Made by a program: the position numbers and the translations under genes. DNA of 64,000 nt from an uncultured delta proteobacterium (GTDB lineage: Bacteria; Desulfobacterota; Binatia; UBA9968): contig CAWJBB010000030.1 of NCBI GenBank assembly GCA_963840855.1, forward strand, positions 1-64,000, in the 5' to 3' direction. Positions 1 through 64,000 of the stretch are shown one piece after another (the first letter of the stretch is position 1; each line of letters opens with the position of its first letter). The notes under the pieces were generated by a model that saw only the letters and a program-made list of their open reading frames with translations, made no database searches and was not told where the DNA came from.

Positions 1-63
1 ACGACCACCCCCTTTTCTTTTTTACCTTCTCGGCAGGTCACCCCAGGTCAATTTTGTTGTCAA

Positions 64-2481
64 ATGATCAAACGTTGCTTCGTAAGCTCTAAGCTTTTCA
101 ACCACCTATCGCTGCTAACTTTGGTTGCGATGATTTTGTGGTTTTGCGAAGCAATAATTTTTCGCGGCCAAGTTCCCCTGTTTCGCGATTTGAGCCTTTA
201 CTTCTATCCGCTGCGATTTAGTCTCGCACAGTGCTTGATTTCTGGAGAGGTACCGCTCTGGGACCGCCATATGGCGCAGGGTTTCCCGCTTCTGGCCGCT
301 CTTCAACCTGGAGTATTTTATCCGCCACATTTGCTGCTTGGAGTGCTGCCATTTTTTTCGGCTATTCGCATCCTTTTTGTTCTCCACTTTCTGATCGCGG
401 GCGTCGGCGCCTACAAGCTCTCACGGGAATGGCAATACACTTGTTTCATGTCCGTATTAGGGGCGCTGCTCTTCACCTTCGGCGGGACGATGGTTTCGCT
501 AAGCAACCTTTTGAATCATTTTCAGAGTGCGGTTTGGTTACCATGGATTTTACTGGCGTGGGAACGTCTCCTGATTTCCCCAAAGTGGAGTAAGTTCCTC
601 ACTTTTGCATCGATTTTGGCGCTTCAACTTCTGGCCGGCTCGCCGGAGATTTTTGCAATGACCATGGGACTGGTTATTCTTGATGGGCTTCGAGTCCACT
701 GGACCGACGCGACTCTGCCGATCGGCAGGATTTTTACATTTCTGCTCGCCGCGGTTCTCGTGGTTATCGCAGCTTCCATGGTGCAACTTATGCCAACTGC
801 CGAGCTCTTTTTGAATTCCCGGAGACAACAAGCGATACCCCTTGTGGAGGCAATGGGATCGTCGCTCAAACCTTTGAGTCTCATCAACTTGCTGATCCCG
901 GACAAAGAAATTGATCTCAGCGAAATGATGGGGATAAAATTTTTCTTTGCTCTGAAACCAGCGTTTTTGATTACCTATTACCTGAGCAGCATCTCCCTTT
1001 TCGGAATCTGCCTATGGCTTTATTACGGCTCGTTACGAGAAAAGACCTTGGTAATCTTGCTCATAACCGGCGCGCTTGTCGTCGCCATGGGCGGCTACAC
1101 GCCTGTGTATCCGATCCTATTTCACTATGTACCAATGGTCGCCGCCTTCCGTTACACTGAGAAGTTTTTTTTCATCGTTTACGCGCTCCTCGTGTTCGTT
1201 ACAGTAAAGGGTCTCGGCAACATCACGAATTCCGAGGACGGTCGAACGAACGTCTTTTTCTTGATCGTCGGGTCGGTTTGTCTTGTTTGGCTTACTGTTT
1301 ATCTGGCGGCACAGTTTGATCCTGATTTCGTGGCGCAGTTAGTGACGGCCCAAAGTGGCTTAGTTCCATCATCGGTGGCTCACATCAACGCGGTTGCGGC
1401 TGTGGTCGCGAACATTGAAAGACAGATGTTGTTGTCCTTTGGTGTTGGTTTGTTGCTATGTTCGCTAAAGTTAAAAAGGCTCCCTGTACCGCTGGCGGGC
1501 ACATTGCTGGTTTGCCTGGTCTATGCCGATCTAACGTCAGTCCATAAAGGGTTTCTGTTTCCTGCGCGTCCTGGCGACGCCACAGACGAGCTCGGAATTG
1601 CCGCTCTTCAAAAAAGTGGAAACAGCAGATTATTTTACTATCCTTCCGACAAAAACCTTCACCCTAGCTCATTTCATGTGAGCGCCTGGCCATCGTTTGA
1701 AAAAACACTTGCCGTGTGGTTTCAAAATCTGCTGCCAAACGTTGGCGTAATGCATGGAGTTGACTATATGCAGGAAATCGATGCGCTGGGCAGGCGTCCC
1801 TACACCGATTTCTTAAACTTCGCCAACCGTATTGATCCGCAGTCGCAGATTAGACTCCTGCGCGCATTCAACGTGGGGCATGTTGTTTCGTTTCGGCCGC
1901 TGTCTATCGCCGGACTCAGCCCTTTGGGAGAATTCCCCGAGTATTATTCCTGGCTTTACAAAGTCGATCAGCCGGTTCCACGAGCCTATATCGTGTCTAA
2001 GAGCACGGTCGAAAAGGATCCGGCCCGCACGCTTCAACGGCTCGCCGATAAAGGGTTCGATCCAATGGCGGAGGTTATTCTTGATCAAGAAATTCCGGTT
2101 CGGCCGACGCGCTCCAGTGAGGCCAAGACCAACATCTTAAGCTATCGAAATACCTTTGTAACGATTGAAACCGAAACCAACAATGACGGGATTCTAGTAC
2201 TTCTCGACTCCCACTACCCAGGGTGGAAGGCATACGTTGACGGCAGGGAAACTTCCATCGTAAAAGCAAATCATTTTTACCGTGCGGTCCAGGTACCCAA
2301 AGGACGACATTTTGTCGAGTTCAAGTATGAACCCCTTTCTTTCAAGATTGGCCTGATCATCTCTTCGCTCACTCTATTTTCCATCGCGGCGATTTCCCTG
2401 GTATTATTTCTCTGCAAGGGAGAAGCAGTTCTGCCGCGGTTTTCGCGGCCCGCAACCTGGATTCCAGTCAACAAGAACTGA
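64..2481 (+). CDS. YfhO-family polytopic membrane protein (GT-C-like glycosyltransferase)
   Basis: Many TM segments; N-terminal RDL..YFYP / PLW....GFP.LA..Q.GVFYP motif; C-terminal DSHYPGWKAYVDG...ANHFYRAV.VPKG.H.VEF.YEP typical of YfhO. Confidence 0.85.
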   Translation: MIKRCFVSSKLFNHLSLLTLVAMILWFCEAIIFRGQVPLFRDLSLYFYPLRFSLAQCLISGEVPLWDRHMAQGFPLLAALQPGVFYPPHLLLGVLPFFSAIRILFVLHFLIAGVGAYKLSREWQYTCFMSVLGALLFTFGGTMVSLSNLLNHFQSAVWLPWILLAWERLLISPKWSKFLTFASILALQLLAGSPEIFAMTMGLVILDGLRVHWTDATLPIGRIFTFLLAAVLVVIAASMVQLMPTAELFLNSRRQQAIPLVEAMGSSLKPLSLINLLIPDKEIDLSEMMGIKFFFALKPAFLITYYLSSISLFGICLWLYYGSLREKTLVILLITGALVVAMGGYTPVYPILFHYVPMVAAFRYTEKFFFIVYALLVFVTVKGLGNITNSEDGRTNVFFLIVGSVCLVWLTVYLAAQFDPDFVAQLVTAQSGLVPSSVAHINAVAAVVANIERQMLLSFGVGLLLCSLKLKRLPVPLAGTLLVCLVYADLTSVHKGFLFPARPGDATDELGIAALQKSGNSRLFYYPSDKNLHPSSFHVSAWPSFEKTLAVWFQNLLPNVGVMHGVDYMQEIDALGRRPYTDFLNFANRIDPQSQIRLLRAFNVGHVVSFRPLSIAGLSPLGEFPEYYSWLYKVDQPVPRAYIVSKSTVEKDPARTLQRLADKGFDPMAEVILDQEIPVRPTRSSEAKTNILSYRNTFVTIETETNNDGILVLLDSHYPGWKAYVDGRETSIVKANHFYRAVQVPKGRHFVEFKYEPLSFKIGLIISSLTLFSIAAISLVLFLCKGEAVLPRFSRPATWIPVNKN

Positions 2482-2520
2482 TCATCGTCTGCGTCGATTG
2501 CTTTTCTTCTATGACCCGGG

Positions 2521-2560
2521 CAAAAAAACCCCCCCGGAGCGCGGCCCGGGGGGTTTTTTG
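2521..2560. terminator. Bidirectional intrinsic terminator
   Basis: A-tract, C-run/G-run stem with short loop, T-tract (caaaaaaaccccccc-gg...cc-ggggggg-ttttttg) between two convergent genes. Confidence 0.85.
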
Positions 2561-2587
2561 ATTGGATCGCGTGCCGATGATAGTGAC

Positions 2588-3547
2588 TTACGCAGCAGAC
2601 TTCGACCGCGTCGCTTCTACCAGAGGGCGATATTTTTCGTTCAGTTTCATCCAGTGGGCTGCGCGCGCTTTCGCCTCGGCGAGCTTTGCTTCAGGGAAGG
2701 TGACAAACGGCACGCGGGTTGGACCGACCTTGCAATAGTCAGCGAATTCCGCGGGGCGTTTGTTGCCCGATCCTGGAACGGGTTTCCCTGCTCCTACACT
2801 GCTTAGGTCTTCGATCACTTCCTTCGCTTTTTGGTTGTCGCCTTTGCGCACTTGCTCGACTAGGTAGAGAATCGGCCACGGGCCCATCCAGACTTCCGTC
2901 GACCAGCAACCGGCGGCACCCATCTCATAGTAGGGATACAGCTGTGACTGGTTGACGAAGACGCTGATCTTGCCTTTGACGATCCGTTGCAGGTTCATGA
3001 AGGCTTGCGTCGTTCTGTGGCTGTCCTTCATGCCGATGATGTTGGGTTTCTTCACCAATTCTTTGAACGCGGCGACGGGAATCGTGAACTTGTGGTTGTC
3101 GGGGTTGTGGTAAATCACGATATTCAGCGTTGGGAACAGATCGGCGATATCGTGATAGAACTTGATGGCATCCTGGACGTGTAGCGTCTCGTAATAGGGC
3201 ACGCCAAGCAGAACTCCATCGGCGCCGGTGTCCTTGACGAAATTCATCTTCTGGATGACCTCGCGCGGATTGCAGCTGGTGACACCGAGGAAGAGCGGCA
3301 CCCGTTTCTTGACTGTTTCCACCGTGGCAACAGCGAGAGTTTTGAACTCGTCGAACAGCAAGTTGTAGCACTCGCCGTAAGTCCCGGTGGTTGCGATATT
3401 TTGCAACCCGTCTTTAATGATCTTATCGACGCCTTCCTTTAGGTTATCCACCGCGACCGTTTGCGTCGCCCGGACATCCACCGCGTCGGGCGTGGCAAAC
3501 GCCGGCATCATACCGAGCACCCCGTTAAGCTCACTGGCAGAAATCAT
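2588..3547 (-). CDS. DHDPS/NAL-family aldolase, NahE/PhdJ-like hydratase-aldolase subgroup
   Basis: GTYGE motif (GxxGE), MPAFATPDA N-terminus, IYHNP, Schiff-base GMKDS; SD ggaggt upstream of ATG. Confidence 0.75.
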   Translation of the reverse strand: MISASELNGVLGMMPAFATPDAVDVRATQTVAVDNLKEGVDKIIKDGLQNIATTGTYGECYNLLFDEFKTLAVATVETVKKRVPLFLGVTSCNPREVIQKMNFVKDTGADGVLLGVPYYETLHVQDAIKFYHDIADLFPTLNIVIYHNPDNHKFTIPVAAFKELVKKPNIIGMKDSHRTTQAFMNLQRIVKGKISVFVNQSQLYPYYEMGAAGCWSTEVWMGPWPILYLVEQVRKGDNQKAKEVIEDLSSVGAGKPVPGSGNKRPAEFADYCKVGPTRVPFVTFPEAKLAEAKARAAHWMKLNEKYRPLVEATRSKSAA

Positions 3548-3704
3548 TGAACACCTCCCTTTATTCTGATTTTCCCAATTAACTTGGACCTAGAGTCTTG
3601 TTTCGCGCATCACCCCAACTACGGCCTACTTAGCAATTTCAACATGTCGCTGTCAAACCTGTGGGTTGGTGGCTTTTGAGTTGAGGTATTTTTGCAGGTA
3701 AATG

Positions 3705-3780
<76 letters not shown>

Positions 3781-4156
3781 TTACATCGAATAAATAGGTG
3801 ATATTGACGCGTAATTTAACACGTCGCGGTAAAGTTTCAAATGCCACGGGGACACGATTGTAAGTCGAAGAATCCGGCTTTGAAGCGACATATTCTTCGT
3901 CTTCCCGAGAAATTTCCGACGATTTTGACCCATTGAATCGTCTCACAAAGGTAACGGATCTACTAGCTTAGCTAGGGCGGACAGTTCTCGTCGCGGGAAC
4001 AGCGAGTTATTTCCTGCCCGATGTCGTCAGATCGTCGATAGCGATCGCTGATTCTTCCGGGCGGTGAAAGCGGAATACGTGTGCGAATCATTTGGAAAGA
4101 CAATTAAGATAGGTCCACCGAGCGGCAATTCGTATCAGCATAACGAAAGGGAGTAT

Positions 4157-4369
4157 ATGAAACGGGACTGCATCTTCTTCTTCGATAAGTATCTGTTCTC
4201 TGCGGAAGCCGCCGCCGTGCCACAAGGTTATTACGGTACACCCTTGAGAGAAATTCGTAGTTTGCATATTTCGGCTCTGGACCCCGAGGTAAATCTCGAA
4301 CTCTCTCACGTTCTTCTGGCGAATATACAAGCGGATGTGGACGGCGACGTTGTTTTGGCTCATAACTAA
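4157..4369 (+). CDS. Hypothetical 70-aa protein
   Basis: ATG preceded by good SD (aaagggag); no recognisable motif. Confidence 0.35.
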   Translation: MKRDCIFFFDKYLFSAEAAAVPQGYYGTPLREIRSLHISALDPEVNLELSHVLLANIQADVDGDVVLAHN

Positions 4370-4432
4370 ACTACCAAATCCCGAACGAGCTCGACAACAC
4401 GCGCCGTAGAGGCGTCGGTAATTGGAGGCACG

Positions 4433-5896
4433 ATGACGATGGTCGGAAAATATATGTCGCACCTCGTGCTTGCGTTGATGGCCGCATCGACAGCATCTTA
4501 CGTTTTTTTGATTAGCCGGTGGGGCTTTGGAACATCGCCGGATTCCATAGTTTACATCGCCGGAGCGCGCAGCCTGGCGGCCGGGCGGGGTTTTTCGCTC
4601 CCATCAATGGGCGGCGATCCGTCGCCGATCGTGCAGTTTCCACCTTTGTTCTCCGCGCTTCTCTCCATGTTCGGGCTGGCTGCCATCGACCCTCTGGATG
4701 GAGCTTCGATACTCAACGGGGTTCTGTTTGCACTGAATATCTATCTGGCAGGACTGTTCGTATACCGGGTGAGCAAAATACCAGAGGCGGGATTCATCGC
4801 GGCAGCGCTAACACTTACGGCTCCTGCAATACTGACAACTCACACGATGGTATGGTCAGAAGCGCTGTTTCTTTTTCTCGTCCTTGCCACCGCCGTCGCA
4901 ACCGTTCGCTACCTGGAGGAACCAGACTACCGTCTTCTGCTCGTGATCTTGCCGGCGGCGCTGTTTGCGCCTTTGACTCGCTACGCAGGCGTCGCCGTTC
5001 TCGTCGCTGCGTTCTTCACGATCGCAAGAAGGAACGTCCGGCACGCGGCAGCATTCACTTTGTCCGCCAGCTTAGGACTTGGAGCGTGGCTGGCGCGAAA
5101 TTACATTCTAGTAGCTGATCTCACTAACCGGAGTGTCGTCTTTCACCTACCTACCGCCGAGCAGCTCGCACTCGCCGCCCAGACCATGCTCGAATGGTTC
5201 GGCGGGCTGCTGTTGGCGGTGGTGTTCGGGGGATTGGTTGTGATCACAATTCTGCGCCGTCCGGAGGCAAAGGGCGCACCGCAAGGGTTGACATTTCTGA
5301 TGAACTTCGCCCTGGCGTACGCCGGCGTCCTTATGCTGTCAATTTTTTTCGCCGACGCTCAAACTCCCCTGGATCGCCGAATTCTTTCTCCCTTCTACCT
5401 TGCGCTCTCGATTTATGCGGTGATCTGGGTTACGTTCAATACGGTCCGTCCTCTACGTCTTGCGTGGGGAGCCCTGGCCGTTCTCGTCGTCGCGTTGAAC
5501 TCATGGACTTCGATCTTCTGGCTGGACGTGCTTTCGAATCGAGGCGTCGGATTCTCGAGCTCTCTTTGGCGATCCTCTCCCACCATAGCGTACCTGAAAA
5601 CACATAAAGCACTGCCGATGCACACGAACGCTCCGGATCCCGTCCACCTCCTCGTCGGAACGCCGGCAGCGATGATTCCACGCCACATTGATCCCGGTAC
5701 CCGTCTTGCGAATCCCGATTATGTGAACCAGATGTCGCAGGTCAAGCAGAACGGCGGGACGGTGGTCTACTTCCGCACAGTCACATGGCGTACATACTTG
5801 CCAACAGAGGATCGCCTGCAGACTGAACTCGGCCTGTCGCGAATAGCGGATCTTGGCGACGGCGCTGTCTATGCGATCCACTCCGCAACGCGGTAA
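4433..5896 (+). CDS. ArnT/PMT-like (GT-C) membrane glycosyltransferase
   Basis: SPDS..YI..A, FPPLF, WSEALF, LTRYAG motifs; about 11 TM helices plus periplasmic C-terminus. Confidence 0.75.
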   Translation: MTMVGKYMSHLVLALMAASTASYVFLISRWGFGTSPDSIVYIAGARSLAAGRGFSLPSMGGDPSPIVQFPPLFSALLSMFGLAAIDPLDGASILNGVLFALNIYLAGLFVYRVSKIPEAGFIAAALTLTAPAILTTHTMVWSEALFLFLVLATAVATVRYLEEPDYRLLLVILPAALFAPLTRYAGVAVLVAAFFTIARRNVRHAAAFTLSASLGLGAWLARNYILVADLTNRSVVFHLPTAEQLALAAQTMLEWFGGLLLAVVFGGLVVITILRRPEAKGAPQGLTFLMNFALAYAGVLMLSIFFADAQTPLDRRILSPFYLALSIYAVIWVTFNTVRPLRLAWGALAVLVVALNSWTSIFWLDVLSNRGVGFSSSLWRSSPTIAYLKTHKALPMHTNAPDPVHLLVGTPAAMIPRHIDPGTRLANPDYVNQMSQVKQNGGTVVYFRTVTWRTYLPTEDRLQTELGLSRIADLGDGAVYAIHSATR

Positions 5897-6004
5897 AGCG
5901 CCTTCCTGCGGCGCCACCACGCATTTTTGGCGGATGCGGTATGAAGGAACTCAAATCGGGGGTGATTTTTGCTGTTCTCGATCGCTTCTAGAGCAGGAGC
6001 TAAT

Positions 6005-6128
6005 ATGGCACGGGGCGCCAGAGTGGACGGAGTATCTGGGGGCTCTGTATCACGTCACAATCCGAGGGAATCAACGTGGAAGGAAAATCCACGATGATCG
6101 GGCCCGGTCGAAATATTTGGCGCTTTTG
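6005..6128 (+). pseudogene. Truncated, frameshifted REP-associated tyrosine transposase (RAYT/Y1_Tnp) relic
   Basis: SD aggag, ATG 6005: MARGARV then frameshift to EYLGALYHVTIRGNQR...DDRARSKYLALL, matching the RAYT N-terminus pattern MARxxRxEYPGAxYHVxxRGN; similarity is lost after about 40 codons. Confidence 0.7.
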
Positions 6129-6331
6129 ACCCCGCATGCCCGATCCGGCGTTGAGACGACACATCCTCCGCGGCTAATCTCTTCCGCAGCGGTGGTAACG
6201 GTCGACGCGTTGACATGGGTCCGGTTTGTCGGGTAGTTTTCCATTCATAGCAGGCTGCTGCAAGAGTTGCCCGGAGTCTTTCGACGCTCAGTACGAACGG
6301 AGAGGCAACTTCCGGCCAGGAGGACAAGAAG

Positions 6332-7684
6332 ATGGCGGGACAAAACGGAAATTACCAAAACGTTAGTGGATTTATCTTTACCAGAGAAGAAAACGAGCAA
6401 CTCACTCGCGTGGGACCCGGGACATTGATGGGGGATTTGTTCCGACAGTATTGGATGGCGGTGATACCATCGTCTTTCCTTCCGGAATCCGGTGTCAAGC
6501 CGTTACGGGTGCGGCTCCTTTGCGAAGATCTGGTGTTATTCCGAACCGGCAAAGGAAAGATTGGTTTGGTCGGCGCATACTGCCAGCACCGTTTGGCGCC
6601 CCTCTATTTTGGCCGCATAGAGGACGAAGGCATTCGCTGTCCGTATCATGGCTGGAAGTACGCTCCTGACGGTACGTGCATGGAGATGCCGAATATCCCC
6701 GCCGAGCAGCAGTTCTGTGACTCAATTCATCACACTGGTTATCCTTGTGTCGAGTACGGCGGAATCATTTGGACTTACATGGGGCCGGCCAAAGAGGCGC
6801 CGCCTTTGCCGGAGTTCGAATTCGCCCAGGTGCCCGATGAGCAGCGGACTTACCGTGTGTTTCATCAGGAATGCAATTACCTCCAGGTCCTCGAAGGCGG
6901 TATCGACGCGACCCATGTCATGTGGCTGCATTCGCCCTATAATTTGAACAATGACGACGTTGCCCAGAAACACCAACCCTCGCAACAGTTGGTGGCGAAC
7001 AGATCGGGCATGAGGACGCCGATGGCGATTGAGATCATCGACACGGCGGCGGGCTTCATGTACGGAGCCAAGCGGCCGGTCGGCGAAGGCAAGGGATTAT
7101 GGCGCGTCAACCAATTTATCATGCCCTTTTATTCCATGCCGCCAGGCAGCGATCTGCGCGGCGCGCGGATCTACACTCCCATCGATGACGAGAACTCCAT
7201 CAAATGGCAGATTAACTGGTACCCCACGCGCGAGATCATGCAGGCGGCCAAGCTGGAAGACCGGCTGAATTTCGCGGAGGAGGATTACCTGCCGCCGAAC
7301 AACCAGCCTTATGGCTTCATACGTCCGAAAGCGACCAAGGAAAACGACTACCTGATCTCTTGGGATGTTCACCGCACGCAGCGCATGGGTATTACCGGCG
7401 TCAACCTTCAGGACCGGTGCGTGACTGAGAATGAAGGTCCGACACCGATTCTGGATCGAAGTAAAGAAAATCTCTGCAGTGGCGACTACGCCACCATCAA
7501 GGCGCGCCGGATGATGCTGAGCGCGGCCAAAGCGCTACGCGAGCATGGTACGCCCCCGCCAGGAGTGCGGGACCCACGCGTGTATCGGGTGCGCGCCTGC
7601 TCCCAGGTCGTTCCCGATTCGATTCCTTGGGTGGAAGGCGTGAAGAGCGATGTGCTGATTTCCGGCAGCACGGCGTTGGGCTGA
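6332..7684 (+). CDS. Rieske non-heme iron oxygenase alpha subunit (phthalate 4,5-dioxygenase/LigX-like)
   Basis: CQHR...CPYHGW Rieske motif; DATHVMWLH and LQD iron ligands; LTRVGPGTLMG.LFRQYW N-terminus. Confidence 0.9.
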   Translation: MAGQNGNYQNVSGFIFTREENEQLTRVGPGTLMGDLFRQYWMAVIPSSFLPESGVKPLRVRLLCEDLVLFRTGKGKIGLVGAYCQHRLAPLYFGRIEDEGIRCPYHGWKYAPDGTCMEMPNIPAEQQFCDSIHHTGYPCVEYGGIIWTYMGPAKEAPPLPEFEFAQVPDEQRTYRVFHQECNYLQVLEGGIDATHVMWLHSPYNLNNDDVAQKHQPSQQLVANRSGMRTPMAIEIIDTAAGFMYGAKRPVGEGKGLWRVNQFIMPFYSMPPGSDLRGARIYTPIDDENSIKWQINWYPTREIMQAAKLEDRLNFAEEDYLPPNNQPYGFIRPKATKENDYLISWDVHRTQRMGITGVNLQDRCVTENEGPTPILDRSKENLCSGDYATIKARRMMLSAAKALREHGTPPPGVRDPRVYRVRACSQVVPDSIPWVEGVKSDVLISGSTALG

Positions 7685-7718
7685 GACGATAACGTTGCTC
7701 AATAAGGGCGGCCACCGA

Positions 7719-8783
7719 TCAGTAGCCGTACTTCTCGACGATCGGTTGTAGCCGTTCGAGGTTGCGCTTGACCTCCTCGGTCTGAGAGATTTCCTGCCAG
7801 GCTTCCTGAGCCAATTCTTGCCTGATTACTTCCTTGACATCCTTGCGGGTGATCGAGGGAGACAATACGCCGGCGTCCTGATGCTCTTCGAGAATGCGCC
7901 ATACTCCTTCTTCGCTTAACTGACCATCCAAGGGGACGAAGTAACTCTCCATGAGCGCCGGTGAGAGGAGATCACGCATGCGTTCGGACTCATCGGGGTT
8001 GTCGACTCTGAGCTTGGCCTCGACAAAGCGGTGAAATGGGAAATTTTCCGGCGCCATGCGCATGGAGTGATAGCCGCGGATAGTCGCTTTCCAATAGCGC
8101 AGGATGAGTTCCGGGTTGCGCTCGATAAAGGATTTTCGCGCTATGGTGACCCGATCCGGCCTGCCATAGGGTTTGGTGTCTTCGACAAAATCGTAAATCT
8201 TGTTAAATCCCTGCTCCAAAAGCGTGGGAACAAAAGTATTGGCGACGATTGCGGCATCGGTCTCTCCGCGCAGCATGGGTTTCCACGCCTCTCGCATCGA
8301 ACCGTATTGGTAACCAATTTTCCATTCGATTTCGCGATCGGGATTGATGCCCACCTTGCGCAATTGGTGCTCGAACCACATCGTAGCAATCCCGCCTTTA
8401 TACCAGTCGCCGATTCTTTTGCCTTTGAGCTCTGGTATGGATTTGATACCCGGGGCGGCCACAAGCGTACCCGAGAACCAATTGCGCCAGCCGCCGATGA
8501 TGCGCACTTCGTCATTACCCAACGCCCGCTCGGCAAAGGGAGTGCGCACATGAACGTCCGGGATTATATCTATTCGGAATGCAATCATGTCGCGTAGGAC
8601 GGTGCCGACTTCATCGTATCTTTCACCATCCGGGCGGCTCGATTCGATGGCTTTAGGATTGACCTTCGCGTGGACGATTTCTACATCGAGTCCCTCCTGG
8701 GCGAACAGTCCCGCCTCAAGCGCATAAGTCGAGGCACGAACGTGGCCCGCATGCCAGCAACCATTACCTACCCGCAGTTTCAT
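7719..8783 (-). CDS. NMT1/SsuA-like SBP-fold protein without signal peptide, CWHxxH family paralog 1 (354 aa)
   Basis: EAGLFAQEGLDVEIV, ELKGKRIG, ETDAAIV, SFIERNPE PBP2 signatures; starts directly with MKLRVGNGCWH; SD aggag. Confidence 0.8.
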   Translation of the reverse strand: MKLRVGNGCWHAGHVRASTYALEAGLFAQEGLDVEIVHAKVNPKAIESSRPDGERYDEVGTVLRDMIAFRIDIIPDVHVRTPFAERALGNDEVRIIGGWRNWFSGTLVAAPGIKSIPELKGKRIGDWYKGGIATMWFEHQLRKVGINPDREIEWKIGYQYGSMREAWKPMLRGETDAAIVANTFVPTLLEQGFNKIYDFVEDTKPYGRPDRVTIARKSFIERNPELILRYWKATIRGYHSMRMAPENFPFHRFVEAKLRVDNPDESERMRDLLSPALMESYFVPLDGQLSEEGVWRILEEHQDAGVLSPSITRKDVKEVIRQELAQEAWQEISQTEEVKRNLERLQPIVEKYGY

Positions 8784-8852
8784 GATGACTCCTTAAAAAT
8801 CGATGCGTTGGAATGAAGGGCGCAAGAAATGTCGCCCCACAGGCACGCCGAA

Positions 8853-8881
8853 CCTAGCAAAAATTACAAATCTCCGTCAAG
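8853..8881 (-). promoter_or_regulatory. Sigma70-like promoter for paralog 1
   Basis: Minus strand TTGACG-N17-TAGGTT with extended -10 TG. Confidence 0.45.
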
Positions 8882-8939
8882 TTTGGCGCATTCGCCGCCC
8901 AACACTTCCGCTGTAGGTAATGATTTGGCTCAGGCACGT

Positions 8940-9346
8940 TCACCGCTTTATTTGCTCGAAGAATCCTTCCTTATCCAACTCAGCAACCAGGCTCGAATCC
9001 GCGAAGTCGGCCGGTTTCTTGCCCTTGAGCTCAGGGATCGCGGGGCTCATATCCTCAATCGCGGCTTCCAGGGCCTCTCTGATGGGATAAGGTTTATCAG
9101 GGTGAAGTCTGATCGTGTAGTTGGTGTGGGTCGACTCAAGAAAACGCGGTTCGACCTTGAGATATTTCTGCATCACTCGGAAGACGATCTCTTTGTTGGT
9201 TTTAGCCAGCCAGATTCCCTCGGAGATAGCTTTTAAAAAGGCCTTCAACTGTTGGCGCTGTGTTCCTGGCCGTAGCCGCTGTGCGCGCCGAACAACACGA
9301 GAAGAAGGCACCCCACGAACCCTGGTTTGCACAAAAGATGTCTCAC
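8940..9346 (-). pseudogene. NMT1-type SBP with large internal deletion
   Basis: GTG 9346 with SD aaggag encodes signal peptide MRHLLCKPGFVGCLLLVLFGAHSGYGQE, joined out of frame to the last about 100 residues (KAFLKAISEG...DSSLVAELDKEGFF). Confidence 0.7.
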
Positions 9347-9375
9347 TTACGGGCACTCCTTTGCGCCAACTTCAG

Positions 9376-10380
9376 CTACCGATAGAGGCGCGCGAAAAAA
9401 CCTTCGCGTTCAATCTCTTTGAGCAGGCTGTCATCGATGAAATTGGCTACTCTTTGCCCTTTTAGATGCGGGTTTGTCGGCGCCAACAAATCAATCGTTC
9501 TTTGCATGCCCTTTTCCTCGGGATACGGCTTCGTTTGGATCACGCCCAGCACATAGTTGTTGTATATGCTCTCGAGGAGAACTGCCTCATCTGTTTTGAG
9601 ATACTTGCGGTAGACGCGGAGAACTAGCTCTTTGTCTTTTCGGGCCAGCCAGATCGCCTCGCAAAGCGCCTGTAGGAAAGCCTTGGCCGTCTCCCGGTTT
9701 TGCTTCAGGAACGGCCGTGAAGTCATCAGATCGCCACCACTAGCATAGACTCCGTGCTCCAGCACATCCGCCAAAATGTTCACCTTATAGCCTTTTAATT
9801 CCATTTTTAGGACGTTGTCCAAAACCGCCAAGGTTGCGTCGATCTTGCCGCGATGAATAAGGAGGACTCGCTCGGCGGAGCTACTCAAGCCCGTGCTCAG
9901 AAGCTGTACGTCTTTTCCTGGGATCAGACCTAACTGCGGCAACAGGTCCTGCAACGCAAAGTCTGTGGCACCGCCCGCGCGGTCCGTGCCGATGACTTTT
10001 CCTTTCAATCGGTGGATCGAGTTGATCGACGGATGGGCCACGAGCTTGTAAGGGGTTGGACCGATGTTAGCGATGATCGCTATCGGTCCCCCTTGCGCGG
10101 CGAGTGAAATCCCCGCCACTCCGGAGGTCGCAACCATCTGCACATCTCCGGCGAGAAGCGCGTTGAGCGCCACCGGAGCGCCGCTGATAAAAACGAGGTT
10201 TGCGTCGAGCCCGTATTTCTCATAAAGCTTTGCTTCTTTGGCGACCCAATAGGGAATCCGCGATGACGAAGCGGCGCCGTAGGCCAGTTGCAACTTTCGC
10301 AGCTGTTTCTCCTGCGGCCGGGCGGCTCCGCATAAAAAAAGAAGAACGATGGCAATTGAAACCGCGGCGATCTTCGACAT
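9376..10380 (-). CDS. NMT1/SsuA/TauA-family ABC substrate-binding protein
   Basis: Signal peptide MSKIAAV...; WVAKEAKLYEKYGLD, LKGKVIG, FIDDSLLKEIEREGFF. Confidence 0.85.
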   Translation of the reverse strand: MSKIAAVSIAIVLLFLCGAARPQEKQLRKLQLAYGAASSSRIPYWVAKEAKLYEKYGLDANLVFISGAPVALNALLAGDVQMVATSGVAGISLAAQGGPIAIIANIGPTPYKLVAHPSINSIHRLKGKVIGTDRAGGATDFALQDLLPQLGLIPGKDVQLLSTGLSSSAERVLLIHRGKIDATLAVLDNVLKMELKGYKVNILADVLEHGVYASGGDLMTSRPFLKQNRETAKAFLQALCEAIWLARKDKELVLRVYRKYLKTDEAVLLESIYNNYVLGVIQTKPYPEEKGMQRTIDLLAPTNPHLKGQRVANFIDDSLLKEIEREGFFARLYR

Positions 10381-10589
10381 TCGTGCGCCCCCGATTTTGT
10401 TGCCACGAAGTTTAGTCAAGTTCGGCATTGCGTTGGCACCAACTCGCCGGAGGACTACCAAGCTGCGGTCAATTATCTGGAAAAGATATTTGACGTGTTT
10501 GTTTCGAGCGCGATCATCGAGTCATGGAAGAATAAAAAATCATGACCTAAAACCGCCCTTCGCGGCGTACTCGCATCGCAGCCCCGAAT

Positions 10590-11735
10590 CTATTCGTAAA
10601 GCGACGGTGCCATGTTCGACTTGATGCCTTCTTTCGCGAGTTCCCCGGCGTAAATTCGTCTGATCTCCGAATCCTCTTCCTTGTAGTCGATGCAATCGCC
10701 GCCTTTGCTGACGCTCAAGGTAGTTTTGTATTTCCCCTCGGCGCCGAAGCTGCCGCGGAGCGCCAGATAACGCGTCGGCGTAGTGCTAGTTGGGAAATGA
10801 AAGTGGAACCAACCGGCGGGGGGAACGATGATGGTTCCCTTTTTCCACGGAATCTTCATCTTTTCATGCTCTTTTCCCGTCGGCCACATCAGGGAATAGC
10901 CTTTGCCATTGAGCAAGATGATATGCGCCCCGCCGCCATGCCGGTGCGCGCGCTTGTACTTGCCGACTTCAAACTCCGCGGCATGGCAGATCACTGTGTT
11001 ATTAGATAACTTGAAATGCATGCTGGCAAAGCCCTCGCCGGCGCCGGGCATCCGCTCGACTTCAACCGTGCGCACGTCCGCGATGAAGTTGGTTCTTAGG
11101 GTGTTGGATCGAGCCGGTTCTTTTCCCGCCAGGAAATCCTCGACGGAATTCCAGCGGGCATAATTATCTTCCCATCCCAGCGGGGTGGTTTTGGTGCTGA
11201 AGTAGTCGTCCTGGGCGTCGAATCTGTTTCTGAACACATAATCGTTATGAAAAACCAGATCGAGGTCGCGGAATAAATTCAATACGGTCGGCGCCATGGT
11301 CATGGCAATATATTTGGCGGGTTTGTCGCCCTGGCCGTTGAAGTGCTGGTACCAACAATTCAGCGGTGGCGAGAAGAGACTTCCTTCTTGCCATTCAAAA
11401 GTTCGTTTCGGTCCGCCCTCGTTCCACACCGTGGTCGCGCCGCGCCCTTCGAGAACATAAACCTGCTCTTCGTAGAAGTGCCTTTGCGGTTTGAGTTGCC
11501 CGCCCGCGGGAAGCTCGCATAGATAAAAATCGTTGATCTCTTCCGAGCCGACCAAATTGATAAAACACCCTTTCCCGCCTTTGCGTTCCCAGGGGCCAAG
11601 TGTAAGCTTGTCAATGTTTTCGACGGAGTATCCTTCAAAAACCGGGATTCCTTCGGTCGCTTGCCACTGTTTATAGAAGGTTTGCTTGACCTGTCGCACC
11701 TGGCCCGCGGCATCAATGAAGTATTTTTTTTCCAT
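10590..11735 (-). CDS. Bicupin protein (gentisate-1,2-dioxygenase-like fold)
   Basis: Two cupin motifs: QRHFYEEQVYVLEGRG...PPLNCWYQHFN and AHRHGGGAHII...PPAGWFHFHF. Confidence 0.8.
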   Translation of the reverse strand: MEKKYFIDAAGQVRQVKQTFYKQWQATEGIPVFEGYSVENIDKLTLGPWERKGGKGCFINLVGSEEINDFYLCELPAGGQLKPQRHFYEEQVYVLEGRGATTVWNEGGPKRTFEWQEGSLFSPPLNCWYQHFNGQGDKPAKYIAMTMAPTVLNLFRDLDLVFHNDYVFRNRFDAQDDYFSTKTTPLGWEDNYARWNSVEDFLAGKEPARSNTLRTNFIADVRTVEVERMPGAGEGFASMHFKLSNNTVICHAAEFEVGKYKRAHRHGGGAHIILLNGKGYSLMWPTGKEHEKMKIPWKKGTIIVPPAGWFHFHFPTSTTPTRYLALRGSFGAEGKYKTTLSVSKGGDCIDYKEEDSEIRRIYAGELAKEGIKSNMAPSLYE

Positions 11736-11800
11736 CTACAATCTCTCCTTGAGTTATTTTTTTGTCGTCGACCGGGTTTCCTACGAAAAGATGTTTCGCG

Positions 11801-12895
11801 TCATCTGGCTCCCGGTAGGCCGAGGATTTTCGCGTGTTCCTCGCTGTACTGTTCTAACTTGATGGCGCAATCCGCGCCGCATACCGCCATATATTTCCCT
11901 TTGGCCATTGGGTATTTCCTGGAGGTTGGAATCCAGGGAAAGCCACGGTAGCTGGTTTTCTCGATCAGGGGCTGAGCCCGTGTCGCAAGCCATAAAGCGA
12001 AGAGTTGAGTGGCTGCCGGGGTCGTGGACCAGCGCACAATATGCATCTCGGTGGTTACATCCAGAATGAAGGGATCCGGCAGTAAAAATACCAGGGGCGC
12101 CCCTTCGTCGATCATCGGCATGGCATTGTGATAGTTAGCCGCGCAGCTTATGACATACTCCCCGGCCGCGACCTTTTCCAAGTTTTCTCCCATGCCGCGA
12201 TTGAGAACTACTTTGTTGGCGACCAGTCCCTTCAGCCATTTCAGGAACCAATCCCTGGTTTTGGGGTCATGTTGGAAAGCCGCCAGGGTGGCGCGCGGAT
12301 CGTAGATGATTTTGCCGCGCCATTTTGGATCGAGGCAGTCATCCCAACCTTTGGGCGCCTGATCGGCGCGAACAAGATTTTTATTATAGGCGATTCCGCG
12401 AGCGCCTCCCGTGCTGGCCATATAAAGCCCTTGCGGGTCGAGGCTCCTTGGATCTGGCTGCACCCAACCCTGGGGCAGCGACCGAATTAGCTCTTTGTAA
12501 GGAAACCGCGGCACCATAAACATCTTTTCCTTGATGTATTCCGGCCACAATTCGTTGGAAATAAAGGGAATGTCGATATCGGGCGGGCGCCCCGACCTGA
12601 ACTCCATGAGCATGCGTTGCATCTGTTCCACCGTGCGCAGGCGCACGAAAGAGATCGTTTGAATAAACGGAAATTCTTTCTTGAACTCCTCGAGAACCGG
12701 CTTGGCTTGGGCGTCCGTCCAAGTTATGCCGATGACGAGCTTGCCGCCCTTTTTTTCCACCTCTGTTTTTGCGGCTTCGATTAGCTGTGAAAACGCACTG
12801 CTTTGTGCGACCGCTGTCGAAGTAAGGTAGACCAGGCTCCCTAGGATCGTCCCGGCCAGAAGAAAGCTGAAATTGCGTCTTAATCGCATCGACAC
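11801..12895 (-). CDS. AfuA/FbpA-like extracellular solute-binding protein
   Basis: Signal peptide; IAYNKNLV...PKGWDDCLDPKWRGK; paralog of 17035..18120. Confidence 0.85.
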   Translation of the reverse strand: MSMRLRRNFSFLLAGTILGSLVYLTSTAVAQSSAFSQLIEAAKTEVEKKGGKLVIGITWTDAQAKPVLEEFKKEFPFIQTISFVRLRTVEQMQRMLMEFRSGRPPDIDIPFISNELWPEYIKEKMFMVPRFPYKELIRSLPQGWVQPDPRSLDPQGLYMASTGGARGIAYNKNLVRADQAPKGWDDCLDPKWRGKIIYDPRATLAAFQHDPKTRDWFLKWLKGLVANKVVLNRGMGENLEKVAAGEYVISCAANYHNAMPMIDEGAPLVFLLPDPFILDVTTEMHIVRWSTTPAATQLFALWLATRAQPLIEKTSYRGFPWIPTSRKYPMAKGKYMAVCGADCAIKLEQYSEEHAKILGLPGAR

Positions 12896-13200
12896 ACACC
12901 CCTTTTTCCGAAGTGGAATCCGTCGTTACCTTTTGTTCATGAACGAGAGATCATGAAAAGGCTCGTCGGATTGCTGCAACGAAACTATGCTTTGAAAGAT
13001 CTTGTTGTCAAGGTTCGCCGTGCTCTGCGGCAGCTGCAAAAGAGGAAGATTTCTCCATCGCCGCGCAGGAAATCTCGAATCCTGCCTGCCGATTCCCATT
13101 GACAGTTTCCGCTCGTTTGATAAATGAGACTTCGACGCCACCTCAGCGGCTGCGTGAGCCTGTAAGTGCGTGCCGGATGAAAAACCTTTTGGAGGTAAAT

Positions 13201-14274
13201 ATGAAAAGATTCGTCGGACGCGGAAGCTACCGATTGATCGCGTCCATTTTCGTGACGCTCCTTTTCGTTGCGGCGCCGCTATCCATCGAGGCGGCGGAAA
13301 AATCCATCAGCGAGAGAAATGTTGCGGAACTCATAGACGGAGCCAAGAAGGAGGGAAAGCTCGTTGTCTGGGACACAACTAGAGGAAGGGGGAAAGAGCA
13401 CTTTCGCGCCTTCGAAAAAAGATATCCCTTTATCAAAGTCGAGCAAGCGCTCGTCCATAGCGACGAGGTCGTGCAGAAAGTCACCATGGAGCTGCGTGCC
13501 GGGAGGAAGCCGACCGCCGACGTGATCGCGTGTAACAGCGTATCCTATGAACAGGGGAAGAAGGACGGTGTGTTCACAAGCTTCCCGTGGCGCAAGGTCT
13601 TCAAGGATATACCCGCCGAAGCGATCGACAAAGACAACCTGGGAGTCGGCGCCTACGGCAACATCTGGACAATGGCCTACAACACTAAACTAGTGCCCAA
13701 GGATAAACTCCCGAAAACCTATGACGATCTTCTCAATCCCGAATGGCGCGGTAAATTGGCCGCCGACATCCGGGTCAACCCGTGGGCTTATATCGTTTCT
13801 ACAGGGGTTTGGAGTCTTGAAAAGGGTGAAGCCTACGTAAAAAGACTCAAGGAGAACCAACCGAAGTTCGGCCGGGGAGGGACGGCCATTTCCCAGCTTC
13901 TCATCGCGGGAGATTTTCAAATAGCGCCCGTTTACATTTTCAACATTATCGAAGCCAGAAAGACGGGCGCACCGATCGATTGGATTCCGATGGAACCGAT
14001 TGGCGGCAATATTGCCGGTCGCGCCATACCGAGAGGAGCGCCGCGTCCCAACGCCGCAGTGCTGTATGTTGCCTGGTTGGTATCTCCCGAAGGCCAGAAG
14101 GTTTATGAAGATACCGAAGGCCGGGCCTTGCCCTATGACGGTCTGGGCACCGAAATGTCGAAAATGCTCGCCGGTAAGAAACTAGCCGTCCTGGGCTGGG
14201 GCGATACCGAAAAAGCTCTCAAACACGACGACATCGAAGACAAACTCATGACACTCCTGGGTTCGAAGAAGTGA
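13201..14274 (+). CDS. AfuA/FbpA-like extracellular solute-binding protein
   Basis: SD ggaggt; signal peptide; AKKEGKL, YNTKLV...PKTYDDLLNPEWRGK, APRPNAA. Confidence 0.85.
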   Translation: MKRFVGRGSYRLIASIFVTLLFVAAPLSIEAAEKSISERNVAELIDGAKKEGKLVVWDTTRGRGKEHFRAFEKRYPFIKVEQALVHSDEVVQKVTMELRAGRKPTADVIACNSVSYEQGKKDGVFTSFPWRKVFKDIPAEAIDKDNLGVGAYGNIWTMAYNTKLVPKDKLPKTYDDLLNPEWRGKLAADIRVNPWAYIVSTGVWSLEKGEAYVKRLKENQPKFGRGGTAISQLLIAGDFQIAPVYIFNIIEARKTGAPIDWIPMEPIGGNIAGRAIPRGAPRPNAAVLYVAWLVSPEGQKVYEDTEGRALPYDGLGTEMSKMLAGKKLAVLGWGDTEKALKHDDIEDKLMTLLGSKK

Positions 14275-14299
14275 CATAAGTATGCTCATAGGCACCTGA

Positions 14300-16048
14300 G
14301 TGCAGGACTATCCTTCGTCCCTGGTACTAAGACGGTTTCCACGGCTGTTCGCAAGGCCCAGGTGGTCCAACCTATTGATCCCTGGGCTCGTCGGCCTGGT
14401 AGTGTATCTGGTCGCTATACCTTTGGGCCTGTTAATAGTCGGCGGTTTCAGCCGCGGAACCCCCGGTGATTTCACTCAACTGACGTTCGCCAACTACATC
14501 AAATCGTACGGCAGTCCGGCTCTCTTCGAGCTCTTTTACAATACGTTCGTGTTCGCCACCGGATCGGTTCTTCTTGCTCTTCCCGTCGCCGTAATCTTTG
14601 CCTGGCTCATCGAGCGCACCAACACCCCGTTGCGCAACGTTGCGTACGCGTTTGTGATCGCTCCCGTCGCCATGCCCGGCATGCTGCTGTCGATGTCCTG
14701 GGTGCTATTGATGAGTCCCAACGTCGGGATCATCAACCGAACGCTGATGTTTGTCTTCGGCCTGGAGGCCGCCCCGTTTAACATCTATTCCCTTGGCGGC
14801 ATGATATTCACCGAAGGACTGAGGCTTGTTCCCACGACGTTTCTTTTGCTGGTGGGAGCCTTTCGCGCCATGGACCCGTCCCTCGAGGAAGCGGCCCTGG
14901 TTTCGGGTGCCAACAAACTCGTCACCACCCTGCGCGTCACCCTGCGCATCTTGCTGCCGGCGATTCTGACAGCCACCATTTACATCTTTATGACGGCGAT
15001 CGAGAGCTTCGAGATTCCCGGCGTGCTCGGCCTGCGCAATGGAATTTTAGTGTTCAGCTCAAAAATCTACTACGCGACCACCTCGTCCTACGGCGGCGGT
15101 GCGAATTACGGCGAGGCAAGCGCGCTAAGCTCGACCTACCTGGTGATCAGTATTTTGTTGATCTACTTGTACCAGCGTTCGACGCGGCGCAGCGAGAGGT
15201 TTGCGACGGTGACGGGAAAAGGCTATCGCCCCAGACTCATGGATCTAGGCATGTGGAAATATGTCGCCCTGTTCTTTTTCGTCCTGTATTTTTGTCTCGC
15301 CGTGCTGTTTCCGATTCTCATCATGTTCTGGGCGAGTTTAATCCCGTTCTACCAAGCGCCCTCCTTCGAGGCCTTATCCGTTGTTTCTTTCTCAAGCTAT
15401 CGAGATCTTCTGGACGACGCTGAAGTCGCCAAGGCCGTGCGCAACACGGCTTGGCTGATGTTAGAGTCCGCCGGGGTAACGACCTTGCTCGCGACCACCA
15501 TCGCCTGGGTGGTGTTGCGCTCCAAGTTTCCGGGACGGCGCACGCTCGATGTCCTGACCTTTCTTCCCCACGCTGTCCCGAGCGTCGTTCTAGCTTTGGC
15601 CCTGGTTTACGTGTACCTAACCTTCGATTTCATCCCGATTTACGGCACGTCGTTGATTATACTCGTAGCCTTCGTTACGAAATACCTGCCTTTTAGCATG
15701 CGGACGTTGAGCGCCGGAATTATTCAGATTCACAAGGAACTTGAGGAAGCGGCGCGCGTCAGCGGCGCGCTGCCGACTACGGTCCTCAGAAAAATCGTCA
15801 TTCCACTGCTGCTCCCCACGATGGCGGGGGTAGCTATCTGGGTTGCCGTCCACGCGATGCGGGAGCTATCCATGGCGCTGATGCTTAACTCTACCTCGAA
15901 TAACGTCATCTCCTTTCTCGTCTGGTCTCACTGGGAGGCCGGTGAGTTACGTCATGCGGCCACCCTGGGAGTCGTGTTGATCGCGATCATGCTCCTAATG
16001 ACCTTTATCGGCCGATACTTGGCCACGAGAGGAATGAAAGTAGAGTAG
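14300..16048 (+). CDS. FbpB-type ABC permease (duplicated TM domain)
   Basis: Two EAA loops (MDPSLEEAALVSGA; IHKELEEAARVSGA); ATVTGKGYRP linker. Confidence 0.9.
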   Translation: MQDYPSSLVLRRFPRLFARPRWSNLLIPGLVGLVVYLVAIPLGLLIVGGFSRGTPGDFTQLTFANYIKSYGSPALFELFYNTFVFATGSVLLALPVAVIFAWLIERTNTPLRNVAYAFVIAPVAMPGMLLSMSWVLLMSPNVGIINRTLMFVFGLEAAPFNIYSLGGMIFTEGLRLVPTTFLLLVGAFRAMDPSLEEAALVSGANKLVTTLRVTLRILLPAILTATIYIFMTAIESFEIPGVLGLRNGILVFSSKIYYATTSSYGGGANYGEASALSSTYLVISILLIYLYQRSTRRSERFATVTGKGYRPRLMDLGMWKYVALFFFVLYFCLAVLFPILIMFWASLIPFYQAPSFEALSVVSFSSYRDLLDDAEVAKAVRNTAWLMLESAGVTTLLATTIAWVVLRSKFPGRRTLDVLTFLPHAVPSVVLALALVYVYLTFDFIPIYGTSLIILVAFVTKYLPFSMRTLSAGIIQIHKELEEAARVSGALPTTVLRKIVIPLLLPTMAGVAIWVAVHAMRELSMALMLNSTSNNVISFLVWSHWEAGELRHAATLGVVLIAIMLLMTFIGRYLATRGMKVE

Positions 16049-16054
16049 CCGGCT

Positions 16055-16930
16055 ATGCTTATCGCCATGCCTTACCCAACCATGACTTTTCTGCCGCTGT
16101 TGGTGGCGGAGGAAAAGGGCTTCTTTGCTGCCCAAGACGTAAACGCTTATTGCGTTCAAGTTCAGACCCACGGCGGCCAAACACTGGCGCAATTAGTCGA
16201 TAGTGGAGAAGTGGGTTTTCTCACTTCTTTGACGAACGCCATGGAGGCGGTGCTTTGCGACGGTCACGGCATCAAGTTTTTATGCGCCACGAGCTTGACG
16301 AAATTTCCTTGCGTGGCGCGGCCGGAAATCCGTTCCATCGCCGATCTCAAGGGGAAGAAAGTCATGTCTGGAGGCGGCCGGTCGAATACCGACCTGCGCT
16401 TCCTTTGCTCCCGTTACGGGTTGCGCCCGGGCGTCGACGTCGAGGTTGTTCAGGGCGACAGCGTCGGACGCGCCAAAGCGTTCGAAGACCCAACGATTGC
16501 AGCGGTGTTTGCCCGAAGCCAATTTCTCTACTGGGGGACAAAGGCGGGTTTTCGACCGCTTCATTATCCTGACCCCGGCATGGGCTGGTACGAAGGCGGA
16601 TTGGCCGCGGGAGTTTCTCTGGTTACTCGGCATCCCGATGTTATTCAGAAGGTCGTGAACGCGGTGGTGCGAGCCACCGACTTTTTAAAGACCAACGAGA
16701 AAGAAGCGGTTGAAGTCGCGTTAAAAAGGATTCCCCAGCTGAATCGCGATGAAGCGGAAGGAAACTACGCAATCCTGCGCGAGGGCTTCGTCGATAACCT
16801 CGAGCCTTCGGTGATCGATTACATGTCAAACGTCGTGGGCACGGTAAAAGCTAGCCCGCGACGCGTCACGCTGGAAGAAGTTGCAGATTTATCGTTTCTG
16901 CGCGAAGCGCATCGACGAGTGAAATCATAA
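16055..16930 (+). CDS. NMT1-like SBP-fold protein without signal peptide
   Basis: LPLLVAEEKGFF, SIADLKGKKV, EVADLSFL; no hydrophobic leader. Confidence 0.7.
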   Translation: MLIAMPYPTMTFLPLLVAEEKGFFAAQDVNAYCVQVQTHGGQTLAQLVDSGEVGFLTSLTNAMEAVLCDGHGIKFLCATSLTKFPCVARPEIRSIADLKGKKVMSGGGRSNTDLRFLCSRYGLRPGVDVEVVQGDSVGRAKAFEDPTIAAVFARSQFLYWGTKAGFRPLHYPDPGMGWYEGGLAAGVSLVTRHPDVIQKVVNAVVRATDFLKTNEKEAVEVALKRIPQLNRDEAEGNYAILREGFVDNLEPSVIDYMSNVVGTVKASPRRVTLEEVADLSFLREAHRRVKS

Positions 16931-17034
16931 TGCTCGCCAGAATTGTTCGAGCCAGATTAGCGTTCGAAAAGTAAGCCTCCTCACAAATTGGGTTCAGAAC
17001 GTTTTGAACGATTGGAATTATTTGAACGTTGCTG

Positions 17035-18120
17035 CTATTTGGCGCCCGGCAGCTTCATGATCCGGGCGTGCTCCAGATCGTATTTCTCTGCCGCCAGGCG
17101 CAAACATTCCGGAGCACAAACTGCAATGTATTTACCTTTAGCCATGGGATACTTGCGTGAAGTAGGATCCCAGGGAAAGCCGCGATAGCCGGCTTTTTCA
17201 ACCACCGGTTGGGCTTTGGTGGCGGCCCAAAGGGCAAAAAGCTGGGTGGTTGCCGGCAGCGTCCACTTCAATACAAACATCTGCGTGCCCAATTCCAAAG
17301 GGATCGGATCAGCGAGAACGAATCCAATCGGCGCTCCCTCGTCTATCATAGGCACCGCGTTATGATAATTGGCGGCGCAGTTGATCGGAAACTCTCCCGC
17401 CGCGACCTTCTGCAGGTTCTCATCCATCCCCCGGTTGAGAACCACTTTGTTCTCGAGAAGTCCTTTCAACCACTTGAGGTGTGCGTCACGGGTCTTGGGA
17501 TCATGTTGCAGGGACGTCAACTTGGGACGCGGGTCGTAAAGAACCTTGCCGCGCCACAGCGGATCTAGACAGTCTTCCCATTTTTTCGGCGCCTTGTCGG
17601 GCAGAACCAGGCTGGTGTTATAGGCTATGCCGCGCACCGCGCCCGTGGTCGCGAGAAAATAACCGTTGGGGTCGATCACCCGGGGATCCAGAGCTGGCCA
17701 GCCCTGGGGCAAAACTTTTGCCAGCGTCTGGTATTCAAACGGCGGTTTTACAAATGCACCGGCCTCTTGATAGGTGGGCCACAACTCGTCCGAGACGGTA
17801 GACACATCGATTTGTTGCGCCCGCCCGGCTTTGAATTCCATGAGCGCGCGCTGGGCATCTTCGACTGTGCGCAGACGTTCAAATTTTGTTTCTTTGACGA
17901 AAGAAAAATCTTTTTTGAACTCCTCGACGATGGCTTTGCCCTGGGGGTTCGTCCAGTTGAGAGCAATGGTGAGCTTTCCTCCTTTTTTGGCCACCTCAGA
18001 TTTCGATCCTTCGACCAATTGATTGTATAGATTGCCCGACTGGGCAAGCACGACCTCGCCGCAGAGCAAGAATATCGCAGCGGCCAAACTCAACACTCGA
18101 AACCATTTCAATGTCTGCAT
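17035..18120 (-). CDS. AfuA/FbpA-like extracellular solute-binding protein
   Basis: Signal peptide; close paralog of 11801..12895 (CAANYH, YPMAKGKY.AVC). Confidence 0.85.
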   Translation of the reverse strand: MQTLKWFRVLSLAAAIFLLCGEVVLAQSGNLYNQLVEGSKSEVAKKGGKLTIALNWTNPQGKAIVEEFKKDFSFVKETKFERLRTVEDAQRALMEFKAGRAQQIDVSTVSDELWPTYQEAGAFVKPPFEYQTLAKVLPQGWPALDPRVIDPNGYFLATTGAVRGIAYNTSLVLPDKAPKKWEDCLDPLWRGKVLYDPRPKLTSLQHDPKTRDAHLKWLKGLLENKVVLNRGMDENLQKVAAGEFPINCAANYHNAVPMIDEGAPIGFVLADPIPLELGTQMFVLKWTLPATTQLFALWAATKAQPVVEKAGYRGFPWDPTSRKYPMAKGKYIAVCAPECLRLAAEKYDLEHARIMKLPGAK

Positions 18121-18259
18121 TGAACTTTCCTCGTTTTCTTGTCGAACCGTATCCTGACCTCGCTCTGACTGTCAATCCGGAATCGGGATTTGACTCCCTG
18201 ATACACCGATAGTAACTATGCCTAATCATTCATGCGATCCAGCAAAGGAACCTCTAGTT

Positions 18260-19091
18260 ATGTCCAAGTCCGCTTATCAAGAATACGCTTTCGAAGATTA
18301 CGTGATCGCGGAGCAGCCGTTCTATATTCCCGTCGGTCCAGAAGTGGAGGTGTTTGAAGCGGCCTACGCCAAGAAACTTCCGGTCCTGCTCAAAGGTCCC
18401 ACCGGTTGCGGCAAGACCCGCTTTGCAGAATACATGGCGCACCGCCTCGGACCCGTGCCGCTCATCACCGTAGCGTGTCACGAGGATCTGACTGCGACGG
18501 ACTTGGTTGGTCGCTACTTGCTCGAAGGGCAGGAAACCCGCTGGTTGGACGGCCCCTTGACCCGTGCCGTCAAAGCCGGGGCGATCTGCTACCTCGACGA
18601 GATCGTCGAGGCGCGCAAAGACACCACGGTGCTGATACACCCGCTCACCGATCACCGGCGCATTCTACCCATCGAGCGGCGCGGCCAGGTGATTCAGGCC
18701 AACGAAAATTTTCTACTGGTGATTTCGTATAACCCCGGTTATCAAACGGTGCTCAAAGACCTGAAACACAGCACGCGCCAGCGCTTCGTTGCCATCGAGT
18801 TCGACTACCCGCCCGAGGAACTGGAACGAGAAATTGTCCGTCACGAAAGCGGCTTGTCGGAGGAGACCGGCGGATCGCTTAGCTTGTCTGGGCGCCAAGG
18901 TGCGCAATTTGCGGGAGCATGGGCTCCAGGAGGGAGTCAGCACTCGTCTGCTCATCTACGCCGGGACATTAATGAGCAGCGGAATTGCGCCCCGCCTGGC
19001 CTGCCAGGTCGCCGTGGTGCAGGCATTGACGGACGACAAAGAAGTTGCCCAGAGCTTGCAGGAAGTCGTCGACGCAATCTTTCCGGAATAA
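18260..19091 (+). pseudogene. cbbQ: CbbQ/NirQ/NorQ-family MoxR AAA+ ATPase, single frameshift near 18868
   Basis: [26 protein letters not shown]; C-terminal domain ([31 protein letters not shown]...) continues in another frame to TAA 19091. Confidence 0.85.
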
Positions 19092-19222
19092 GGGGGTTGC
19101 TGAAAGACTCTTGGAGTCCTTCGATGTGCTCAGGACGAACGGAAATAGTTCTGAACCGGTTGATTAAATTCCGTTCATGCTGAGCTTGTCGAAGCATGTT
19201 CCCAATTTTTTTGCTGCATGTT
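19092..19222. repeat. REP doublet (CTTCGA..GCTCAG..GAACGG family) inside a MITE-like element
   Basis: 19119-19144 cttcgatgtgctcaggacgaacggaa is inverted to 19169-19194 ttccgttcatgctgagcttgtcgaag; related half-sites at 6277-6300 and 50725-50744. Confidence 0.7.
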
Positions 19223-19230
19223 CGGTCCAT

Positions 19231-21255
19231 TCACGCGGTGATTTTTGGATACGCTGTGAGGAGGCTCATGGGCAGCTCTTCGACGCGCCCGACTACCTCG
19301 TAGGGCAGATCTTCGCACATGGCGCGCATGTAGTCCGCGCCCTCTTTATCGATGGTCAAGCAGAAAGGGCGCACTTTGCGGCGCGCGGCTTCGCGCAGCG
19401 CCTGACGCGTGTCGTGCACGGCGTAGTCCTGATCATTGGCGTCACGTCCGTAGTCTCGGTCATAAGGCCGGCCGTCGCTGACGAGAAACAACAGACGGGT
19501 CTGCGCTTCCACGCGCTCGAGCTTCGTGACTGCGTGGCGAATTGCGGCGCCCATGCGCGTCGCATGCGCCGGCGCGACCCCAGCGACACGGCGCGCTACC
19601 TTCTGAGTTAACGATTCGGCGAAGTCTTTGATCACGTGGAACTCGACGCTGCCTCTGCCGCTGCCGGAAAACGCGTAGACGGCGTAACTGTCACCGATGC
19701 TTTCCAGGGCCTGAATCAAAACAATAGCCGCTTGCTTCTCGATATCGATGGTGCGTTTGCGCAGCGGCTTGCCGCGCTCGTCGACGCCGCTGGCGATCTG
19801 TCGCAGATATCGGCTGTAGCTTTGCGCGGTTGCCGCGGTTGGCCGGACGGCCCGGGCCGTCTCCAATTGCACGTACTCGTTGGTCGTTGCGCTCATGTCA
19901 AGCAGCAGCGCGACCGCGACGTCGCGCTGGGTGCGCTCGCGCCGCCAGTAAATCTTTTCCGACGGTGTGACGCCGGCCTGGAGGTCGACAACGAGATCGA
20001 CCAACTGATCGAGGTCGACGTCCTCGCCGTCGTAGCGGCGCGTGACCTTGCGAAACAACTCGGGCAAGAAGTGCTCAAAACGGGCGCGCACCTGGCTGAC
20101 CAGCCAGCGATATTCGTTCAGCGTCTCCGTATAGAAATCCGAAGTGCCTTCTTCCATCACCCGTTCGCGCACCCGGCACCAGCGGTCCCTGAACCCACCC
20201 ACTCTGAAATCCCACTCCGGGTACAAATAACAAAACGGCTCGTCGCGTTGGAGCGGACCGTCGCGTTCGACTTCGATGACCTCCTCCGACGGCCGGGTTT
20301 CGGAGTCCGACTCTTGCTCTTTGCGGTCAAGATACGGGTCTTCCATCTGGAGCCGAAACTCGACTTCCGGCGGCGGTTTGAACGGCACCTCCTCGGGATC
20401 CTTCAAGGACTCTTCAAGCCTGTCTGGTATCGAATCATCATCCGGGGGACGATGCTGGTGCTCGTGATCATGACAACACTCGTCGTCATCTACTGCCGTG
20501 TTAGGTAGCTGCGCCGCGATCTGATAGATACGCAACGCGGCCTCTGCGGAATCCTCAACTGTGGCGCGCGCGTCGTCGATGCGCAGGAGGTATTCAAGGG
20601 CGCTCTCCAACGAGGGACGGAGCCTTTCGGGCGCCTCGCCGAGAGGCATTCCACCCAGGCTCGCTTGTACCAGGCCCTCCAAGAGCGACTCGCGCAACGG
20701 CAGCGCGCTTAGCCGCGGCCTTTCGGAAAGAACCTGGAGCGCTACTTGCCGGTAGGCAGGTTCGATGCCAGGATAGCGCGCCAGCACTTTACCGTCGATG
20801 CGGGAATCTTCGACGCATTCGAAAATCGTCATGCCCAGGACCGGATCGGGAAAAAGCTGGCGCAGCCCTTGGCGAGCGTCCGCCGCATGGTCGGGCAGGT
20901 TTTTTTCTAAGAGAGCCGGGCGCCAGTCGTGAAACAGCCGCGAAGCGCGGCCGAGAGCGAACTGAAAAGTGCCGAACTCCACATGCCCGGACTGATGGGT
21001 GAGAATGACTTTGTACCAGCCAAAATTCTCGCGGTGCGACGGGAAGCGGTCGATCTTGGCCGGCAACATGAGAGAAATCGCCTTGCCGTCATCCGTAGGT
21101 GTTATCCAGCCGGCGCCGCGGGAGCTATAGCCGCCGTGCGGAATCAGACGAGTCTCGTGCCCGCTCAACGCCTTGGCATAAAGACGCAGCACCTCGCCGA
21201 CTTTTTCTAATTCCGCCGCAGAAGCCGCACTTTTTTCCGTATCATTCATCATCAT
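19231..21255 (-). CDS. CbbO/NorD-family VWA-domain protein
   Basis: YPEWDF...F...WC.V.E, DGEDVDLD, MIDAS DMSAT, TRMGAAIRHA, VSDGRP. Confidence 0.9.
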   Translation of the reverse strand: MMMNDTEKSAASAAELEKVGEVLRLYAKALSGHETRLIPHGGYSSRGAGWITPTDDGKAISLMLPAKIDRFPSHRENFGWYKVILTHQSGHVEFGTFQFALGRASRLFHDWRPALLEKNLPDHAADARQGLRQLFPDPVLGMTIFECVEDSRIDGKVLARYPGIEPAYRQVALQVLSERPRLSALPLRESLLEGLVQASLGGMPLGEAPERLRPSLESALEYLLRIDDARATVEDSAEAALRIYQIAAQLPNTAVDDDECCHDHEHQHRPPDDDSIPDRLEESLKDPEEVPFKPPPEVEFRLQMEDPYLDRKEQESDSETRPSEEVIEVERDGPLQRDEPFCYLYPEWDFRVGGFRDRWCRVRERVMEEGTSDFYTETLNEYRWLVSQVRARFEHFLPELFRKVTRRYDGEDVDLDQLVDLVVDLQAGVTPSEKIYWRRERTQRDVAVALLLDMSATTNEYVQLETARAVRPTAATAQSYSRYLRQIASGVDERGKPLRKRTIDIEKQAAIVLIQALESIGDSYAVYAFSGSGRGSVEFHVIKDFAESLTQKVARRVAGVAPAHATRMGAAIRHAVTKLERVEAQTRLLFLVSDGRPYDRDYGRDANDQDYAVHDTRQALREAARRKVRPFCLTIDKEGADYMRAMCEDLPYEVVGRVEELPMSLLTAYPKITA

Positions 21256-21264
21256 ATCGAGCCG

Positions 21265-23031
21265 CTAAACTTCTTCCTGGCGATGCACATGGCTGACAAT
21301 CCAACGACCGCCGATGGTCAGAATCGCCAACCCGAGAATGAGCAAGACGCCCAGCGCGGCGGTGGGCCCGGCCCGGCCGTTATTCCATAAATCCCACATA
21401 ACTACGGAGAGCACGATGCTGTTCTTGCTCGATAAGATGAGCGGCACGGAAAACGAGCGCAGGGAATGGGAGGCGACCCAGATCCACCCTCCCACGAACG
21501 CGGGCAAAAGCAGCGGAAAGATGATGCGCCGCATGATTGTGGCCCAGGACGCGCCGGAAACTTTTCCCGCCTCCTCGAGCTCGATGTGAATTTGCGTGAC
21601 CGCTCCGTTCATCGCCCGGCTGCCGAACGCCGTATACCCCACGCTCAAGCCCAACACGATAATCCAGATCGTGCCGTAAAGCGGCAAATAGTTGAGCGGC
21701 GGATTCAAATAAAGATATATCAATGCGATGCCGATGGTGACCCCGGGAATGGCGTGGGGCAGAAAGGTCAGGCCGTCAAGCAGCACGCGCCCCTTGAACT
21801 TGCTTCTAACAATGACCCACGCGATGATCAGACAAAGCACCATGGTCAGGGTTGCGGTCGCCACGCCAACGATGATCGTGTTCACGAGCGCGTGCAGGAT
21901 TTGTTCCTCGGCGAAAATTTCCCAGTAATTCTTGAAGGTGACCTGCGCTAACGCCGACCAGGAAGGCTGGACGTAAAAGCGCACCAGGGAGCGCCACAAG
22001 AGCATCAGTGTCGGCGCCGCGATGGTGAGGGTGAAGTAGAGAACAAACGCTCCGAAAGCCGGGTAGCGCCACTTGCCTAGAGGAATCAGGCGCGGGCGAT
22101 AGCCTTTTCCGGTTATGGTTGCAAAGCGCCCCGCCTGGCCGACCACACGCCGATAGCCGTAAACCAACAAGATGCTAACCACTAGAAAACTCGCGCCCAG
22201 CGCGGCAGAGAGCCCGTACTGCGGGGGCATGAAGCGCTGCGCGGTAAAATAGATATAGGTCGGGAACACATAAATGCCGGACGGAAAGCCGATGATGATG
22301 GGAATTTCGAGGGCCTCCAGGTGGGTCATGAAGCTATACATGCCGGCGGCGAAAAGCGCTGGCGTCAACAATGGGATAAAGATGCGAAAGAAACTGGTGC
22401 GATGGGAGGCTCCGGAGACCCGCGCCGCCTCTTCCAGGCTTGGATCCATGGCGCGGAAAGCGCCGACGATGATGAGAAAAATCGTGGTTACGCCCCTGAT
22501 ACCCTCGAGAAAGATCATGCCCCACAAGCTGTAAATGTTGAGCGGACCTTCGTTCACTTCCACGCCCACCAGAGCCAGAAGAGAGCGCAGCCAGACGTTG
22601 ATCAGGCCAATCTTGGGTGAGAGCAGAAACACCCAAGAGATGGCGAAGAGAATGCCGGGCATCGCCATGGGAACCAGCATCAGCCCCCAGGCGACATTCC
22701 TGAAGGGCATGTCGGTGCGCTCGGTAAGAAAGGCGAAAAAGACCGCGATGGAGAGAGCGAGGGTTGTGCTCGCGGCAGCCAAAACCGCGGTATTCGCAAA
22801 CATGGTGTAAACTTGCGGATCGGAATAAGCGGTGAGGTAATGCTGAAAAGTGAACGCGCCTGGCTGCCACGGCGTGCCCAGCCGGAAACTGAACACGAGC
22901 AGGGTGAAGAGTGGAACGACTATCAGCCAGAGCGTAAATAAAACCGCCAGCAGCGGCACAGCACGGGTGCGCAGCAGCGGCCAGCGCGGCGCCCAGCGAG
23001 GCGATACAATAGTTTCTAAGGCGCTATCCAT
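21265..23031 (-). CDS. FbpB-type ABC permease
   Basis: Two EAA loops (MDPSLEEAARVSGA; IHIELEEAGKVSGA). Confidence 0.9.
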   Translation of the reverse strand: MDSALETIVSPRWAPRWPLLRTRAVPLLAVLFTLWLIVVPLFTLLVFSFRLGTPWQPGAFTFQHYLTAYSDPQVYTMFANTAVLAAASTTLALSIAVFFAFLTERTDMPFRNVAWGLMLVPMAMPGILFAISWVFLLSPKIGLINVWLRSLLALVGVEVNEGPLNIYSLWGMIFLEGIRGVTTIFLIIVGAFRAMDPSLEEAARVSGASHRTSFFRIFIPLLTPALFAAGMYSFMTHLEALEIPIIIGFPSGIYVFPTYIYFTAQRFMPPQYGLSAALGASFLVVSILLVYGYRRVVGQAGRFATITGKGYRPRLIPLGKWRYPAFGAFVLYFTLTIAAPTLMLLWRSLVRFYVQPSWSALAQVTFKNYWEIFAEEQILHALVNTIIVGVATATLTMVLCLIIAWVIVRSKFKGRVLLDGLTFLPHAIPGVTIGIALIYLYLNPPLNYLPLYGTIWIIVLGLSVGYTAFGSRAMNGAVTQIHIELEEAGKVSGASWATIMRRIIFPLLLPAFVGGWIWVASHSLRSFSVPLILSSKNSIVLSVVMWDLWNNGRAGPTAALGVLLILGLAILTIGGRWIVSHVHRQEEV

Positions 23032-23064
23032 ATGATTTTGTGCGCGTACCTCAGGGACCGGACA

Positions 23065-23239
23065 CTAGTGTGGTATCACTGAAGTTCGTTATATAATTCA
23101 GTCGTCATTCCGGGCAAGCTGGCGATAGCTAACGCGACCCGGAATCCAGGAAAATCGAAGGCTTCTGGATACCGCTTCCGCGGGAATGACGGACTCGGAC
23201 TCCTAACTTTGTAAACGAACTTCAATTCCAGGACACTAG
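23065..23239. mobile_element. MITE with CTAG duplication, containing a GTCATTCC...GGAATGAC REP
   Basis: Left CTAG-TGTGGTATCACTGAAGTTCGTT; right (reverse complement) CTAG-TGTCCTGGAATTGAAGTTCGTT; internal palindrome 23104-23190. Confidence 0.7.
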
Positions 23240-24375
23240 TCTGCCGGTGGATATTCCGGCGCATTCTCCAGATGTTCTATGGCGCCGAGGCCTACATCCA
23301 CGTAGGGACTGGGCATGGCACACAGCAGTAGCACGCGACTATCGCCGGTATTAAAGTGTTGATGTGTCGTCAAGCGCGGAATGCAGATAAAATCTCCCGC
23401 TTCCCATTGCCATCTCGCGCCGTCATGAACGTCGTATCCCTTGCCCTCCAAAACCAGGATCTGTTCTTCCGCGATATGCAGGTGTTTGCCCGAGCGACTG
23501 CCGGGTGGAATCTCATGAAGATAGGCCCAGACTTGCCTTCCCCCCGTTTCGATGCCCGGGTGAACGAGCCACTTCATCTTACCATGTGGATTCGACTCCC
23601 ACTGTTCCCTGCTTTCATGAACCACGTGATCGACACGGCTGAGATAATGGACTTCATCGTGATAGAGTTTTAGATAACGCTCGTAGGTGTCGGCGACGGG
23701 CGCGCTCCATGGCGTGGAGCGTTTGCGGGCTTGAAACACGTCTTCTAACTTCGGTTCCGGTCCGACAACCACTTCAAGGTCGTCTTTGATTCCCAGCACT
23801 CCCTTCTTGATTTTGTAGCCGCGCAGCGTTCCTGCGTCATCATAGAGAGGTTCGGTGCCATCGGGGAATACCGGTTTCTCGGTCATTTTGTGCTGCTCTC
23901 GCCACATCAGTCCGAAGCTGTGAAAAAGCCGGGTTGCCAGAGAGATCATGGCGCAGCCGGTTTCGAAATCGCCGCCGTGTTGATGAACCGAATAGGGAGC
24001 AAAACAAACCATGTCATGACTCTCAAATTGATAGGTGACTCCGTCGTTCATTTCCCACCCCTTGCCTCTAAGGCAGAAAATAGTGGGAGCGGCGATATGT
24101 CGGTGTATGCCGCGCACCGGCACGTGGGGCGCAATATCGATGATATGCGATGCGAAGCAATAAAGCGGGCCGCGGATGAGAATATCGTAACTTGTCAGAT
24201 CGCCCGTCTGGTGCGGACTGCCCCGACCCATAACCGTTTGTTTAGAAGGAAGCGGCTTGAGAACATGAGGAAGCGAATCAACCCGCCGATCTTCTGCGCT
24301 CTGATGGACAAAACGTTTGAGCTGATCCGAGAGCCCGACTATTTTTGTTTCTTCCCAAGGTTCCAGGTAAGACAT
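23236..24375 (-). CDS. Bicupin protein
   Basis: IHRHIAAPTIF...PYSVHQH and KHLHIAEEQILVLEGKG...PRLTTHQHFN. Confidence 0.8.
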   Translation of the reverse strand: MSYLEPWEETKIVGLSDQLKRFVHQSAEDRRVDSLPHVLKPLPSKQTVMGRGSPHQTGDLTSYDILIRGPLYCFASHIIDIAPHVPVRGIHRHIAAPTIFCLRGKGWEMNDGVTYQFESHDMVCFAPYSVHQHGGDFETGCAMISLATRLFHSFGLMWREQHKMTEKPVFPDGTEPLYDDAGTLRGYKIKKGVLGIKDDLEVVVGPEPKLEDVFQARKRSTPWSAPVADTYERYLKLYHDEVHYLSRVDHVVHESREQWESNPHGKMKWLVHPGIETGGRQVWAYLHEIPPGSRSGKHLHIAEEQILVLEGKGYDVHDGARWQWEAGDFICIPRLTTHQHFNTGDSRVLLLCAMPSPYVDVGLGAIEHLENAPEYPPAD

Positions 24376-24486
24376 AATACCTCTCCAAAGAATAACTGGA
24401 CTACTAGAGTGGTGAAGTGATGGGCTGGAGACCCACTACTCCAATGCTCCCTTAATTCCAACACGCCATTTCGCGCCGTGGTTCTA

Positions 24487-25617
24487 TTACCTGCCTTTTA
24501 ACTTTTCCGCTTGAGGGAGACCGAAGGCCTTTTCGATCATCTCATACCAGCCGGGGATCTGCGCAAAGCTGTCCCATTTGTCGATGGATAATTTCTTTCC
24601 CTCTGTCACCTTCGCCAACTCCGAGCCTGGACCAAAAACCGAGGACTTGAGCGGCTCGTACTTGTCGATGATGCGCTGACCCACGGGAGTCGCTTGGAAC
24701 TCCAGCCAGAGCAAGGCAGCATACGGGTTGGCGGCTGAATTCGTCACCCCTTGCAACTCAATCAAACGCACGGGTACAGGCTCGATAATCTTGCAGACGA
24801 TAGACTTCTTGGGATGCTTCTCAGCGACCTCGACACAGGACTGGTAGTTGGCTTGCTGGTGCAAAGCGTACTCGCCGGCAGACATGGAGGCGAGCGCCCT
24901 GGCGTAGCCGCGAACCCAGATCGGTTCCTGGTCCTTCAAACGGCTGGCGTAGTTTTTCACCCAACTTTCGCCCAAACCCGCCACCAGCGAAACCATGCCG
25001 TGGGGCCGGATGTCGATCAAGAATTTTCTGCCTTTAAGCTCTGGCCTAAGAAAATCCTCCCAGGTATTTGGGACTTTCTCCGGCGCGATCATGTCTTTGT
25101 TATAGACAACCGCTTGGACTGCGCTTGCTTCCGCGACAATATTTCGCCTGTTGGGATCGATCATTCCGGTTGGAATGGACAACACTTTATGTTCAGCCAT
25201 CCCGAGGATGTCGATTTTTTTTATGTGCGCGGCAAATTCGTTGTAAAAATCTCGCGACAAATGGATGGAGTCCCAATTTTTCCCCATACCGGCTTTGAGC
25301 TCCATCAAAAAGCGCTGGGCCGCCTCGGAACCATCCACGGCGCTCAAGGTAAAATCGATAAACGGGTATTTTTGCTTGAATGCTTCCGCCAATTGCTTAT
25401 AAGTCTCGGGGTCAAGGGAGCTGATGACCCGGAGTTTACCTTCCTTCCTGGCCTTGGCGACGATTTGCTCGTAACTGGCTTCGAAGACAAACCCTCTGGC
25501 CTCCGCGCCCTGCTTGGCTTTGAGCAATGCAGGAGTCGCGCTTTGCGCGCCGGATGACACGAGCAGAAATAGAAACAGCAAGATCATAAAGGTGGTCCTT
25601 GTTCTAGCTTCCCGCAT
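24487..25617 (-). CDS. AfuA/FbpA-like extracellular solute-binding protein
   Basis: Signal peptide; ARKEGKL, YNKDMI...PNTWEDFLRPELKG, NPYAALLW. Confidence 0.85.
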   Translation of the reverse strand: MREARTRTTFMILLFLFLLVSSGAQSATPALLKAKQGAEARGFVFEASYEQIVAKARKEGKLRVISSLDPETYKQLAEAFKQKYPFIDFTLSAVDGSEAAQRFLMELKAGMGKNWDSIHLSRDFYNEFAAHIKKIDILGMAEHKVLSIPTGMIDPNRRNIVAEASAVQAVVYNKDMIAPEKVPNTWEDFLRPELKGRKFLIDIRPHGMVSLVAGLGESWVKNYASRLKDQEPIWVRGYARALASMSAGEYALHQQANYQSCVEVAEKHPKKSIVCKIIEPVPVRLIELQGVTNSAANPYAALLWLEFQATPVGQRIIDKYEPLKSSVFGPGSELAKVTEGKKLSIDKWDSFAQIPGWYEMIEKAFGLPQAEKLKGR

Positions 25618-25699
25618 GATTCATCTCCCTTCGCATCGCGTTTGCCTGCGCGCGTGAGGACCTGCGCAATTACCCGCGCCGAGGCATGAATAATCCGGT

Positions 25700-26764
25700 C
25701 TAATATCCCAGGCGCTCTACCACGGGCTGGAGCCGTTCGAGATTCCGTTTCACGTTGTCCGTCTGGGACATTTCCGCCCAAGCTTCTTGCACCAGTTCTT
25801 GACGCACGACGTCTTCAACGTCTCTGCGTGTAATCGACTTTGACAATACGCCGGCGTCCTCATGCTCCTCCAGAATTCGCCACACTCCCTCCACGGTCAA
25901 CTGGCCGTCCAGCGGATGAAAGGCGCCATCCATGATGCTCAAGGGGCGCAGGTCACGCATCCGTTCGGATTCATCCGGACTGTCGACACGCAGCTTGGCC
26001 TCGACGTAGCGCTGAAAGGGAAAGTTTTCCGGCACGATGCGCATCAAGTGATAGCCGCGAATCGCAGCTTTCCAGTAGCGTTTGACGACTTCGGGGTTGC
26101 GTTCAACAAAAGACCTGCGCGCCACGGTCACCCGGTCCGGCCGGCCATGGGGCTTGTTGTCCTCGACAAAGTCGTAGAGTTTGTTGAAGCCGCGCTCCAA
26201 GAGCTGGGGCACGAACGGATTCTGCACGATGGCGGCGTCGGTCTCGCCGGCCAACAACGGCCTCCAGGCGTCGCGCATGGAACCGTACCGGTAGCCGATC
26301 TTCCACTCTATCTCCCGATCGGGATCGATCCCTGCCTTTCGTAACTGGTGCTCGTACCACATGGTCGCGATGCCGCCCTTATACCAATCGCCGATGCGCT
26401 TGCCCCGCAATGCGGCGATCGAGTTGATTCCCGGTCCTGCCACCAGCGTGCCGGTAAATTGATTGCGCCAGCCGCCGATGATGCGCACTTCGTCATTGCC
26501 CAGCGCGCGCTCGGCGAAGGGTGTGCTCACGTGCACGTCCGGGATGATATCAATGCCAAACGCAATCATATCACGCAGCACCGTGCCTACCTCATCGTAG
26601 CGCTCGCCGTCGGGTCGGGTAGAATCGATGGCGCCCGGATTGATCTTGGCGTGCACGACCTCGACATCCAGACCTTCCTCGGCATAAAAGCCCGCTTCCA
26701 AAGTAACCGCAGCGTCGAGCACATGCCGCGCATGCCAGCAACCATTACCCACTCTAAGTTTCAT
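25700..26764 (-). CDS. CWHxxH SBP-fold family paralog 2 (354 aa)
   Basis: MKLRVGNGCWHARH; start set by alignment with paralogs. Confidence 0.8.
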   Translation of the reverse strand: MKLRVGNGCWHARHVLDAAVTLEAGFYAEEGLDVEVVHAKINPGAIDSTRPDGERYDEVGTVLRDMIAFGIDIIPDVHVSTPFAERALGNDEVRIIGGWRNQFTGTLVAGPGINSIAALRGKRIGDWYKGGIATMWYEHQLRKAGIDPDREIEWKIGYRYGSMRDAWRPLLAGETDAAIVQNPFVPQLLERGFNKLYDFVEDNKPHGRPDRVTVARRSFVERNPEVVKRYWKAAIRGYHLMRIVPENFPFQRYVEAKLRVDSPDESERMRDLRPLSIMDGAFHPLDGQLTVEGVWRILEEHEDAGVLSKSITRRDVEDVVRQELVQEAWAEMSQTDNVKRNLERLQPVVERLGY

Positions 26765-26798
26765 CCGTCTTCCGTTCTCGCAGTGAATTTTTCTATTT

Positions 26799-27863
26799 TT
26801 AGTAGCCGTACTTCTCCACCACCGGCTGCAGCCGTTCAAGGTTGCGCTTGACTTCTTCGGTCTGTGACATTTCCTGCCAAACTTCCTCGACTAGTTCCTG
26901 CCGGATGACCTCGTCCAAATCTTTTCGCGTTACGGCTTTGGAGAGCACGCCCGCGTCGATATGTTCTTCCAGGATGCGCCAGACCCCCTCCGGGCTGAGT
27001 TGACCGTCGAGCGGGAAAAACGAGCTCTCCAGCATCACGATGGGCACGAGGTCGCGCATGCGTTCGGACTCATCCGGATTGTCGACCCGTATCTTGGCTT
27101 CAACATAGCGTCGAAACGGATAACTCTCGGGGATCATGCGCATGGTGTGGTAAGCGCGAATCGTTGCCTTCCAAAAGCGCTTGATCAGCTCGGGATTGCG
27201 CTCGATGAACGATTTCCGCGCCACCGTCACGCGATCGGGCCGCCCGTGCGGCTTGGAGTCTTCGACGAAGTCGTAGAGTTTGTTGAATCCTTGCTCGACC
27301 AACTGCGGCACCCATTGGTTGCGCACGATGGCGGCGTCGGTCTCGCCCGCCTGGAGCGGCTTCCACGCTTCCCGCATGGAGCCGAATTTGTAGCCGATCT
27401 TCCACTCCACATCGCGATCGGGATCGAGCCCCGCGAGCCGCATCTGGCGCTCGAGCCACAAGGTCGCGATGCCGCCGCGATACCAATCGCCGATGCGCTT
27501 GCCCTTCAGCTCCTTGATCGAATTGATCCCCGGAGCAGTGACCAGCGAAGCCGGGAACTGATTACGCCAGCCGCCGATAATCCTCAGTTCGTCGTTGCCC
27601 ATAGCGCGCTCGGCGAAGGGCGTGCGCACATGCACGTCGGGAATAATGTCGATGCCAAACGCTATCATGTCGCGCAGCACCGTACCCACTTCGTCATAGC
27701 GCTCGCCTTCGGGCCGACTGGACTCTAAGCCTTCGACATAAATCTTTGCGGTCACCACCTCGACGTCGATTCCCTCCTGGGTAAAAAGACCGGCTTCCTG
27801 ACAATACGCCGCGACCTGAATATGGCCGGCATGCCAACAACCATTCCCGACGCGCAGTTTCAT
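26799..27863 (-). CDS. CWHxxH SBP-fold family paralog 3 (354 aa)
   Basis: MKLRVGNGCWHAGH; SD gaggag. Confidence 0.8.
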   Translation of the reverse strand: MKLRVGNGCWHAGHIQVAAYCQEAGLFTQEGIDVEVVTAKIYVEGLESSRPEGERYDEVGTVLRDMIAFGIDIIPDVHVRTPFAERAMGNDELRIIGGWRNQFPASLVTAPGINSIKELKGKRIGDWYRGGIATLWLERQMRLAGLDPDRDVEWKIGYKFGSMREAWKPLQAGETDAAIVRNQWVPQLVEQGFNKLYDFVEDSKPHGRPDRVTVARKSFIERNPELIKRFWKATIRAYHTMRMIPESYPFRRYVEAKIRVDNPDESERMRDLVPIVMLESSFFPLDGQLSPEGVWRILEEHIDAGVLSKAVTRKDLDEVIRQELVEEVWQEMSQTEEVKRNLERLQPVVEKYGY

Positions 27864-27980
27864 GCATCGCTCCTCAAAAATTTTCTTCACGCTATCAAAG
27901 CGTGAAAGAATCCGTCAAGCGGCGGTGATGATCAAGAGTAGTGGCCCAATTAGAAGTCGACCCGTATCCGGAAGGCAAGA

Positions 27981-28050
27981 AAGATTTCTCGCTCCGCTCG
28001 AAATGACACACAGGATGAATTCTATGTAAACCCCGCCTCTTGAGGCGGGA
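27981..28050. repeat. Cluster of small palindromic repeat relics
   Basis: agatttctcgctccgctcgaaatgac and cccgcctc-tt-gaggcggg hairpins in the intergenic region. Confidence 0.5.
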
Positions 28051-28103
28051 ACAATATTATGGGGTTTCCAAAGGGGGCGAGCTGCATGAACGGCGGACGG
28101 CGA

Positions 28104-29168
28104 TCAGTAGCCGTGTCGCTCAATAACCGGCTGCAACCGTTCGAGGTTGCGCTTGATTTCGTCGGTCTGGGATATTTCTGCCCACGCCTCGCGCACCAGA
28201 TCCTGTTGCAGCAATGCCTCGACATCCGCGCGGGTGATGGACTTGGCGAGCACGCCGGCATCCTGATGTTCTTCGAGAATGCGCCACACTCCCTCGACGC
28301 TCAACTGGCCGTCCATGGGAAAGAAGGCGCCTTCCATGAGCTCGATAGACCAGAGATCGCGCATGCGCTCGGATTCATCGGGATTGGTCAGCCGCAGCTT
28401 GGCTTCGACAAAGCGCAAGAACGGATAGTTCTCCGGCGCGATGCGGATGAAATGATAGCCGCGAATAGACGCTTTCCAATACCGCTTGATCAGCTCAGGA
28501 TTGCGCTCGACGAAGCTCCTGCGCGCCACCGTGACGCGGTCCGGGCGGCCGTGCGGCTTGCTGTCCTCGACAAAATCAAAAATCTTGTTGAACCCGCGCT
28601 CGATCAACATCGGCACGTAAGGATTCTGCACAATCGCCGCGTCCGTCTCTCCGGCTAATAAGGGTTTATAGGCCTCCCGCATCGAGCCGTATTTGTAACC
28701 GATCTTCCAGTCGATTTCTCGATCCGGATCGATGCCGGCTTTGCGCAACTGGTGCTCATACCACATGGTGGCGATGCCGCCCTTGTACCAATCGCCGATC
28801 CGCTTGCCGCGCAAATCGGCGAACGACTTAACGCCCGGCGCCGCCACCAAGGTGCCGCGAAACTGATTGCGCCAACCGCCAATGATCCGGACCTCGTCGT
28901 TGCCCAGTGCGCGCTCGGCAAATGGCGTGCGGACGTGCACGTCGGGAATGATGTCGATGCCGAAAGCGACCATGTCACGGAGCACCGTGCCCACCTCATC
29001 GTAGCGTTCCCCGTCCGGTCGGCTTGCGGCAATCCCCTTGGGGTTGATTTTCGCATGCACTATCTCGGCATCGATGCCCTCCTGAGAAAAAAATCCCGCC
29101 TCCTGGCACAAAAAAGCGTGTTGGATATGAAATGCATGCCAACAAGCGTTGCCGACTCTCAGTTTCAC
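28104..29168 (-). CDS. CWHxxH SBP-fold family paralog 4 (354 aa)
   Basis: GTG start with SD gaggtg; MKLRVGNACWHAFH. Confidence 0.8.
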   Translation of the reverse strand: MKLRVGNACWHAFHIQHAFLCQEAGFFSQEGIDAEIVHAKINPKGIAASRPDGERYDEVGTVLRDMVAFGIDIIPDVHVRTPFAERALGNDEVRIIGGWRNQFRGTLVAAPGVKSFADLRGKRIGDWYKGGIATMWYEHQLRKAGIDPDREIDWKIGYKYGSMREAYKPLLAGETDAAIVQNPYVPMLIERGFNKIFDFVEDSKPHGRPDRVTVARRSFVERNPELIKRYWKASIRGYHFIRIAPENYPFLRFVEAKLRLTNPDESERMRDLWSIELMEGAFFPMDGQLSVEGVWRILEEHQDAGVLAKSITRADVEALLQQDLVREAWAEISQTDEIKRNLERLQPVIERHGY

Positions 29169-29280
29169 GATTCACCTCGAAGTAAAAGGCAATCGGGTCA
29201 AGCTTGCATAAGTGGATAAACGCATCTATTCATCCATGCAAGCCTGGCCGTGCCTACTTCTGAGCTTGGTTTCGCCCGGC

Positions 29281-29315
29281 GATCACCGGCTACAGGGGCG
29301 CTGCGGCCGGTGATC
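29281..29315. terminator. Stem-loop downstream of the cupin gene
   Basis: gatcaccggc...gccggtgatc perfect 10-bp stem; weak U-tract. Confidence 0.4.
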
Positions 29316-29350
29316 CAAAGAGTTGTGGCTTGAAGGTTTGAGTGAAGTGC

Positions 29351-29836
29351 CTAGCCGGCCGATTCCGCGAAAAACTTCCCCGGCATCTCAATCGGCGGAA
29401 GCGAGTGGTTTTCTTCCGAGCCGCCCAGGATGGGCGTGCCATCGGGCATTAATCGCACCGCCTCGCCCTTTTGCGGTCTATCCGGTGTAAAAGCCGCCAT
29501 ACGCAACACCACCAAATTTCCCGCGCCGGTATTGAGGTAGCGATAATATGCTCCCTTGGGCAACATAACTCCCTGGTAGGGTTTTATTTTCAATTCCGCG
29601 CCGTTTTCGTCGAAGACGCTCATCTCGCCTTCCAACACGATAAACGCATGGTCCTGGTTGAGGTGCGTGTGAATCTCGTTTTCGCCCCCTTCGGCGTTGA
29701 TCTTCGTCGCGATCCACATGTTCTCGGTCTTTGCGACGGTTTGCGTCACCCGGCCTTGCTGCATATAGGGGGTTTTCAACGAGAACAGTTGCGCCTTGGG
29801 CGCCTCCTTCTCCTGTTTCTTTGCTACTGCTTCCAT
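29351..29836 (-). CDS. Cupin-domain protein
   Basis: GGENEIHTHLNQDHAFIVLEGE...LPKGAYYRY; SD aggag. Confidence 0.8.
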   Translation of the reverse strand: MEAVAKKQEKEAPKAQLFSLKTPYMQQGRVTQTVAKTENMWIATKINAEGGENEIHTHLNQDHAFIVLEGEMSVFDENGAELKIKPYQGVMLPKGAYYRYLNTGAGNLVVLRMAAFTPDRPQKGEAVRLMPDGTPILGGSEENHSLPPIEMPGKFFAESAG

Positions 29837-29931
29837 AGGTTTCTCCTTTTTTATTTTTTTGCCCTAGTCGTGTTATCCCGTCGTATTATGGCAGATGACA
29901 AATTATCAACCCATCAGATCACCTTGCCTTC

Positions 29932-31635
29932 TTATGCCGCGGCATGCAACGCGTGATAGCGGGCGTTGCGGAGCACCCGGCCCGGCGTGGCGCCTGTATG
30001 CTTCCCATCCTCGATCAACACTTCGCCGTTGATGACGGTAAAGTGCACGCCATCCGCGAGCGCGCGCACCCGCCAGCCGTTGTTCGGCAGATCATGCACC
30101 ATTTCTTGCTTGCGCGGCTGCACAGTGTCGGGGTCAAAGACAACCAGGTCCGCCGCCATCCCGGGCTGCAACAGGCCGCGATCGTAAATGCCGAACGCCG
30201 TCGCAGAGTCAAAAGTCAGCCGCCGCACGGCCTGCTCCAGTGGCATGATGCCGCGCTCGCGCACCCAGTATCCCAGCATGCGCGTGCTGTAGCCGACTTG
30301 ACAGTGGAACTGCACATGCGCGCCGCCGTCGGAGAGGCCGACGACCGTATACGGGCTGGTCAGAAACTGGGTCATCGCCTCGCGGTCGGTATTATTCTGG
30401 CCCAGCGCGAACAGCGTGTTCAACTCCTCTTCCACGACGAGGTCCAAAAAGACGTCCAGCGGGTCTCTCCTCTGCGCGGCGGCTATTTCCGCTATGCTCT
30501 TGTTTTTTAATCCTTGATTCCGGGGCAAGGCGGGCTCTTCCACTAGTAGAAGATCCCATCGCTTGGCCCAGCGGGAATCCGGGCCCAATGGAGCCGCGAC
30601 TTCCTCGCGCAGCTTCTTGCGCAGCTCGAGGTCGCCGTAAGCGCGGATCTTGTCTTCATCAGGCGAGTTCATAATCTCCAACCAGGTGGGCAGTTGGCGA
30701 AACGTCTGACAGTTTTTCATGGTAAAACGTCCGACCACGCTGTTCGGACTGCAAAGCGGCACCGCCCGATTTCCCTCCCGGCAGCTCTCCTCGACAAAAT
30801 CCAAGTGCTGCTTCCAGCGCATCGGCGCGCGCGCATTCTCCGCAATCGTGTTGTAGATGACGCGCCGGCCGCTGGCCGCGGAAAGCCGGCTCATGAGCCG
30901 GTCTTTCAGCTCCGGCGTCGTGCCGCCGCCGCTTTGAATTACACCGGTGCCGAGTTCCCCGAGCGTCTCGGCCAAGGCAAACAGTTCCGGCTCCGGTGCG
31001 AACGACGCCGGGATGAGTTTTCCTTGCACGTCAAAATGGCTCATGTTGCGCGACAACGACAGGCCCAAGGCTCCAGCCTCTATGCCCTCGCGCACCACGC
31101 CGCGCATGACCTCGAGCTCGCCTTCGGTCGCCGCTCTTTCCTGGCTTGCTTCCCCCATGGCGTAAAGCCGCAGCGCCGTATGTCCCATCAGCGCGCCGAC
31201 ATTGACGCCGAGCTTGCGGTCGAGCACGTCCATATACTGTGGAAAGCTCTCCCAGTTCCACGGCACCCCGGCCTGCAAGACATCCATCGGGATCGCTTCC
31301 ACCTGGGACAACATGCTGATGAGCTTCTCATGATCATGCGTCCGCACGGGGGCGACTGCCAGTGAGCAGTTGCCGATAATGACGCTGGTCGCGCCGTGAT
31401 AGCATGAAAAGGTGCACAGCGGATCCCAGGTCACCTGAGCATCATAGTGGCAGTGGTTGTCGATGAATCCCGGCGCGATCACCTTGCCGTCCGCATCGAT
31501 GACGCGCTTGGCGGCGCCGCTGAGCCGGCCCAACTCCGCTATTTTTCCCCGACTAACCGCCACATCTCCCCGGTACGAGGGCATCCCCGAACCATCGACG
31601 ATCCGGCCGTTCTTGATTAACAAATCGTACGCCAT
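29932..31635 (-). CDS. N-acyl-D-amino-acid deacylase-family amidohydrolase
   Basis: YDLLIKNGRIVDGSG, PGFIDNHCHYD, IGNCS, SDGGAH, DRGLLQPGMAADLVVFDP. Confidence 0.9.
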   Translation of the reverse strand: MAYDLLIKNGRIVDGSGMPSYRGDVAVSRGKIAELGRLSGAAKRVIDADGKVIAPGFIDNHCHYDAQVTWDPLCTFSCYHGATSVIIGNCSLAVAPVRTHDHEKLISMLSQVEAIPMDVLQAGVPWNWESFPQYMDVLDRKLGVNVGALMGHTALRLYAMGEASQERAATEGELEVMRGVVREGIEAGALGLSLSRNMSHFDVQGKLIPASFAPEPELFALAETLGELGTGVIQSGGGTTPELKDRLMSRLSAASGRRVIYNTIAENARAPMRWKQHLDFVEESCREGNRAVPLCSPNSVVGRFTMKNCQTFRQLPTWLEIMNSPDEDKIRAYGDLELRKKLREEVAAPLGPDSRWAKRWDLLLVEEPALPRNQGLKNKSIAEIAAAQRRDPLDVFLDLVVEEELNTLFALGQNNTDREAMTQFLTSPYTVVGLSDGGAHVQFHCQVGYSTRMLGYWVRERGIMPLEQAVRRLTFDSATAFGIYDRGLLQPGMAADLVVFDPDTVQPRKQEMVHDLPNNGWRVRALADGVHFTVINGEVLIEDGKHTGATPGRVLRNARYHALHAAA

Positions 31636-31950
31636 TTGCCTTCCCTCCTTCATTACCTAACCGCAGATGGGCCGACTATAGGACTCGCTCGCAATGCTGT
31701 CAATTGATTCAAACTAAACCGAGTGTATAACATCCGCTACATGGTGGAAGTGGCAAGAAGCTGGGGAACGTATCGTGTCGAGGGAGGTGCACAGAGTAAC
31801 GCAGTCGATTCCTCAATGTAGCTGAACAAGATATCACACCACTAAAGGCCGGTACTTATCGCCGACGGTTGTTAGACTATACCACTGCTTGACGCTGCTG
31901 GACGACATGATACATTGGATATACATTATAGTACTCTCAAGGAGATGCCC

Positions 31951-32178
31951 ATGGTTAAACGGCTCACTCAGCATGGCAACAGCGCCGCCCTGATCATCGA
32001 CAAGCCCGTACTAGACCTTCTGAACATCACGATGGATACGCCCCTGGAGATTGCCACAGACGGGCGGAATCTCATCGTGTCGCCGATCCAGAGCGCGAGG
32101 CGCGAACAGCGCTTCCGCTCCGCGCTCGAAGCGGTAAACCGCCGGCACGGCAAAACGCTCAAGGCTTTGGCAGAGTAG
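31951..32178 (+). CDS. AbrB/MazE/SpoVT-family antitoxin
   Basis: KRLTQHGNSAALIIDK swapped-hairpin motif; SD aaggag; upstream of Doc toxin. Confidence 0.85.
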   Translation: MVKRLTQHGNSAALIIDKPVLDLLNITMDTPLEIATDGRNLIVSPIQSARREQRFRSALEAVNRRHGKTLKALAE

Positions 32179-32185
32179 CCTTGCC

Positions 32186-32578
32186 GTGGCGCATCCGCTT
32201 TTCTTGACACTTGCCGAAGTCATCGAAATTCATGCCGATCAAATTCGTCGCTATGGCGGCCGGGCTGGACTTCGAGATTTAGCGCTGCTCGAGTCCGCCC
32301 TCGCCCAACCGGAGGCGTCCTTTGCAGGCGAGTGGCTGCATGGAGATCTCTATGCAATGGCCGCTGCCTACGCCTATCACCTGTGCCAAAATCACCCGTT
32401 CATCGATGGCAACAAACGAACCGGTCTTGCCGCCGCGTTGGTATTTCTCGAACTGAACGGTATCACGGTCCTGGATCCAAGAGGCCGGCTGAAAAATGCC
32501 ATGATTCGCATCGCCTCCGTCAAGATGAGCAAAGATGATTTCACCAAGCTCTTAACAAAACTGCCTCGACAAGAGTAA
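32186..32578 (+). CDS. doc: Doc (death-on-curing) Fic-family toxin
   Basis: HPFIDGNKR Doc motif; GLRDLALLESALAQP. Confidence 0.9.
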   Translation: MAHPLFLTLAEVIEIHADQIRRYGGRAGLRDLALLESALAQPEASFAGEWLHGDLYAMAAAYAYHLCQNHPFIDGNKRTGLAAALVFLELNGITVLDPRGRLKNAMIRIASVKMSKDDFTKLLTKLPRQE

Positions 32579-32892
32579 TGAGTCGGCGCTCCGCGCCCGA
32601 TTTTCTTTGAGGTTCGCACGTCTACTTTCCCTTGATACCCAGTTCCTTTTGCGCTTCCCGGAGAATCGAAAGAACTGCGACATCATCCACACAAATTAGA
32701 GGATCTCCCTCGGAACTTTCTTGAAATGGAGATGGGAAAAGGGTGCCCCCCTTTTCCTGATTCTCATGATTTCCTCCTCATAAAATCGTCAGTCCACAAG
32801 TCCGGATTAGGTCTATAAGCAGTGACAACAACCGCGGGTGACGAGAGACCCTTCGGAATGCCCCAAACGACGTGGAATCGGTTGCGCCGATT

Positions 32893-34014
32893 TCACCTGA
32901 TTACCCTGTCCGCCCGCGCCAGCACATTGGGCGGAATCGTCAGGCCGATCTGCTTCGCGGCTTTCAGGTTGATGATGAACTCGAACTTCTTTGGCTGCTC
33001 CACGGGAAGTTCGGCGGGCTTGGCGCCCTTGAGAATCTTGTCGACATACGTTGCCGCGCGCCGGTCCAAGTCGGTAATGCTCATGCCGTAGGACATAAGC
33101 CCACCGGCTTGCACAGATTCCGCCCCTTCGTATATCACCGGGAGCCGGCTCTTTACCGCGAGTTCTGCAATCTGTGGCCGCTGAAAGCTGACGAACGTGG
33201 CTGACACCCGGAAAAGGACCGCGTCAGCCCGCCCCTTGTCTGCGGCCCGGAATGCGGTCTCAACATCCTTGGAACTTAGGATGTCCAGGTATTGAAGCTT
33301 CACTCCTAACGCCCCCGCGGCGAGATCGAGATCTTTTAACACTTGCGCGTGGTCCTGGCTGGTTGAACTCACGAAAACGGCCACGCGGGAGAGCCTGGGA
33401 ACGATCTCCTTCAGAAGCTCCAGCCGTTTTCCGCTTAACTCCGGGCGAAAGGTTGAGAAACCAGTAACATTCCCGCCCGGCCGCGCCAGACTGGCGACGA
33501 AACCGCTTCCAACAGCGTCGCCACCATTAATCATGACAATGGGAATTGTGGTAGTCGCTTCCTTGGCTGCGCGTATATCTCCCGAACCGCGCGCGACGAT
33601 AACGTCTACCTTGAGACGCACTAGCTCGGCCGCGAGCGCGCGCTGGCGATCGCGGTTTCCCTCACCAGATCGCCATTCGATGACAATGTTTTTCCCTTCG
33701 ACGTAGCCGAGGTCGCGCAGACCCTGCCGGAATGTCTCGAGGCGAGCCGAGTCAGCGGAAAGCGAGGTGTTCGTTAGGTATCCTAGCCGCGGGATTTTTG
33801 TCGGCTGCTGCGCCAAAGCCGCAACTCCACCGAAGGCGAATATGAAAGCGAGGATGACAAGCCCAACCAATTTTCGTCTGCGGGGCCGCTTTTGAATTGT
33901 CGGACGCGTGTAGGGGCCGACCTGCGTGTCGGCCCTCCGAACGGGCGGACACCCTGCGACGTTACTCACGGCAGGCATAGGTCCGCCCCTACCATTGCAT
34001 GTTGCGTTCTTCAT
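32893..34014 (-). CDS. ABC_sub_bind (PF04392-type) substrate-binding protein with REP-derived N-terminal extension
   Basis: LGYVEGKNIVIE.R, ASLARPGGNVTG, GGLMSYG, KILKGAKPAELPVEQP; ATGA overlap with upstream paralog. Confidence 0.85.
   Translation of the reverse strand: MKNATCNGRGGPMPAVSNVAGCPPVRRADTQVGPYTRPTIQKRPRRRKLVGLVILAFIFAFGGVAALAQQPTKIPRLGYLTNTSLSADSARLETFRQGLRDLGYVEGKNIVIEWRSGEGNRDRQRALAAELVRLKVDVIVARGSGDIRAAKEATTTIPIVMINGGDAVGSGFVASLARPGGNVTGFSTFRPELSGKRLELLKEIVPRLSRVAVFVSSTSQDHAQVLKDLDLAAGALGVKLQYLDILSSKDVETAFRAADKGRADAVLFRVSATFVSFQRPQIAELAVKSRLPVIYEGAESVQAGGLMSYGMSITDLDRRAATYVDKILKGAKPAELPVEQPKKFEFIINLKAAKQIGLTIPPNVLARADRVIR
33910..33992. repeat. GTAG-type REP doublet (REPIN) with a second repeat nested inside
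   Basis: GTAGGGGCCGACCTGCGTGTCGGCCC (33910-33935) and inverted gggcggac...aggtccgcccCTAC (33943-33992). Confidence 0.8.
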
Positions 34015-35000
34015 CGAATCACCTGATTCGCCCGCGCGAGCAGGTCGGGTGAAATTGTCAGTCCAATCTGTTTTGCCGCCTTAAGGTTAATGACGAATTC
34101 AAACTTCGTTGCCTGCTGCACGGGCAAATCAGCCGGTTTGGCACCTTTTAAGATCTTGTCCACATAAACAGCCGCGCGCCGATAGAGGTCAGCGTAGTCT
34201 GCCCCGTAGAACATGAGACCGCCCTCATCGACAAACTCCTTCTGTGGATAAATAGCCGGCAACCGGTATTTACCAGCAAGCTCGACGATCCGCTTTCTTG
34301 CGGCCAAAAAGAACGGACCGCCGGTCGTCATAATTGCGCCCACCTGCTTCTGCTTGGCGGTCTGGAAAGCGCTCTCTAAACCTTTGGGTTCGCGTTGAGT
34401 CTCGATCTCCTCCAATTTTAACCTGAGCGCCTGAGCTGCCGACCTGAGCTCTTTCAGTTGGAGGTCTCCTCCTGCGCCGCCTCCCGCCGGCCGCAGAACT
34501 CCAACTCTGGCGAGCTTGGGAATGGCGTCCTTGAGTATCTCTAGCCTTTTGGTAATTAGCTCGTACGATAAACTCGCGAGCCCGGTCACATTGCCTCCCG
34601 GTCGCGCCAGACTGGCAACCAGACCTAAAGCCACGGGGTCTCCCGCTCTTGTCATTACGATGGGGATGGTAGTAGTCGCTTTCTTCGCGGCTAACGCCAC
34701 TCCAATTCCCGAGACCACAATTAGATCGACCTTAAGACGAACTAACTCCCCCGCAAGCTCAGGTTGGCGCTTAGGCTGTCCCTCCGCAAATCGGTACTCA
34801 ATGGCGATATTCTTTCCCTCAATCCAGCCAAGCTTGCTCAGCTCTTGCCGAAACGACTCCACGAGGACCGCGCTAGCGGAAGCAATGCTTGAATCTAGAA
34901 AACCTATGCGGAAGATTTTCCCTGTCTGCTGCGCCTCGGCGAGAAAAACAGTAAGCAGAAGGACAGTAAGCGCCAGGCAGACAACAATACTTCTAATCAT
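34011..35000 (-). CDS. ABC_sub_bind substrate-binding protein
   Basis: Signal peptide ending AEAQQ; same motifs as paralogs. Confidence 0.9.
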   Translation of the reverse strand: MIRSIVVCLALTVLLLTVFLAEAQQTGKIFRIGFLDSSIASASAVLVESFRQELSKLGWIEGKNIAIEYRFAEGQPKRQPELAGELVRLKVDLIVVSGIGVALAAKKATTTIPIVMTRAGDPVALGLVASLARPGGNVTGLASLSYELITKRLEILKDAIPKLARVGVLRPAGGGAGGDLQLKELRSAAQALRLKLEEIETQREPKGLESAFQTAKQKQVGAIMTTGGPFFLAARKRIVELAGKYRLPAIYPQKEFVDEGGLMFYGADYADLYRRAAVYVDKILKGAKPADLPVQQATKFEFVINLKAAKQIGLTISPDLLARANQVIR

Positions 35001-35049
35001 TTGTTTCCCTCTCTTATACTGCCAACTGCATTCTGCTCACTGCCGGCTG

Positions 35050-35128
35050 TCATTCGATGATCCGTGTGAAAGAGCATTTTCGGTGGGATTGTAAGACTGA
35101 TCGGTTTGGTCTCGGTGCTGAAATTTAG
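35050..35128 (-). pseudogene. 3' relic of a further ABC_sub_bind gene
   Basis: Translates LNFSTETKPISLTIPPKMLFHTD, then IE* in a shifted frame, versus paralog INLKTAKQIGLTIPP.VLARA..VI.*. Confidence 0.55.
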
Positions 35129-35190
35129 ACACGACATTTAAAACAATTTTTTTATGACCTTATGCCGCTAATGCTTGTGGTTGGAACGCT

Positions 35191-35433
35191 TCAATCCGGA
35201 AGACGGTCGTAAACTTCGGGCTGCACTTTAGGAACTTTCGCCATGGCGCGTTTGAATTTCTTTCGATTGCCACGTTTGGCTCGTTCTTCAAGATAGTCCT
35301 CGGTCATCAGTGCAGAGATTTTCTCAGCCAAAGCGAGTGTAATTAATTGATTGATAGAGACACTCTCTTTTTCAGCCAATCGGCGCACTTGCTTATGCAA
35401 GGAATCGGGGAGGCGGAGGCTAATTGTACTCAT
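35191..35433 (-). CDS. Ribbon-helix-helix antitoxin (HicB-like)
   Basis: STISLRLPDSLHKQVRRLAEKESVSINQLI; ATGA overlap with PIN toxin. Confidence 0.85.
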   Translation of the reverse strand: MSTISLRLPDSLHKQVRRLAEKESVSINQLITLALAEKISALMTEDYLEERAKRGNRKKFKRAMAKVPKVQPEVYDRLPD

Positions 35434-35861
35434 GGCAACTCTCCTATGGCTCTCAAAAATTCTTGAGCGGTCATTACGCGAACGCCAAATTGCTCCACAC
35501 CTTCAAAATCATCTTTGTTATACGTGACGATAATATCGCAGCCTGCGGATACGGCCAATTCGAGAACCATATCGTCTTTCGGGTCCTTTAAGAATGGCCG
35601 CCATAGGTAATAAACTTTTCTTCGATTCGCCACAGAGCAAACATAGTCGAGGACGTCGTCAACGTCGCTTGGTCTCAGGCCAGTTTTCTTACCGACGAGT
35701 CGCTTGGCTACCTCTTCGTACTCGAAGATCAACGGAACGGAAACGTTGATTTCAAACTTCCCGCTTTCGAGAAGCATAAAGAGTTTATTAGACGCTCCGT
35801 ATTGTGACCGCAGGGCCGCGACGAGTACGTTGGTGTCGGCGACGATTCGGGGCGGGCTCAC
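35430..35861 (-). CDS. PIN-domain toxin
   Basis: VADTNV, EYEEV, DPKDDMVLELA, VTYNKDDF acidic PIN residues; probable GTG start. Confidence 0.9.
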   Translation of the reverse strand: MSPPRIVADTNVLVAALRSQYGASNKLFMLLESGKFEINVSVPLIFEYEEVAKRLVGKKTGLRPSDVDDVLDYVCSVANRRKVYYLWRPFLKDPKDDMVLELAVSAGCDIIVTYNKDDFEGVEQFGVRVMTAQEFLRAIGELP

Positions 35862-35868
35862 TGCTGGT

Positions 35869-35897
35869 ATCGTATGCAATACCGCCCGATTTGTCAA
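35869..35897 (-). promoter_or_regulatory. Sigma70 promoter, leaderless PIN toxin transcript
   Basis: TTGACA-N17-TACGAT-N7-GTG. Confidence 0.65.
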
Positions 35898-36051
35898 TTT
35901 GGAGTTCGGTAGATCTGACTCACAAATCTGGTCGGCGCGCAGTTTGCGTTTTTGGTTGAAGTGGAAGCGAAGTGTTTTGATTGTCGGACGAAATTCAGAT
36001 CAAAAATTTGGCTTTAAGATCATTTTCATTTCTTCTGCTGCCCAGCCAAAA

Positions 36052-37044
36052 TTATTTGATCACTTGATTCGCCCGCGCTACCACGTCAGATGGAATTGTC
36101 AGTCCGATCTGTTTCGCCGCGTTCAAGTTGATGACAAACTCGAACTTCGTTGCCTGCTGCACCGGCAAATCAGCCGGTTTGGCGCCTTTCAAGATCTTGT
36201 CCACGTAAACAGCCGCGCGCCGATATTGGTCAGTGTTGTCCGACCCATAGGACATGAGGCCGCCCCCATCGACATACCCCTTGTCTGGGTAAATAGCCGG
36301 CAACCGGTATTTGCCGGCAAGCTCGACGATCCGCTTTCTTTCGGCTCCAAAGCGGCGACCGGGGGTCGTCATAATCGCGGTCACCTGCTTCTGCTTTGCG
36401 GTTTGAAAGGCGCTCTCTAAACCTTTGGCGCCGGGTTGAGTCGAAATGTCTTCTAAGTTTAGCTTCAATGCCAGCGCCGCAGCTCTTAGCTCTTTCAGTT
36501 GGAGGTCTGCTGTTATGCTGGTTCCCGGCCACCGCAGAAGCCCGACTCGTGAGAGTCTGGGGATGGCGTCCTTGAGTATCTCTAGCCTTTTGGTGTTTAG
36601 TTCGGTCCCTAAACTCGAGAGCCCCGTGACATTGCCTCCCGGCTGCGCCAGACTGGCAACCAAACCTGCACGCACGGGGTCTCCGCCGCTCGGCATCACG
36701 ATGGGGATAGTAGTAGTCGCATTCTTCGCCGCTAACGCCGGTGTCGTCGCTGGGGCTACGATCAGATCGACCTTTAGACGAACCAAGTCCGCCGCAAGCT
36801 CGCGTAGGTGCTCAGCGCCCTTGCCCTCTCCAAACCGGTACTCGATGGTGAAATTCTTCCCCTCAATCCAGCCAAGCTTGCTCAGCTCCTGCCGGAACGC
36901 GTCCACGAGGACCGCGCTACCGGAAGCAGTGCTCCCATCCAGGAAACCTATGCGGAAGGTTTTTCCCGGTTGCTGCGCCTCCGCGGACGAGCAAAGCGCA
37001 AAGAGCATAGCGCAAAGAGTAAGGACAGTGATTTTTGTCTTCAT
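36052..37044 (-). CDS. ABC_sub_bind substrate-binding protein
   Basis: Signal peptide MKTKITVLTLCAMLFALCSSAEAQQ; conserved motifs. Confidence 0.9.
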   Translation of the reverse strand: MKTKITVLTLCAMLFALCSSAEAQQPGKTFRIGFLDGSTASGSAVLVDAFRQELSKLGWIEGKNFTIEYRFGEGKGAEHLRELAADLVRLKVDLIVAPATTPALAAKNATTTIPIVMPSGGDPVRAGLVASLAQPGGNVTGLSSLGTELNTKRLEILKDAIPRLSRVGLLRWPGTSITADLQLKELRAAALALKLNLEDISTQPGAKGLESAFQTAKQKQVTAIMTTPGRRFGAERKRIVELAGKYRLPAIYPDKGYVDGGGLMSYGSDNTDQYRRAAVYVDKILKGAKPADLPVQQATKFEFVINLNAAKQIGLTIPSDVVARANQVIK

Positions 37045-37099
37045 GTCTTTTGCCCTGACTTGATCCACTCGTCACTCGACACTTGACACTCGCCCCTTC

Positions 37100-38098
37100 T
37101 CACTTGATCAGCCTATTCGCCCGCGCCAGCACCTCCGGCGGAATCATCAGGCCGATTTGCTTCGCCGTTTTGAGATTGATCACGAACTCAAACTTCGTCG
37201 GCTGCTCCACCGGCAGATCGGCAGGCTTGGCTCCTTTCAGAATCTTGTCCACGTAGTATGCGACGCGCCGGTAGCTGTCCGCGAGGTCCGCCCCGTAGGA
37301 CATGAGCCCACCGGCATCTACAGCTTCTTTGTTGCCGTATATCGACGGTAACCGGCTCTTTAACGCAAAGCCCACGATCCGTTTTCGGTTAGCAAGCATT
37401 AGCGCAAGCCCCCGGTCACGTAGAGTCCATCCGGGCGCTGCTTGGTCAGCGCAGCGAATACCCGGTCGAAATCGTCCGCAACTTCGTACCTCCCAAGGCT
37501 GAATAGTCAACCTCAGCGCACGCGCCGCGACGGGGAGAATCTCTTTCACCTCGCGTACATTGGGCGGATTGGCCGGATCGTAGAGAACCGCGACACGGGC
37601 AAGTTTGGGAACGGCTTCTTTGAGCAACTCAAGCCGCTTACCGCCTAGTTCTCGGCAAGGTTTGTAACGCCCGTGACGTTGCCGCCGGGACGGGCAAGGG
37701 TTTCAACAAAGCCTGCCTCGACAGGATCGATCCCAGCGCCCGTCATAACGATGGGAATCGTCTTGGTCGCATTCTTGGCCGCCTGGATCAGCGGGTCCCC
37801 TCCTGCTGCCACGATGATATCAACTTTGAGCCGCACCAGCTCAGCCGCAAGCTCAGGGAGCCGATCGCGCTTCCCCTCCGCATATCGGTACTCGCTGGCG
37901 ATGTTCTGTCCTTCTATGTAGCCACGATCGCGCAGAGCCAGCCGAATTGCCTCGAAACGGGCGGACGTCAGTAGCTGGATCGATATTGGATAGATAGCCT
38001 ATCCGCGGGACTTTCTTCGGCTGCTGCGCTTCGGCGATCACGACAACAGTAAGCAGCGTCATTGCAATCAGGGCTGATGACAGGCCAGCATTCTTCAT
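37100..38098 (-). pseudogene. ABC_sub_bind substrate-binding protein with about four frameshifts
   Basis: Consecutive domain pieces in different frames; shifts near 37969, 37652, 37483 and 37408. Confidence 0.8.
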
Positions 38099-38342
38099 CG
38101 CACGCTCCATTCCTGGCGTTATTTATCACGCGGATGGAAGTAAAGAAAAGGATGATCACGGCAGAAGGCGAAAGGTATTCGTCGCGTAGCAAGGCCGGAT
38201 TCATCCCGAGATTGAACTGATTGCCGCGTCAGTTCAGTCTTCAAAAATTTAATAAACGCCACAGCCATCCTTGCCTAAAAGCGGGCAGAGGAGCGAGACC
38301 GAGCGATTGACGATTCGGAATAGCAAGCAGTATATTCCGGCG

Positions 38343-39407
38343 ATGAAACTCCGAGTCGGTAACGCGTGCTGGCATGCTTTTCACGTCCAGCATGCACTGC
38401 TCTGCCGTGAGGCGGGCTTTTTCGCGCAGGAAGGCATCGACGTCGAGATCGTCCACGCAAAAATCAATCCGAAGGCCATCGAGTCGAGCCGGCCCGGTGG
38501 CGAGCGCTATGACGAAGTGGGTACGGTTTTGCGCGACATGGTGGCATTCGGCATCGACATCATTCCCGACGTGCATGTGCGCACGCCGTTCGCCGAGCGT
38601 GCCCTGGGCAACGACGAGGTACGCATCATCGGCGGTTGGCGCAATCACTACGGCGGCACTGCCATGGCCGCGCCGGGCGTCAATTCCATGCGCGATCTAA
38701 AAGATAAGCGCATCGGCGACTGGTACAAGGGTGGAATTCACACGATGTGGTGGGAGCGCCAGCTGCGCCAGGCGGGTCTCAATCCTGAACGGGATGTGCA
38801 ATGGAAAATCGGCTACCTGTACGGCTCGATGCGGGAAGCCTGGAAGCCGCTTCAACGCGGCGAGACCGACGCGGCGATCGTGCAAAATCCTTGGGTGCCC
38901 ATGCTGCTCGAACAGGGCTTTAACAAGCTTTACGATTTTGATGAACAGACAAAACCCTATGGGCGGCCGGATCGGGTGACGGTGGCGCGCAAGTCCTTCA
39001 TCGAGCGCAATCCCGAGTTGATCAAGCGCTTTTGGAAAGCGGCGATCCGCGGTTATCATTTCATGCGTATTGTTCCTGACAATTTCGCGTTCCAGCGTTA
39101 CGTTGAAGCTAAACTGCGCGTTGACAATCCCGACGAGTCGGAGCGCATGCGCGACCTGACGCCCATGGTGATGATGGAAGGCCATTTTTTCCCTCTCGAC
39201 GGACAACTCACCGAGGAAGGGGTGTGGCGGATTCTAGAGGAACACCTGGACGCTGGGGTGCTCTCGAGGTCCATCACCCGCGCCGATGTGGAATACCTGA
39301 TCGATCAAGATTTGGTTCAGGAAGCGTGGGCTGAGATCTCCGAGACCGACGAAGTCAAACGCAATCTCGAACGGCTTCAACCGGTGATAGAACGCGTGGG
39401 ATACTAG
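38343..39407 (+). CDS. CWHxxH SBP-fold family paralog 5 (354 aa)
   Basis: MKLRVGNACWHAFH; TTGACG-N18-TATATT-N6-ATG, no SD. Confidence 0.8.
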   Translation: MKLRVGNACWHAFHVQHALLCREAGFFAQEGIDVEIVHAKINPKAIESSRPGGERYDEVGTVLRDMVAFGIDIIPDVHVRTPFAERALGNDEVRIIGGWRNHYGGTAMAAPGVNSMRDLKDKRIGDWYKGGIHTMWWERQLRQAGLNPERDVQWKIGYLYGSMREAWKPLQRGETDAAIVQNPWVPMLLEQGFNKLYDFDEQTKPYGRPDRVTVARKSFIERNPELIKRFWKAAIRGYHFMRIVPDNFAFQRYVEAKLRVDNPDESERMRDLTPMVMMEGHFFPLDGQLTEEGVWRILEEHLDAGVLSRSITRADVEYLIDQDLVQEAWAEISETDEVKRNLERLQPVIERVGY

Positions 39408-39522
39408 CTGTCGCTCTCGCTTTAACAGCCGCAGCAACGAACTCATACGCTTCGTTTACTTGACAGAATATTTGCAACGGTAGTAAGCGTGTGAAGGTGC
39501 GGGCTGAAACCACGGAGGCGAC

Positions 39523-40752
39523 ATGTATCGTACAACAAAAGAAGAGAACGAGATCTTGACGCGGGTAGGTCCGGGGACTCCCATAGGCGAACTGCTGCGC
39601 CGCTACTGGTGGCCGGTCGCTATCTCCGCCCATCTCAAGGATAAGCCGACTTTCATTCGTGTCCTCGGCGAAGACCTGGTGCTGTACCGGGACGCCGCGG
39701 GCCATGCCGCGATTTTGGGCGCCAAGTGCGCGCACCGGAGAGCCAATCTGTGTCTCGGCAACGTGGAAAAAGGGGGCTTGCGGTGTCGCTATCACGGTTG
39801 GCTCTACGGCAATGACGGCCGGGTGTTGCAGACGCCGGGGGAGCCGCCCGGCAGCAAACTCAAAGATACCATCCACCATTCTGCCTATCCCGCCGAGGAG
39901 CTTGGCGGCTTCGTCTTTACCTACATGGGACCCCAACCCATGTCGCTCCTGCCCAGGTTCCACTTTCTTGCCGCCGAGGGTGAGCGTTATTCCATCGTGC
40001 AAGGTTTTGGCAGATGCAACTGGTTGCAGGCGGTGGAAAACGGCATCGATCCTCTGCACGCAGGCTTCTTGCACGGCGACATCTGGGAGGCTGTCTCCTC
40101 CGAACCGGAAACAACCTGGTTTGAAGAAACCGAGTGGGGCATCGTTTACAAAGTTATTCGTCCCGGCAGAAAACCCGGTGAATATAACTACCGCGAACAT
40201 CACTTGTTCATGCCCGGAATTAGTTCCGGAGGAGACGCCTCGGTCAGCGAGGGAGCCGACAATCCGCCGCCGGATGAGCTGCCGGCCGTCACGGCGCGCT
40301 GGAGTGTTCCCATCGACGATACCAACATGATGCACATGCGGGTATTCTTTAAGCCGGCCAGCAAATCAGCCAAGCCCCTCCAGTTTAAAACCCTCAGTCT
40401 GGCGCAGACGCGCACGTCGCCGTTCCAGGTGAAACCCTACGGTGAGTACAACGGTTCGGATACGCCGACTCTCGGCTACACGATCCCCAGATCAATCGGC
40501 GGCGAGGACGCCGTGATGCTCGACAGCATGGGGCCCATCGCCGACCGGGAAAACGAAAACCTGACCGTAGCGGATGAGAGCATGGAAATGCTGCGAAAAA
40601 TGTATCTTCAGCAAATCGAGGTCGTAAAAAGCGGCGGCGACCCCATCGGCGTGGTCCGCGACGAGAAGAAAAATCGGCTCATCATCGCCGGTGGCCTTTA
40701 TCGCTGGATCTCCCCCGAGGAACGAAAACAAATGCTCGAAGCAGCCGCGTAA
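39523..40752 (+). CDS. Rieske oxygenase alpha subunit (phthalate dioxygenase-like)
   Basis: CAHR...CRYHGW; ENGIDPLHAGFLH; GEDAVM. Confidence 0.9.
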   Translation: MYRTTKEENEILTRVGPGTPIGELLRRYWWPVAISAHLKDKPTFIRVLGEDLVLYRDAAGHAAILGAKCAHRRANLCLGNVEKGGLRCRYHGWLYGNDGRVLQTPGEPPGSKLKDTIHHSAYPAEELGGFVFTYMGPQPMSLLPRFHFLAAEGERYSIVQGFGRCNWLQAVENGIDPLHAGFLHGDIWEAVSSEPETTWFEETEWGIVYKVIRPGRKPGEYNYREHHLFMPGISSGGDASVSEGADNPPPDELPAVTARWSVPIDDTNMMHMRVFFKPASKSAKPLQFKTLSLAQTRTSPFQVKPYGEYNGSDTPTLGYTIPRSIGGEDAVMLDSMGPIADRENENLTVADESMEMLRKMYLQQIEVVKSGGDPIGVVRDEKKNRLIIAGGLYRWISPEERKQMLEAAA

Positions 40753-40790
40753 ACGGCCGGAGCCGCTTCGCGAGATCAGAGGAATACAAA

Positions 40791-41252
40791 ATGGAAATAG
40801 AAAAGAAACTGAACGAGATGGGATTTCAGGTGCCTGGCGTGCCCGGGGCGGCCGGCAACTATATTGGCTGCGTAAGAGTCGGCAATCTCCTGTTTGTCGG
40901 CGGCAATACCGGACGGGTCAACGGCAAGAGGAAGTTCGAGGGCAAGGTTGGCGAAGCGGTTACCTTGGAACAGGCGTATATCATGGCTCGCGAGTGCGCC
41001 CTCAATCATCTCGCCGTCATCAAGGAGGCGCTCGGCGATCTCGACCAGGTTGAGAGGATCGTTAAGGTCTTAGCCTACATCAACGTCGCTCCGGGTTTCA
41101 CAGAACTGCCCAAAGTCGCCAACGGCGAGTCCGATCTGTTGGTTAACCTGTGGGGCGATCGCGGCCGGCACACACGCGCGGCCATAGGAGTGGCGGCCTT
41201 AGGGAGCAATGCGGCGGTGGAGACCGAGATTATCGTTCAGGTCCGCGAGTGA
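40791..41252 (+). CDS. RidA/YjgF family protein
   Basis: GNLLFVGG, VANGESDLL...G.RGRHTRAAIG...VETE. Confidence 0.85.
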   Translation: MEIEKKLNEMGFQVPGVPGAAGNYIGCVRVGNLLFVGGNTGRVNGKRKFEGKVGEAVTLEQAYIMARECALNHLAVIKEALGDLDQVERIVKVLAYINVAPGFTELPKVANGESDLLVNLWGDRGRHTRAAIGVAALGSNAAVETEIIVQVRE

Positions 41253-41289
41253 TGGATTTTAACCGGAAAGAACGCAAACAAAAGAAGAC

Positions 41290-41368
41290 TCACCACGAAG
41301 ACACGAAGGTCACGAAGATTAAAAGAATAATATCCGAACCCTTCGTGCTCTTCGTGGCTTCGTGGTGA
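41290..41368. repeat. Inverted repeat built from CACGAAG units at 8-9 bp spacing
   Basis: tcaccacgaagacacgaaggtcacgaag ... cttcgtgctcttcgtggcttcgtggtga. Confidence 0.75.
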
Positions 41369-41458
41369 AGCAAAACGTTCGGCGCAATGAAATAGCATGC
41401 GCCAGCTTGCTCATACGGAAACTTCAAGATGCAACCTAATAGATAGGAGGACAGTCTG

Positions 41459-42793
41459 ATGGCATCAGGCCCGAATTTAGAAGGCTTGGCATTCACCAGA
41501 GAGGAAAATGAGTGGTTGACCCGCGTTGGTCCAGGAACCTTGATGGGAAATCTTTTTCGGCAATACTGGATTCCGGTCTTGCCGGTGTCCTTTCTTAAAG
41601 AACCCGGCGGGAAGCCTTTACGGATACGGCTTCTTTGCGAAGACTTGGTGTTGTTCCGAACCGGCCAGGGAAAGATTGGCTTAGTTGGCGCATATTGCCA
41701 GCACCGTCTGGCGCCGCTTTATTTTGGTCGCATCGAGGACGACGGCATTCGTTGCCCGTATCATGGCTGGAAGTACGCTACTGACGGCACGTGCATGGAG
41801 ATGCCGAACATTCCGGCCGAGCAGCAGTTCTGTGATGCGATTCATCACCCCGGTTATCCTTGTGTAGAGTATGGCGGAGTCATTTGGACTTACATGGGGC
41901 CTGCCAAAGAACTTCCCGCTCTGCCGGAATTTGAGTATGCACTGGTCCCTGAAGATCAACGGCGCTATCGTTTGTTTCGCTCTGAAGGCAATTATTTGCA
42001 AGTTTTGGAAGGGGGCATCGATCCGACACACGTAATGTGGCTGCATTCTCCGTACAATCTGGCCGACGACGACGTCGCCACAATCCACCAGGGCCCGCAA
42101 CAGGTGGTGGCCAACAAATCGCAGAAGAGAACCCCTGATCGCACTGACATCGTCGACACTTCCGGCGGCTTCATGTACGGTACCAGACGCTCCCTGAATG
42201 ACGGTACAAGCCTGTGGCGCGTGAACCAATTTATGGTTCCTTTCTACAGCATGCCCCCCGGGGGCGATTTCCGTGGCGCACGGGCGTATGTGCCGATCGA
42301 CGATGAAAGCTGTGTCAAATGGCAGATCGGCTGGTACCCATCACCCGAGATCATGGAAAAGACCAAAGAAACTCCGCGCCTGATTCAGAAGGACGAAGAG
42401 CATATGGAGCCAACGACGCAGCCCTACGGCTTCATCATTCCCAAGGCCAATAAAGCGAACGATTACCTTATCAATTGGGAGACCCATACGACCAGGCGAG
42501 TAGGCATCACCGGCGTCAATCTTCAAGATATGTGCGTCACGGAGTGGCAAGGACCGACGCCGATCCTGGACCGCACTAAAGAGCACCTTTGCAGCGGCGA
42601 TCAAACGGCGGGCAAGGCGCGCCGGATGTTGCTCCGGCTTGCCAAGGCGTTACGCGACCAGGGTGTGACGCCGCTGGGAGTTCGCGAACCGGAAATCTAC
42701 CGCGTCCGTGGCACCTCTGTGGTGGTGCCTGACAACCTGAGCTGGGTTGATGCCGTCAAAGAACGAGTAACGGTTGCGAAAAGCGCGGCGTAG
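41459..42793 (+). CDS. Rieske oxygenase alpha subunit, close paralog of 6332..7684
   Basis: CQHR...CPYHGW; DPTHVMWLH; long stretches identical to the 6332 gene. Confidence 0.9.
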   Translation: MASGPNLEGLAFTREENEWLTRVGPGTLMGNLFRQYWIPVLPVSFLKEPGGKPLRIRLLCEDLVLFRTGQGKIGLVGAYCQHRLAPLYFGRIEDDGIRCPYHGWKYATDGTCMEMPNIPAEQQFCDAIHHPGYPCVEYGGVIWTYMGPAKELPALPEFEYALVPEDQRRYRLFRSEGNYLQVLEGGIDPTHVMWLHSPYNLADDDVATIHQGPQQVVANKSQKRTPDRTDIVDTSGGFMYGTRRSLNDGTSLWRVNQFMVPFYSMPPGGDFRGARAYVPIDDESCVKWQIGWYPSPEIMEKTKETPRLIQKDEEHMEPTTQPYGFIIPKANKANDYLINWETHTTRRVGITGVNLQDMCVTEWQGPTPILDRTKEHLCSGDQTAGKARRMLLRLAKALRDQGVTPLGVREPEIYRVRGTSVVVPDNLSWVDAVKERVTVAKSAA

Positions 42794-42808
42794 CGAAAAG
42801 TCTCAAAC

Positions 42809-42838
42809 AACGCGCCGTGGAGAGATCCACGGCGCGTT
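42809..42838 (+). terminator. Stem-loop after the Rieske gene
   Basis: aacgcgccgtgga-gaga-tccacggcgcgtt 13-bp stem, poor U-tract. Confidence 0.5.
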
Positions 42839-42994
42839 CAACTTATCTCGTCCAGCCGCTACCGGAGAGGCTTGCTCCTCGATCGCTATCGTTGCGAATA
42901 ATTCGGGCCGGTGCTTTGCCACTCGCGTGTGCGGGGTTTACCTAGAATCAATCAAGGAAAAGATCAACGCCGGCAAAATGGGTCCGTGTTTGGC

Positions 42995-44728
42995 ATGAAG
43001 ATTGGCACGCTCGAATTATTTCCGGCGCAAAGCCGGCGCTTGTTTGAGAGCGTCGACGGGCGGACGCTCTTATTGTCGTTGTTTTTGGCCTTGGTCGGGT
43101 TTCTGGTTTTCACGCCCCTGCTTTTTCTCCTTTACGGCAGCTTTGAGACGGTGGGGCCTGATGGAAGAACGGTCTACAGTTTACAAGGCTGGCGCCAGGC
43201 GCTTGACAATCCAGGCATTGTCTCCGCCATTTACAACAGTTTTTCTTTAGCCATCGCGCGCCAATCGATTGCTACGGTCATTGGAATTCTTCTCGCCTGG
43301 CTTATCGCTCGCACTGATATTCCGCTGAGGGGATGGCTGGAATTTTCTTTTTGGATATCCTATTTCATTCCGTCCTTGCCGGTTGCGTTGGGTTGGATCT
43401 TGCTCCTGGATCCGAAGTACGGACTCATCAATGACTGGCTTGCAGCTCTGCCTTTTATCAAGGAGCCGCTGTTTAACGTTTATTCCTTCTGGGGAATCGT
43501 TTGGGTTCACCTTAGCGCCAGCACCATCGCCATCAAAGTCATGTTGCTCACGCCAGCCTTCCGCAACCTGGACGCCGCGCTCGAAGAGGCCTCTCACGTG
43601 GCCGGAGCCGGCTCGCTGAAAACTCTGCTGAAGATTGCCGCGCCGATCATGATGCCGACAATTTTAGTGGCGTTCATCCTGGGTCTGATTCGTTCACTTG
43701 AAGCCTTTGAAATCGAGCTTATTCTGGGCCGTCCCATCGGACTCCACGTGTTCTCTACCAAGATATATAGTTTCATGACCGTGGAGCCGCCGCAGTTTGC
43801 TCCGGCCTCGGCTCTGGGGAGCTTCTTTCTTATCGTGCTCGGATTGTTGGTTGTTTTTCAGCGCTTTTTCCTCAAGGAGAAGTCCTACGCCACGGTCACC
43901 GGCCGAGGTTTCAGCGCCAGGTTGATCCGCCTGGGTCGCTGGCGCTATGCAACGCTTCTGTTCGTTTTGGCCATCGCCCTCTGTACCACAGTGGTGCCCA
44001 TCGCCTCGCTTTTTTTTTCGACCTTCATGAAGCTGTTCGGCTACTTCCATATTCCCGATCCCTGGACCCTGGATAACTGGAAGCAGGTCCTGAAAGATCC
44101 GATTCTGCTGCGCTCTTTGCAAAATACTTTGGTGCTGGGCGTCTCCGCGGCCGGGCTCGGCATCGTCCTGAGCAGTGTGATCGCCTACATCATCGCCAAA
44201 TCGAAATTCGGCCTGCGCGGTTTGCTGGATTTTATCTCATGGATACCCTGGTCTATCCCGGGCATCCTGTTAGGAATGGCGCTCGCCTCCTCATTGCTAT
44301 TGATACACAGGGTGGTGCCTGTTTACGGCACCATGTTCGCTCTGGTACTCGCCATGGCGATATCCGGTTTGCCGCTCACCGTGCAAGTTATCAAGGCCTT
44401 TCTCATGCAGTTCGCCGATGAACTGGAGGAGGCCTCTCAAGTAGCTGGCGCAAGCTGGTACACGACGTTTCGCCGCATATTGCTGCCGCTGCTCTTGCCC
44501 TGTCTCATCGTCGTGGGTCTTCTTGAGTTTATCGCGTCGGCGCGCAACATCAGCACGGTTGTTCTTCTCGCAACCGGCAAGACCAGAACTATGGCTCTAT
44601 TGATGCTCGATTATACCGCGGGCGCCGAACTGGAGAAGGCGACCGTGGTGGGCGCCATGATTGTCTTGATGGTAGTCGCTGCGGCGATCATCGCGCGAAT
44701 TCTCGGTGGAAAATTCGGAATACAGTAA
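42995..44728 (+). CDS. FbpB-type ABC permease
   Basis: EAA loops LDAALEEASHVAGA and ELEEASQVAGA; start uncertain. Confidence 0.9.
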   Translation: MKIGTLELFPAQSRRLFESVDGRTLLLSLFLALVGFLVFTPLLFLLYGSFETVGPDGRTVYSLQGWRQALDNPGIVSAIYNSFSLAIARQSIATVIGILLAWLIARTDIPLRGWLEFSFWISYFIPSLPVALGWILLLDPKYGLINDWLAALPFIKEPLFNVYSFWGIVWVHLSASTIAIKVMLLTPAFRNLDAALEEASHVAGAGSLKTLLKIAAPIMMPTILVAFILGLIRSLEAFEIELILGRPIGLHVFSTKIYSFMTVEPPQFAPASALGSFFLIVLGLLVVFQRFFLKEKSYATVTGRGFSARLIRLGRWRYATLLFVLAIALCTTVVPIASLFFSTFMKLFGYFHIPDPWTLDNWKQVLKDPILLRSLQNTLVLGVSAAGLGIVLSSVIAYIIAKSKFGLRGLLDFISWIPWSIPGILLGMALASSLLLIHRVVPVYGTMFALVLAMAISGLPLTVQVIKAFLMQFADELEEASQVAGASWYTTFRRILLPLLLPCLIVVGLLEFIASARNISTVVLLATGKTRTMALLMLDYTAGAELEKATVVGAMIVLMVVAAAIIARILGGKFGIQ

Positions 44729-44759
44729 TTAAGTGAAATCTTTAGGGGAGTAGTCAATC

Positions 44760-45872
44760 ATGAAAAAAATGTTCTGGAGGGCTACGGCGTTGCTTGTTGT
44801 TCTATCGGGGTTAGCGCTGGCCGGGTCGGCCCAGGCACAATGGCAAACCGAGTGGGAGCGCGTCCAGGCGGCGGCGAGGAAGGAAGGAAAGCTCGTTATC
44901 AGTATTCCGCCAAGCGCCGACCTGAGAAAGGCGCTGGAAGAAACCGTCAAGCAAAAGTTCGGCATCGAACTGGAAATTGTCCTGTCCAACAGCGCGACCA
45001 CGACCAAAAGAGTCGGAGACGAGTTCAAGGCCGGCGTCCGCTACTTCGACGTCATAACGAGCACGTGGGATGCGCTCTCCTATAACCTTCTGCCCATGGG
45101 CGTGATTGAGCCTCTGGAGCAGTCTTGGATTCTTCCCGAAGTCAAAGATCCGGCGAACTGGTGGGGCGGGCATATCTGGACGGATTCGGCGAAAAAGTTT
45201 GCCTACTCTCCTCTCGCTTATATGCTGGATAACATTTGGTACAACACCGGACATGCGAAGCCGGAGGAGCTGCGCACTTATGACGATTTGCTCAATCCCA
45301 AATGGAAGGGCAAAATCGCCTTCTGGGATCCCAGAAGCGCCGGCGGGGCGGCTCTTGGAATCTGGGGCTATCTCTGGCTCACCAAAGGTGAGGGTTATTT
45401 GAGAAAGCTCGCTCAGCAGAATCTTCTCCTGGTGGAAGATCGCCGTCTGGTCGCCGATTCTTTGGCGCGGGCGAAGGTGGCAGTCGCCATCGGCGCGACC
45501 TACTACAGCTACGCTTCATTCATCAAGGCGGGCTTACCCGTGAAACCGCTGCCGCCGTCCAAAGAAGGTACGTTCGTTTCGGTTGGAAACGGCGGGCCGG
45601 TGGTGGTGAAGAATCATCCTCACCCCAACGCGACAAAAGTTTATGTGAACTGGCTTTTGAGCAAAGAAGGCCAGAACCTTTATAGCAAAGCTTTTGGCCA
45701 GGCGACGCGGCGCCTGGACGTCGATACCAAGTGGATGCCCGAGATTGGGGTCCGGCCGGCCAAAGACAGCATCACGATAGACAATTTTTACAAGTGGCAG
45801 AATGCGATCGAGGAAAAAGATCTCACGGTGCGGCGTCCGGCGCTCGAATTTGCCCGCAAGATTCTGCAGTAA
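44760..45872 (+). CDS. AfuA/FbpA-like extracellular solute-binding protein
   Basis: Signal peptide; AARKEGKL, YDDLLNPKWKGK, PHPNATKVYVNWLLSKEGQ. Confidence 0.85.
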   Translation: MKKMFWRATALLVVLSGLALAGSAQAQWQTEWERVQAAARKEGKLVISIPPSADLRKALEETVKQKFGIELEIVLSNSATTTKRVGDEFKAGVRYFDVITSTWDALSYNLLPMGVIEPLEQSWILPEVKDPANWWGGHIWTDSAKKFAYSPLAYMLDNIWYNTGHAKPEELRTYDDLLNPKWKGKIAFWDPRSAGGAALGIWGYLWLTKGEGYLRKLAQQNLLLVEDRRLVADSLARAKVAVAIGATYYSYASFIKAGLPVKPLPPSKEGTFVSVGNGGPVVVKNHPHPNATKVYVNWLLSKEGQNLYSKAFGQATRRLDVDTKWMPEIGVRPAKDSITIDNFYKWQNAIEEKDLTVRRPALEFARKILQ

Positions 45873-45889
45873 GGAGGTTTAACGATTTT

Positions 45890-46711
45890 ATGGCACCCGC
45901 AATCAACAAGACCTATGTGCAAGTGGATGGTATCAAGACTTTTGTTGTCTCGGCAGGAAGCGGTCATCCGCTGCTGTTGATTCACGGCGCGTCCCCGGGA
46001 GCTGCGTCGCTGGTCAATTGGAAGCTCAACATGGAGCCCCTTGCCGCCGCCGGCTTTGCGATTTACGCCTACGATCAACCGGGGTTCGGGCTCACCGAGA
46101 ATCCATCGGATCATTCCATCGAGTATCGAGTCACCCATGCCAAGGCGTTGGTCGATATATTAAAGTTGGATCGGATTCATGTCGTGGGAAATTCCGTCGG
46201 CGGTTACATAGCGGCCAGGCTTGCCCTGGAGGACAAGCGTGTGAAAACCTTTGTGACCACGACCAGCGGCTCATTGTCGCCGCAGGGCTCCGCCGAATCG
46301 CAGTCGCTGGCAAAGAAGCATTCGGAGGATCTCAGAGAATATGAACCCAGTCTCGAGAACATGAGAAAGCTGACTTTCGGAACGATTTTCAACAAGGACC
46401 TGGTCACAGAAGAATTGGTCCGCGAGCGTTATGAGATGAGTATCGGCAAAAACTACGAGGCTCAGTTGCAACGGCGGAATGCCGCGCGCCAAAGGCAGGT
46501 GTATGACGAAATGAGGCAATTGCCCGTCAAAGCGTTGCTGCTATGGGGCAACAACGACCGCGGCGTTTCAGTGGAGCGGGGTCTGGAGCTTTTTCAGCGC
46601 ATTCCGGGAGCCGAGTTTCATCTGTTTGACAAGTGTGCCCACTGGGTTCAGTGGGATCAGGCCGATAGATTCAACCGGCTAGTCATCGACTTTCTTAAGG
46701 GCGCGAGCTGA
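45890..46711 (+). CDS. Alpha/beta hydrolase, meta-cleavage-product hydrolase (MhpC/BphD)-like
   Basis: HGASPGA...NW, GNSVGG nucleophile elbow, WGNNDR, CAHWVQW; SD aggagg. Confidence 0.75.
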   Translation: MAPAINKTYVQVDGIKTFVVSAGSGHPLLLIHGASPGAASLVNWKLNMEPLAAAGFAIYAYDQPGFGLTENPSDHSIEYRVTHAKALVDILKLDRIHVVGNSVGGYIAARLALEDKRVKTFVTTTSGSLSPQGSAESQSLAKKHSEDLREYEPSLENMRKLTFGTIFNKDLVTEELVRERYEMSIGKNYEAQLQRRNAARQRQVYDEMRQLPVKALLLWGNNDRGVSVERGLELFQRIPGAEFHLFDKCAHWVQWDQADRFNRLVIDFLKGAS

Positions 46712-46878
46712 TCGTCATTCCACACAAATGTTGGTTTTGACGCGGGCTATCTTGTGTTAAGAGTCGATGTTAGGCTAACCTTGCGTTGCGCGGCGATTTG
46801 GGCAAGAGGATGGTCATAGAGTGGCGAAGTGGATGCGCTAGTTGAGACATGGGGACAAGAAGCTTACGGAGGTAGATC

Positions 46879-47790
46879 ATGGCTTATCCGAAAATCAAGA
46901 TGGAACGGCCCAGCGTATATAACGGCTTGGATTGGCTGGTGGCGCTAGACGAGGGGTTGTTTGCTAAAGAAGGGCTTGAGGTCGAGCTCATCGCGCATGG
47001 CGGTGAGCGACAAACCAATTTAAATGTCACGGACTGGAACGAGGTGCGCTCCAACGCCGGCCACGCCGAGGCCATGGAACGCGGCTGCGCAAACATTTTC
47101 AATGCTTGTGAATGGGGTAACTATCGTCGATCGCAAGATACCGGGGTCGGGTGCCGGCAACTCGGCAGGCGCGCATCGATCGTCGCCGGCGCCGTAGCGG
47201 TGGCACCGGATTCCGACATCTATACGCCACAGCAGTTGGCGAACAGAACTATCGCGGTGCCCTTTCATGCCGGGACGCATTATTTGACGCTACAGTTGCT
47301 CGAAGGCTTTGTGCCGCGCGACATGATCAAACTCGTCAGCAGCGGTCGGCCCTCGGAGCGCTACAGGGCGATGATGAATGGCATCGTCGATGCTTGCAGC
47401 GTGCGCGAACCCTGGATTGCGATTGCCGAGAAGAACGGCTGCCGTCTCATCGTCCAAGGGTATTACAACGGAACGGACACGGCCACGCCAGAGATTAGCG
47501 CAGAAGCTTACGCTGCGATCAACCGGGCGCTCAGTGAGGCGGTGCGCCGGATCAATGCCAACAAACGAGGCTACCTGCACTACTTCATTGACAACGAGAA
47601 GGGTGCTGAGGTGAAAACCTTGACCCTTGACGACTTCAATCTTAACCGGATCGTATTTGTCGAGCCGGGAAAACCGATTCCCGAAGAACAGTTGATGCGA
47701 ACCTATCACTGGATGGTGAGCTGGAATCTGATCGATGCGGGCCATGAAGTTCAGGATCTTGTAAATACTCAGGTCATGGCGCCGGCATAG
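46879..47790 (+). CDS. NMT1-like SBP-fold protein without signal peptide
   Basis: WLVALDEGLFAKEGLEVE; QLANRTIAV..HAGTHY; SD ggaggt; no leader peptide. Confidence 0.7.
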   Translation: MAYPKIKMERPSVYNGLDWLVALDEGLFAKEGLEVELIAHGGERQTNLNVTDWNEVRSNAGHAEAMERGCANIFNACEWGNYRRSQDTGVGCRQLGRRASIVAGAVAVAPDSDIYTPQQLANRTIAVPFHAGTHYLTLQLLEGFVPRDMIKLVSSGRPSERYRAMMNGIVDACSVREPWIAIAEKNGCRLIVQGYYNGTDTATPEISAEAYAAINRALSEAVRRINANKRGYLHYFIDNEKGAEVKTLTLDDFNLNRIVFVEPGKPIPEEQLMRTYHWMVSWNLIDAGHEVQDLVNTQVMAPA

Positions 47791-47871
47791 TTTGTTATCC
47801 TGAAGATCAGGGCGATCTGGGCGGCTGCTTTTTGAGATCTCAGCCTCATTGCTTTTCGCTTTCATCCTTTG

Positions 47872-48897
47872 TCAACGCTTCGCCCATGAGAAGAAACCCT
47901 CCTTCTCGACCTCCTTCAACGCGCTGTCGTCGATGAAATCAGCTGCCTTCTTGCCTGTAAGCTCTGCGACGTTAGCGCTTAAATCATTAATGTCCAAATC
48001 CATGCTTCTTTCCAATGGACGGGCATTGTGGGGTTTGCTGCCGAGGAAATAGTGGCTTTCATAATACGCATCGAGTAGCTGTTGATTGTCTTCCTTCATG
48101 TATTTTCGGATGGCGCGATAAAAAAGCTCCTTATTTTCCCTGGCCATTTTGACGGCATCGCTGAATGCTCTGAGCAGGGCTTTGACGTGATGGGGTCGGG
48201 TCCGCAAAAATTCGCGCGTGGTAATAAAATCACCGCCCGATACCTCGACTCCTTGCTCTTCTGTGCCGGTCAGGACATTGAGCTTTTTCCCTTGCAACTC
48301 AATTCTCGCAACTGAATTTTTGGTCGACATCACGGCGTCTAGTTTACCCGCGAACATAACGTTCATTCGGTCATAGGGGGAGGTAAAGCCGGTCGGCAGG
48401 AGACTGACGTCTTTATCGATCACCAAGCCCAGTTTCGGCAACAACCTGCGCAGCGCAAAAAAGTCGCCTGCGCCAAAGCCGGCAATACCGATGGTTTTAC
48501 CTTTCAGTTGCTGGATTGAATTGATCGGCGGGCGCGAAACCAAGACGTATTCGGTGGGGCCGATCGTGCCAACGATGACAATCGGCGCGCCGCGGGCGGC
48601 CGCCGTGACGGCCACCGAGCTCGCCGCCACCGCCATTTGGATCTCGCCTGCCAGAAGCGCCGCTGTATTGATGGCAGCGCCGCGAATATTGACGATCTGC
48701 ATGTCGAGCCCATACTTTTCAAACAGACCGAGATCTTTCGCGATGTACAAAGGAGCGCGGCTCTCCGCCAAGGTGGAATTAGACAAAACAAAGCGTTCTA
48801 ACTTTTTTCCCTGGGCGAAACTCAGATTGGCGAAGAAAAAAACAACGACAGACGTTAGGAGTATAGGTCCGAAATTGCATTGCGGCTTACTATACAT
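47872..48897 (-). CDS. NMT1/SsuA-family ABC substrate-binding protein
   Basis: Signal peptide; YIAKDLGLFEKYGLD, QLKGKTIG, FIDDSALKEVEKEGFF. Confidence 0.85.
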   Translation of the reverse strand: MYSKPQCNFGPILLTSVVVFFFANLSFAQGKKLERFVLSNSTLAESRAPLYIAKDLGLFEKYGLDMQIVNIRGAAINTAALLAGEIQMAVAASSVAVTAAARGAPIVIVGTIGPTEYVLVSRPPINSIQQLKGKTIGIAGFGAGDFFALRRLLPKLGLVIDKDVSLLPTGFTSPYDRMNVMFAGKLDAVMSTKNSVARIELQGKKLNVLTGTEEQGVEVSGGDFITTREFLRTRPHHVKALLRAFSDAVKMARENKELFYRAIRKYMKEDNQQLLDAYYESHYFLGSKPHNARPLERSMDLDINDLSANVAELTGKKAADFIDDSALKEVEKEGFFSWAKR

Positions 48898-48899
48898 AG

Positions 48900-48927
48900 T
48901 TCAAAGTTCAAGGTTCAATGTTCAACG
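48900..48927. repeat. Tandem heptamer repeat (GTTCAAN)x4
   Basis: gttcaaa gttcaag gttcaat gttcaac just upstream of the SBP start. Confidence 0.65.
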
Positions 48928-49004
48928 TTTTCAAATCCGTTGTGAACCGCACCAGCCTAATACCTGACTTTAAACGCTTGAACCGCTGCAATTGGAGCTG
49001 ACCG

Positions 49005-50153
49005 TTAATTTCCCTCGATGACTCCGGCGGCGTGAAGTTGAATCAGGTTTCTTCCGGGCAAACCAAGAGCCATCGCGTGACAGGCCGGCCGCTTGTCTTT
49101 GTCGGGGAAAGTTTCCAGCAGACTCTTCGTGACGACGTCCCGGGCGTGGTAATCGCGCAACAGAATGGTCAGGTGCGCCACGGAATCCATGGCGCCGCCG
49201 ACCTGTGCCATGAGCGCGCGGAGATTCTGAAACGCCAACTCAGTTTGCCGCTCAAGGGTCTCAGCCTGCTCTCCGGTTTTGGCATCGTAGCCGCCGATGC
49301 CGGAAGAAAAGAACCTGCTGCCTAGGGTGGCGCCCATCGGGATAGGATCATGATGCCCGACCCCCGGGATTTCAAAGTTTCTCCGTTTCGCTCCCAACGC
49401 GGCCGTGAACTGGAGCTGAACCAATGTTTCGCGCCCCTTTAGCTCGTCGTACATGATGGTTTTCCGCGCCGGCCGGTCGCCATCGTGGGGAAACATCTTC
49501 AACCATGCGTCGATCATTGCGGGTTGGTCAGCTTTATCGCGCAGAAATACCCACACCAGGCCGATATCTTCCGTGGTGCCGCCGGCTTGCTCAACCAGCG
49601 CTCTCATGTTTTGAAAGGCCTGGTCCATCTGTTGCTCGGTGCCCGCCACCTGCTTGTTGGTCTTCGGGTCCTGGCCGCCGATTACCGAGGAATACACCAT
49701 GTTTCCAGCCTTCGCTCCCATCGGCAGCGGGTCGCGGTGAGATAATCCCGGAATCTCCAAAGGCTGGCGTCCGCCTCCGGCTAGCGCGAGCGCTTGGAGC
49801 TGAACTTGGATTCCGTCGGGAAGCGGATATGTCGTTGTCTTTCTAGCGGGTCGGTTGTGTTCATCAGGGAAGGTTTGCAACCAGGGTTTGTTGATGAGTT
49901 GGCGTGCACTGGCGTCGCCGATGAAAACGGTCACATGGGCGATGTCATCGGTCCTTAGACCAGCCTGTTCAACCAGCGCTTTCAGGTTGCGGAAAGCCAG
50001 ATCAAACTGTTTTTCGGCGCCGTCGCCCAACGAGCCGGTGGCCGGATCTCGGCCGGAAATGGATGAGGAAAAAAAAGCGTTGCCGATGCGAACCCCCATC
50101 GGAATCGCAGGTTCGGAAGTCATTTGCGGTAAGAAGCTAGTTTGCCTACTCAT
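49005..50153 (-). CDS. Protein of three tandem RidA/YjgF domains
   Basis: Three repeats of P(I/L)PMG...SS.I.G.D..T...Q...AF.N..AL..Q.G......RPA...QL. Confidence 0.85.
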   Translation of the reverse strand: MSRQTSFLPQMTSEPAIPMGVRIGNAFFSSSISGRDPATGSLGDGAEKQFDLAFRNLKALVEQAGLRTDDIAHVTVFIGDASARQLINKPWLQTFPDEHNRPARKTTTYPLPDGIQVQLQALALAGGGRQPLEIPGLSHRDPLPMGAKAGNMVYSSVIGGQDPKTNKQVAGTEQQMDQAFQNMRALVEQAGGTTEDIGLVWVFLRDKADQPAMIDAWLKMFPHDGDRPARKTIMYDELKGRETLVQLQFTAALGAKRRNFEIPGVGHHDPIPMGATLGSRFFSSGIGGYDAKTGEQAETLERQTELAFQNLRALMAQVGGAMDSVAHLTILLRDYHARDVVTKSLLETFPDKDKRPACHAMALGLPGRNLIQLHAAGVIEGN

Positions 50154-50181
50154 GATATCCTCCTGATCGGCGGCCCGACCT

Positions 50182-50592
50182 TCATACTCCCAAAGCGTTT
50201 AAGCCAATTTGCGCCATCTCGACGTCACGTTGACGCGGACTGCCGCCCGAGGCGATGGCGCCTACGATTTGATTACCGGATCGGACGACCAAGCCGCCCT
50301 GCAGAGTAGTCAGGGAAGGGTCGCCATAGTCGCTAAGGCTGCGTCCTGCGTCCTGTATGTCTTTCTTAAACGCGACAGTATCTCTGCCCATGACCGCCGC
50401 CGTATAAGCCTTTCTAATGGCATAGCGCAGAACACGGGCGTGGGCTCCGTCCATGCGCGCGCAGGTAATGAGATCGCCGTGATTGTCGACAACCGCTACG
50501 GCGACAGGCCGGCCGTCTTTTTTGGCTTGGTCGAACACGGCGGCAATGGCGCGTTGCGCTTCCTCCAGACCTAACGAAAGCTGTGGCACCAT
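50182..50592 (-). CDS. GlcG/HbpS (DUF336) heme-binding protein
   Basis: VAVAVVDNHG...RMDGA...AIRKAYTA...GG....VGAIASGG. Confidence 0.85.
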   Translation of the reverse strand: MVPQLSLGLEEAQRAIAAVFDQAKKDGRPVAVAVVDNHGDLITCARMDGAHARVLRYAIRKAYTAAVMGRDTVAFKKDIQDAGRSLSDYGDPSLTTLQGGLVVRSGNQIVGAIASGGSPRQRDVEMAQIGLNALGV

Positions 50593-50844
50593 ATTTTCTC
50601 CTCCAATTTGTGACAGACGCGGGGCGACTATTGTTTTGTTGAAATTTTGCCAGAAGCCGAAGCAAGCCTACATAAGCCGGTGAGGGTTTGTCAAATTCAT
50701 GTTCGTCGTTCGGTTAGCTCAAGACCCTGAGCAAAGTCGAAGGGTGGTTCGTGCTCGCATTTATTCACGCGTATCGTTTCACGCACACGATCGCCATGGC
50801 CACGCGCCGCGAATTGGTTGCTATATCAACTGAACCGGGATGGC

Positions 50845-51150
50845 TTACGTGGGTTTAAGGAAATTAGCGATGGTCGCCACGATAAACGAGCCGACGAAGC
50901 CGATGATGAGATCAAACAGCCAGGAAAATTGGGGTATTAGTTCCAAAAGTTCCTTGAGCCCGAGAAGAAATACGAGGAATTGACCCAGGAAGAAACCGAG
51001 TAAGCCGACGACGATAAACAACAGACTAATGCCCTTCCAGTCGGAGGCGACGGCCTTACAGGCGGCGAAACCCGTGATGAGGACTATGATTATAGTCGCC
51101 GCCAGATTTTCCTGCATATATAAAAGAACTTCCCGCGCTGTTTGTTCCAC
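50845..51150 (-). CDS. Small membrane protein (3 TM)
   Basis: Hydrophobic helices; abuts the thiE stop. Confidence 0.6.
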   Translation of the reverse strand: MEQTAREVLLYMQENLAATIIIVLITGFAACKAVASDWKGISLLFIVVGLLGFFLGQFLVFLLGLKELLELIPQFSWLFDLIIGFVGSFIVATIANFLKPT

Positions 51151-51151
51151 G

Positions 51152-51781
51152 TTACGATCTCTCGAGGAGTTTTAGAATCGTCTCAGCGGCTAATTTGGGA
51201 TCAATCGCCGCCATGACCGCGGAGATCAAGGCAACTCCCCTAACGCCCGCGACCACGACCGCCCCGACGTTATCCGGTTTGATTCCGCCTATAGCATAAA
51301 CGGGCAAGGCAACATTTTCCACTATTTTTTTTAACGCTGGCAGTCCCTGGGGGGCGCCATAGGCAGCCTTCGTCGGCGTGAAATAAACCGGACCGAATAA
51401 AACAAAGTCGGCGCCGCGCCGTTCTGCCTCCCTGGCTTCTTCAACGGAATGTGTCGATGCGCCGATCATGCGATCAGCGCCCAACAGCTCGCGCGCGGTC
51501 TCAATGGGAAGAGACGTTGTTCCCAGTTGCACGCCGTCGGCGCCAACGGCGCGGGCGACATCGATCCGATCATTAATGAAAAGCGCGGCTTGATAGCGGG
51601 CGCAAAGGGCGCGGACTTTTTCCGCGAGCAGAAACAATTGCTTGCCGTCAAGATCTTTTTCTCGAAGTTGGATGGCTTTGACGCCGCCGTCGAGTGCCTG
51701 CTCCAAAACCCAGAGCATATCTCGTCCCTGGGTCTGACTTCGGTCGGTGACCAGATAAAAGTCGAAATCAGGAGTAGGCAC
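51152..51781 (-). CDS. thiE: Thiamine-phosphate synthase
   Basis: IQLREK, INDRID, GASTHS, GPVYFTPTK, YAIGGI. Confidence 0.95.
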   Translation of the reverse strand: MPTPDFDFYLVTDRSQTQGRDMLWVLEQALDGGVKAIQLREKDLDGKQLFLLAEKVRALCARYQAALFINDRIDVARAVGADGVQLGTTSLPIETARELLGADRMIGASTHSVEEAREAERRGADFVLFGPVYFTPTKAAYGAPQGLPALKKIVENVALPVYAIGGIKPDNVGAVVVAGVRGVALISAVMAAIDPKLAAETILKLLERS

Positions 51782-51790
51782 TTGAGGCGA

Positions 51791-52564
51791 TTATCCCAGG
51801 ATTCCTTCCAGTGGGCTGGAAGCGGTGGCGTATAGCTTCTTAGGAATCCGCCCCGCCAGGAACGCCTTTCTGCCTGCTTCGATGCCGAGTCGCATCGCTT
51901 CGGCCATGAGAATCGGGTCTTTGGCGCCGGCGATAGCGGTGTTCATCAAAACACCATCGCACCCCATCTCCATGGCCATGGCTGCGTCCGACGCCGTGCC
52001 GACACCGGCATCGACGATTACGGGAACGGTTGCCTGTTCCAGGATGATGCGGATGTTGTACGGATTTCGAATTCCGAGCCCCGAGCCGATGGGAGCGGCG
52101 AGCGGCATCACCGCAGCGCAGCCGATGTCTTGGAGCTTTTTCGCGGTGACCGGATCGTCGGTGATATAAGGGAGGACGACGAATCCTTCTTGCACCAGGA
52201 TTTTCGCGGCTTCCAGAGTCGCCGGAATATCCGGGAAAAGCGTCTTATCGTCGCCGATAACTTCCAGCTTGACCAACTTCCCTACCCCCGCCTCGCGCGC
52301 CAGGCGGCAGGTGCGCACGGCGTCGTCGGCGTTATAGCAGCCCGCGGTGTTAGGGAGGATTGTGTATTTCTTCGGGTCGAGATAGTCGAGCAAGTTTTCT
52401 TTATTCGGATCGGTGATATTGACGCGGCGCACGGCGACGGTGACGATATCCGCGCCGGAGACTTCGATGGCCTTTTTGGTCTCGGCAAAGTCTTTGTATT
52501 TGCCGGTGCCGACGATGAGCCGGGACCGGTATTTGACGCCCGCCAATTCAAAATGATCTTCCAT
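51791..52564 (-). CDS. thiG: Thiazole synthase
   Basis: [45 protein letters not shown]. Confidence 0.97.
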
Positions 52565-52568
52565 AGTT

Positions 52569-52769
52569 TTAACCTCCGCCCACGAAGTGGACGATCTCAA
52601 GCGCGTCGCCTTCTTTCAAGGCCGTGGACCCATGCGCCTCGCGGGTAATTATATTACGATTGAGTTCCACGACGACGCGGCCCGGCCGGATCTGAAGCTC
52701 GTCGAGTAACGCCGCAAGGCTCAGTCCCTCTTTGATTTCTTTCTCTTCGCCGTTAATCCGTATATTCAT
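52569..52769 (-). CDS. thiS: Sulfur carrier protein ThiS
   Basis: 66 aa ending EIVHFVGGG. Confidence 0.95.
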
Positions 52770-52775
52770 TTGCAC

Positions 52776-52826
52776 AAAAAAACCGTATTCGCGACGGCCA
52801 TCCAACGGTGGCCAGGGAATACGGTT
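52776..52826 (-). terminator. Riboswitch expression-platform terminator
   Basis: Minus strand ccgtattc...gaatacgg followed by T7, between aptamer and thiS. Confidence 0.6.
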
Positions 52827-52870
52827 TCAAGTTTGCCCCGTGGCGCGGTTACGCCGGGGCCATCACTCTC

Positions 52871-52965
52871 ACGCTTCCCTACGCCGGCGCTAGCCGGATC
52901 AGGTTCGAAGGGTTGCCTGATGAAGGGTCAGGCTCTCAGTCCGCTAAGACAGACACCCCTAGCAT
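52871..52965 (-). ncRNA. TPP riboswitch
   Basis: Reverse complement GCTAGGGGTG...CTGAGAG...ACCCTTCGAACCTGATCCGGCTAGCGCCGGCGTAGGGAAGC; upstream of thiSGE. Confidence 0.93.
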
Positions 52966-53063
52966 GGGAGAACCCTTAACAAAGGGAAGAAATCAAGTCA
53001 AATTGTGGGCTCTGCTCGCAGTCATGAACCTACCCAGAATCAGCGCGCAGTTCCGCCCAAGTG

Positions 53064-53909
53064 TCAAAGCCCAACGGCGACGCTGGCGTAGCCGACGACT
53101 TTTCTCATGGGAGCCACATCGCCGGAATGGCAATGCTTCAGCAGCCGTGCCTGTGTTGCGCCCAAAGCTTTGGCGGCGCAGAGCATGACCGCCGTCGGCA
53201 GAACTCCGCACATACTGATTCGTTTCTCCTCAACGATCTCAAGCAGGCCAGCGGCATCCAGCGCAATGACTCGTTCGAGCGCCAGATGATCCAGCTCCTC
53301 GGTTTCTCTCGGTGAGAGATAGTGACTGAGATCGCTGCTCGCCAAGACAACGGCCCTGTGCCCGGAAGCGACTTCCGCCGTGCAAGCCGCGGCGATGGCC
53401 GAGCCGAGCTCCGCGCATTCGTCCAAATCCAGGCGCGAAAGCGAAATGGGGAGGAAAGTAAAATCCTCCAAGACCCGCGGCAAGAACGGCAACTGCACTT
53501 CGATGCTGTGTTCCTCGGCGTGGGCGTCGTCGTCGCGCGTTAAAAACTTGACCCGCGCTGCGAGAAAATCATTCAGCGCGGTGTCGACGGAAACCTCTCC
53601 GGAGGGAATTTGCCAACTCTCGCGACGGCTCAGCGCGGCGCGATGCCCCCGTGCCCAATGATTTACGCCGAGCAGAATGACGCGCTGGATGGATTTGTCC
53701 AGCGTTGCATAGAAATGCGCCGCGCAGGGGCCCGAATAGACATAGCCGGCATGGGGCACCATGCCGGCTATGAGTGTAGTTGAGGGGGACCGGATTCCTT
53801 TCGGCCCCAACGGACTGTCGTTGAAGCACTCGTCGATGAGTCCACTGAGTTCGTCCGGATTGGACGGATAGAATGAACCGGCCACTGCCGGTGGTCGAGG
53901 GCGGTTCAT
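53064..53909 (-). CDS. MEMO1-family (AmmeMemoRadiSam B) protein
   Basis: RPPAVAGSFYP, PHAGYVYSG, EHSIEVQLPFL, SSDLSHY, MCG, VGYA. Confidence 0.9.
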   Translation of the reverse strand: MNRPRPPAVAGSFYPSNPDELSGLIDECFNDSPLGPKGIRSPSTTLIAGMVPHAGYVYSGPCAAHFYATLDKSIQRVILLGVNHWARGHRAALSRRESWQIPSGEVSVDTALNDFLAARVKFLTRDDDAHAEEHSIEVQLPFLPRVLEDFTFLPISLSRLDLDECAELGSAIAAACTAEVASGHRAVVLASSDLSHYLSPRETEELDHLALERVIALDAAGLLEIVEEKRISMCGVLPTAVMLCAAKALGATQARLLKHCHSGDVAPMRKVVGYASVAVGL

Positions 53910-53929
53910 AACTTCCAGCTCTAGGCCCG

Positions 53930-54874
53930 CTACGGCGCTGCGATCACCACTTCCAGCGTACCGATGCCTTCGACTTCGCCCTCTACTTTGTCGCCGGGAT
54001 TGAGAAATACCGGCGGCGTGCGCGCGAAGCCGACGCCGGAAGGCGTTCCCGTGCTGATAATGTCTCCCGGCTCCAGCGTCATCCCGCCGGACAGAGATTC
54101 GATAATCGTCGGTATGTCGAAGATCATGTCGCGGGTATTGCCGTCTTGCATGACTTGGCCATTGACCCGGCAGATGAGCCGCACCTGTTGCGGGTCGGGC
54201 ATGGCGCTCTTATGCACGATCCAGGGACCGAGAGGGCAAAGGGTGTCTAAGGCTTTGCCTTTGAACCACTGGCCGTGGATGCGCTGCAGCTCACGCGCGG
54301 TCATATCGAGGCAGACCGTATAGCCGAAGATGAAATCGTAGGCTTTAGCTTTGGGAATGTCGCGGCCTTTCTTGCCGATGATCACGGCGAGCTCGACTTC
54401 CCAATCGAGCTTGTCCGTTACTTTGTGTTTGATCACCTTGCCCAGATGGCCAATGACCGACGTCGCTGGTTTGGTGAAGAATACCGGATAGTCGGGGTAC
54501 TTGATTTCCAGGGACCGCGCTCTGGCGCCTTCATCGACATGCTCGCGATAATTGATACCGAGCATCATGCAGTTTTTTCGCGGCGTCGGGATCGGCGAGA
54601 TGATCTTGGCCTGGTTGGGTTTCACCAGAGCGCCGGCGGCGCTGAGTTTTTTTTGCGCGTCGGGGTTTTTTTCCGCGACGTATTTTTCCGCTTTCTTGGC
54701 TGTTTGAACGGCCTTGCCGCCGGCCTCGATAAACGCCTGCATGCTCGCCAAAAAAGGCTGATTGCCGCCCTTTAGATAACGGCGATTGACCTCGGCGAGA
54801 TCGATGATCTGCTCCTGCGGACCCACAAGGCCGAGCCGCTGTTGATTCTTGCGTGTGAAAGTAACTAAGCGCAT
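53930..54874 (-). CDS. Fumarylacetoacetate hydrolase family protein
   Basis: GINYREH, FFTK, DWEVEL, DMTAR, GKALDT, TGTPSGVG. Confidence 0.9.
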   Translation of the reverse strand: MRLVTFTRKNQQRLGLVGPQEQIIDLAEVNRRYLKGGNQPFLASMQAFIEAGGKAVQTAKKAEKYVAEKNPDAQKKLSAAGALVKPNQAKIISPIPTPRKNCMMLGINYREHVDEGARARSLEIKYPDYPVFFTKPATSVIGHLGKVIKHKVTDKLDWEVELAVIIGKKGRDIPKAKAYDFIFGYTVCLDMTARELQRIHGQWFKGKALDTLCPLGPWIVHKSAMPDPQQVRLICRVNGQVMQDGNTRDMIFDIPTIIESLSGGMTLEPGDIISTGTPSGVGFARTPPVFLNPGDKVEGEVEGIGTLEVVIAAP

Positions 54875-55041
54875 GAAACCCTCCGCAATAGAAGTTTTTC
54901 TCTCAGGCTTCGACGCCCGGGTGATCGGTGCGATTGAATTGCTCCTCGGACAGCTATCCGAGGGTATGATAATTGTCAAGGATATTTACCGGGCTGATGG
55001 AAATATTTGCCTGTTGACAGCGGCAATGGTAGTTTTCGGCC

Positions 55042-55269
55042 ATGAAACGAAAAAAGGATAGCCGCACCACGATGAGAGAAGGGGACCGCATTCTGATCAA
55101 TAAGGGGATCTCCAAGAAAGTCATGATCATCGCGCGGGTCGAAATACCTCATTCCAACGAAAGAATTTTTGTCACCAAATCCGGCGGCAAGTACACAATC
55201 GGCCTTAAGGTGTGGAGGTCCGACTACGCATGGAATGATAAGAACCAGATGTGGATGCCGAAACGTTGA
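55042..55269 (+). CDS. Small basic hypothetical protein
   Basis: 75 aa, beta-rich pattern; TTGCCT-N17-TAGTTT-N6-ATG promoter geometry. Confidence 0.55.
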   Translation: MKRKKDSRTTMREGDRILINKGISKKVMIIARVEIPHSNERIFVTKSGGKYTIGLKVWRSDYAWNDKNQMWMPKR

Positions 55270-55385
55270 GGCGATGTACAAACGCCCGTTTCGTGCATTG
55301 CTAAAGCGCTACACGTCGCACAAGGATGGAGTATCGCCATAGTGGACTCTGCGAGATACCGAGATCCAAAAGTACCCGGCGCCCA

Positions 55386-56756
55386 ATGAAACGCGATCTT
55401 ACGAGCGCAATGACCGAGATCAAAAACGGCAAAGGAGCCCGTTGCCTGCTGCTTTTTGGCGATGACCTGCAGGTTCAAGAAACCTGCGCAGCGGTTATCG
55501 ACCTCCTGGTTTCCAAGGAGCAGCGGGGCTTCAATCTCGAGCGTTTCGACGGCCGCGTCGCGCCATGGGAACAGGTGCACGCATCGCTGATGACGCCGCC
55601 GTTTTTGCCGGGAATCAAGGTCTTATGGATCGAAAACGCCCCTTATTTCATATCCCGGGAACAAAAAGGCGAACTGGGAGAGAAGATCTTGCAACTCTGG
55701 GGTGACGGGAAGCGGGAAGAAGCAGGCAAGCTCTTGATCGACTTGCTGGTCGTCGAAGGATGGACCCAAGAACAGTGGGAGCGAACGGAGCCCGGCGCCG
55801 CGCGCGAGCTGGTTAAACTGCTCGGCGTCGAGGACGGCGGAGGCCAAAAAGAGCTGGAGGAAGTAGACGCGCTCCTGGCTTCTTGCAAAAGCCAGGGAAT
55901 TGACATGAGCCGGCGCCGGGGAGTCGAGGCGCAAGGGCTCGCGGAGTTACTTGAGCGAGGATTGCCGGAATGGGGGTTCTTACTGCTCACCGCGGTGCAG
56001 GTGGACCGGCGCATGCGCCTGTACAAGCGTTTCGATGAGCTGGGCGCGGTGTTTCATCTCGGCCTTGAGCGAGACCGGAGCGGCAGGGTAAGCCGCGAGA
56101 ATCTTTTGGAGTTCATCAACCAACGCATGCGCCAAGCCGGAAAAACCATGGAGCCCCAGGCGCGGGAAATGATCGTTCAGCGGGCGGCTTCCGATCTTAG
56201 AAACCTCAGTCAAGAATTGGAGAAGCTTTTCTTGTATGCCGGTGAGCGCGCCGCAATCCGGGCGCAAGATGTGGAAATGATATTCACGGACCAAGGCGAA
56301 GGCTGGGTCTTCGATCTCACCCACGCCATCGGCGAGCGCGACCCCTGGGCGGCGCTTTCCCAGTTGGCCCGCCTGATTTCTCGCGGCGAACATCCGTTGA
56401 AGCTCCTGGGCGCCATCGCCAGCGAAGCGCGCCGGCTGCTCGCCGCGCGCCAATTGCTTGACGGCGAGCTGCACGGGCGCTGGAGGCCGGGCATGTCGTA
56501 TTCGCAGTTTCAGCAACGGGTGTTGCCGCACGAAGCGCCGTTGCTCACGCGTAATCCCTACGGCGACTATATGTGTTTATTGCGCGCCGAGCGGTTTTCC
56601 CTGAGCGAGCTCTGCCGGTACATGGACGGTATTCACGACGCCGATTTCCGGCTGAAATCGAGCGGCGGCAATCCGCGGTTGGTGATGGAGCGGCTCGTCC
56701 TCGGCATGTGCCTGGGCGAAAAGAAAACAACGGCGGCGGCGAGAGCGGCGCAATGA
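55386..56756 (+). CDS. holA: DNA polymerase III delta subunit
   Basis: LLLFGDD, LMTPPFL, QELEKLFLY, VFDLTHAI, ADFRLKSSG..PRLVMERL; longer than typical HolA. Confidence 0.8.
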   Translation: MKRDLTSAMTEIKNGKGARCLLLFGDDLQVQETCAAVIDLLVSKEQRGFNLERFDGRVAPWEQVHASLMTPPFLPGIKVLWIENAPYFISREQKGELGEKILQLWGDGKREEAGKLLIDLLVVEGWTQEQWERTEPGAARELVKLLGVEDGGGQKELEEVDALLASCKSQGIDMSRRRGVEAQGLAELLERGLPEWGFLLLTAVQVDRRMRLYKRFDELGAVFHLGLERDRSGRVSRENLLEFINQRMRQAGKTMEPQAREMIVQRAASDLRNLSQELEKLFLYAGERAAIRAQDVEMIFTDQGEGWVFDLTHAIGERDPWAALSQLARLISRGEHPLKLLGAIASEARRLLAARQLLDGELHGRWRPGMSYSQFQQRVLPHEAPLLTRNPYGDYMCLLRAERFSLSELCRYMDGIHDADFRLKSSGGNPRLVMERLVLGMCLGEKKTTAAARAAQ

Positions 56757-57286
56757 GAGCGACCAAAGCGGCCGCAATCGTCATTGTCCTCTTAACCTAC
56801 GCGCCCGCGACGGCCGAGATGGTCGTGCAAGCCTGTTTCAGCCCGAGGGGCATGTGCGCCGGGCATCTTCTGCGCGAGATCGGGCAAGCCAGAAAGGAAC
56901 TTTTGGTGGCGGTTTACGCGTTTACCAGTGATGAACTTGCCGGGGCGCTGGCGCAGGCCAAGAAGCGAGGGGTTGCGGTGCAAGTCGTTCTTGACCGCGA
57001 ATTCGACGCGCGCAGCGAAAAATCCAAGGGCAAATTTTTGGAAGGACAAAAGATTCCCGTCCGGCGCGTTTCCGGATTGAAGCCCAATACACCCGAGAAA
57101 GATGCGGGGCTGATGCACCAGAAATTCGCCGTCATTGACCGGAAAAATGTTTTTACCGGCTCTTATAACTGGACCCACTCGGCCGAAAGCTTCAACGATG
57201 AGAATCTTTTGCTCTTCCGGGATGCCGGGGCGCTGGCGGAGGAGTATCGGAAAATATTTTTGGAGCTCTGGGAGCGCAAGTCATGA
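56753..57286 (+). CDS. Secreted PLD-family nuclease (Nuc-like, single HKD)
   Basis: HQKFAVID...TGSYNWT...NDEN; signal peptide; ATGA overlap with holA. Confidence 0.85.
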   Translation: MRATKAAAIVIVLLTYAPATAEMVVQACFSPRGMCAGHLLREIGQARKELLVAVYAFTSDELAGALAQAKKRGVAVQVVLDREFDARSEKSKGKFLEGQKIPVRRVSGLKPNTPEKDAGLMHQKFAVIDRKNVFTGSYNWTHSAESFNDENLLLFRDAGALAEEYRKIFLELWERKS

Positions 57287-57810
57287 ACAAAATCTTCCCC
57301 ACCGTGGCTTTCGGTTTGGCCATCGCCTTCATGGGGGGATTCTTTACTCATTTCCTCTACCAGCGCTGGAATTCACCCGGGGCACAGGTTGGGGCCGCAG
57401 GCGTTGCGCGCCCGGCGAGCGAAGGCATCGCGCTCGAACCCCAGAGCCACCAGGTGACGTTTTCGCCCCTGACGCCCGCCCCCACAGCGGTGGAGTTGCC
57501 GTTGATGCAAGCGCGGGATGTAGACCGGATACGGGGCCTCACCGGCAATCGGGCGCGCATCCGCGGCCGAGTTTTTCGCGTCGGCCATTCGGCCAAAAGC
57601 AATACCTATTTCTTGAATTTCGGCCCTTCACGCGAAGCGCTGACTGGCGTGATATTTGCGTCAGCCGTGGAGTCATTCGATAAAAGAAAGCTCGCGCCAA
57701 AAAGCTATGAAGGCAAAGAAATCGAAATTGACGGCGTGGTGAGGGATCATCCTCAATACGGGTTGGAGGTTATCCTAGAGGATCCGGCACAAATTCGGAT
57801 CATCGATTGA
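57283..57810 (+). CDS. Membrane-anchored OB-fold-like protein
   Basis: N-terminal TM; GRVFRV...YFLNFG...GVIF...YEGKEIEIDG.V...LEVILEDPAQI; ATGA overlap. Confidence 0.6.
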   Translation: MNKIFPTVAFGLAIAFMGGFFTHFLYQRWNSPGAQVGAAGVARPASEGIALEPQSHQVTFSPLTPAPTAVELPLMQARDVDRIRGLTGNRARIRGRVFRVGHSAKSNTYFLNFGPSREALTGVIFASAVESFDKRKLAPKSYEGKEIEIDGVVRDHPQYGLEVILEDPAQIRIID

Positions 57811-57882
57811 GAGGGCGGCGCGGGAAAAGAAGGATGAAAGCAGAAGGATGAATGGGACAGTGTCACGCAAAGGAAATGATTC

Positions 57883-58062
57883 ATGGCCGATGCAAAAAAA
57901 AGATGTATGATCTGCGCCAAGGAAGCAGCGGTGCTCAACGGTGGTATCTGCGAGCCCTGCCAGGATCGCATTCGGCGTGAAGCGATGGGCCAACAGGCGG
58001 GTATCAGCGAACGCGCCGATAAGGAATTGTCCAAACATGGAATAACCCCGGCCAAGAAATAA
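57883..58062 (+). CDS. 59-aa CxxC-x11-CxxC zinc-finger microprotein (not in ORF track)
   Basis: MADAKKRCMICAKEAAVLNGGICEPCQDRIRREAMG...; SD aagga upstream. Confidence 0.65.
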   Translation: MADAKKRCMICAKEAAVLNGGICEPCQDRIRREAMGQQAGISERADKELSKHGITPAKK

Positions 58063-58294
58063 AACAGACGATGAGCGCGCTAGCATGGATTTCCAGGGTG
58101 TTGAGTATCGCTCGGGCGCGGCGGCCGCTTGGATGTCACAGTGAATGATTTTGCTAACTTCGCCTCTCTTTTGCTGCCTGGCTGGTAAAAATTTGCCATA
58201 AAGTCCCGATTACTTTTCTAGAGACTACACAAGTATACGTACCGGTGTTATAATGCGGTTCTATTTCGCTTTTGGCAGCGATATATGGGTGATT

Positions 58295-59544
58295 ATGCAA
58301 TCCGTACCAGGGAGGTTTGTCGATCTGCGTCGTAAAAAGTTAATACCATTTGGCCCGGTTCTGACGGCATTCCTAATCCTATTCACGGTTCCTTCGGCCT
58401 GGTCTTATTCCCCTGAAGACGAGCTAACTGCACGGGCGGCGATCCTGGTGGACGCGGCCAGTGGCAAGATTTTGTATCAACGGGAGCCAGATCTACGCTT
58501 ACCTCCAGCCAGCACTACCAAGGTGCTCACCGCGATTGTGGCTCTGGAAAGCGGTCACAAACTCAACGAGTTACTGACCGTATCCAAAGCCGCGACGCGG
58601 GTGCCGGCGTCGAAACTCTACCTTCGACCGGGCCAGCAACTCACTATAGAAGATCTGTTGTACGGTCTGCTGCTTTCCTCGGCCAATGATGCAAGCAACG
58701 TGCTCGCTGAAGGCATTGGCGGGTCGGTTGAGCAGTTCGCCGAGTTGATGACCAAGAAAGCGCACCTGATCGGCGCTACCAATACCCATTACACCAACCC
58801 GCACGGACTGACGGCGCCGGATCACTACTCAACCGCTAGGGATTTGGTGACCATTTTCCAATATGGCATGAGAAACCGAACCTTTAGCGCCATCGTGCAG
58901 ACCAAAATCAGTTCGGTAAACTCCAGTGCCATGGTACGGAAAAAGGTCGTGCCCCGGCGCATATCGGTGCGTAATCATAACCGTCTACTGTGGAACTTCG
59001 ACGGCGCCATCGGCGGCAAGACGGGCTACACCCACGCCGCCCAAAAATGCTTCGTCGGCGCGGTGCAAAGAAACGGCGCGACGCTGCTCATCGCGATCCT
59101 CGGATCGCGAAATCTCTGGGGCGATACGCGACATTTGCTGGAGTATGGGTTCGACAATTACGAAACGCTCAAGACCGCCGCCCATACCACAGGCCGGGCT
59201 TCGTCACCCCACGGCCTCGGCGCGGACGCGAGGGCGGCGGCATCACCCCGGAAGGCGACGTTAAGTTGAGCGCGCCCGACGGATACATACTCCAACTGGG
59301 GGCATTTCGCGAGCGTGAACGCGCCGAGTTCCTGGCGCGACAGTTCTTGCAACGAGGCTTGGAAGCCTTTCTCGATAAGGTGGTGCCCACGACAGGCGAA
59401 ACGACTTATCGAGTACGCGTGGGTCCCTATTCGGCACGCAGCGAAGCTGAAGAGATCGCCAAGGAAATATTGCAACAAAGCGGGCACCAGGCCATTATTG
59501 TCCCCGCCGAACCGCCGCGCGATTCGAGAGGCCGGCCCAGTTAA
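58295..59544 (+). CDS. D-Ala-D-Ala carboxypeptidase (S11) with C-terminal SPOR domain; frameshift in linker (about 59170-59265)
   Basis: STTK, SAN, KTG motifs; SPOR (YILQLGAF...YRVRVGPY) in a different frame to 59544. Confidence 0.8.
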
Positions 59545-59603
59545 GTTCCCGCAAGTGTCGCGACGAACTTGCTTTTAGCCGCCGCCATGCGAGTTAGGAG
59601 ACG

Positions 59604-60326
59604 CTAAGCAAGTAATCCGATACCGCCCATCAGACCCGCGAGTTTGGTTTTGGCGACGTTGTGGTCCCAGATTTTCTGAACAACTGAATCTTTTCGCCGC
59701 CCTTTCATCGTCCGCTGTGTCTCATCATCATTGTACACCCGCACCGGTCCCAGGAGCGAGGCTTTATAAAATCTCGAAGCCGCTTCCTCGAGATCGACGC
59801 AGGCGGCAAAAACCCATTCGATTGCCTGTCCAACCACCATCGAGCCGTGCCCGCGCAGCATGACTGCGTCGGCCTTACCCAAGGCCTTGGCGACGGCGTC
59901 GCCTTGTTCATTGGTGTGAATCAGAGCCGGGTCCATATAGAGTGGCAACGCACCGGGACCGAAAAAGGCGCCGGGGTTCGAGGAGGCCGGATAAAAAGGC
60001 TTGTCCACCATGCTGAGGACCGCCACCATATGATTATGCAGATGCGCGACGCTTTGAATATCAACGCGCCCCTTGTAGGCACGGGCGTGCATATAGACTT
60101 CCGAGGGCGCCTGGTACTTTCCTTCGATCAATTTGCCGTCAAAGTCCGTCACGACCATGTCATCCGGCACCACCGTCGCCCGGCTGATCGGATGAGGCAG
60201 AATCAAGAGATGATCCGAGCCTGGAATACGCACGCTAATATGTCCGCTGTAGTCCACCAACCCGGAATTGAAGAGCATGCGCGACGACATGGCTAGTTTT
60301 GTTTTGAGTTCCGATAGTTCCGACAC
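59604..60326 (-). CDS. Class II aldolase/adducin family protein
   Basis: SGHISVR, PSEVYMH, AHLH, LRGHG. Confidence 0.88.
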   Translation of the reverse strand: MSELSELKTKLAMSSRMLFNSGLVDYSGHISVRIPGSDHLLILPHPISRATVVPDDMVVTDFDGKLIEGKYQAPSEVYMHARAYKGRVDIQSVAHLHNHMVAVLSMVDKPFYPASSNPGAFFGPGALPLYMDPALIHTNEQGDAVAKALGKADAVMLRGHGSMVVGQAIEWVFAACVDLEEAASRFYKASLLGPVRVYNDDETQRTMKGRRKDSVVQKIWDHNVAKTKLAGLMGGIGLLA

Positions 60327-60451
60327 GATACTTCTCCTCTCTTTGAAACTGGTTTTTGTGGTATATCTTTCCGTGCATCAGAGGTCAACGGGACAGAGAT
60401 GGAATCCATCCACAAACATCCGCGCAAAGTTGACAAAGGGAGAAAACGTTG

Positions 60452-62239
60452 ATGAGTGCCAATAGCGCTGAAGGCATAAGATGGGACTTGACCGATCTGT
60501 TCGCGTCCCATGGTGATCCAAGAATCGAATCGACTTTGAACGAAACTCGCCAAAGGGCCGAATCGTTTGCGAATCGATTCCGGCCTGTCATGGCGCAACC
60601 CGAAAGTCTTAGTCCCGCCGAGATTCTTGACGCCCTGAAAGAATTGGAGTTTATCTATGAGGCCTTGGGCCGGGTCGGCGGTTTCGCTGGCCTTCTTTAC
60701 GCGGCGGACACCGCAAAGCCGGAATACCAAGACTTGGAGCAAAAAGTCGAGCAGCGCACTACGGAGATCAGAAATTTGCTGCTCTTTTTTGAGTTGGGCT
60801 GGCTCACGTTGGAAGATGCCATCGCGCAACGATTGATCGATGATTCGGCTCTAGAGCCGTACAGGCACTATCTTACCAGCCTGCGCCGTTACCGATCGCA
60901 TATGCTCTCCGAGCCCGAAGAAAAGGTCATCAATGAAAAAGACAACACCGGTCAAAACGCCTTCGGCCGGCTTTTCTCAGAGATTAACTCTTGTCTCACA
61001 TTTTCACTGGAAAAAGCCGGCAAGAAGGAAGAACTGAATCTGAGCCAGATTCTTTCACGCCTTCACGACCCCGACCGCGAACTGCGCAAGCGCGCCATGG
61101 ACACCCTTTATCAAGGTCTCGCGCAGCATGGCCAGGTGCTGACGTTTGTTTACGACACGCTCATCCAAGATCACCTTACGATGGACCGCCTGCGCCACTA
61201 CTCCGACCCCATGGCGATGCGCCATCTGGCGAATGAAATCGACGGCGCTGCCGTGGCGACGATGATGGAAGTGGCGGAAGCGAATTATGGCCCGGCGCAG
61301 GATTACTTTCGCCTGAAAGCCAAGCTGCTGGGCCTACCGCGTCTTGCGCTTTACGATCAGTACGCGCCCATCGGCAAGGAAGTCAGAGCTTTTGCCTACG
61401 CGCAAGCGGCAAACGTTATTCTCGAAGCGTTTGGCGCATTCGACCCGGGGTTTCGTCAATTAGCCGCCGAATTTTTCGGCAAAAATTGGATCGACGCGGA
61501 AATCCGCAAGGGCAAACGCGGCGGCGCCTTTTGCGCTTCTCCCTCACCGCAGCTGCACCCCTACATACTTTGTAATTATGATGACAATTTACGTGACGTG
61601 ATGACCCTCGCCCACGAGCTAGGCCACGGATTGCACGGCTGCTTGAGCCGCAAACAGAACTATTTCAACTACGACACGCCACTCACCACCGCCGAGACTG
61701 CGTCAGTTTTCGGGGAAATGCTGGTTTTCGATTACCTGCTCGAGCGCCACACGGACCCGCAAGCACGGATAGCTCTGCTCGCGGGTAAGATCGAGGACAT
61801 CTTCGCCACGGTGTTTCGACAGAACGTTTTGACGCGCTTCGAAGAATTAGCTTTCTCTGCAAGAAAGGACAAAAGGCTCACACCAGACGCTTTAGGAAGT
61901 CTATGGCTCGAGGCAAATGCAAAATATTACGGCGACGCGGTGGAGATGCCCGACGGCTACCGCTGGGGCTGGTCCTATATTCCGCATTTTATCCATTCCC
62001 GTTTCTATTGCTATAGCTATGTCTTTGGGCAGCTCTTGGTTTTGGCCCTGTATCGAATGTACAAAGAACAGGGAAAAGCCTTCGTACCGAAATACCTCGC
62101 CCTGCTTGAAGCCGGTGGATCGGACACGCCGGAAACACTGCTCAAGCCGCTAGGGGTCGATATTCACGACCCGGCATTCTGGCAGAAGGGCATCGATGAA
62201 ATAAAATCCCTTGTGGGTAAATTACAGGAGACCATCTAG
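60452..62239 (+). CDS. pepF: M3-family oligoendopeptidase F
   Basis: WDLTDL, KGKRGGAFC, HELGH, AETAS..GE, IPHF...FYCYSY. Confidence 0.9.
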   Translation: MSANSAEGIRWDLTDLFASHGDPRIESTLNETRQRAESFANRFRPVMAQPESLSPAEILDALKELEFIYEALGRVGGFAGLLYAADTAKPEYQDLEQKVEQRTTEIRNLLLFFELGWLTLEDAIAQRLIDDSALEPYRHYLTSLRRYRSHMLSEPEEKVINEKDNTGQNAFGRLFSEINSCLTFSLEKAGKKEELNLSQILSRLHDPDRELRKRAMDTLYQGLAQHGQVLTFVYDTLIQDHLTMDRLRHYSDPMAMRHLANEIDGAAVATMMEVAEANYGPAQDYFRLKAKLLGLPRLALYDQYAPIGKEVRAFAYAQAANVILEAFGAFDPGFRQLAAEFFGKNWIDAEIRKGKRGGAFCASPSPQLHPYILCNYDDNLRDVMTLAHELGHGLHGCLSRKQNYFNYDTPLTTAETASVFGEMLVFDYLLERHTDPQARIALLAGKIEDIFATVFRQNVLTRFEELAFSARKDKRLTPDALGSLWLEANAKYYGDAVEMPDGYRWGWSYIPHFIHSRFYCYSYVFGQLLVLALYRMYKEQGKAFVPKYLALLEAGGSDTPETLLKPLGVDIHDPAFWQKGIDEIKSLVGKLQETI

Positions 62240-62295
62240 CTCTTATCGGAACACGAAATTCTCAAGTCGCGGAAACGTGGCGAGCCCCATAAGTG

Positions 62296-63738
62296 TCACT
62301 TCATCTTGAACGCCGGCGGCACGATTTCATCTATTTCCTTCCCGGTCCAGTGCCACTTGGGCACGCTGTCCCACACCTGTTCGCCTTTGGCCTGGACTTT
62401 GTCGAGCAGTTCTTCTTCGTTGAGGCGAAGATACTTGCCGTTGTCGACAAGCGTTTCGCCGTCGACGATGACCGTGCGCACGTCGCGGCTGACAGCGGTT
62501 TCCATCAGCGAACGGATGGGATCGCGCACCGCGCCGAAGGCGATGTCGCGGAGGTTGATGATCGCGACATCGGCCTTGGCGCCTTTTTGCAGCCTCCCTA
62601 TATCCTCCCGTCCGAGCATTTTCGCTCCGCCTAGCGTAATCGCGTTGAAAACGTCGCGCGGCTGGCCCGAGAGAAAACTCTTGTCGGCGACTCTAGACGC
62701 AATCGCCGCGTAGCGCATGTCGGAGAGAATGTCTTTGGGGAAGGTATCGGTGCCGATACCCATGTTGATGCCCGCTTTGCGATAGCGATCAAAGGATTCC
62801 ATGAGGATACCGAGCTTTAGATATTTGAGCGGACTGTAAGCGACCGACGCGCCGGAATCCGCGATGATCTTGAGGTCGTCGCCGTAAGGATAAGCCAACC
62901 AACTATGGCCGCTGACGAAGATGCAGTGCGACAGCGACACTTCAGGATCGAGGAAGCCAATTTTTTTTAACAGCTCAATCGGCGTGCAACGCTCGCGCTG
63001 CATGACGGTGTGGAATTCGAAGAGATTGATCGTCGCGTGGATCTGAATCCGCACTCCGGTATCCTTCGCCGCCTTCCTGGTTTCCTTTAGCAACGCCGGC
63101 GTGCACGAGTCGACATGGCCCGGGAACAACAACGCGGTCATGCGGCCGCCGCACGCGCCGTTGAATTTCCTGGCGAAATCGACGGCCGCTTTGAGTCCTT
63201 TACTGCCGCGCTCGTCGTCCCAGTCGTACTCCAAGCGACCGTCGCGGTCGTGAAAGAAAGCGACGTTTTTGTAGCTCGGGCCGGCGGCGCAACGAATACC
63301 CACCTGATCGATCATGTCCACATATCGCTCTGCTTCAGCACCGGCGCCGCCGATGTCAAAGGTCGTCGTCACGCCGCTTTTGAGCACGTGGATCAGCGAG
63401 AACCGCTGGCCGACGTCCACGTCTTTCAAGTGCGCCGAATGCGCTCCCTCACGCGTCGGCCCGCCATGGGCGAGATAGTTGGCGGCGAAAAAATCCGTTT
63501 TCGTCGAATCGGCGAGAATATAATCGCTGGCGTTGATGCCGGAATGAAAGTGCGTGTCAATAAACCCGGGCGAGACCAGGCAGCCTTCGGCGTCGATCTT
63601 CTTGTCAACCGGATGACGGTAGTCCTTACCGACGAACTCGATGCGATCGCCGTCGTAAACGACGGCGCCGTCTTTGATTATTTCATGTTCATTGCCATCG
63701 AAGGCGGCGACATAGCCGCCTTGGATCAGTGTTTTCAT
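62296..63738 (-). CDS. Amidohydrolase (Atz/Trz/chlorohydrolase-like)
   Basis: PGFIDTHFH, IQIH, SHC, IGTDTF, TLGGA..LGREDIGRL..GAKAD. Confidence 0.85.
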   Translation of the reverse strand: MKTLIQGGYVAAFDGNEHEIIKDGAVVYDGDRIEFVGKDYRHPVDKKIDAEGCLVSPGFIDTHFHSGINASDYILADSTKTDFFAANYLAHGGPTREGAHSAHLKDVDVGQRFSLIHVLKSGVTTTFDIGGAGAEAERYVDMIDQVGIRCAAGPSYKNVAFFHDRDGRLEYDWDDERGSKGLKAAVDFARKFNGACGGRMTALLFPGHVDSCTPALLKETRKAAKDTGVRIQIHATINLFEFHTVMQRERCTPIELLKKIGFLDPEVSLSHCIFVSGHSWLAYPYGDDLKIIADSGASVAYSPLKYLKLGILMESFDRYRKAGINMGIGTDTFPKDILSDMRYAAIASRVADKSFLSGQPRDVFNAITLGGAKMLGREDIGRLQKGAKADVAIINLRDIAFGAVRDPIRSLMETAVSRDVRTVIVDGETLVDNGKYLRLNEEELLDKVQAKGEQVWDSVPKWHWTGKEIDEIVPPAFKMK

Positions 63739-63847
63739 CGCTCGTGCCTTTCAGGTTTTTAGATGAGAATCACGGGCAGCACTAACAAAAGAAAACAGCT
63801 ATGACAAGCACGTCGCCTGATGCGCGGGCTTTACGAGAAGCGCCGGC

Positions 63848-64000
63848 TCACCGCCTTGGCGCGTGCGGCTCGCCGCCCCAGAGATCTTTTTGGAACCCGC
63901 TTTTTTCCAGATGATGCACAAACGAATTGTCGTAAATCTCCTCGGCCTTGCGCTTGACCGGAATACCCAAGCTGCGCAGGAGTTCGACAGAATCGGCAAC
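63848..64000 (-). CDS. C-terminus of an NMT1-type SBP (truncated by window edge)
   Basis: ...KRKAEEIYDNSFVHHLEKSGFQKDLWGGEPHAPRR* resembles the C-termini of other SBPs here. Confidence 0.6.
   Translation of the reverse strand, partial: VADSVELLRSLGIPVKRKAEEIYDNSFVHHLEKSGFQKDLWGGEPHAPRR

Follow-up and report, generated by a model that had tools for sequence, protein, structure and literature searches.

Signal-less NMT1-fold paralogs with a conserved His/Cys motif beside Rieske oxygenase and bicupin genes: candidate metal-assisted anion binders

Five paralogs and their gene neighbourhoods

The window, a 64,000-nucleotide stretch of one contig from an uncultured delta proteobacterium, contains five paralogs of 354 amino acids with the NMT1 fold, here called subfamily A (Table 1). 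A sequence-only reading of this DNA had described five genes of this length whose translations all open with MKLRVGN(G/A)CWHAxH, and these were recovered as described. As a count of the family, five holds for the window, but a sixth close copy had been overlooked on another contig of the genome (G000:C80:87259-88320). Pfam NMT1 matches all paralogs, which are 73-79% identical in all pairs and 77-78% identical to copy 1; among the homologues listed, more than 100, of 353-354 amino acids, have the identical start. Of the motifs that had been called invariant, ERYDEVGTVLRDM, PDVH, GDWY.GGI and GRPDR showed no variation across the five copies, but NPDESERMRDL is unvarying only from the P onward, since S replaces N in the 25700 copy.

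Table 1. Features of the window, in order of position
Feature	Position	Strand	Remarks
Rieske + LigXa_C oxygenase	6332..7684	+	
Paralog 1 (subfamily A, 354 aa)	7719..8783	-	convergent with LigXa-like Rieske oxygenase gene
Fused double ABC permease	14300..16048		
674-aa protein, VWA/MIDAS-like by eye, not by model match	19231..21255	-	no Pfam match; last gene of conserved block
Fused double ABC permease, 2 x BPD_transp_1, PhnU2-like	21265..23031	-	
Bicupin, distantly gentisate or 5-aminosalicylate 1,2-dioxygenase-like	23236..24375	-	
Secreted SBP_bac_8/6-type binding protein	24487..25617	-	immediately downstream of triplet; signal peptide visible
Paralog 2	25700..26764	-	gene 3 of tandem triplet
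Paralog 3	26799..27863	-	gene 2 of tandem triplet
Paralog 4, GTG start	28104..29168	-	gene 1 of tandem triplet; sequence used for modelling
C-W-H-A-F-H motif, codons 9-14 of paralog 4	29127..29144	-	between strand 1 (2-6) and first turn of helix 1 (12-24)
Single-domain cupin	29351..29836	-	upstream of triplet
Amidohydrolase_3 family protein	29932..31653	-	first gene of minus-strand string
Promoter-like site	31703..31675		at Amidohydrolase_3 gene; number of promoter-like sites not above shuffled expectation
Paralog 5	38343..39407	+	heads plus-strand string: Rieske, RidA-like, Rieske, permease, SBP, hydrolase
Rieske + LigXa_C oxygenase	39523..40752	+	
RidA/YjgF-like protein	40791..41252	+	
Rieske + LigXa_C oxygenase	41459..42793	+	
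Fused double ABC permease	42911..44728	+	
Secreted SBP, SBP_bac_11/8/6/1	44760..45872	+	
Alpha/beta hydrolase, meta-cleavage-product hydrolase-like	45731..46711	+	HsaD/BphD models E 1e-45, below their cut-offs
TPP riboswitch	52859..52970		directly upstream of thiG, in another gene string

The blocks that contain the paralogs are conserved and also encode a secreted binding protein (SBP), a bicupin, a fused permease and Rieske oxygenases. Genes within 4 ORFs of 50 subfamily-A genes were counted, the background being the fraction in the window's own genome. The secreted SBP cluster was the commonest neighbour (35/50), and a fused permease was found beside 13/50, several copies of the family having no permease nearby. 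Bicupins (14/50, background 0.014), Rieske oxygenases (16/50, background 0.043) and the 674-aa VWA-like protein (7/50, background 0.003) also recurred, and AAA_5 neighbours were present beside some members. Since tandem copies and orthologous synteny enter these counts repeatedly, the 50 neighbourhoods cannot be treated as independent observations.

The paralogs are under strong purifying selection. Between the five, dN was 0.14-0.19, whereas dS was saturated (1.4-2.8 or not computable), and dN/dS, computable for 7 of 10 pairs, was 0.05-0.135; their conservation is therefore far above chance. The co-located proteins are far more diverged: 35-70% identity for the Rieske oxygenases, 26% for the bicupins, 26-60% for the SBPs and 31-45% for the permeases. 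The orthologue clade of paralog 1 retains the order subfamily A, Rieske at loci L019 and L024. Paralog 2 (L010, L012, L015, L037) and paralog 3 (L009, L010, L015, L037, L027, L028, L014) have separate orthologue clades, and that of paralog 5 consists of L037 and L038. Among the columns fixed inside orthologue groups and different between groups are 133 and 181, which correspond in the alignment to His408 and Gly452, two nitrate contacts of the C-terminal regulatory domain of CmpC (CmpC-CRD).

Export signals and transporter genes

We considered the possibility that the paralogs are ordinary extracytoplasmic SBPs with mis-called starts or an unrecognised export route. This is what database annotation implies, homologues being named 'ABC transporter substrate-binding protein', and it agrees with the Pfam NMT1 match and with the SBP and permease genes nearby. 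Tandem multi-copy SBP genes are, moreover, common. In addition, a few motif-bearing distant relatives (P0152, P0169 and P0185) carry Sec or lipoprotein signals, so that the motif is compatible with an extracellular binding role. Yet a hydrophobic upstream extension of the reading frame was absent from all copies. Those at 7719-8783 and 28104-29168 are already the longest possible ORFs, and those at 25700, 26799 and 38343 start at internal ATGs inside slightly longer ones. The five starts are preceded by 3, 42, 17, 1 and 29 in-frame codons up to the next stop, hydrophilic where read. Upstream starts giving export signals were looked for and none was found in the five copies, no upstream start adding a hydrophobic segment.

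The start itself is conserved, most of at least 120 homologues having 353-354 amino acids, and strand 1 of the fold begins at residue 2 in the AF2 model of paralog 4. VGN[AG]C is not a lipobox, because a hydrophobic core is missing and the N-terminus is only 8 residues away. A hydrophobic N-terminus was found in 0/6 subfamily-A and 0/7 subfamily-B ORFs, versus 77/104 other NMT1-like ORFs of the same genome, whose other NMT1 and SBP_bac_8 proteins show clear signals. The earlier statement that signal peptide and lipobox are missing was thus borne out.

The paralogs scored 37-59 bits against TIGR01728, the SsuA family, below its cut-off of 163.5, and a cognate ATPase is absent nearby. No match to ABC_tran was obtained anywhere in the window, and across genomes an ABC ATPase lay within 5 kb of 0/50 subfamily-A genes and within 10 kb of 1/50. 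The absence of a neighbouring SsuC/SsuB-type permease or ATPase, as first proposed, therefore stands for the ATPase but is wrong for the permease: the window holds three fused double permeases, two of which share gene strings with paralogs. Genome-wide, 18 fused permeases had neither an ATPase nor a signal-less NMT1 protein nearby, 11 had the ATPase only, 6 the NMT1 protein only and 1 both. From their sequences, the paralogs are predicted to be non-exported, cytoplasmic proteins; the best reading is that they would not be substrate-binding subunits of an ABC importer, and we regard the exported-SBP explanation as very improbable.

The His/Cys motif and the fold

In this genome, [HC][WYFH]HxxH was found in 13/13 subfamily-A and -B ORFs and in 0/104 other NMT1-like ORFs, and profile-profile alignment revealed no conserved residue at the motif columns in other NMT1 proteins. 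Among 36 distant full-length relatives, position 9 was His in 25, Cys in 5, Asn in 3 and another residue in 3, while H11 and H14 were each kept in 35. The motif is older and more widespread than the sequence-only reading had recognised. Cys9 is the sole Cys common to the five copies, two of which have no other. The switch between Cys and His at position 9, with H11 and H14 staying, makes a metal or catalytic site more plausible, and a metal ligand is favoured over a proton-donating Cys of the DszB type because the Cys position is His in most relatives. The site had been proposed to comprise Cys9, His11, His14 and His78. The last does not fit, H78 being confined to subfamily A and replaced by K or R in the distant relatives; the residues kept at long range alongside H11 and H14 are instead D76 (30/36), D or E at position 58 (35/36) and R211 (31/36).

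The AF2 model of paralog 4 (pLDDT 91.6) matched CmpA and NrtA best (Z 20.9-21.4, 302-306 residues aligned), above every enzyme. The fold is indeed common to the enzymes that had been named as precedents: Thi5 (Z 19.7), DszB (17.7), MqnD (16.0), MqnA (15.4) and 4,5-dihydroxyphthalate decarboxylase (14.6). A profile of the wide family ranked CmpC-CRD first among solved proteins (E 1.6e-19), with 3qsl at 4e-18 and NrtC at 2.7e-15; it gave 6e-12 for THI13, 4e-6 for 4,5-dihydroxyphthalate decarboxylase and 2e-3 for DszB. In the alignment, R211 falls on Lys481 of CmpC-CRD and on the equivalent lysine of NrtC. The sequence-only reading had left the choice between enzyme and sensor, and had missed that the nearest solved sequence relatives are NrtA, CmpA and the CmpC/NrtC sensor domain. 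Since these are binders and not enzymes, the sensor half of that proposal is fully alive.

Candidate functions and known relatives

The lack of an export signal, together with a His/Cys motif resembling a metal site, makes action inside the cell, as enzyme or sensor, probable. We tentatively favour the view that the paralogs belong to an uncharacterised cytoplasmic clade of the NMT1 / NrtA-CmpA type-II PBP fold and are metal-assisted anion binders, probably enzymes. An anionic ligand in the cleft would be held by Arg211, which corresponds to the lysine that binds nitrate in NrtA and in the regulatory domain of CmpC. The (His/Cys)9-x-His11-x-x-His14 cluster and Asp76, both from lobe I, would most likely hold a divalent metal, namely Fe, Zn or Mn. 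Such metal-dependent enzymes might be of the lyase, decarboxylase or hydrolase type and act on carboxylated or otherwise anionic intermediates, within aromatic-catabolic clusters whose other genes encode Rieske oxygenases, bicupin dioxygenases and components of an uptake system. Enzyme precedents of the same fold, the enrichment of bicupins and Rieske oxygenases and the strong constraint argue for this reading. Against it speak the nearest solved sequence relatives, the Z-scores of CmpA and NrtA and the SBP and permease neighbours, which could also be explained by a role linked to transport. We know of no enzyme with this motif, and homologues carry generic database names only.

A close rival, somewhat unlikely in itself, is that the paralogs are free-standing cytoplasmic sensors of a ligand, with homology to the CmpC/NrtC regulatory domain. 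On binding an anion inside the cell, either an intermediate or a product of the pathway, they would regulate a neighbouring ABC importer or some other partner through protein-protein contact, without catalysis. The sequence match reaches the C-terminal helical subdomain of that domain, whose anion-binding Lys is matched by R211, and the surroundings of the paralogs are enriched in genes for secreted SBPs and fused permeases. A conserved protein partner would also fit, because the paralogs diverge far less than the specificity-bearing proteins of their operons. CmpC-CRD is documented as a nitrate sensor in the cytoplasm by which the ATPase domains are locked (PMC13287603). The paralogs, however, are not ATPase fusions (the sole longer protein found is a remote sensor kinase, E 1e-10, which is weak evidence), their vicinity has neither the ATPase nor, for several copies, a permease, and ATPase-less fused permeases are common with or without a signal-less NMT1 protein.

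The three-ligand motif with its Cys/His swap could alternatively mark metal-handling proteins, which would supply Fe(II) or another metal bound at the cluster to the non-haem-iron Rieske and cupin oxygenases, perhaps together with a MoxR-type AAA+ protein and VWA-like pair. The co-occurrence with Fe-dependent oxygenase families, the VWA-like and AAA_5 neighbours and the near constancy of the paralogs across operons with differing catabolic enzymes agree with this. It leaves unexplained R211 and the C-terminal subdomain common to anion binders, the group-specific changes at the ligand-contact columns 133 and 181 favour an organic or anionic ligand, and we know of no precedent; we consider it improbable. 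Hardly credible is a role as Thi5-like thiamin pyrimidine (HMP) synthases or cytoplasmic thiamin-precursor binders, for which the Pfam family (NMT1/THI5), the matches to Thi5 and THI13, and thiG, thiE and a TPP riboswitch inside the window could be cited. The riboswitch and the closest paralog are over 13 kb apart, and six copies per genome in catabolic clusters are unfit for a biosynthetic single-turnover enzyme. Thi5 is defined by a CCCxC motif, and such a run is absent from the five copies.

Among known systems, the CmpC/NrtC regulatory domain (PDB 9uai, 9uak, 8wm7; Z ~20) is, like the paralogs as predicted, cytoplasmic and consists of lobe I, lobe II and a C-terminal helical subdomain. Its anion-pairing Lys481/Lys480 aligns with R211, and PMC13287603 gives roles in nitrate contact to these lysines, His408 and Gly452. 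It differs in being fused to an ATPase domain, its contacts His408 and Gly452 vary in the paralog family (A/H/Y at 133, Q/R/A at 181), and it has no aligned counterpart of the (H/C)xHxxH cluster, downstream of which the alignments begin. NrtA and CmpA (PDB 2g29, 2i48-2i4b; E 4e-14 and 1e-11) have the C-terminal extension in common with the paralogs, but they are exported, lipid-anchored transporter subunits (textbook knowledge; also PMC13287603), whereas the paralogs have neither a signal nor a cognate transporter set. SsuA/TauA sulfonate-binding proteins share Pfam NMT1 and the fold (Z 17-19.6); canonical examples on plasmids have ATPase and permease adjacent, whereas the paralogs lack SsuB/SsuC-type neighbours as well as the signal peptide and a TIGR01728 score above cut-off.

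The same-fold enzymes Thi5/THI13 HMP synthase, MqnA and MqnD are biosynthetic, not catabolic, and no motif was found in common with the paralogs. DszB (2'-hydroxybiphenyl-2-sulfinate desulfinase; PDB 2de2, 2de3) is a cytoplasmic enzyme with 280 residues aligned, whose catalytic Cys the sequence-only reading placed just after strand 1. The PDB title 'C27S mutant' identifies this Cys as Cys27, near the N-terminus; sequence similarity to DszB is marginal, covering residues 154-232 only. MqnA has a C-terminal helical clamp of ~90 residues, and VFT-fold enzymes restrict lobe motion, according to PMC9672406. The sequence match to 4,5-dihydroxyphthalate decarboxylase (PDB 9jp7, Comamonas testosteroni KF-1) is weak and partial (profile positions 53-152), with 271 residues aligned in structure at 17% identity. 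This cytoplasmic enzyme acts after a phthalate-family Rieske dioxygenase, as stated in PMC13040137, and the neighbours of the paralogs likewise include phthalate-family-like (LigXa_C) Rieske oxygenases.

Sequence constraint and cellular location of the paralogs

The five proteins share the start MKLRVGN(G/A)CWHAxH and all belong to the Pfam family NMT1 (PF09084; NMT1/THI5-like superfamily), with 51-56 bits against a gathering cut-off of 20.5. They are 73-79% identical to each other at the protein level and 71.5-74.6% at the DNA level; where third codon positions are concerned, identity drops to 44-50%. Their dN is 0.14-0.19 and their dS 1.4-2.8 (beyond the computable range in three of the ten pairs), and dN/dS amounts to 0.05-0.135 in the remaining seven pairs. 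These figures indicated that the paralogs are old duplicates under strong purifying selection, and neither recent copies nor chance ORFs. The genome contains a sixth close paralog on a different contig (G000:C80:87259-88320). The motifs that the sequence-only reading had called invariant were borne out in the five copies with one exception: in NPDESERMRDL, one copy has S where the others have N. Cys9 is the sole cysteine common to all five, and two copies have no other.

Fragments of 100-260 nt from all three genes of the tandem triplet were found, with 90-100% likeness, among RNA-library contigs of four soil and rhizosphere metatranscriptome runs from three studies, where DNA carry-over is possible and uncovered parts are uninformative. 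The interval between the first and second triplet genes contains a GC-rich hairpin followed by TTT, 3' of the first gene, and beside it a 28-base palindromic REP-like element with 17 copies in the genome (at most 4 substitutions), in which many unrelated metatranscriptome contigs terminate.

Features of the window
Feature	Position	Strand	Remark
tRNA gene	3708-3780	-	
Paralog ORF	7719-8783	-	354 residues from conserved start
Fused permease	14300-16048		
NMT1-like gene	16055-16930	+	291 aa
MoxR/CbbQ-type AAA_5 ATPase	18218-19183	+	
674-aa protein	19231-21255	-	no Pfam match
Paralog ORF (triplet, third)	25700-26764	-	354 residues from conserved start
Paralog ORF (triplet, second)	26799-27863	-	354 residues from conserved start
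Intergenic interval	27864-28103		
REP-like element	27980-28007		
Hairpin	about 28030-28050	-	
Paralog ORF (triplet, first)	28104-29168	-	354 residues, GTG start
Fic/DOC protein	32186-32578	+	
Four PF04392 ABC_sub_bind paralogs in a row	32893-37627	-	
Last ABC_sub_bind paralog	37100-37627	-	175 aa
PIN_3 toxin and HicB/RHH-type antitoxin gene	35191-35433, 35430-35897	-	
Paralog ORF	38343-39407	+	354 residues from conserved start
Fused permease	42911-44728		
NMT1-like gene	46879-47790	+	303 aa
thiE	51152-51781	-	
thiG	51791-52600	-	
TPP riboswitch	52859-52970	-	71.6 bits, upstream of thiG and thiE

The absence of a signal peptide, claimed from the sequence alone, was supported. The five starts are preceded by 3, 42, 17, 1 and 29 in-frame codons, the printed stretches being hydrophilic, and no hydrophobic segment suggestive of an export signal or lipobox was found even in the longest ORFs of the five paralogs. 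Strand 1 of the modelled fold starts at residue 2, and most of the 120 homologues listed have the same start and a length of 353-354 aa. As a control, the five-paralog profile was used to retrieve 121 NMT1-like ORFs from the window's own genome; those of at least 250 aa were taken and a hydrophobic 10-residue Kyte-Doolittle window was sought among the 60 N-terminal residues of the longest ORF. By this crude measure, 77 of the 104 other NMT1-like ORFs have a hydrophobic N-terminus, versus none of the six members of subfamily A (the window copies and their close relatives) and none of the seven of subfamily B, a second motif-bearing group. The SBP_bac_8-type proteins of the window have obvious signal peptides. 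We considered the possibility that Cys9 is a lipoprotein cysteine, and rejected it because only eight residues precede it, without a hydrophobic core, and these residues make up strand 1. The five-paralog family is thus not exported, but cytoplasmic.

Gene neighbourhoods and distribution of the clade

The paralog genes are embedded in aromatic-catabolic and uptake clusters. On the minus strand, the triplet stands in the string amidohydrolase, cupin, three paralogs, secreted SBP, bicupin, fused double permease and a 674-aa protein. On the plus strand, the fifth copy is followed by a Rieske gene, a RidA-like gene, another Rieske gene, a fused permease, a secreted SBP and a hydrolase resembling meta-cleavage-product hydrolases. 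The first copy of the window, on the minus strand, is convergent with a third LigXa-like Rieske gene. The claim that no SsuC/SsuB-type gene lies nearby held for the ATPase, as no ABC_tran match was found within the window, but fused, PhnU2-like permeases are present, which pair with SBP_bac_8-type proteins.

One genome per species was scanned, which gave 75 loci, nearly all labelled as Candidatus Binatia or 'delta proteobacterium' MAGs; ORFs were called and clustered, and the clusters named by Pfam. Fifty subfamily-A genes were counted, including the window's five (33 were flanked on either side by 5 kb or more), though they are not independent, as members of a tandem array have neighbours in common and synteny is passed on by descent. 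An ABC ATPase was found near none of the 50 within 5 kb and near one within 10 kb.

Neighbours within four ORFs of 50 subfamily-A genes
Neighbour	Genes	Background fraction, own genome
SBP_bac_8-type protein	35/50	0.163
Another NMT1-like gene	34/50	
LigXa-like Rieske	16/50	0.043
Bicupin	14/50	0.014
Fused permease	13/50	0.048
674-aa protein	7/50	0.003

The block formed by the three paralogs, SBP, bicupin, permease and 674-aa protein was found again in several genomes. In a FastTree orthologue tree, a separate clade with a distinct synteny was obtained for every position of the triplet and for each of the remaining window copies, indicating that the duplications are old and that the copies have been kept as distinct genes. 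We also considered whether signal-less NMT1 proteins replace the ATPase that the permease operons lack. This was ruled out by the partners of the 36 full-length fused permeases of the genome: 11 are accompanied by an ATPase alone, 6 by an NMT1 protein alone and 1 by the two together, and the other 18 stand without either; 24 of the 36 lack an ABC ATPase within five genes.

Several other features of the region were recorded. The 674-aa protein, which closes the conserved block, adjoins the AAA_5 ATPase; its C-terminal part reads as VWA/MIDAS-like (a DxSxS-like stretch), so that the two genes read like a NorQ/NorD- or CbbQ/CbbO-like pair. Two additional NMT1-like genes without signal peptide belong to other subfamilies devoid of the His/Cys motif, one lying directly 3' of a fused permease and the other three genes past another. 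The Fic/DOC and toxin-antitoxin genes lie between catabolic clusters, and the last ABC_sub_bind paralog, which covers profile positions 124-291 only, is probably truncated. Uptake and oxygenase families have undergone an extreme expansion in the 7.1-Mb genome, a bin with an estimated contamination of 8.3%: it contains about 185 SBP_bac_8-type genes, at least 121 NMT1-like ORFs, 47 fused permeases, 38 LigXa-like Rieske genes and 13 bicupins. The closest record (L010, 99% identical) was labelled Acidobacteriota by its submitter, most others being Binatia or delta proteobacterium.

Subfamily B is 31-35% identical to the close paralogs, starts with ...TCYHxLH and has no signal peptide. Its 46 genes neighbour a secreted TctC-like protein (27), the PF13941 'MutL' (23), enoyl-CoA hydratases (12) and CoA-transferases (9). 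At its loci (L040-L083, and L004:9650-13443 in the own genome), the TctC-like and PF13941 'MutL' genes typically come after the subfamily-B gene, and the CoA-transferases and enoyl-CoA hydratases are often close by; in L004 the gene of subfamily B overlaps the TctC-like one. A distant H-Y-H-x-x-H clade offered a single usable locus, L088, which allows no generalisation. There, the relative (7971-9008; motif G-H-Y-H-T-G-H, no signal peptide) lies 3' of pabB-, pabA- and pabC-like genes (chorismate-binding enzyme, class-I amidotransferase, class-IV aminotransferase) and is followed by two SBP_bac_5 genes.

The distribution of the clade is narrow and patchy, with multiplication where it is present. 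No match at E <= 1e-30 was found in 150 other genomes sampled evenly across the same GTDB phylum, indicating that the range of the family is much narrower than the phylum. Thirty relatives were also searched, in several of which only part of the candidates were scored: of the 18 that belong to the same family, 13 gave matches, compared with 1 of the 12 that represent two further families of the order. Scores at the level of subfamily A were reached, besides the own genome, only in G151, G153 and G162, and two unpublished genomes (G159 and G165) had B-type matches only.

Fold, putative anion site and His/Cys motif

An AlphaFold2 model built from a 30-sequence alignment was confident (mean pLDDT 91.6, pTM 0.90) and showed the two lobes of a type-II binding-protein fold and, C-terminal to them, a long helical region (residues 217-352). 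Its structural neighbours were all of the NMT1/NrtA kind, and ESM Atlas matches were to NMT1 clusters only. Since the neighbours include both binders and enzymes, the fold by itself cannot tell one from the other. Among solved proteins searched with a 54-sequence profile, the nearest CHARACTERISED relatives were headed by the regulatory domain of CmpC; a single distant relative used as query gave the same order.

Solved relatives of the paralogs by sequence and by structure
Protein	E (sequence profile)	Structural Z
CmpC regulatory domain	1.6e-19	about 20
3qsl (Bordetella)	4e-18	21.4
NrtC (structure: cytoplasmic regulatory domain)	2.7e-15	about 20
ThiY	2e-14	
CmpA	4.4e-14	20.9-21.4 (with NrtA)
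SsuA (sequence: 3uif)	5e-14	19.6
THI13	6e-12	
NrtA	1.2e-11	20.9-21.4 (with CmpA)
Thi5		19.7
4,5-Dihydroxyphthalate decarboxylase (structure: 9jp7)	4e-6, partial match	14.6
DszB	2e-3	17.7
MqnD		16.0
MqnA		15.4

The similarity to NrtA, CmpA and the NrtC domain spans the C-terminal subdomain, the alignment extending to profile position 320 of 340. The CmpC domain, as described in PMC13287603, is a cytoplasmic sensor of nitrate, built from two lobes (I and II) and a C-terminal subdomain, and keeps the ATPase domains of the transporter locked as long as nitrate is not bound; Trp319, His408, Gly452 and Lys481 contact nitrate, the lysine setting anion specificity. When counted along the printed alignment, Lys481 corresponds to R211 of the invariant GRPDR, so that the charge is kept. 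In contrast, His408 corresponds to residue 133 (A, H or Y) and Gly452 to residue 181 (Q, R or A), and Trp319 has no aligned counterpart. The variation at the His408 and Gly452 counterparts, with Trp319 unaligned, makes nitrate itself an unlikely ligand. Only nine columns are fixed within orthologue groups and differ among them, 133 and 181 being among these. Because these two positions are group-specific, the cleft resembles an anion site that is conserved except for a small number of positions governing specificity.

A family-profile search of 1.84 billion representative proteins gave 90 matches at E <= 1e-30, and the motif columns were scored in 36 full-length distant relatives (22-36% identical). 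The sequence-only reading had proposed a site made of Cys9, His11, His14 and His78. His11 and His14 were each kept in 35 of the 36, but residue 78 was His in only 2 (Lys or Arg in 23). Cys9, present in subfamilies A and B, is replaced by His in 25 relatives, and position 9 is otherwise Cys (5), Asn (3) or another residue (3). Position 10 is aromatic in 33, position 58 Asp or Glu in 35, and Asp76, Arg211, Arg236 and Asp286 are found in 30, 31, 35 and 30, respectively. These counts define the conserved unit as (His/Cys)-aromatic-His-x-x-His plus acidic residues. Exchange of Cys for His at position 9, beside two invariant histidines, is the behaviour of a metal ligand; a catalytic cysteine of the DszB type, which follows strand 1 and has His/Arg partners, would not be expected to turn into His.

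The pattern was found in all 13 subfamily-A and -B ORFs of the genome and in none of the 104 other NMT1-like ORFs. Profile-profile alignment of the clade with 89 of the latter (probability 100%, E 2e-49) revealed no conserved residue in these at columns 9, 11, 14, 76 and 211. Three motif-bearing distant relatives (P0152, P0169 and P0185) have Sec or lipoprotein signals, indicating that the motif is not bound to a cytoplasmic location. In the model, the stretch of residues 9-14 falls between strand 1 and the opening turn of helix 1; residue 76 is located at the end of strand 3 (residues 73-78). As strand 3 is adjacent to strand 1 in the strand order given for this fold in PMC9672406, residues 9-14 and 76 would both be at the cleft edge of lobe I.

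Possible functions

The clade is a cytoplasmic, strongly constrained and clade-specific variant of the NrtA/CmpA-like fold, with a three-ligand His/Cys cluster, acidic residues and an arginine at the anion position. We tentatively rank first the reading that the paralogs are metal-dependent enzymes, because the motif bears the hallmarks of a metal site and none of the ordinary binding proteins of this family in the genome carries it, because enzymes arose repeatedly on this fold (DszB, Thi5, MqnA, MqnD, 4,5-dihydroxyphthalate decarboxylase), and because the partners are oxygenases and hydrolases. A metal would be held at the His/Cys cluster, the cleft would accept an anionic ligand, probably a carboxylated aromatic, and the paralogs would act on it catalytically. 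A more specific version is possible but rather doubtful: a new enzyme family on the NrtA/CmpA scaffold, with a (His/Cys)-x-His-x-x-His metal site in lobe I beside the anion-binding arginine, performing (de)carboxylation or a related C-X cleavage of aromatic acids and multiplied in soil Binatia-like bacteria, where subfamily A by itself comprises about ten orthologue groups, as a generic step of many catabolic clusters. A role in metal supply is improbable.

Only a little behind the enzyme reading comes a free-standing cytoplasmic sensor of the CmpC type, a possibility that we regard as somewhat unlikely. It is consistent with the nearest solved relatives, which are binders and a sensor, with the predominance of uptake genes among the neighbours, and with the near-constant sequence of the paralogs amid very different operon enzymes, which would fit a conserved protein partner. 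No fusion to an ABC nucleotide-binding domain of the NrtC/CmpC type was found, all homologues being of about 350 aa, and a search among longer proteins provided one remote sensor kinase only, which is weak evidence. That the paralogs are true exported SBPs is still less probable than metal supply: they score 36.8-58.7 bits with the SsuA family TIGR01728 (curated cut-off 163.5) and do not have the SsuA-type linkage to a cognate ATPase and permease; plasmid relatives, 23-28% identical, are canonical SBPs with both genes adjacent. A role like that of Thi5 is the least probable of all. Thi5 has a PLP-binding lysine, a donor histidine and a C-terminal CCCxC motif; the paralogs contain 1-2 cysteines each and no CCCxC run. 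A link to thiamin through the TPP riboswitch was also rejected, as the latter is directly upstream of thiG, over 13 kb away and in a different gene string.

The names carried by clade members among listed homologues and in cluster look-ups were generic or absent, and a literature search light on subscription journals found nothing on the clade; the main Binatota genome paper does not mention ABC transporter, substrate-binding, Rieske, sulfonate or aromatic. Hundreds of database entries of the clade are labelled 'ABC transporter substrate-binding protein', which is almost certainly wrong for a protein that always stays inside the cytoplasm. The prediction of a metal site is cheap to test, since the proteins are small and soluble and have few cysteines. 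If it is true, a missing, highly conserved step would be named in the aromatic-catabolic islands of uncultured soil Binatia-like bacteria. As the cytoplasmic proteins already known on the binding fold include enzymes as well as a sensor domain, the clade is not a new category. With a metal site at the His/Cys cluster, it would represent a further, undescribed conversion of the binding fold to an enzyme, or else a free-standing intracellular sensor of the CmpC/NrtC type.
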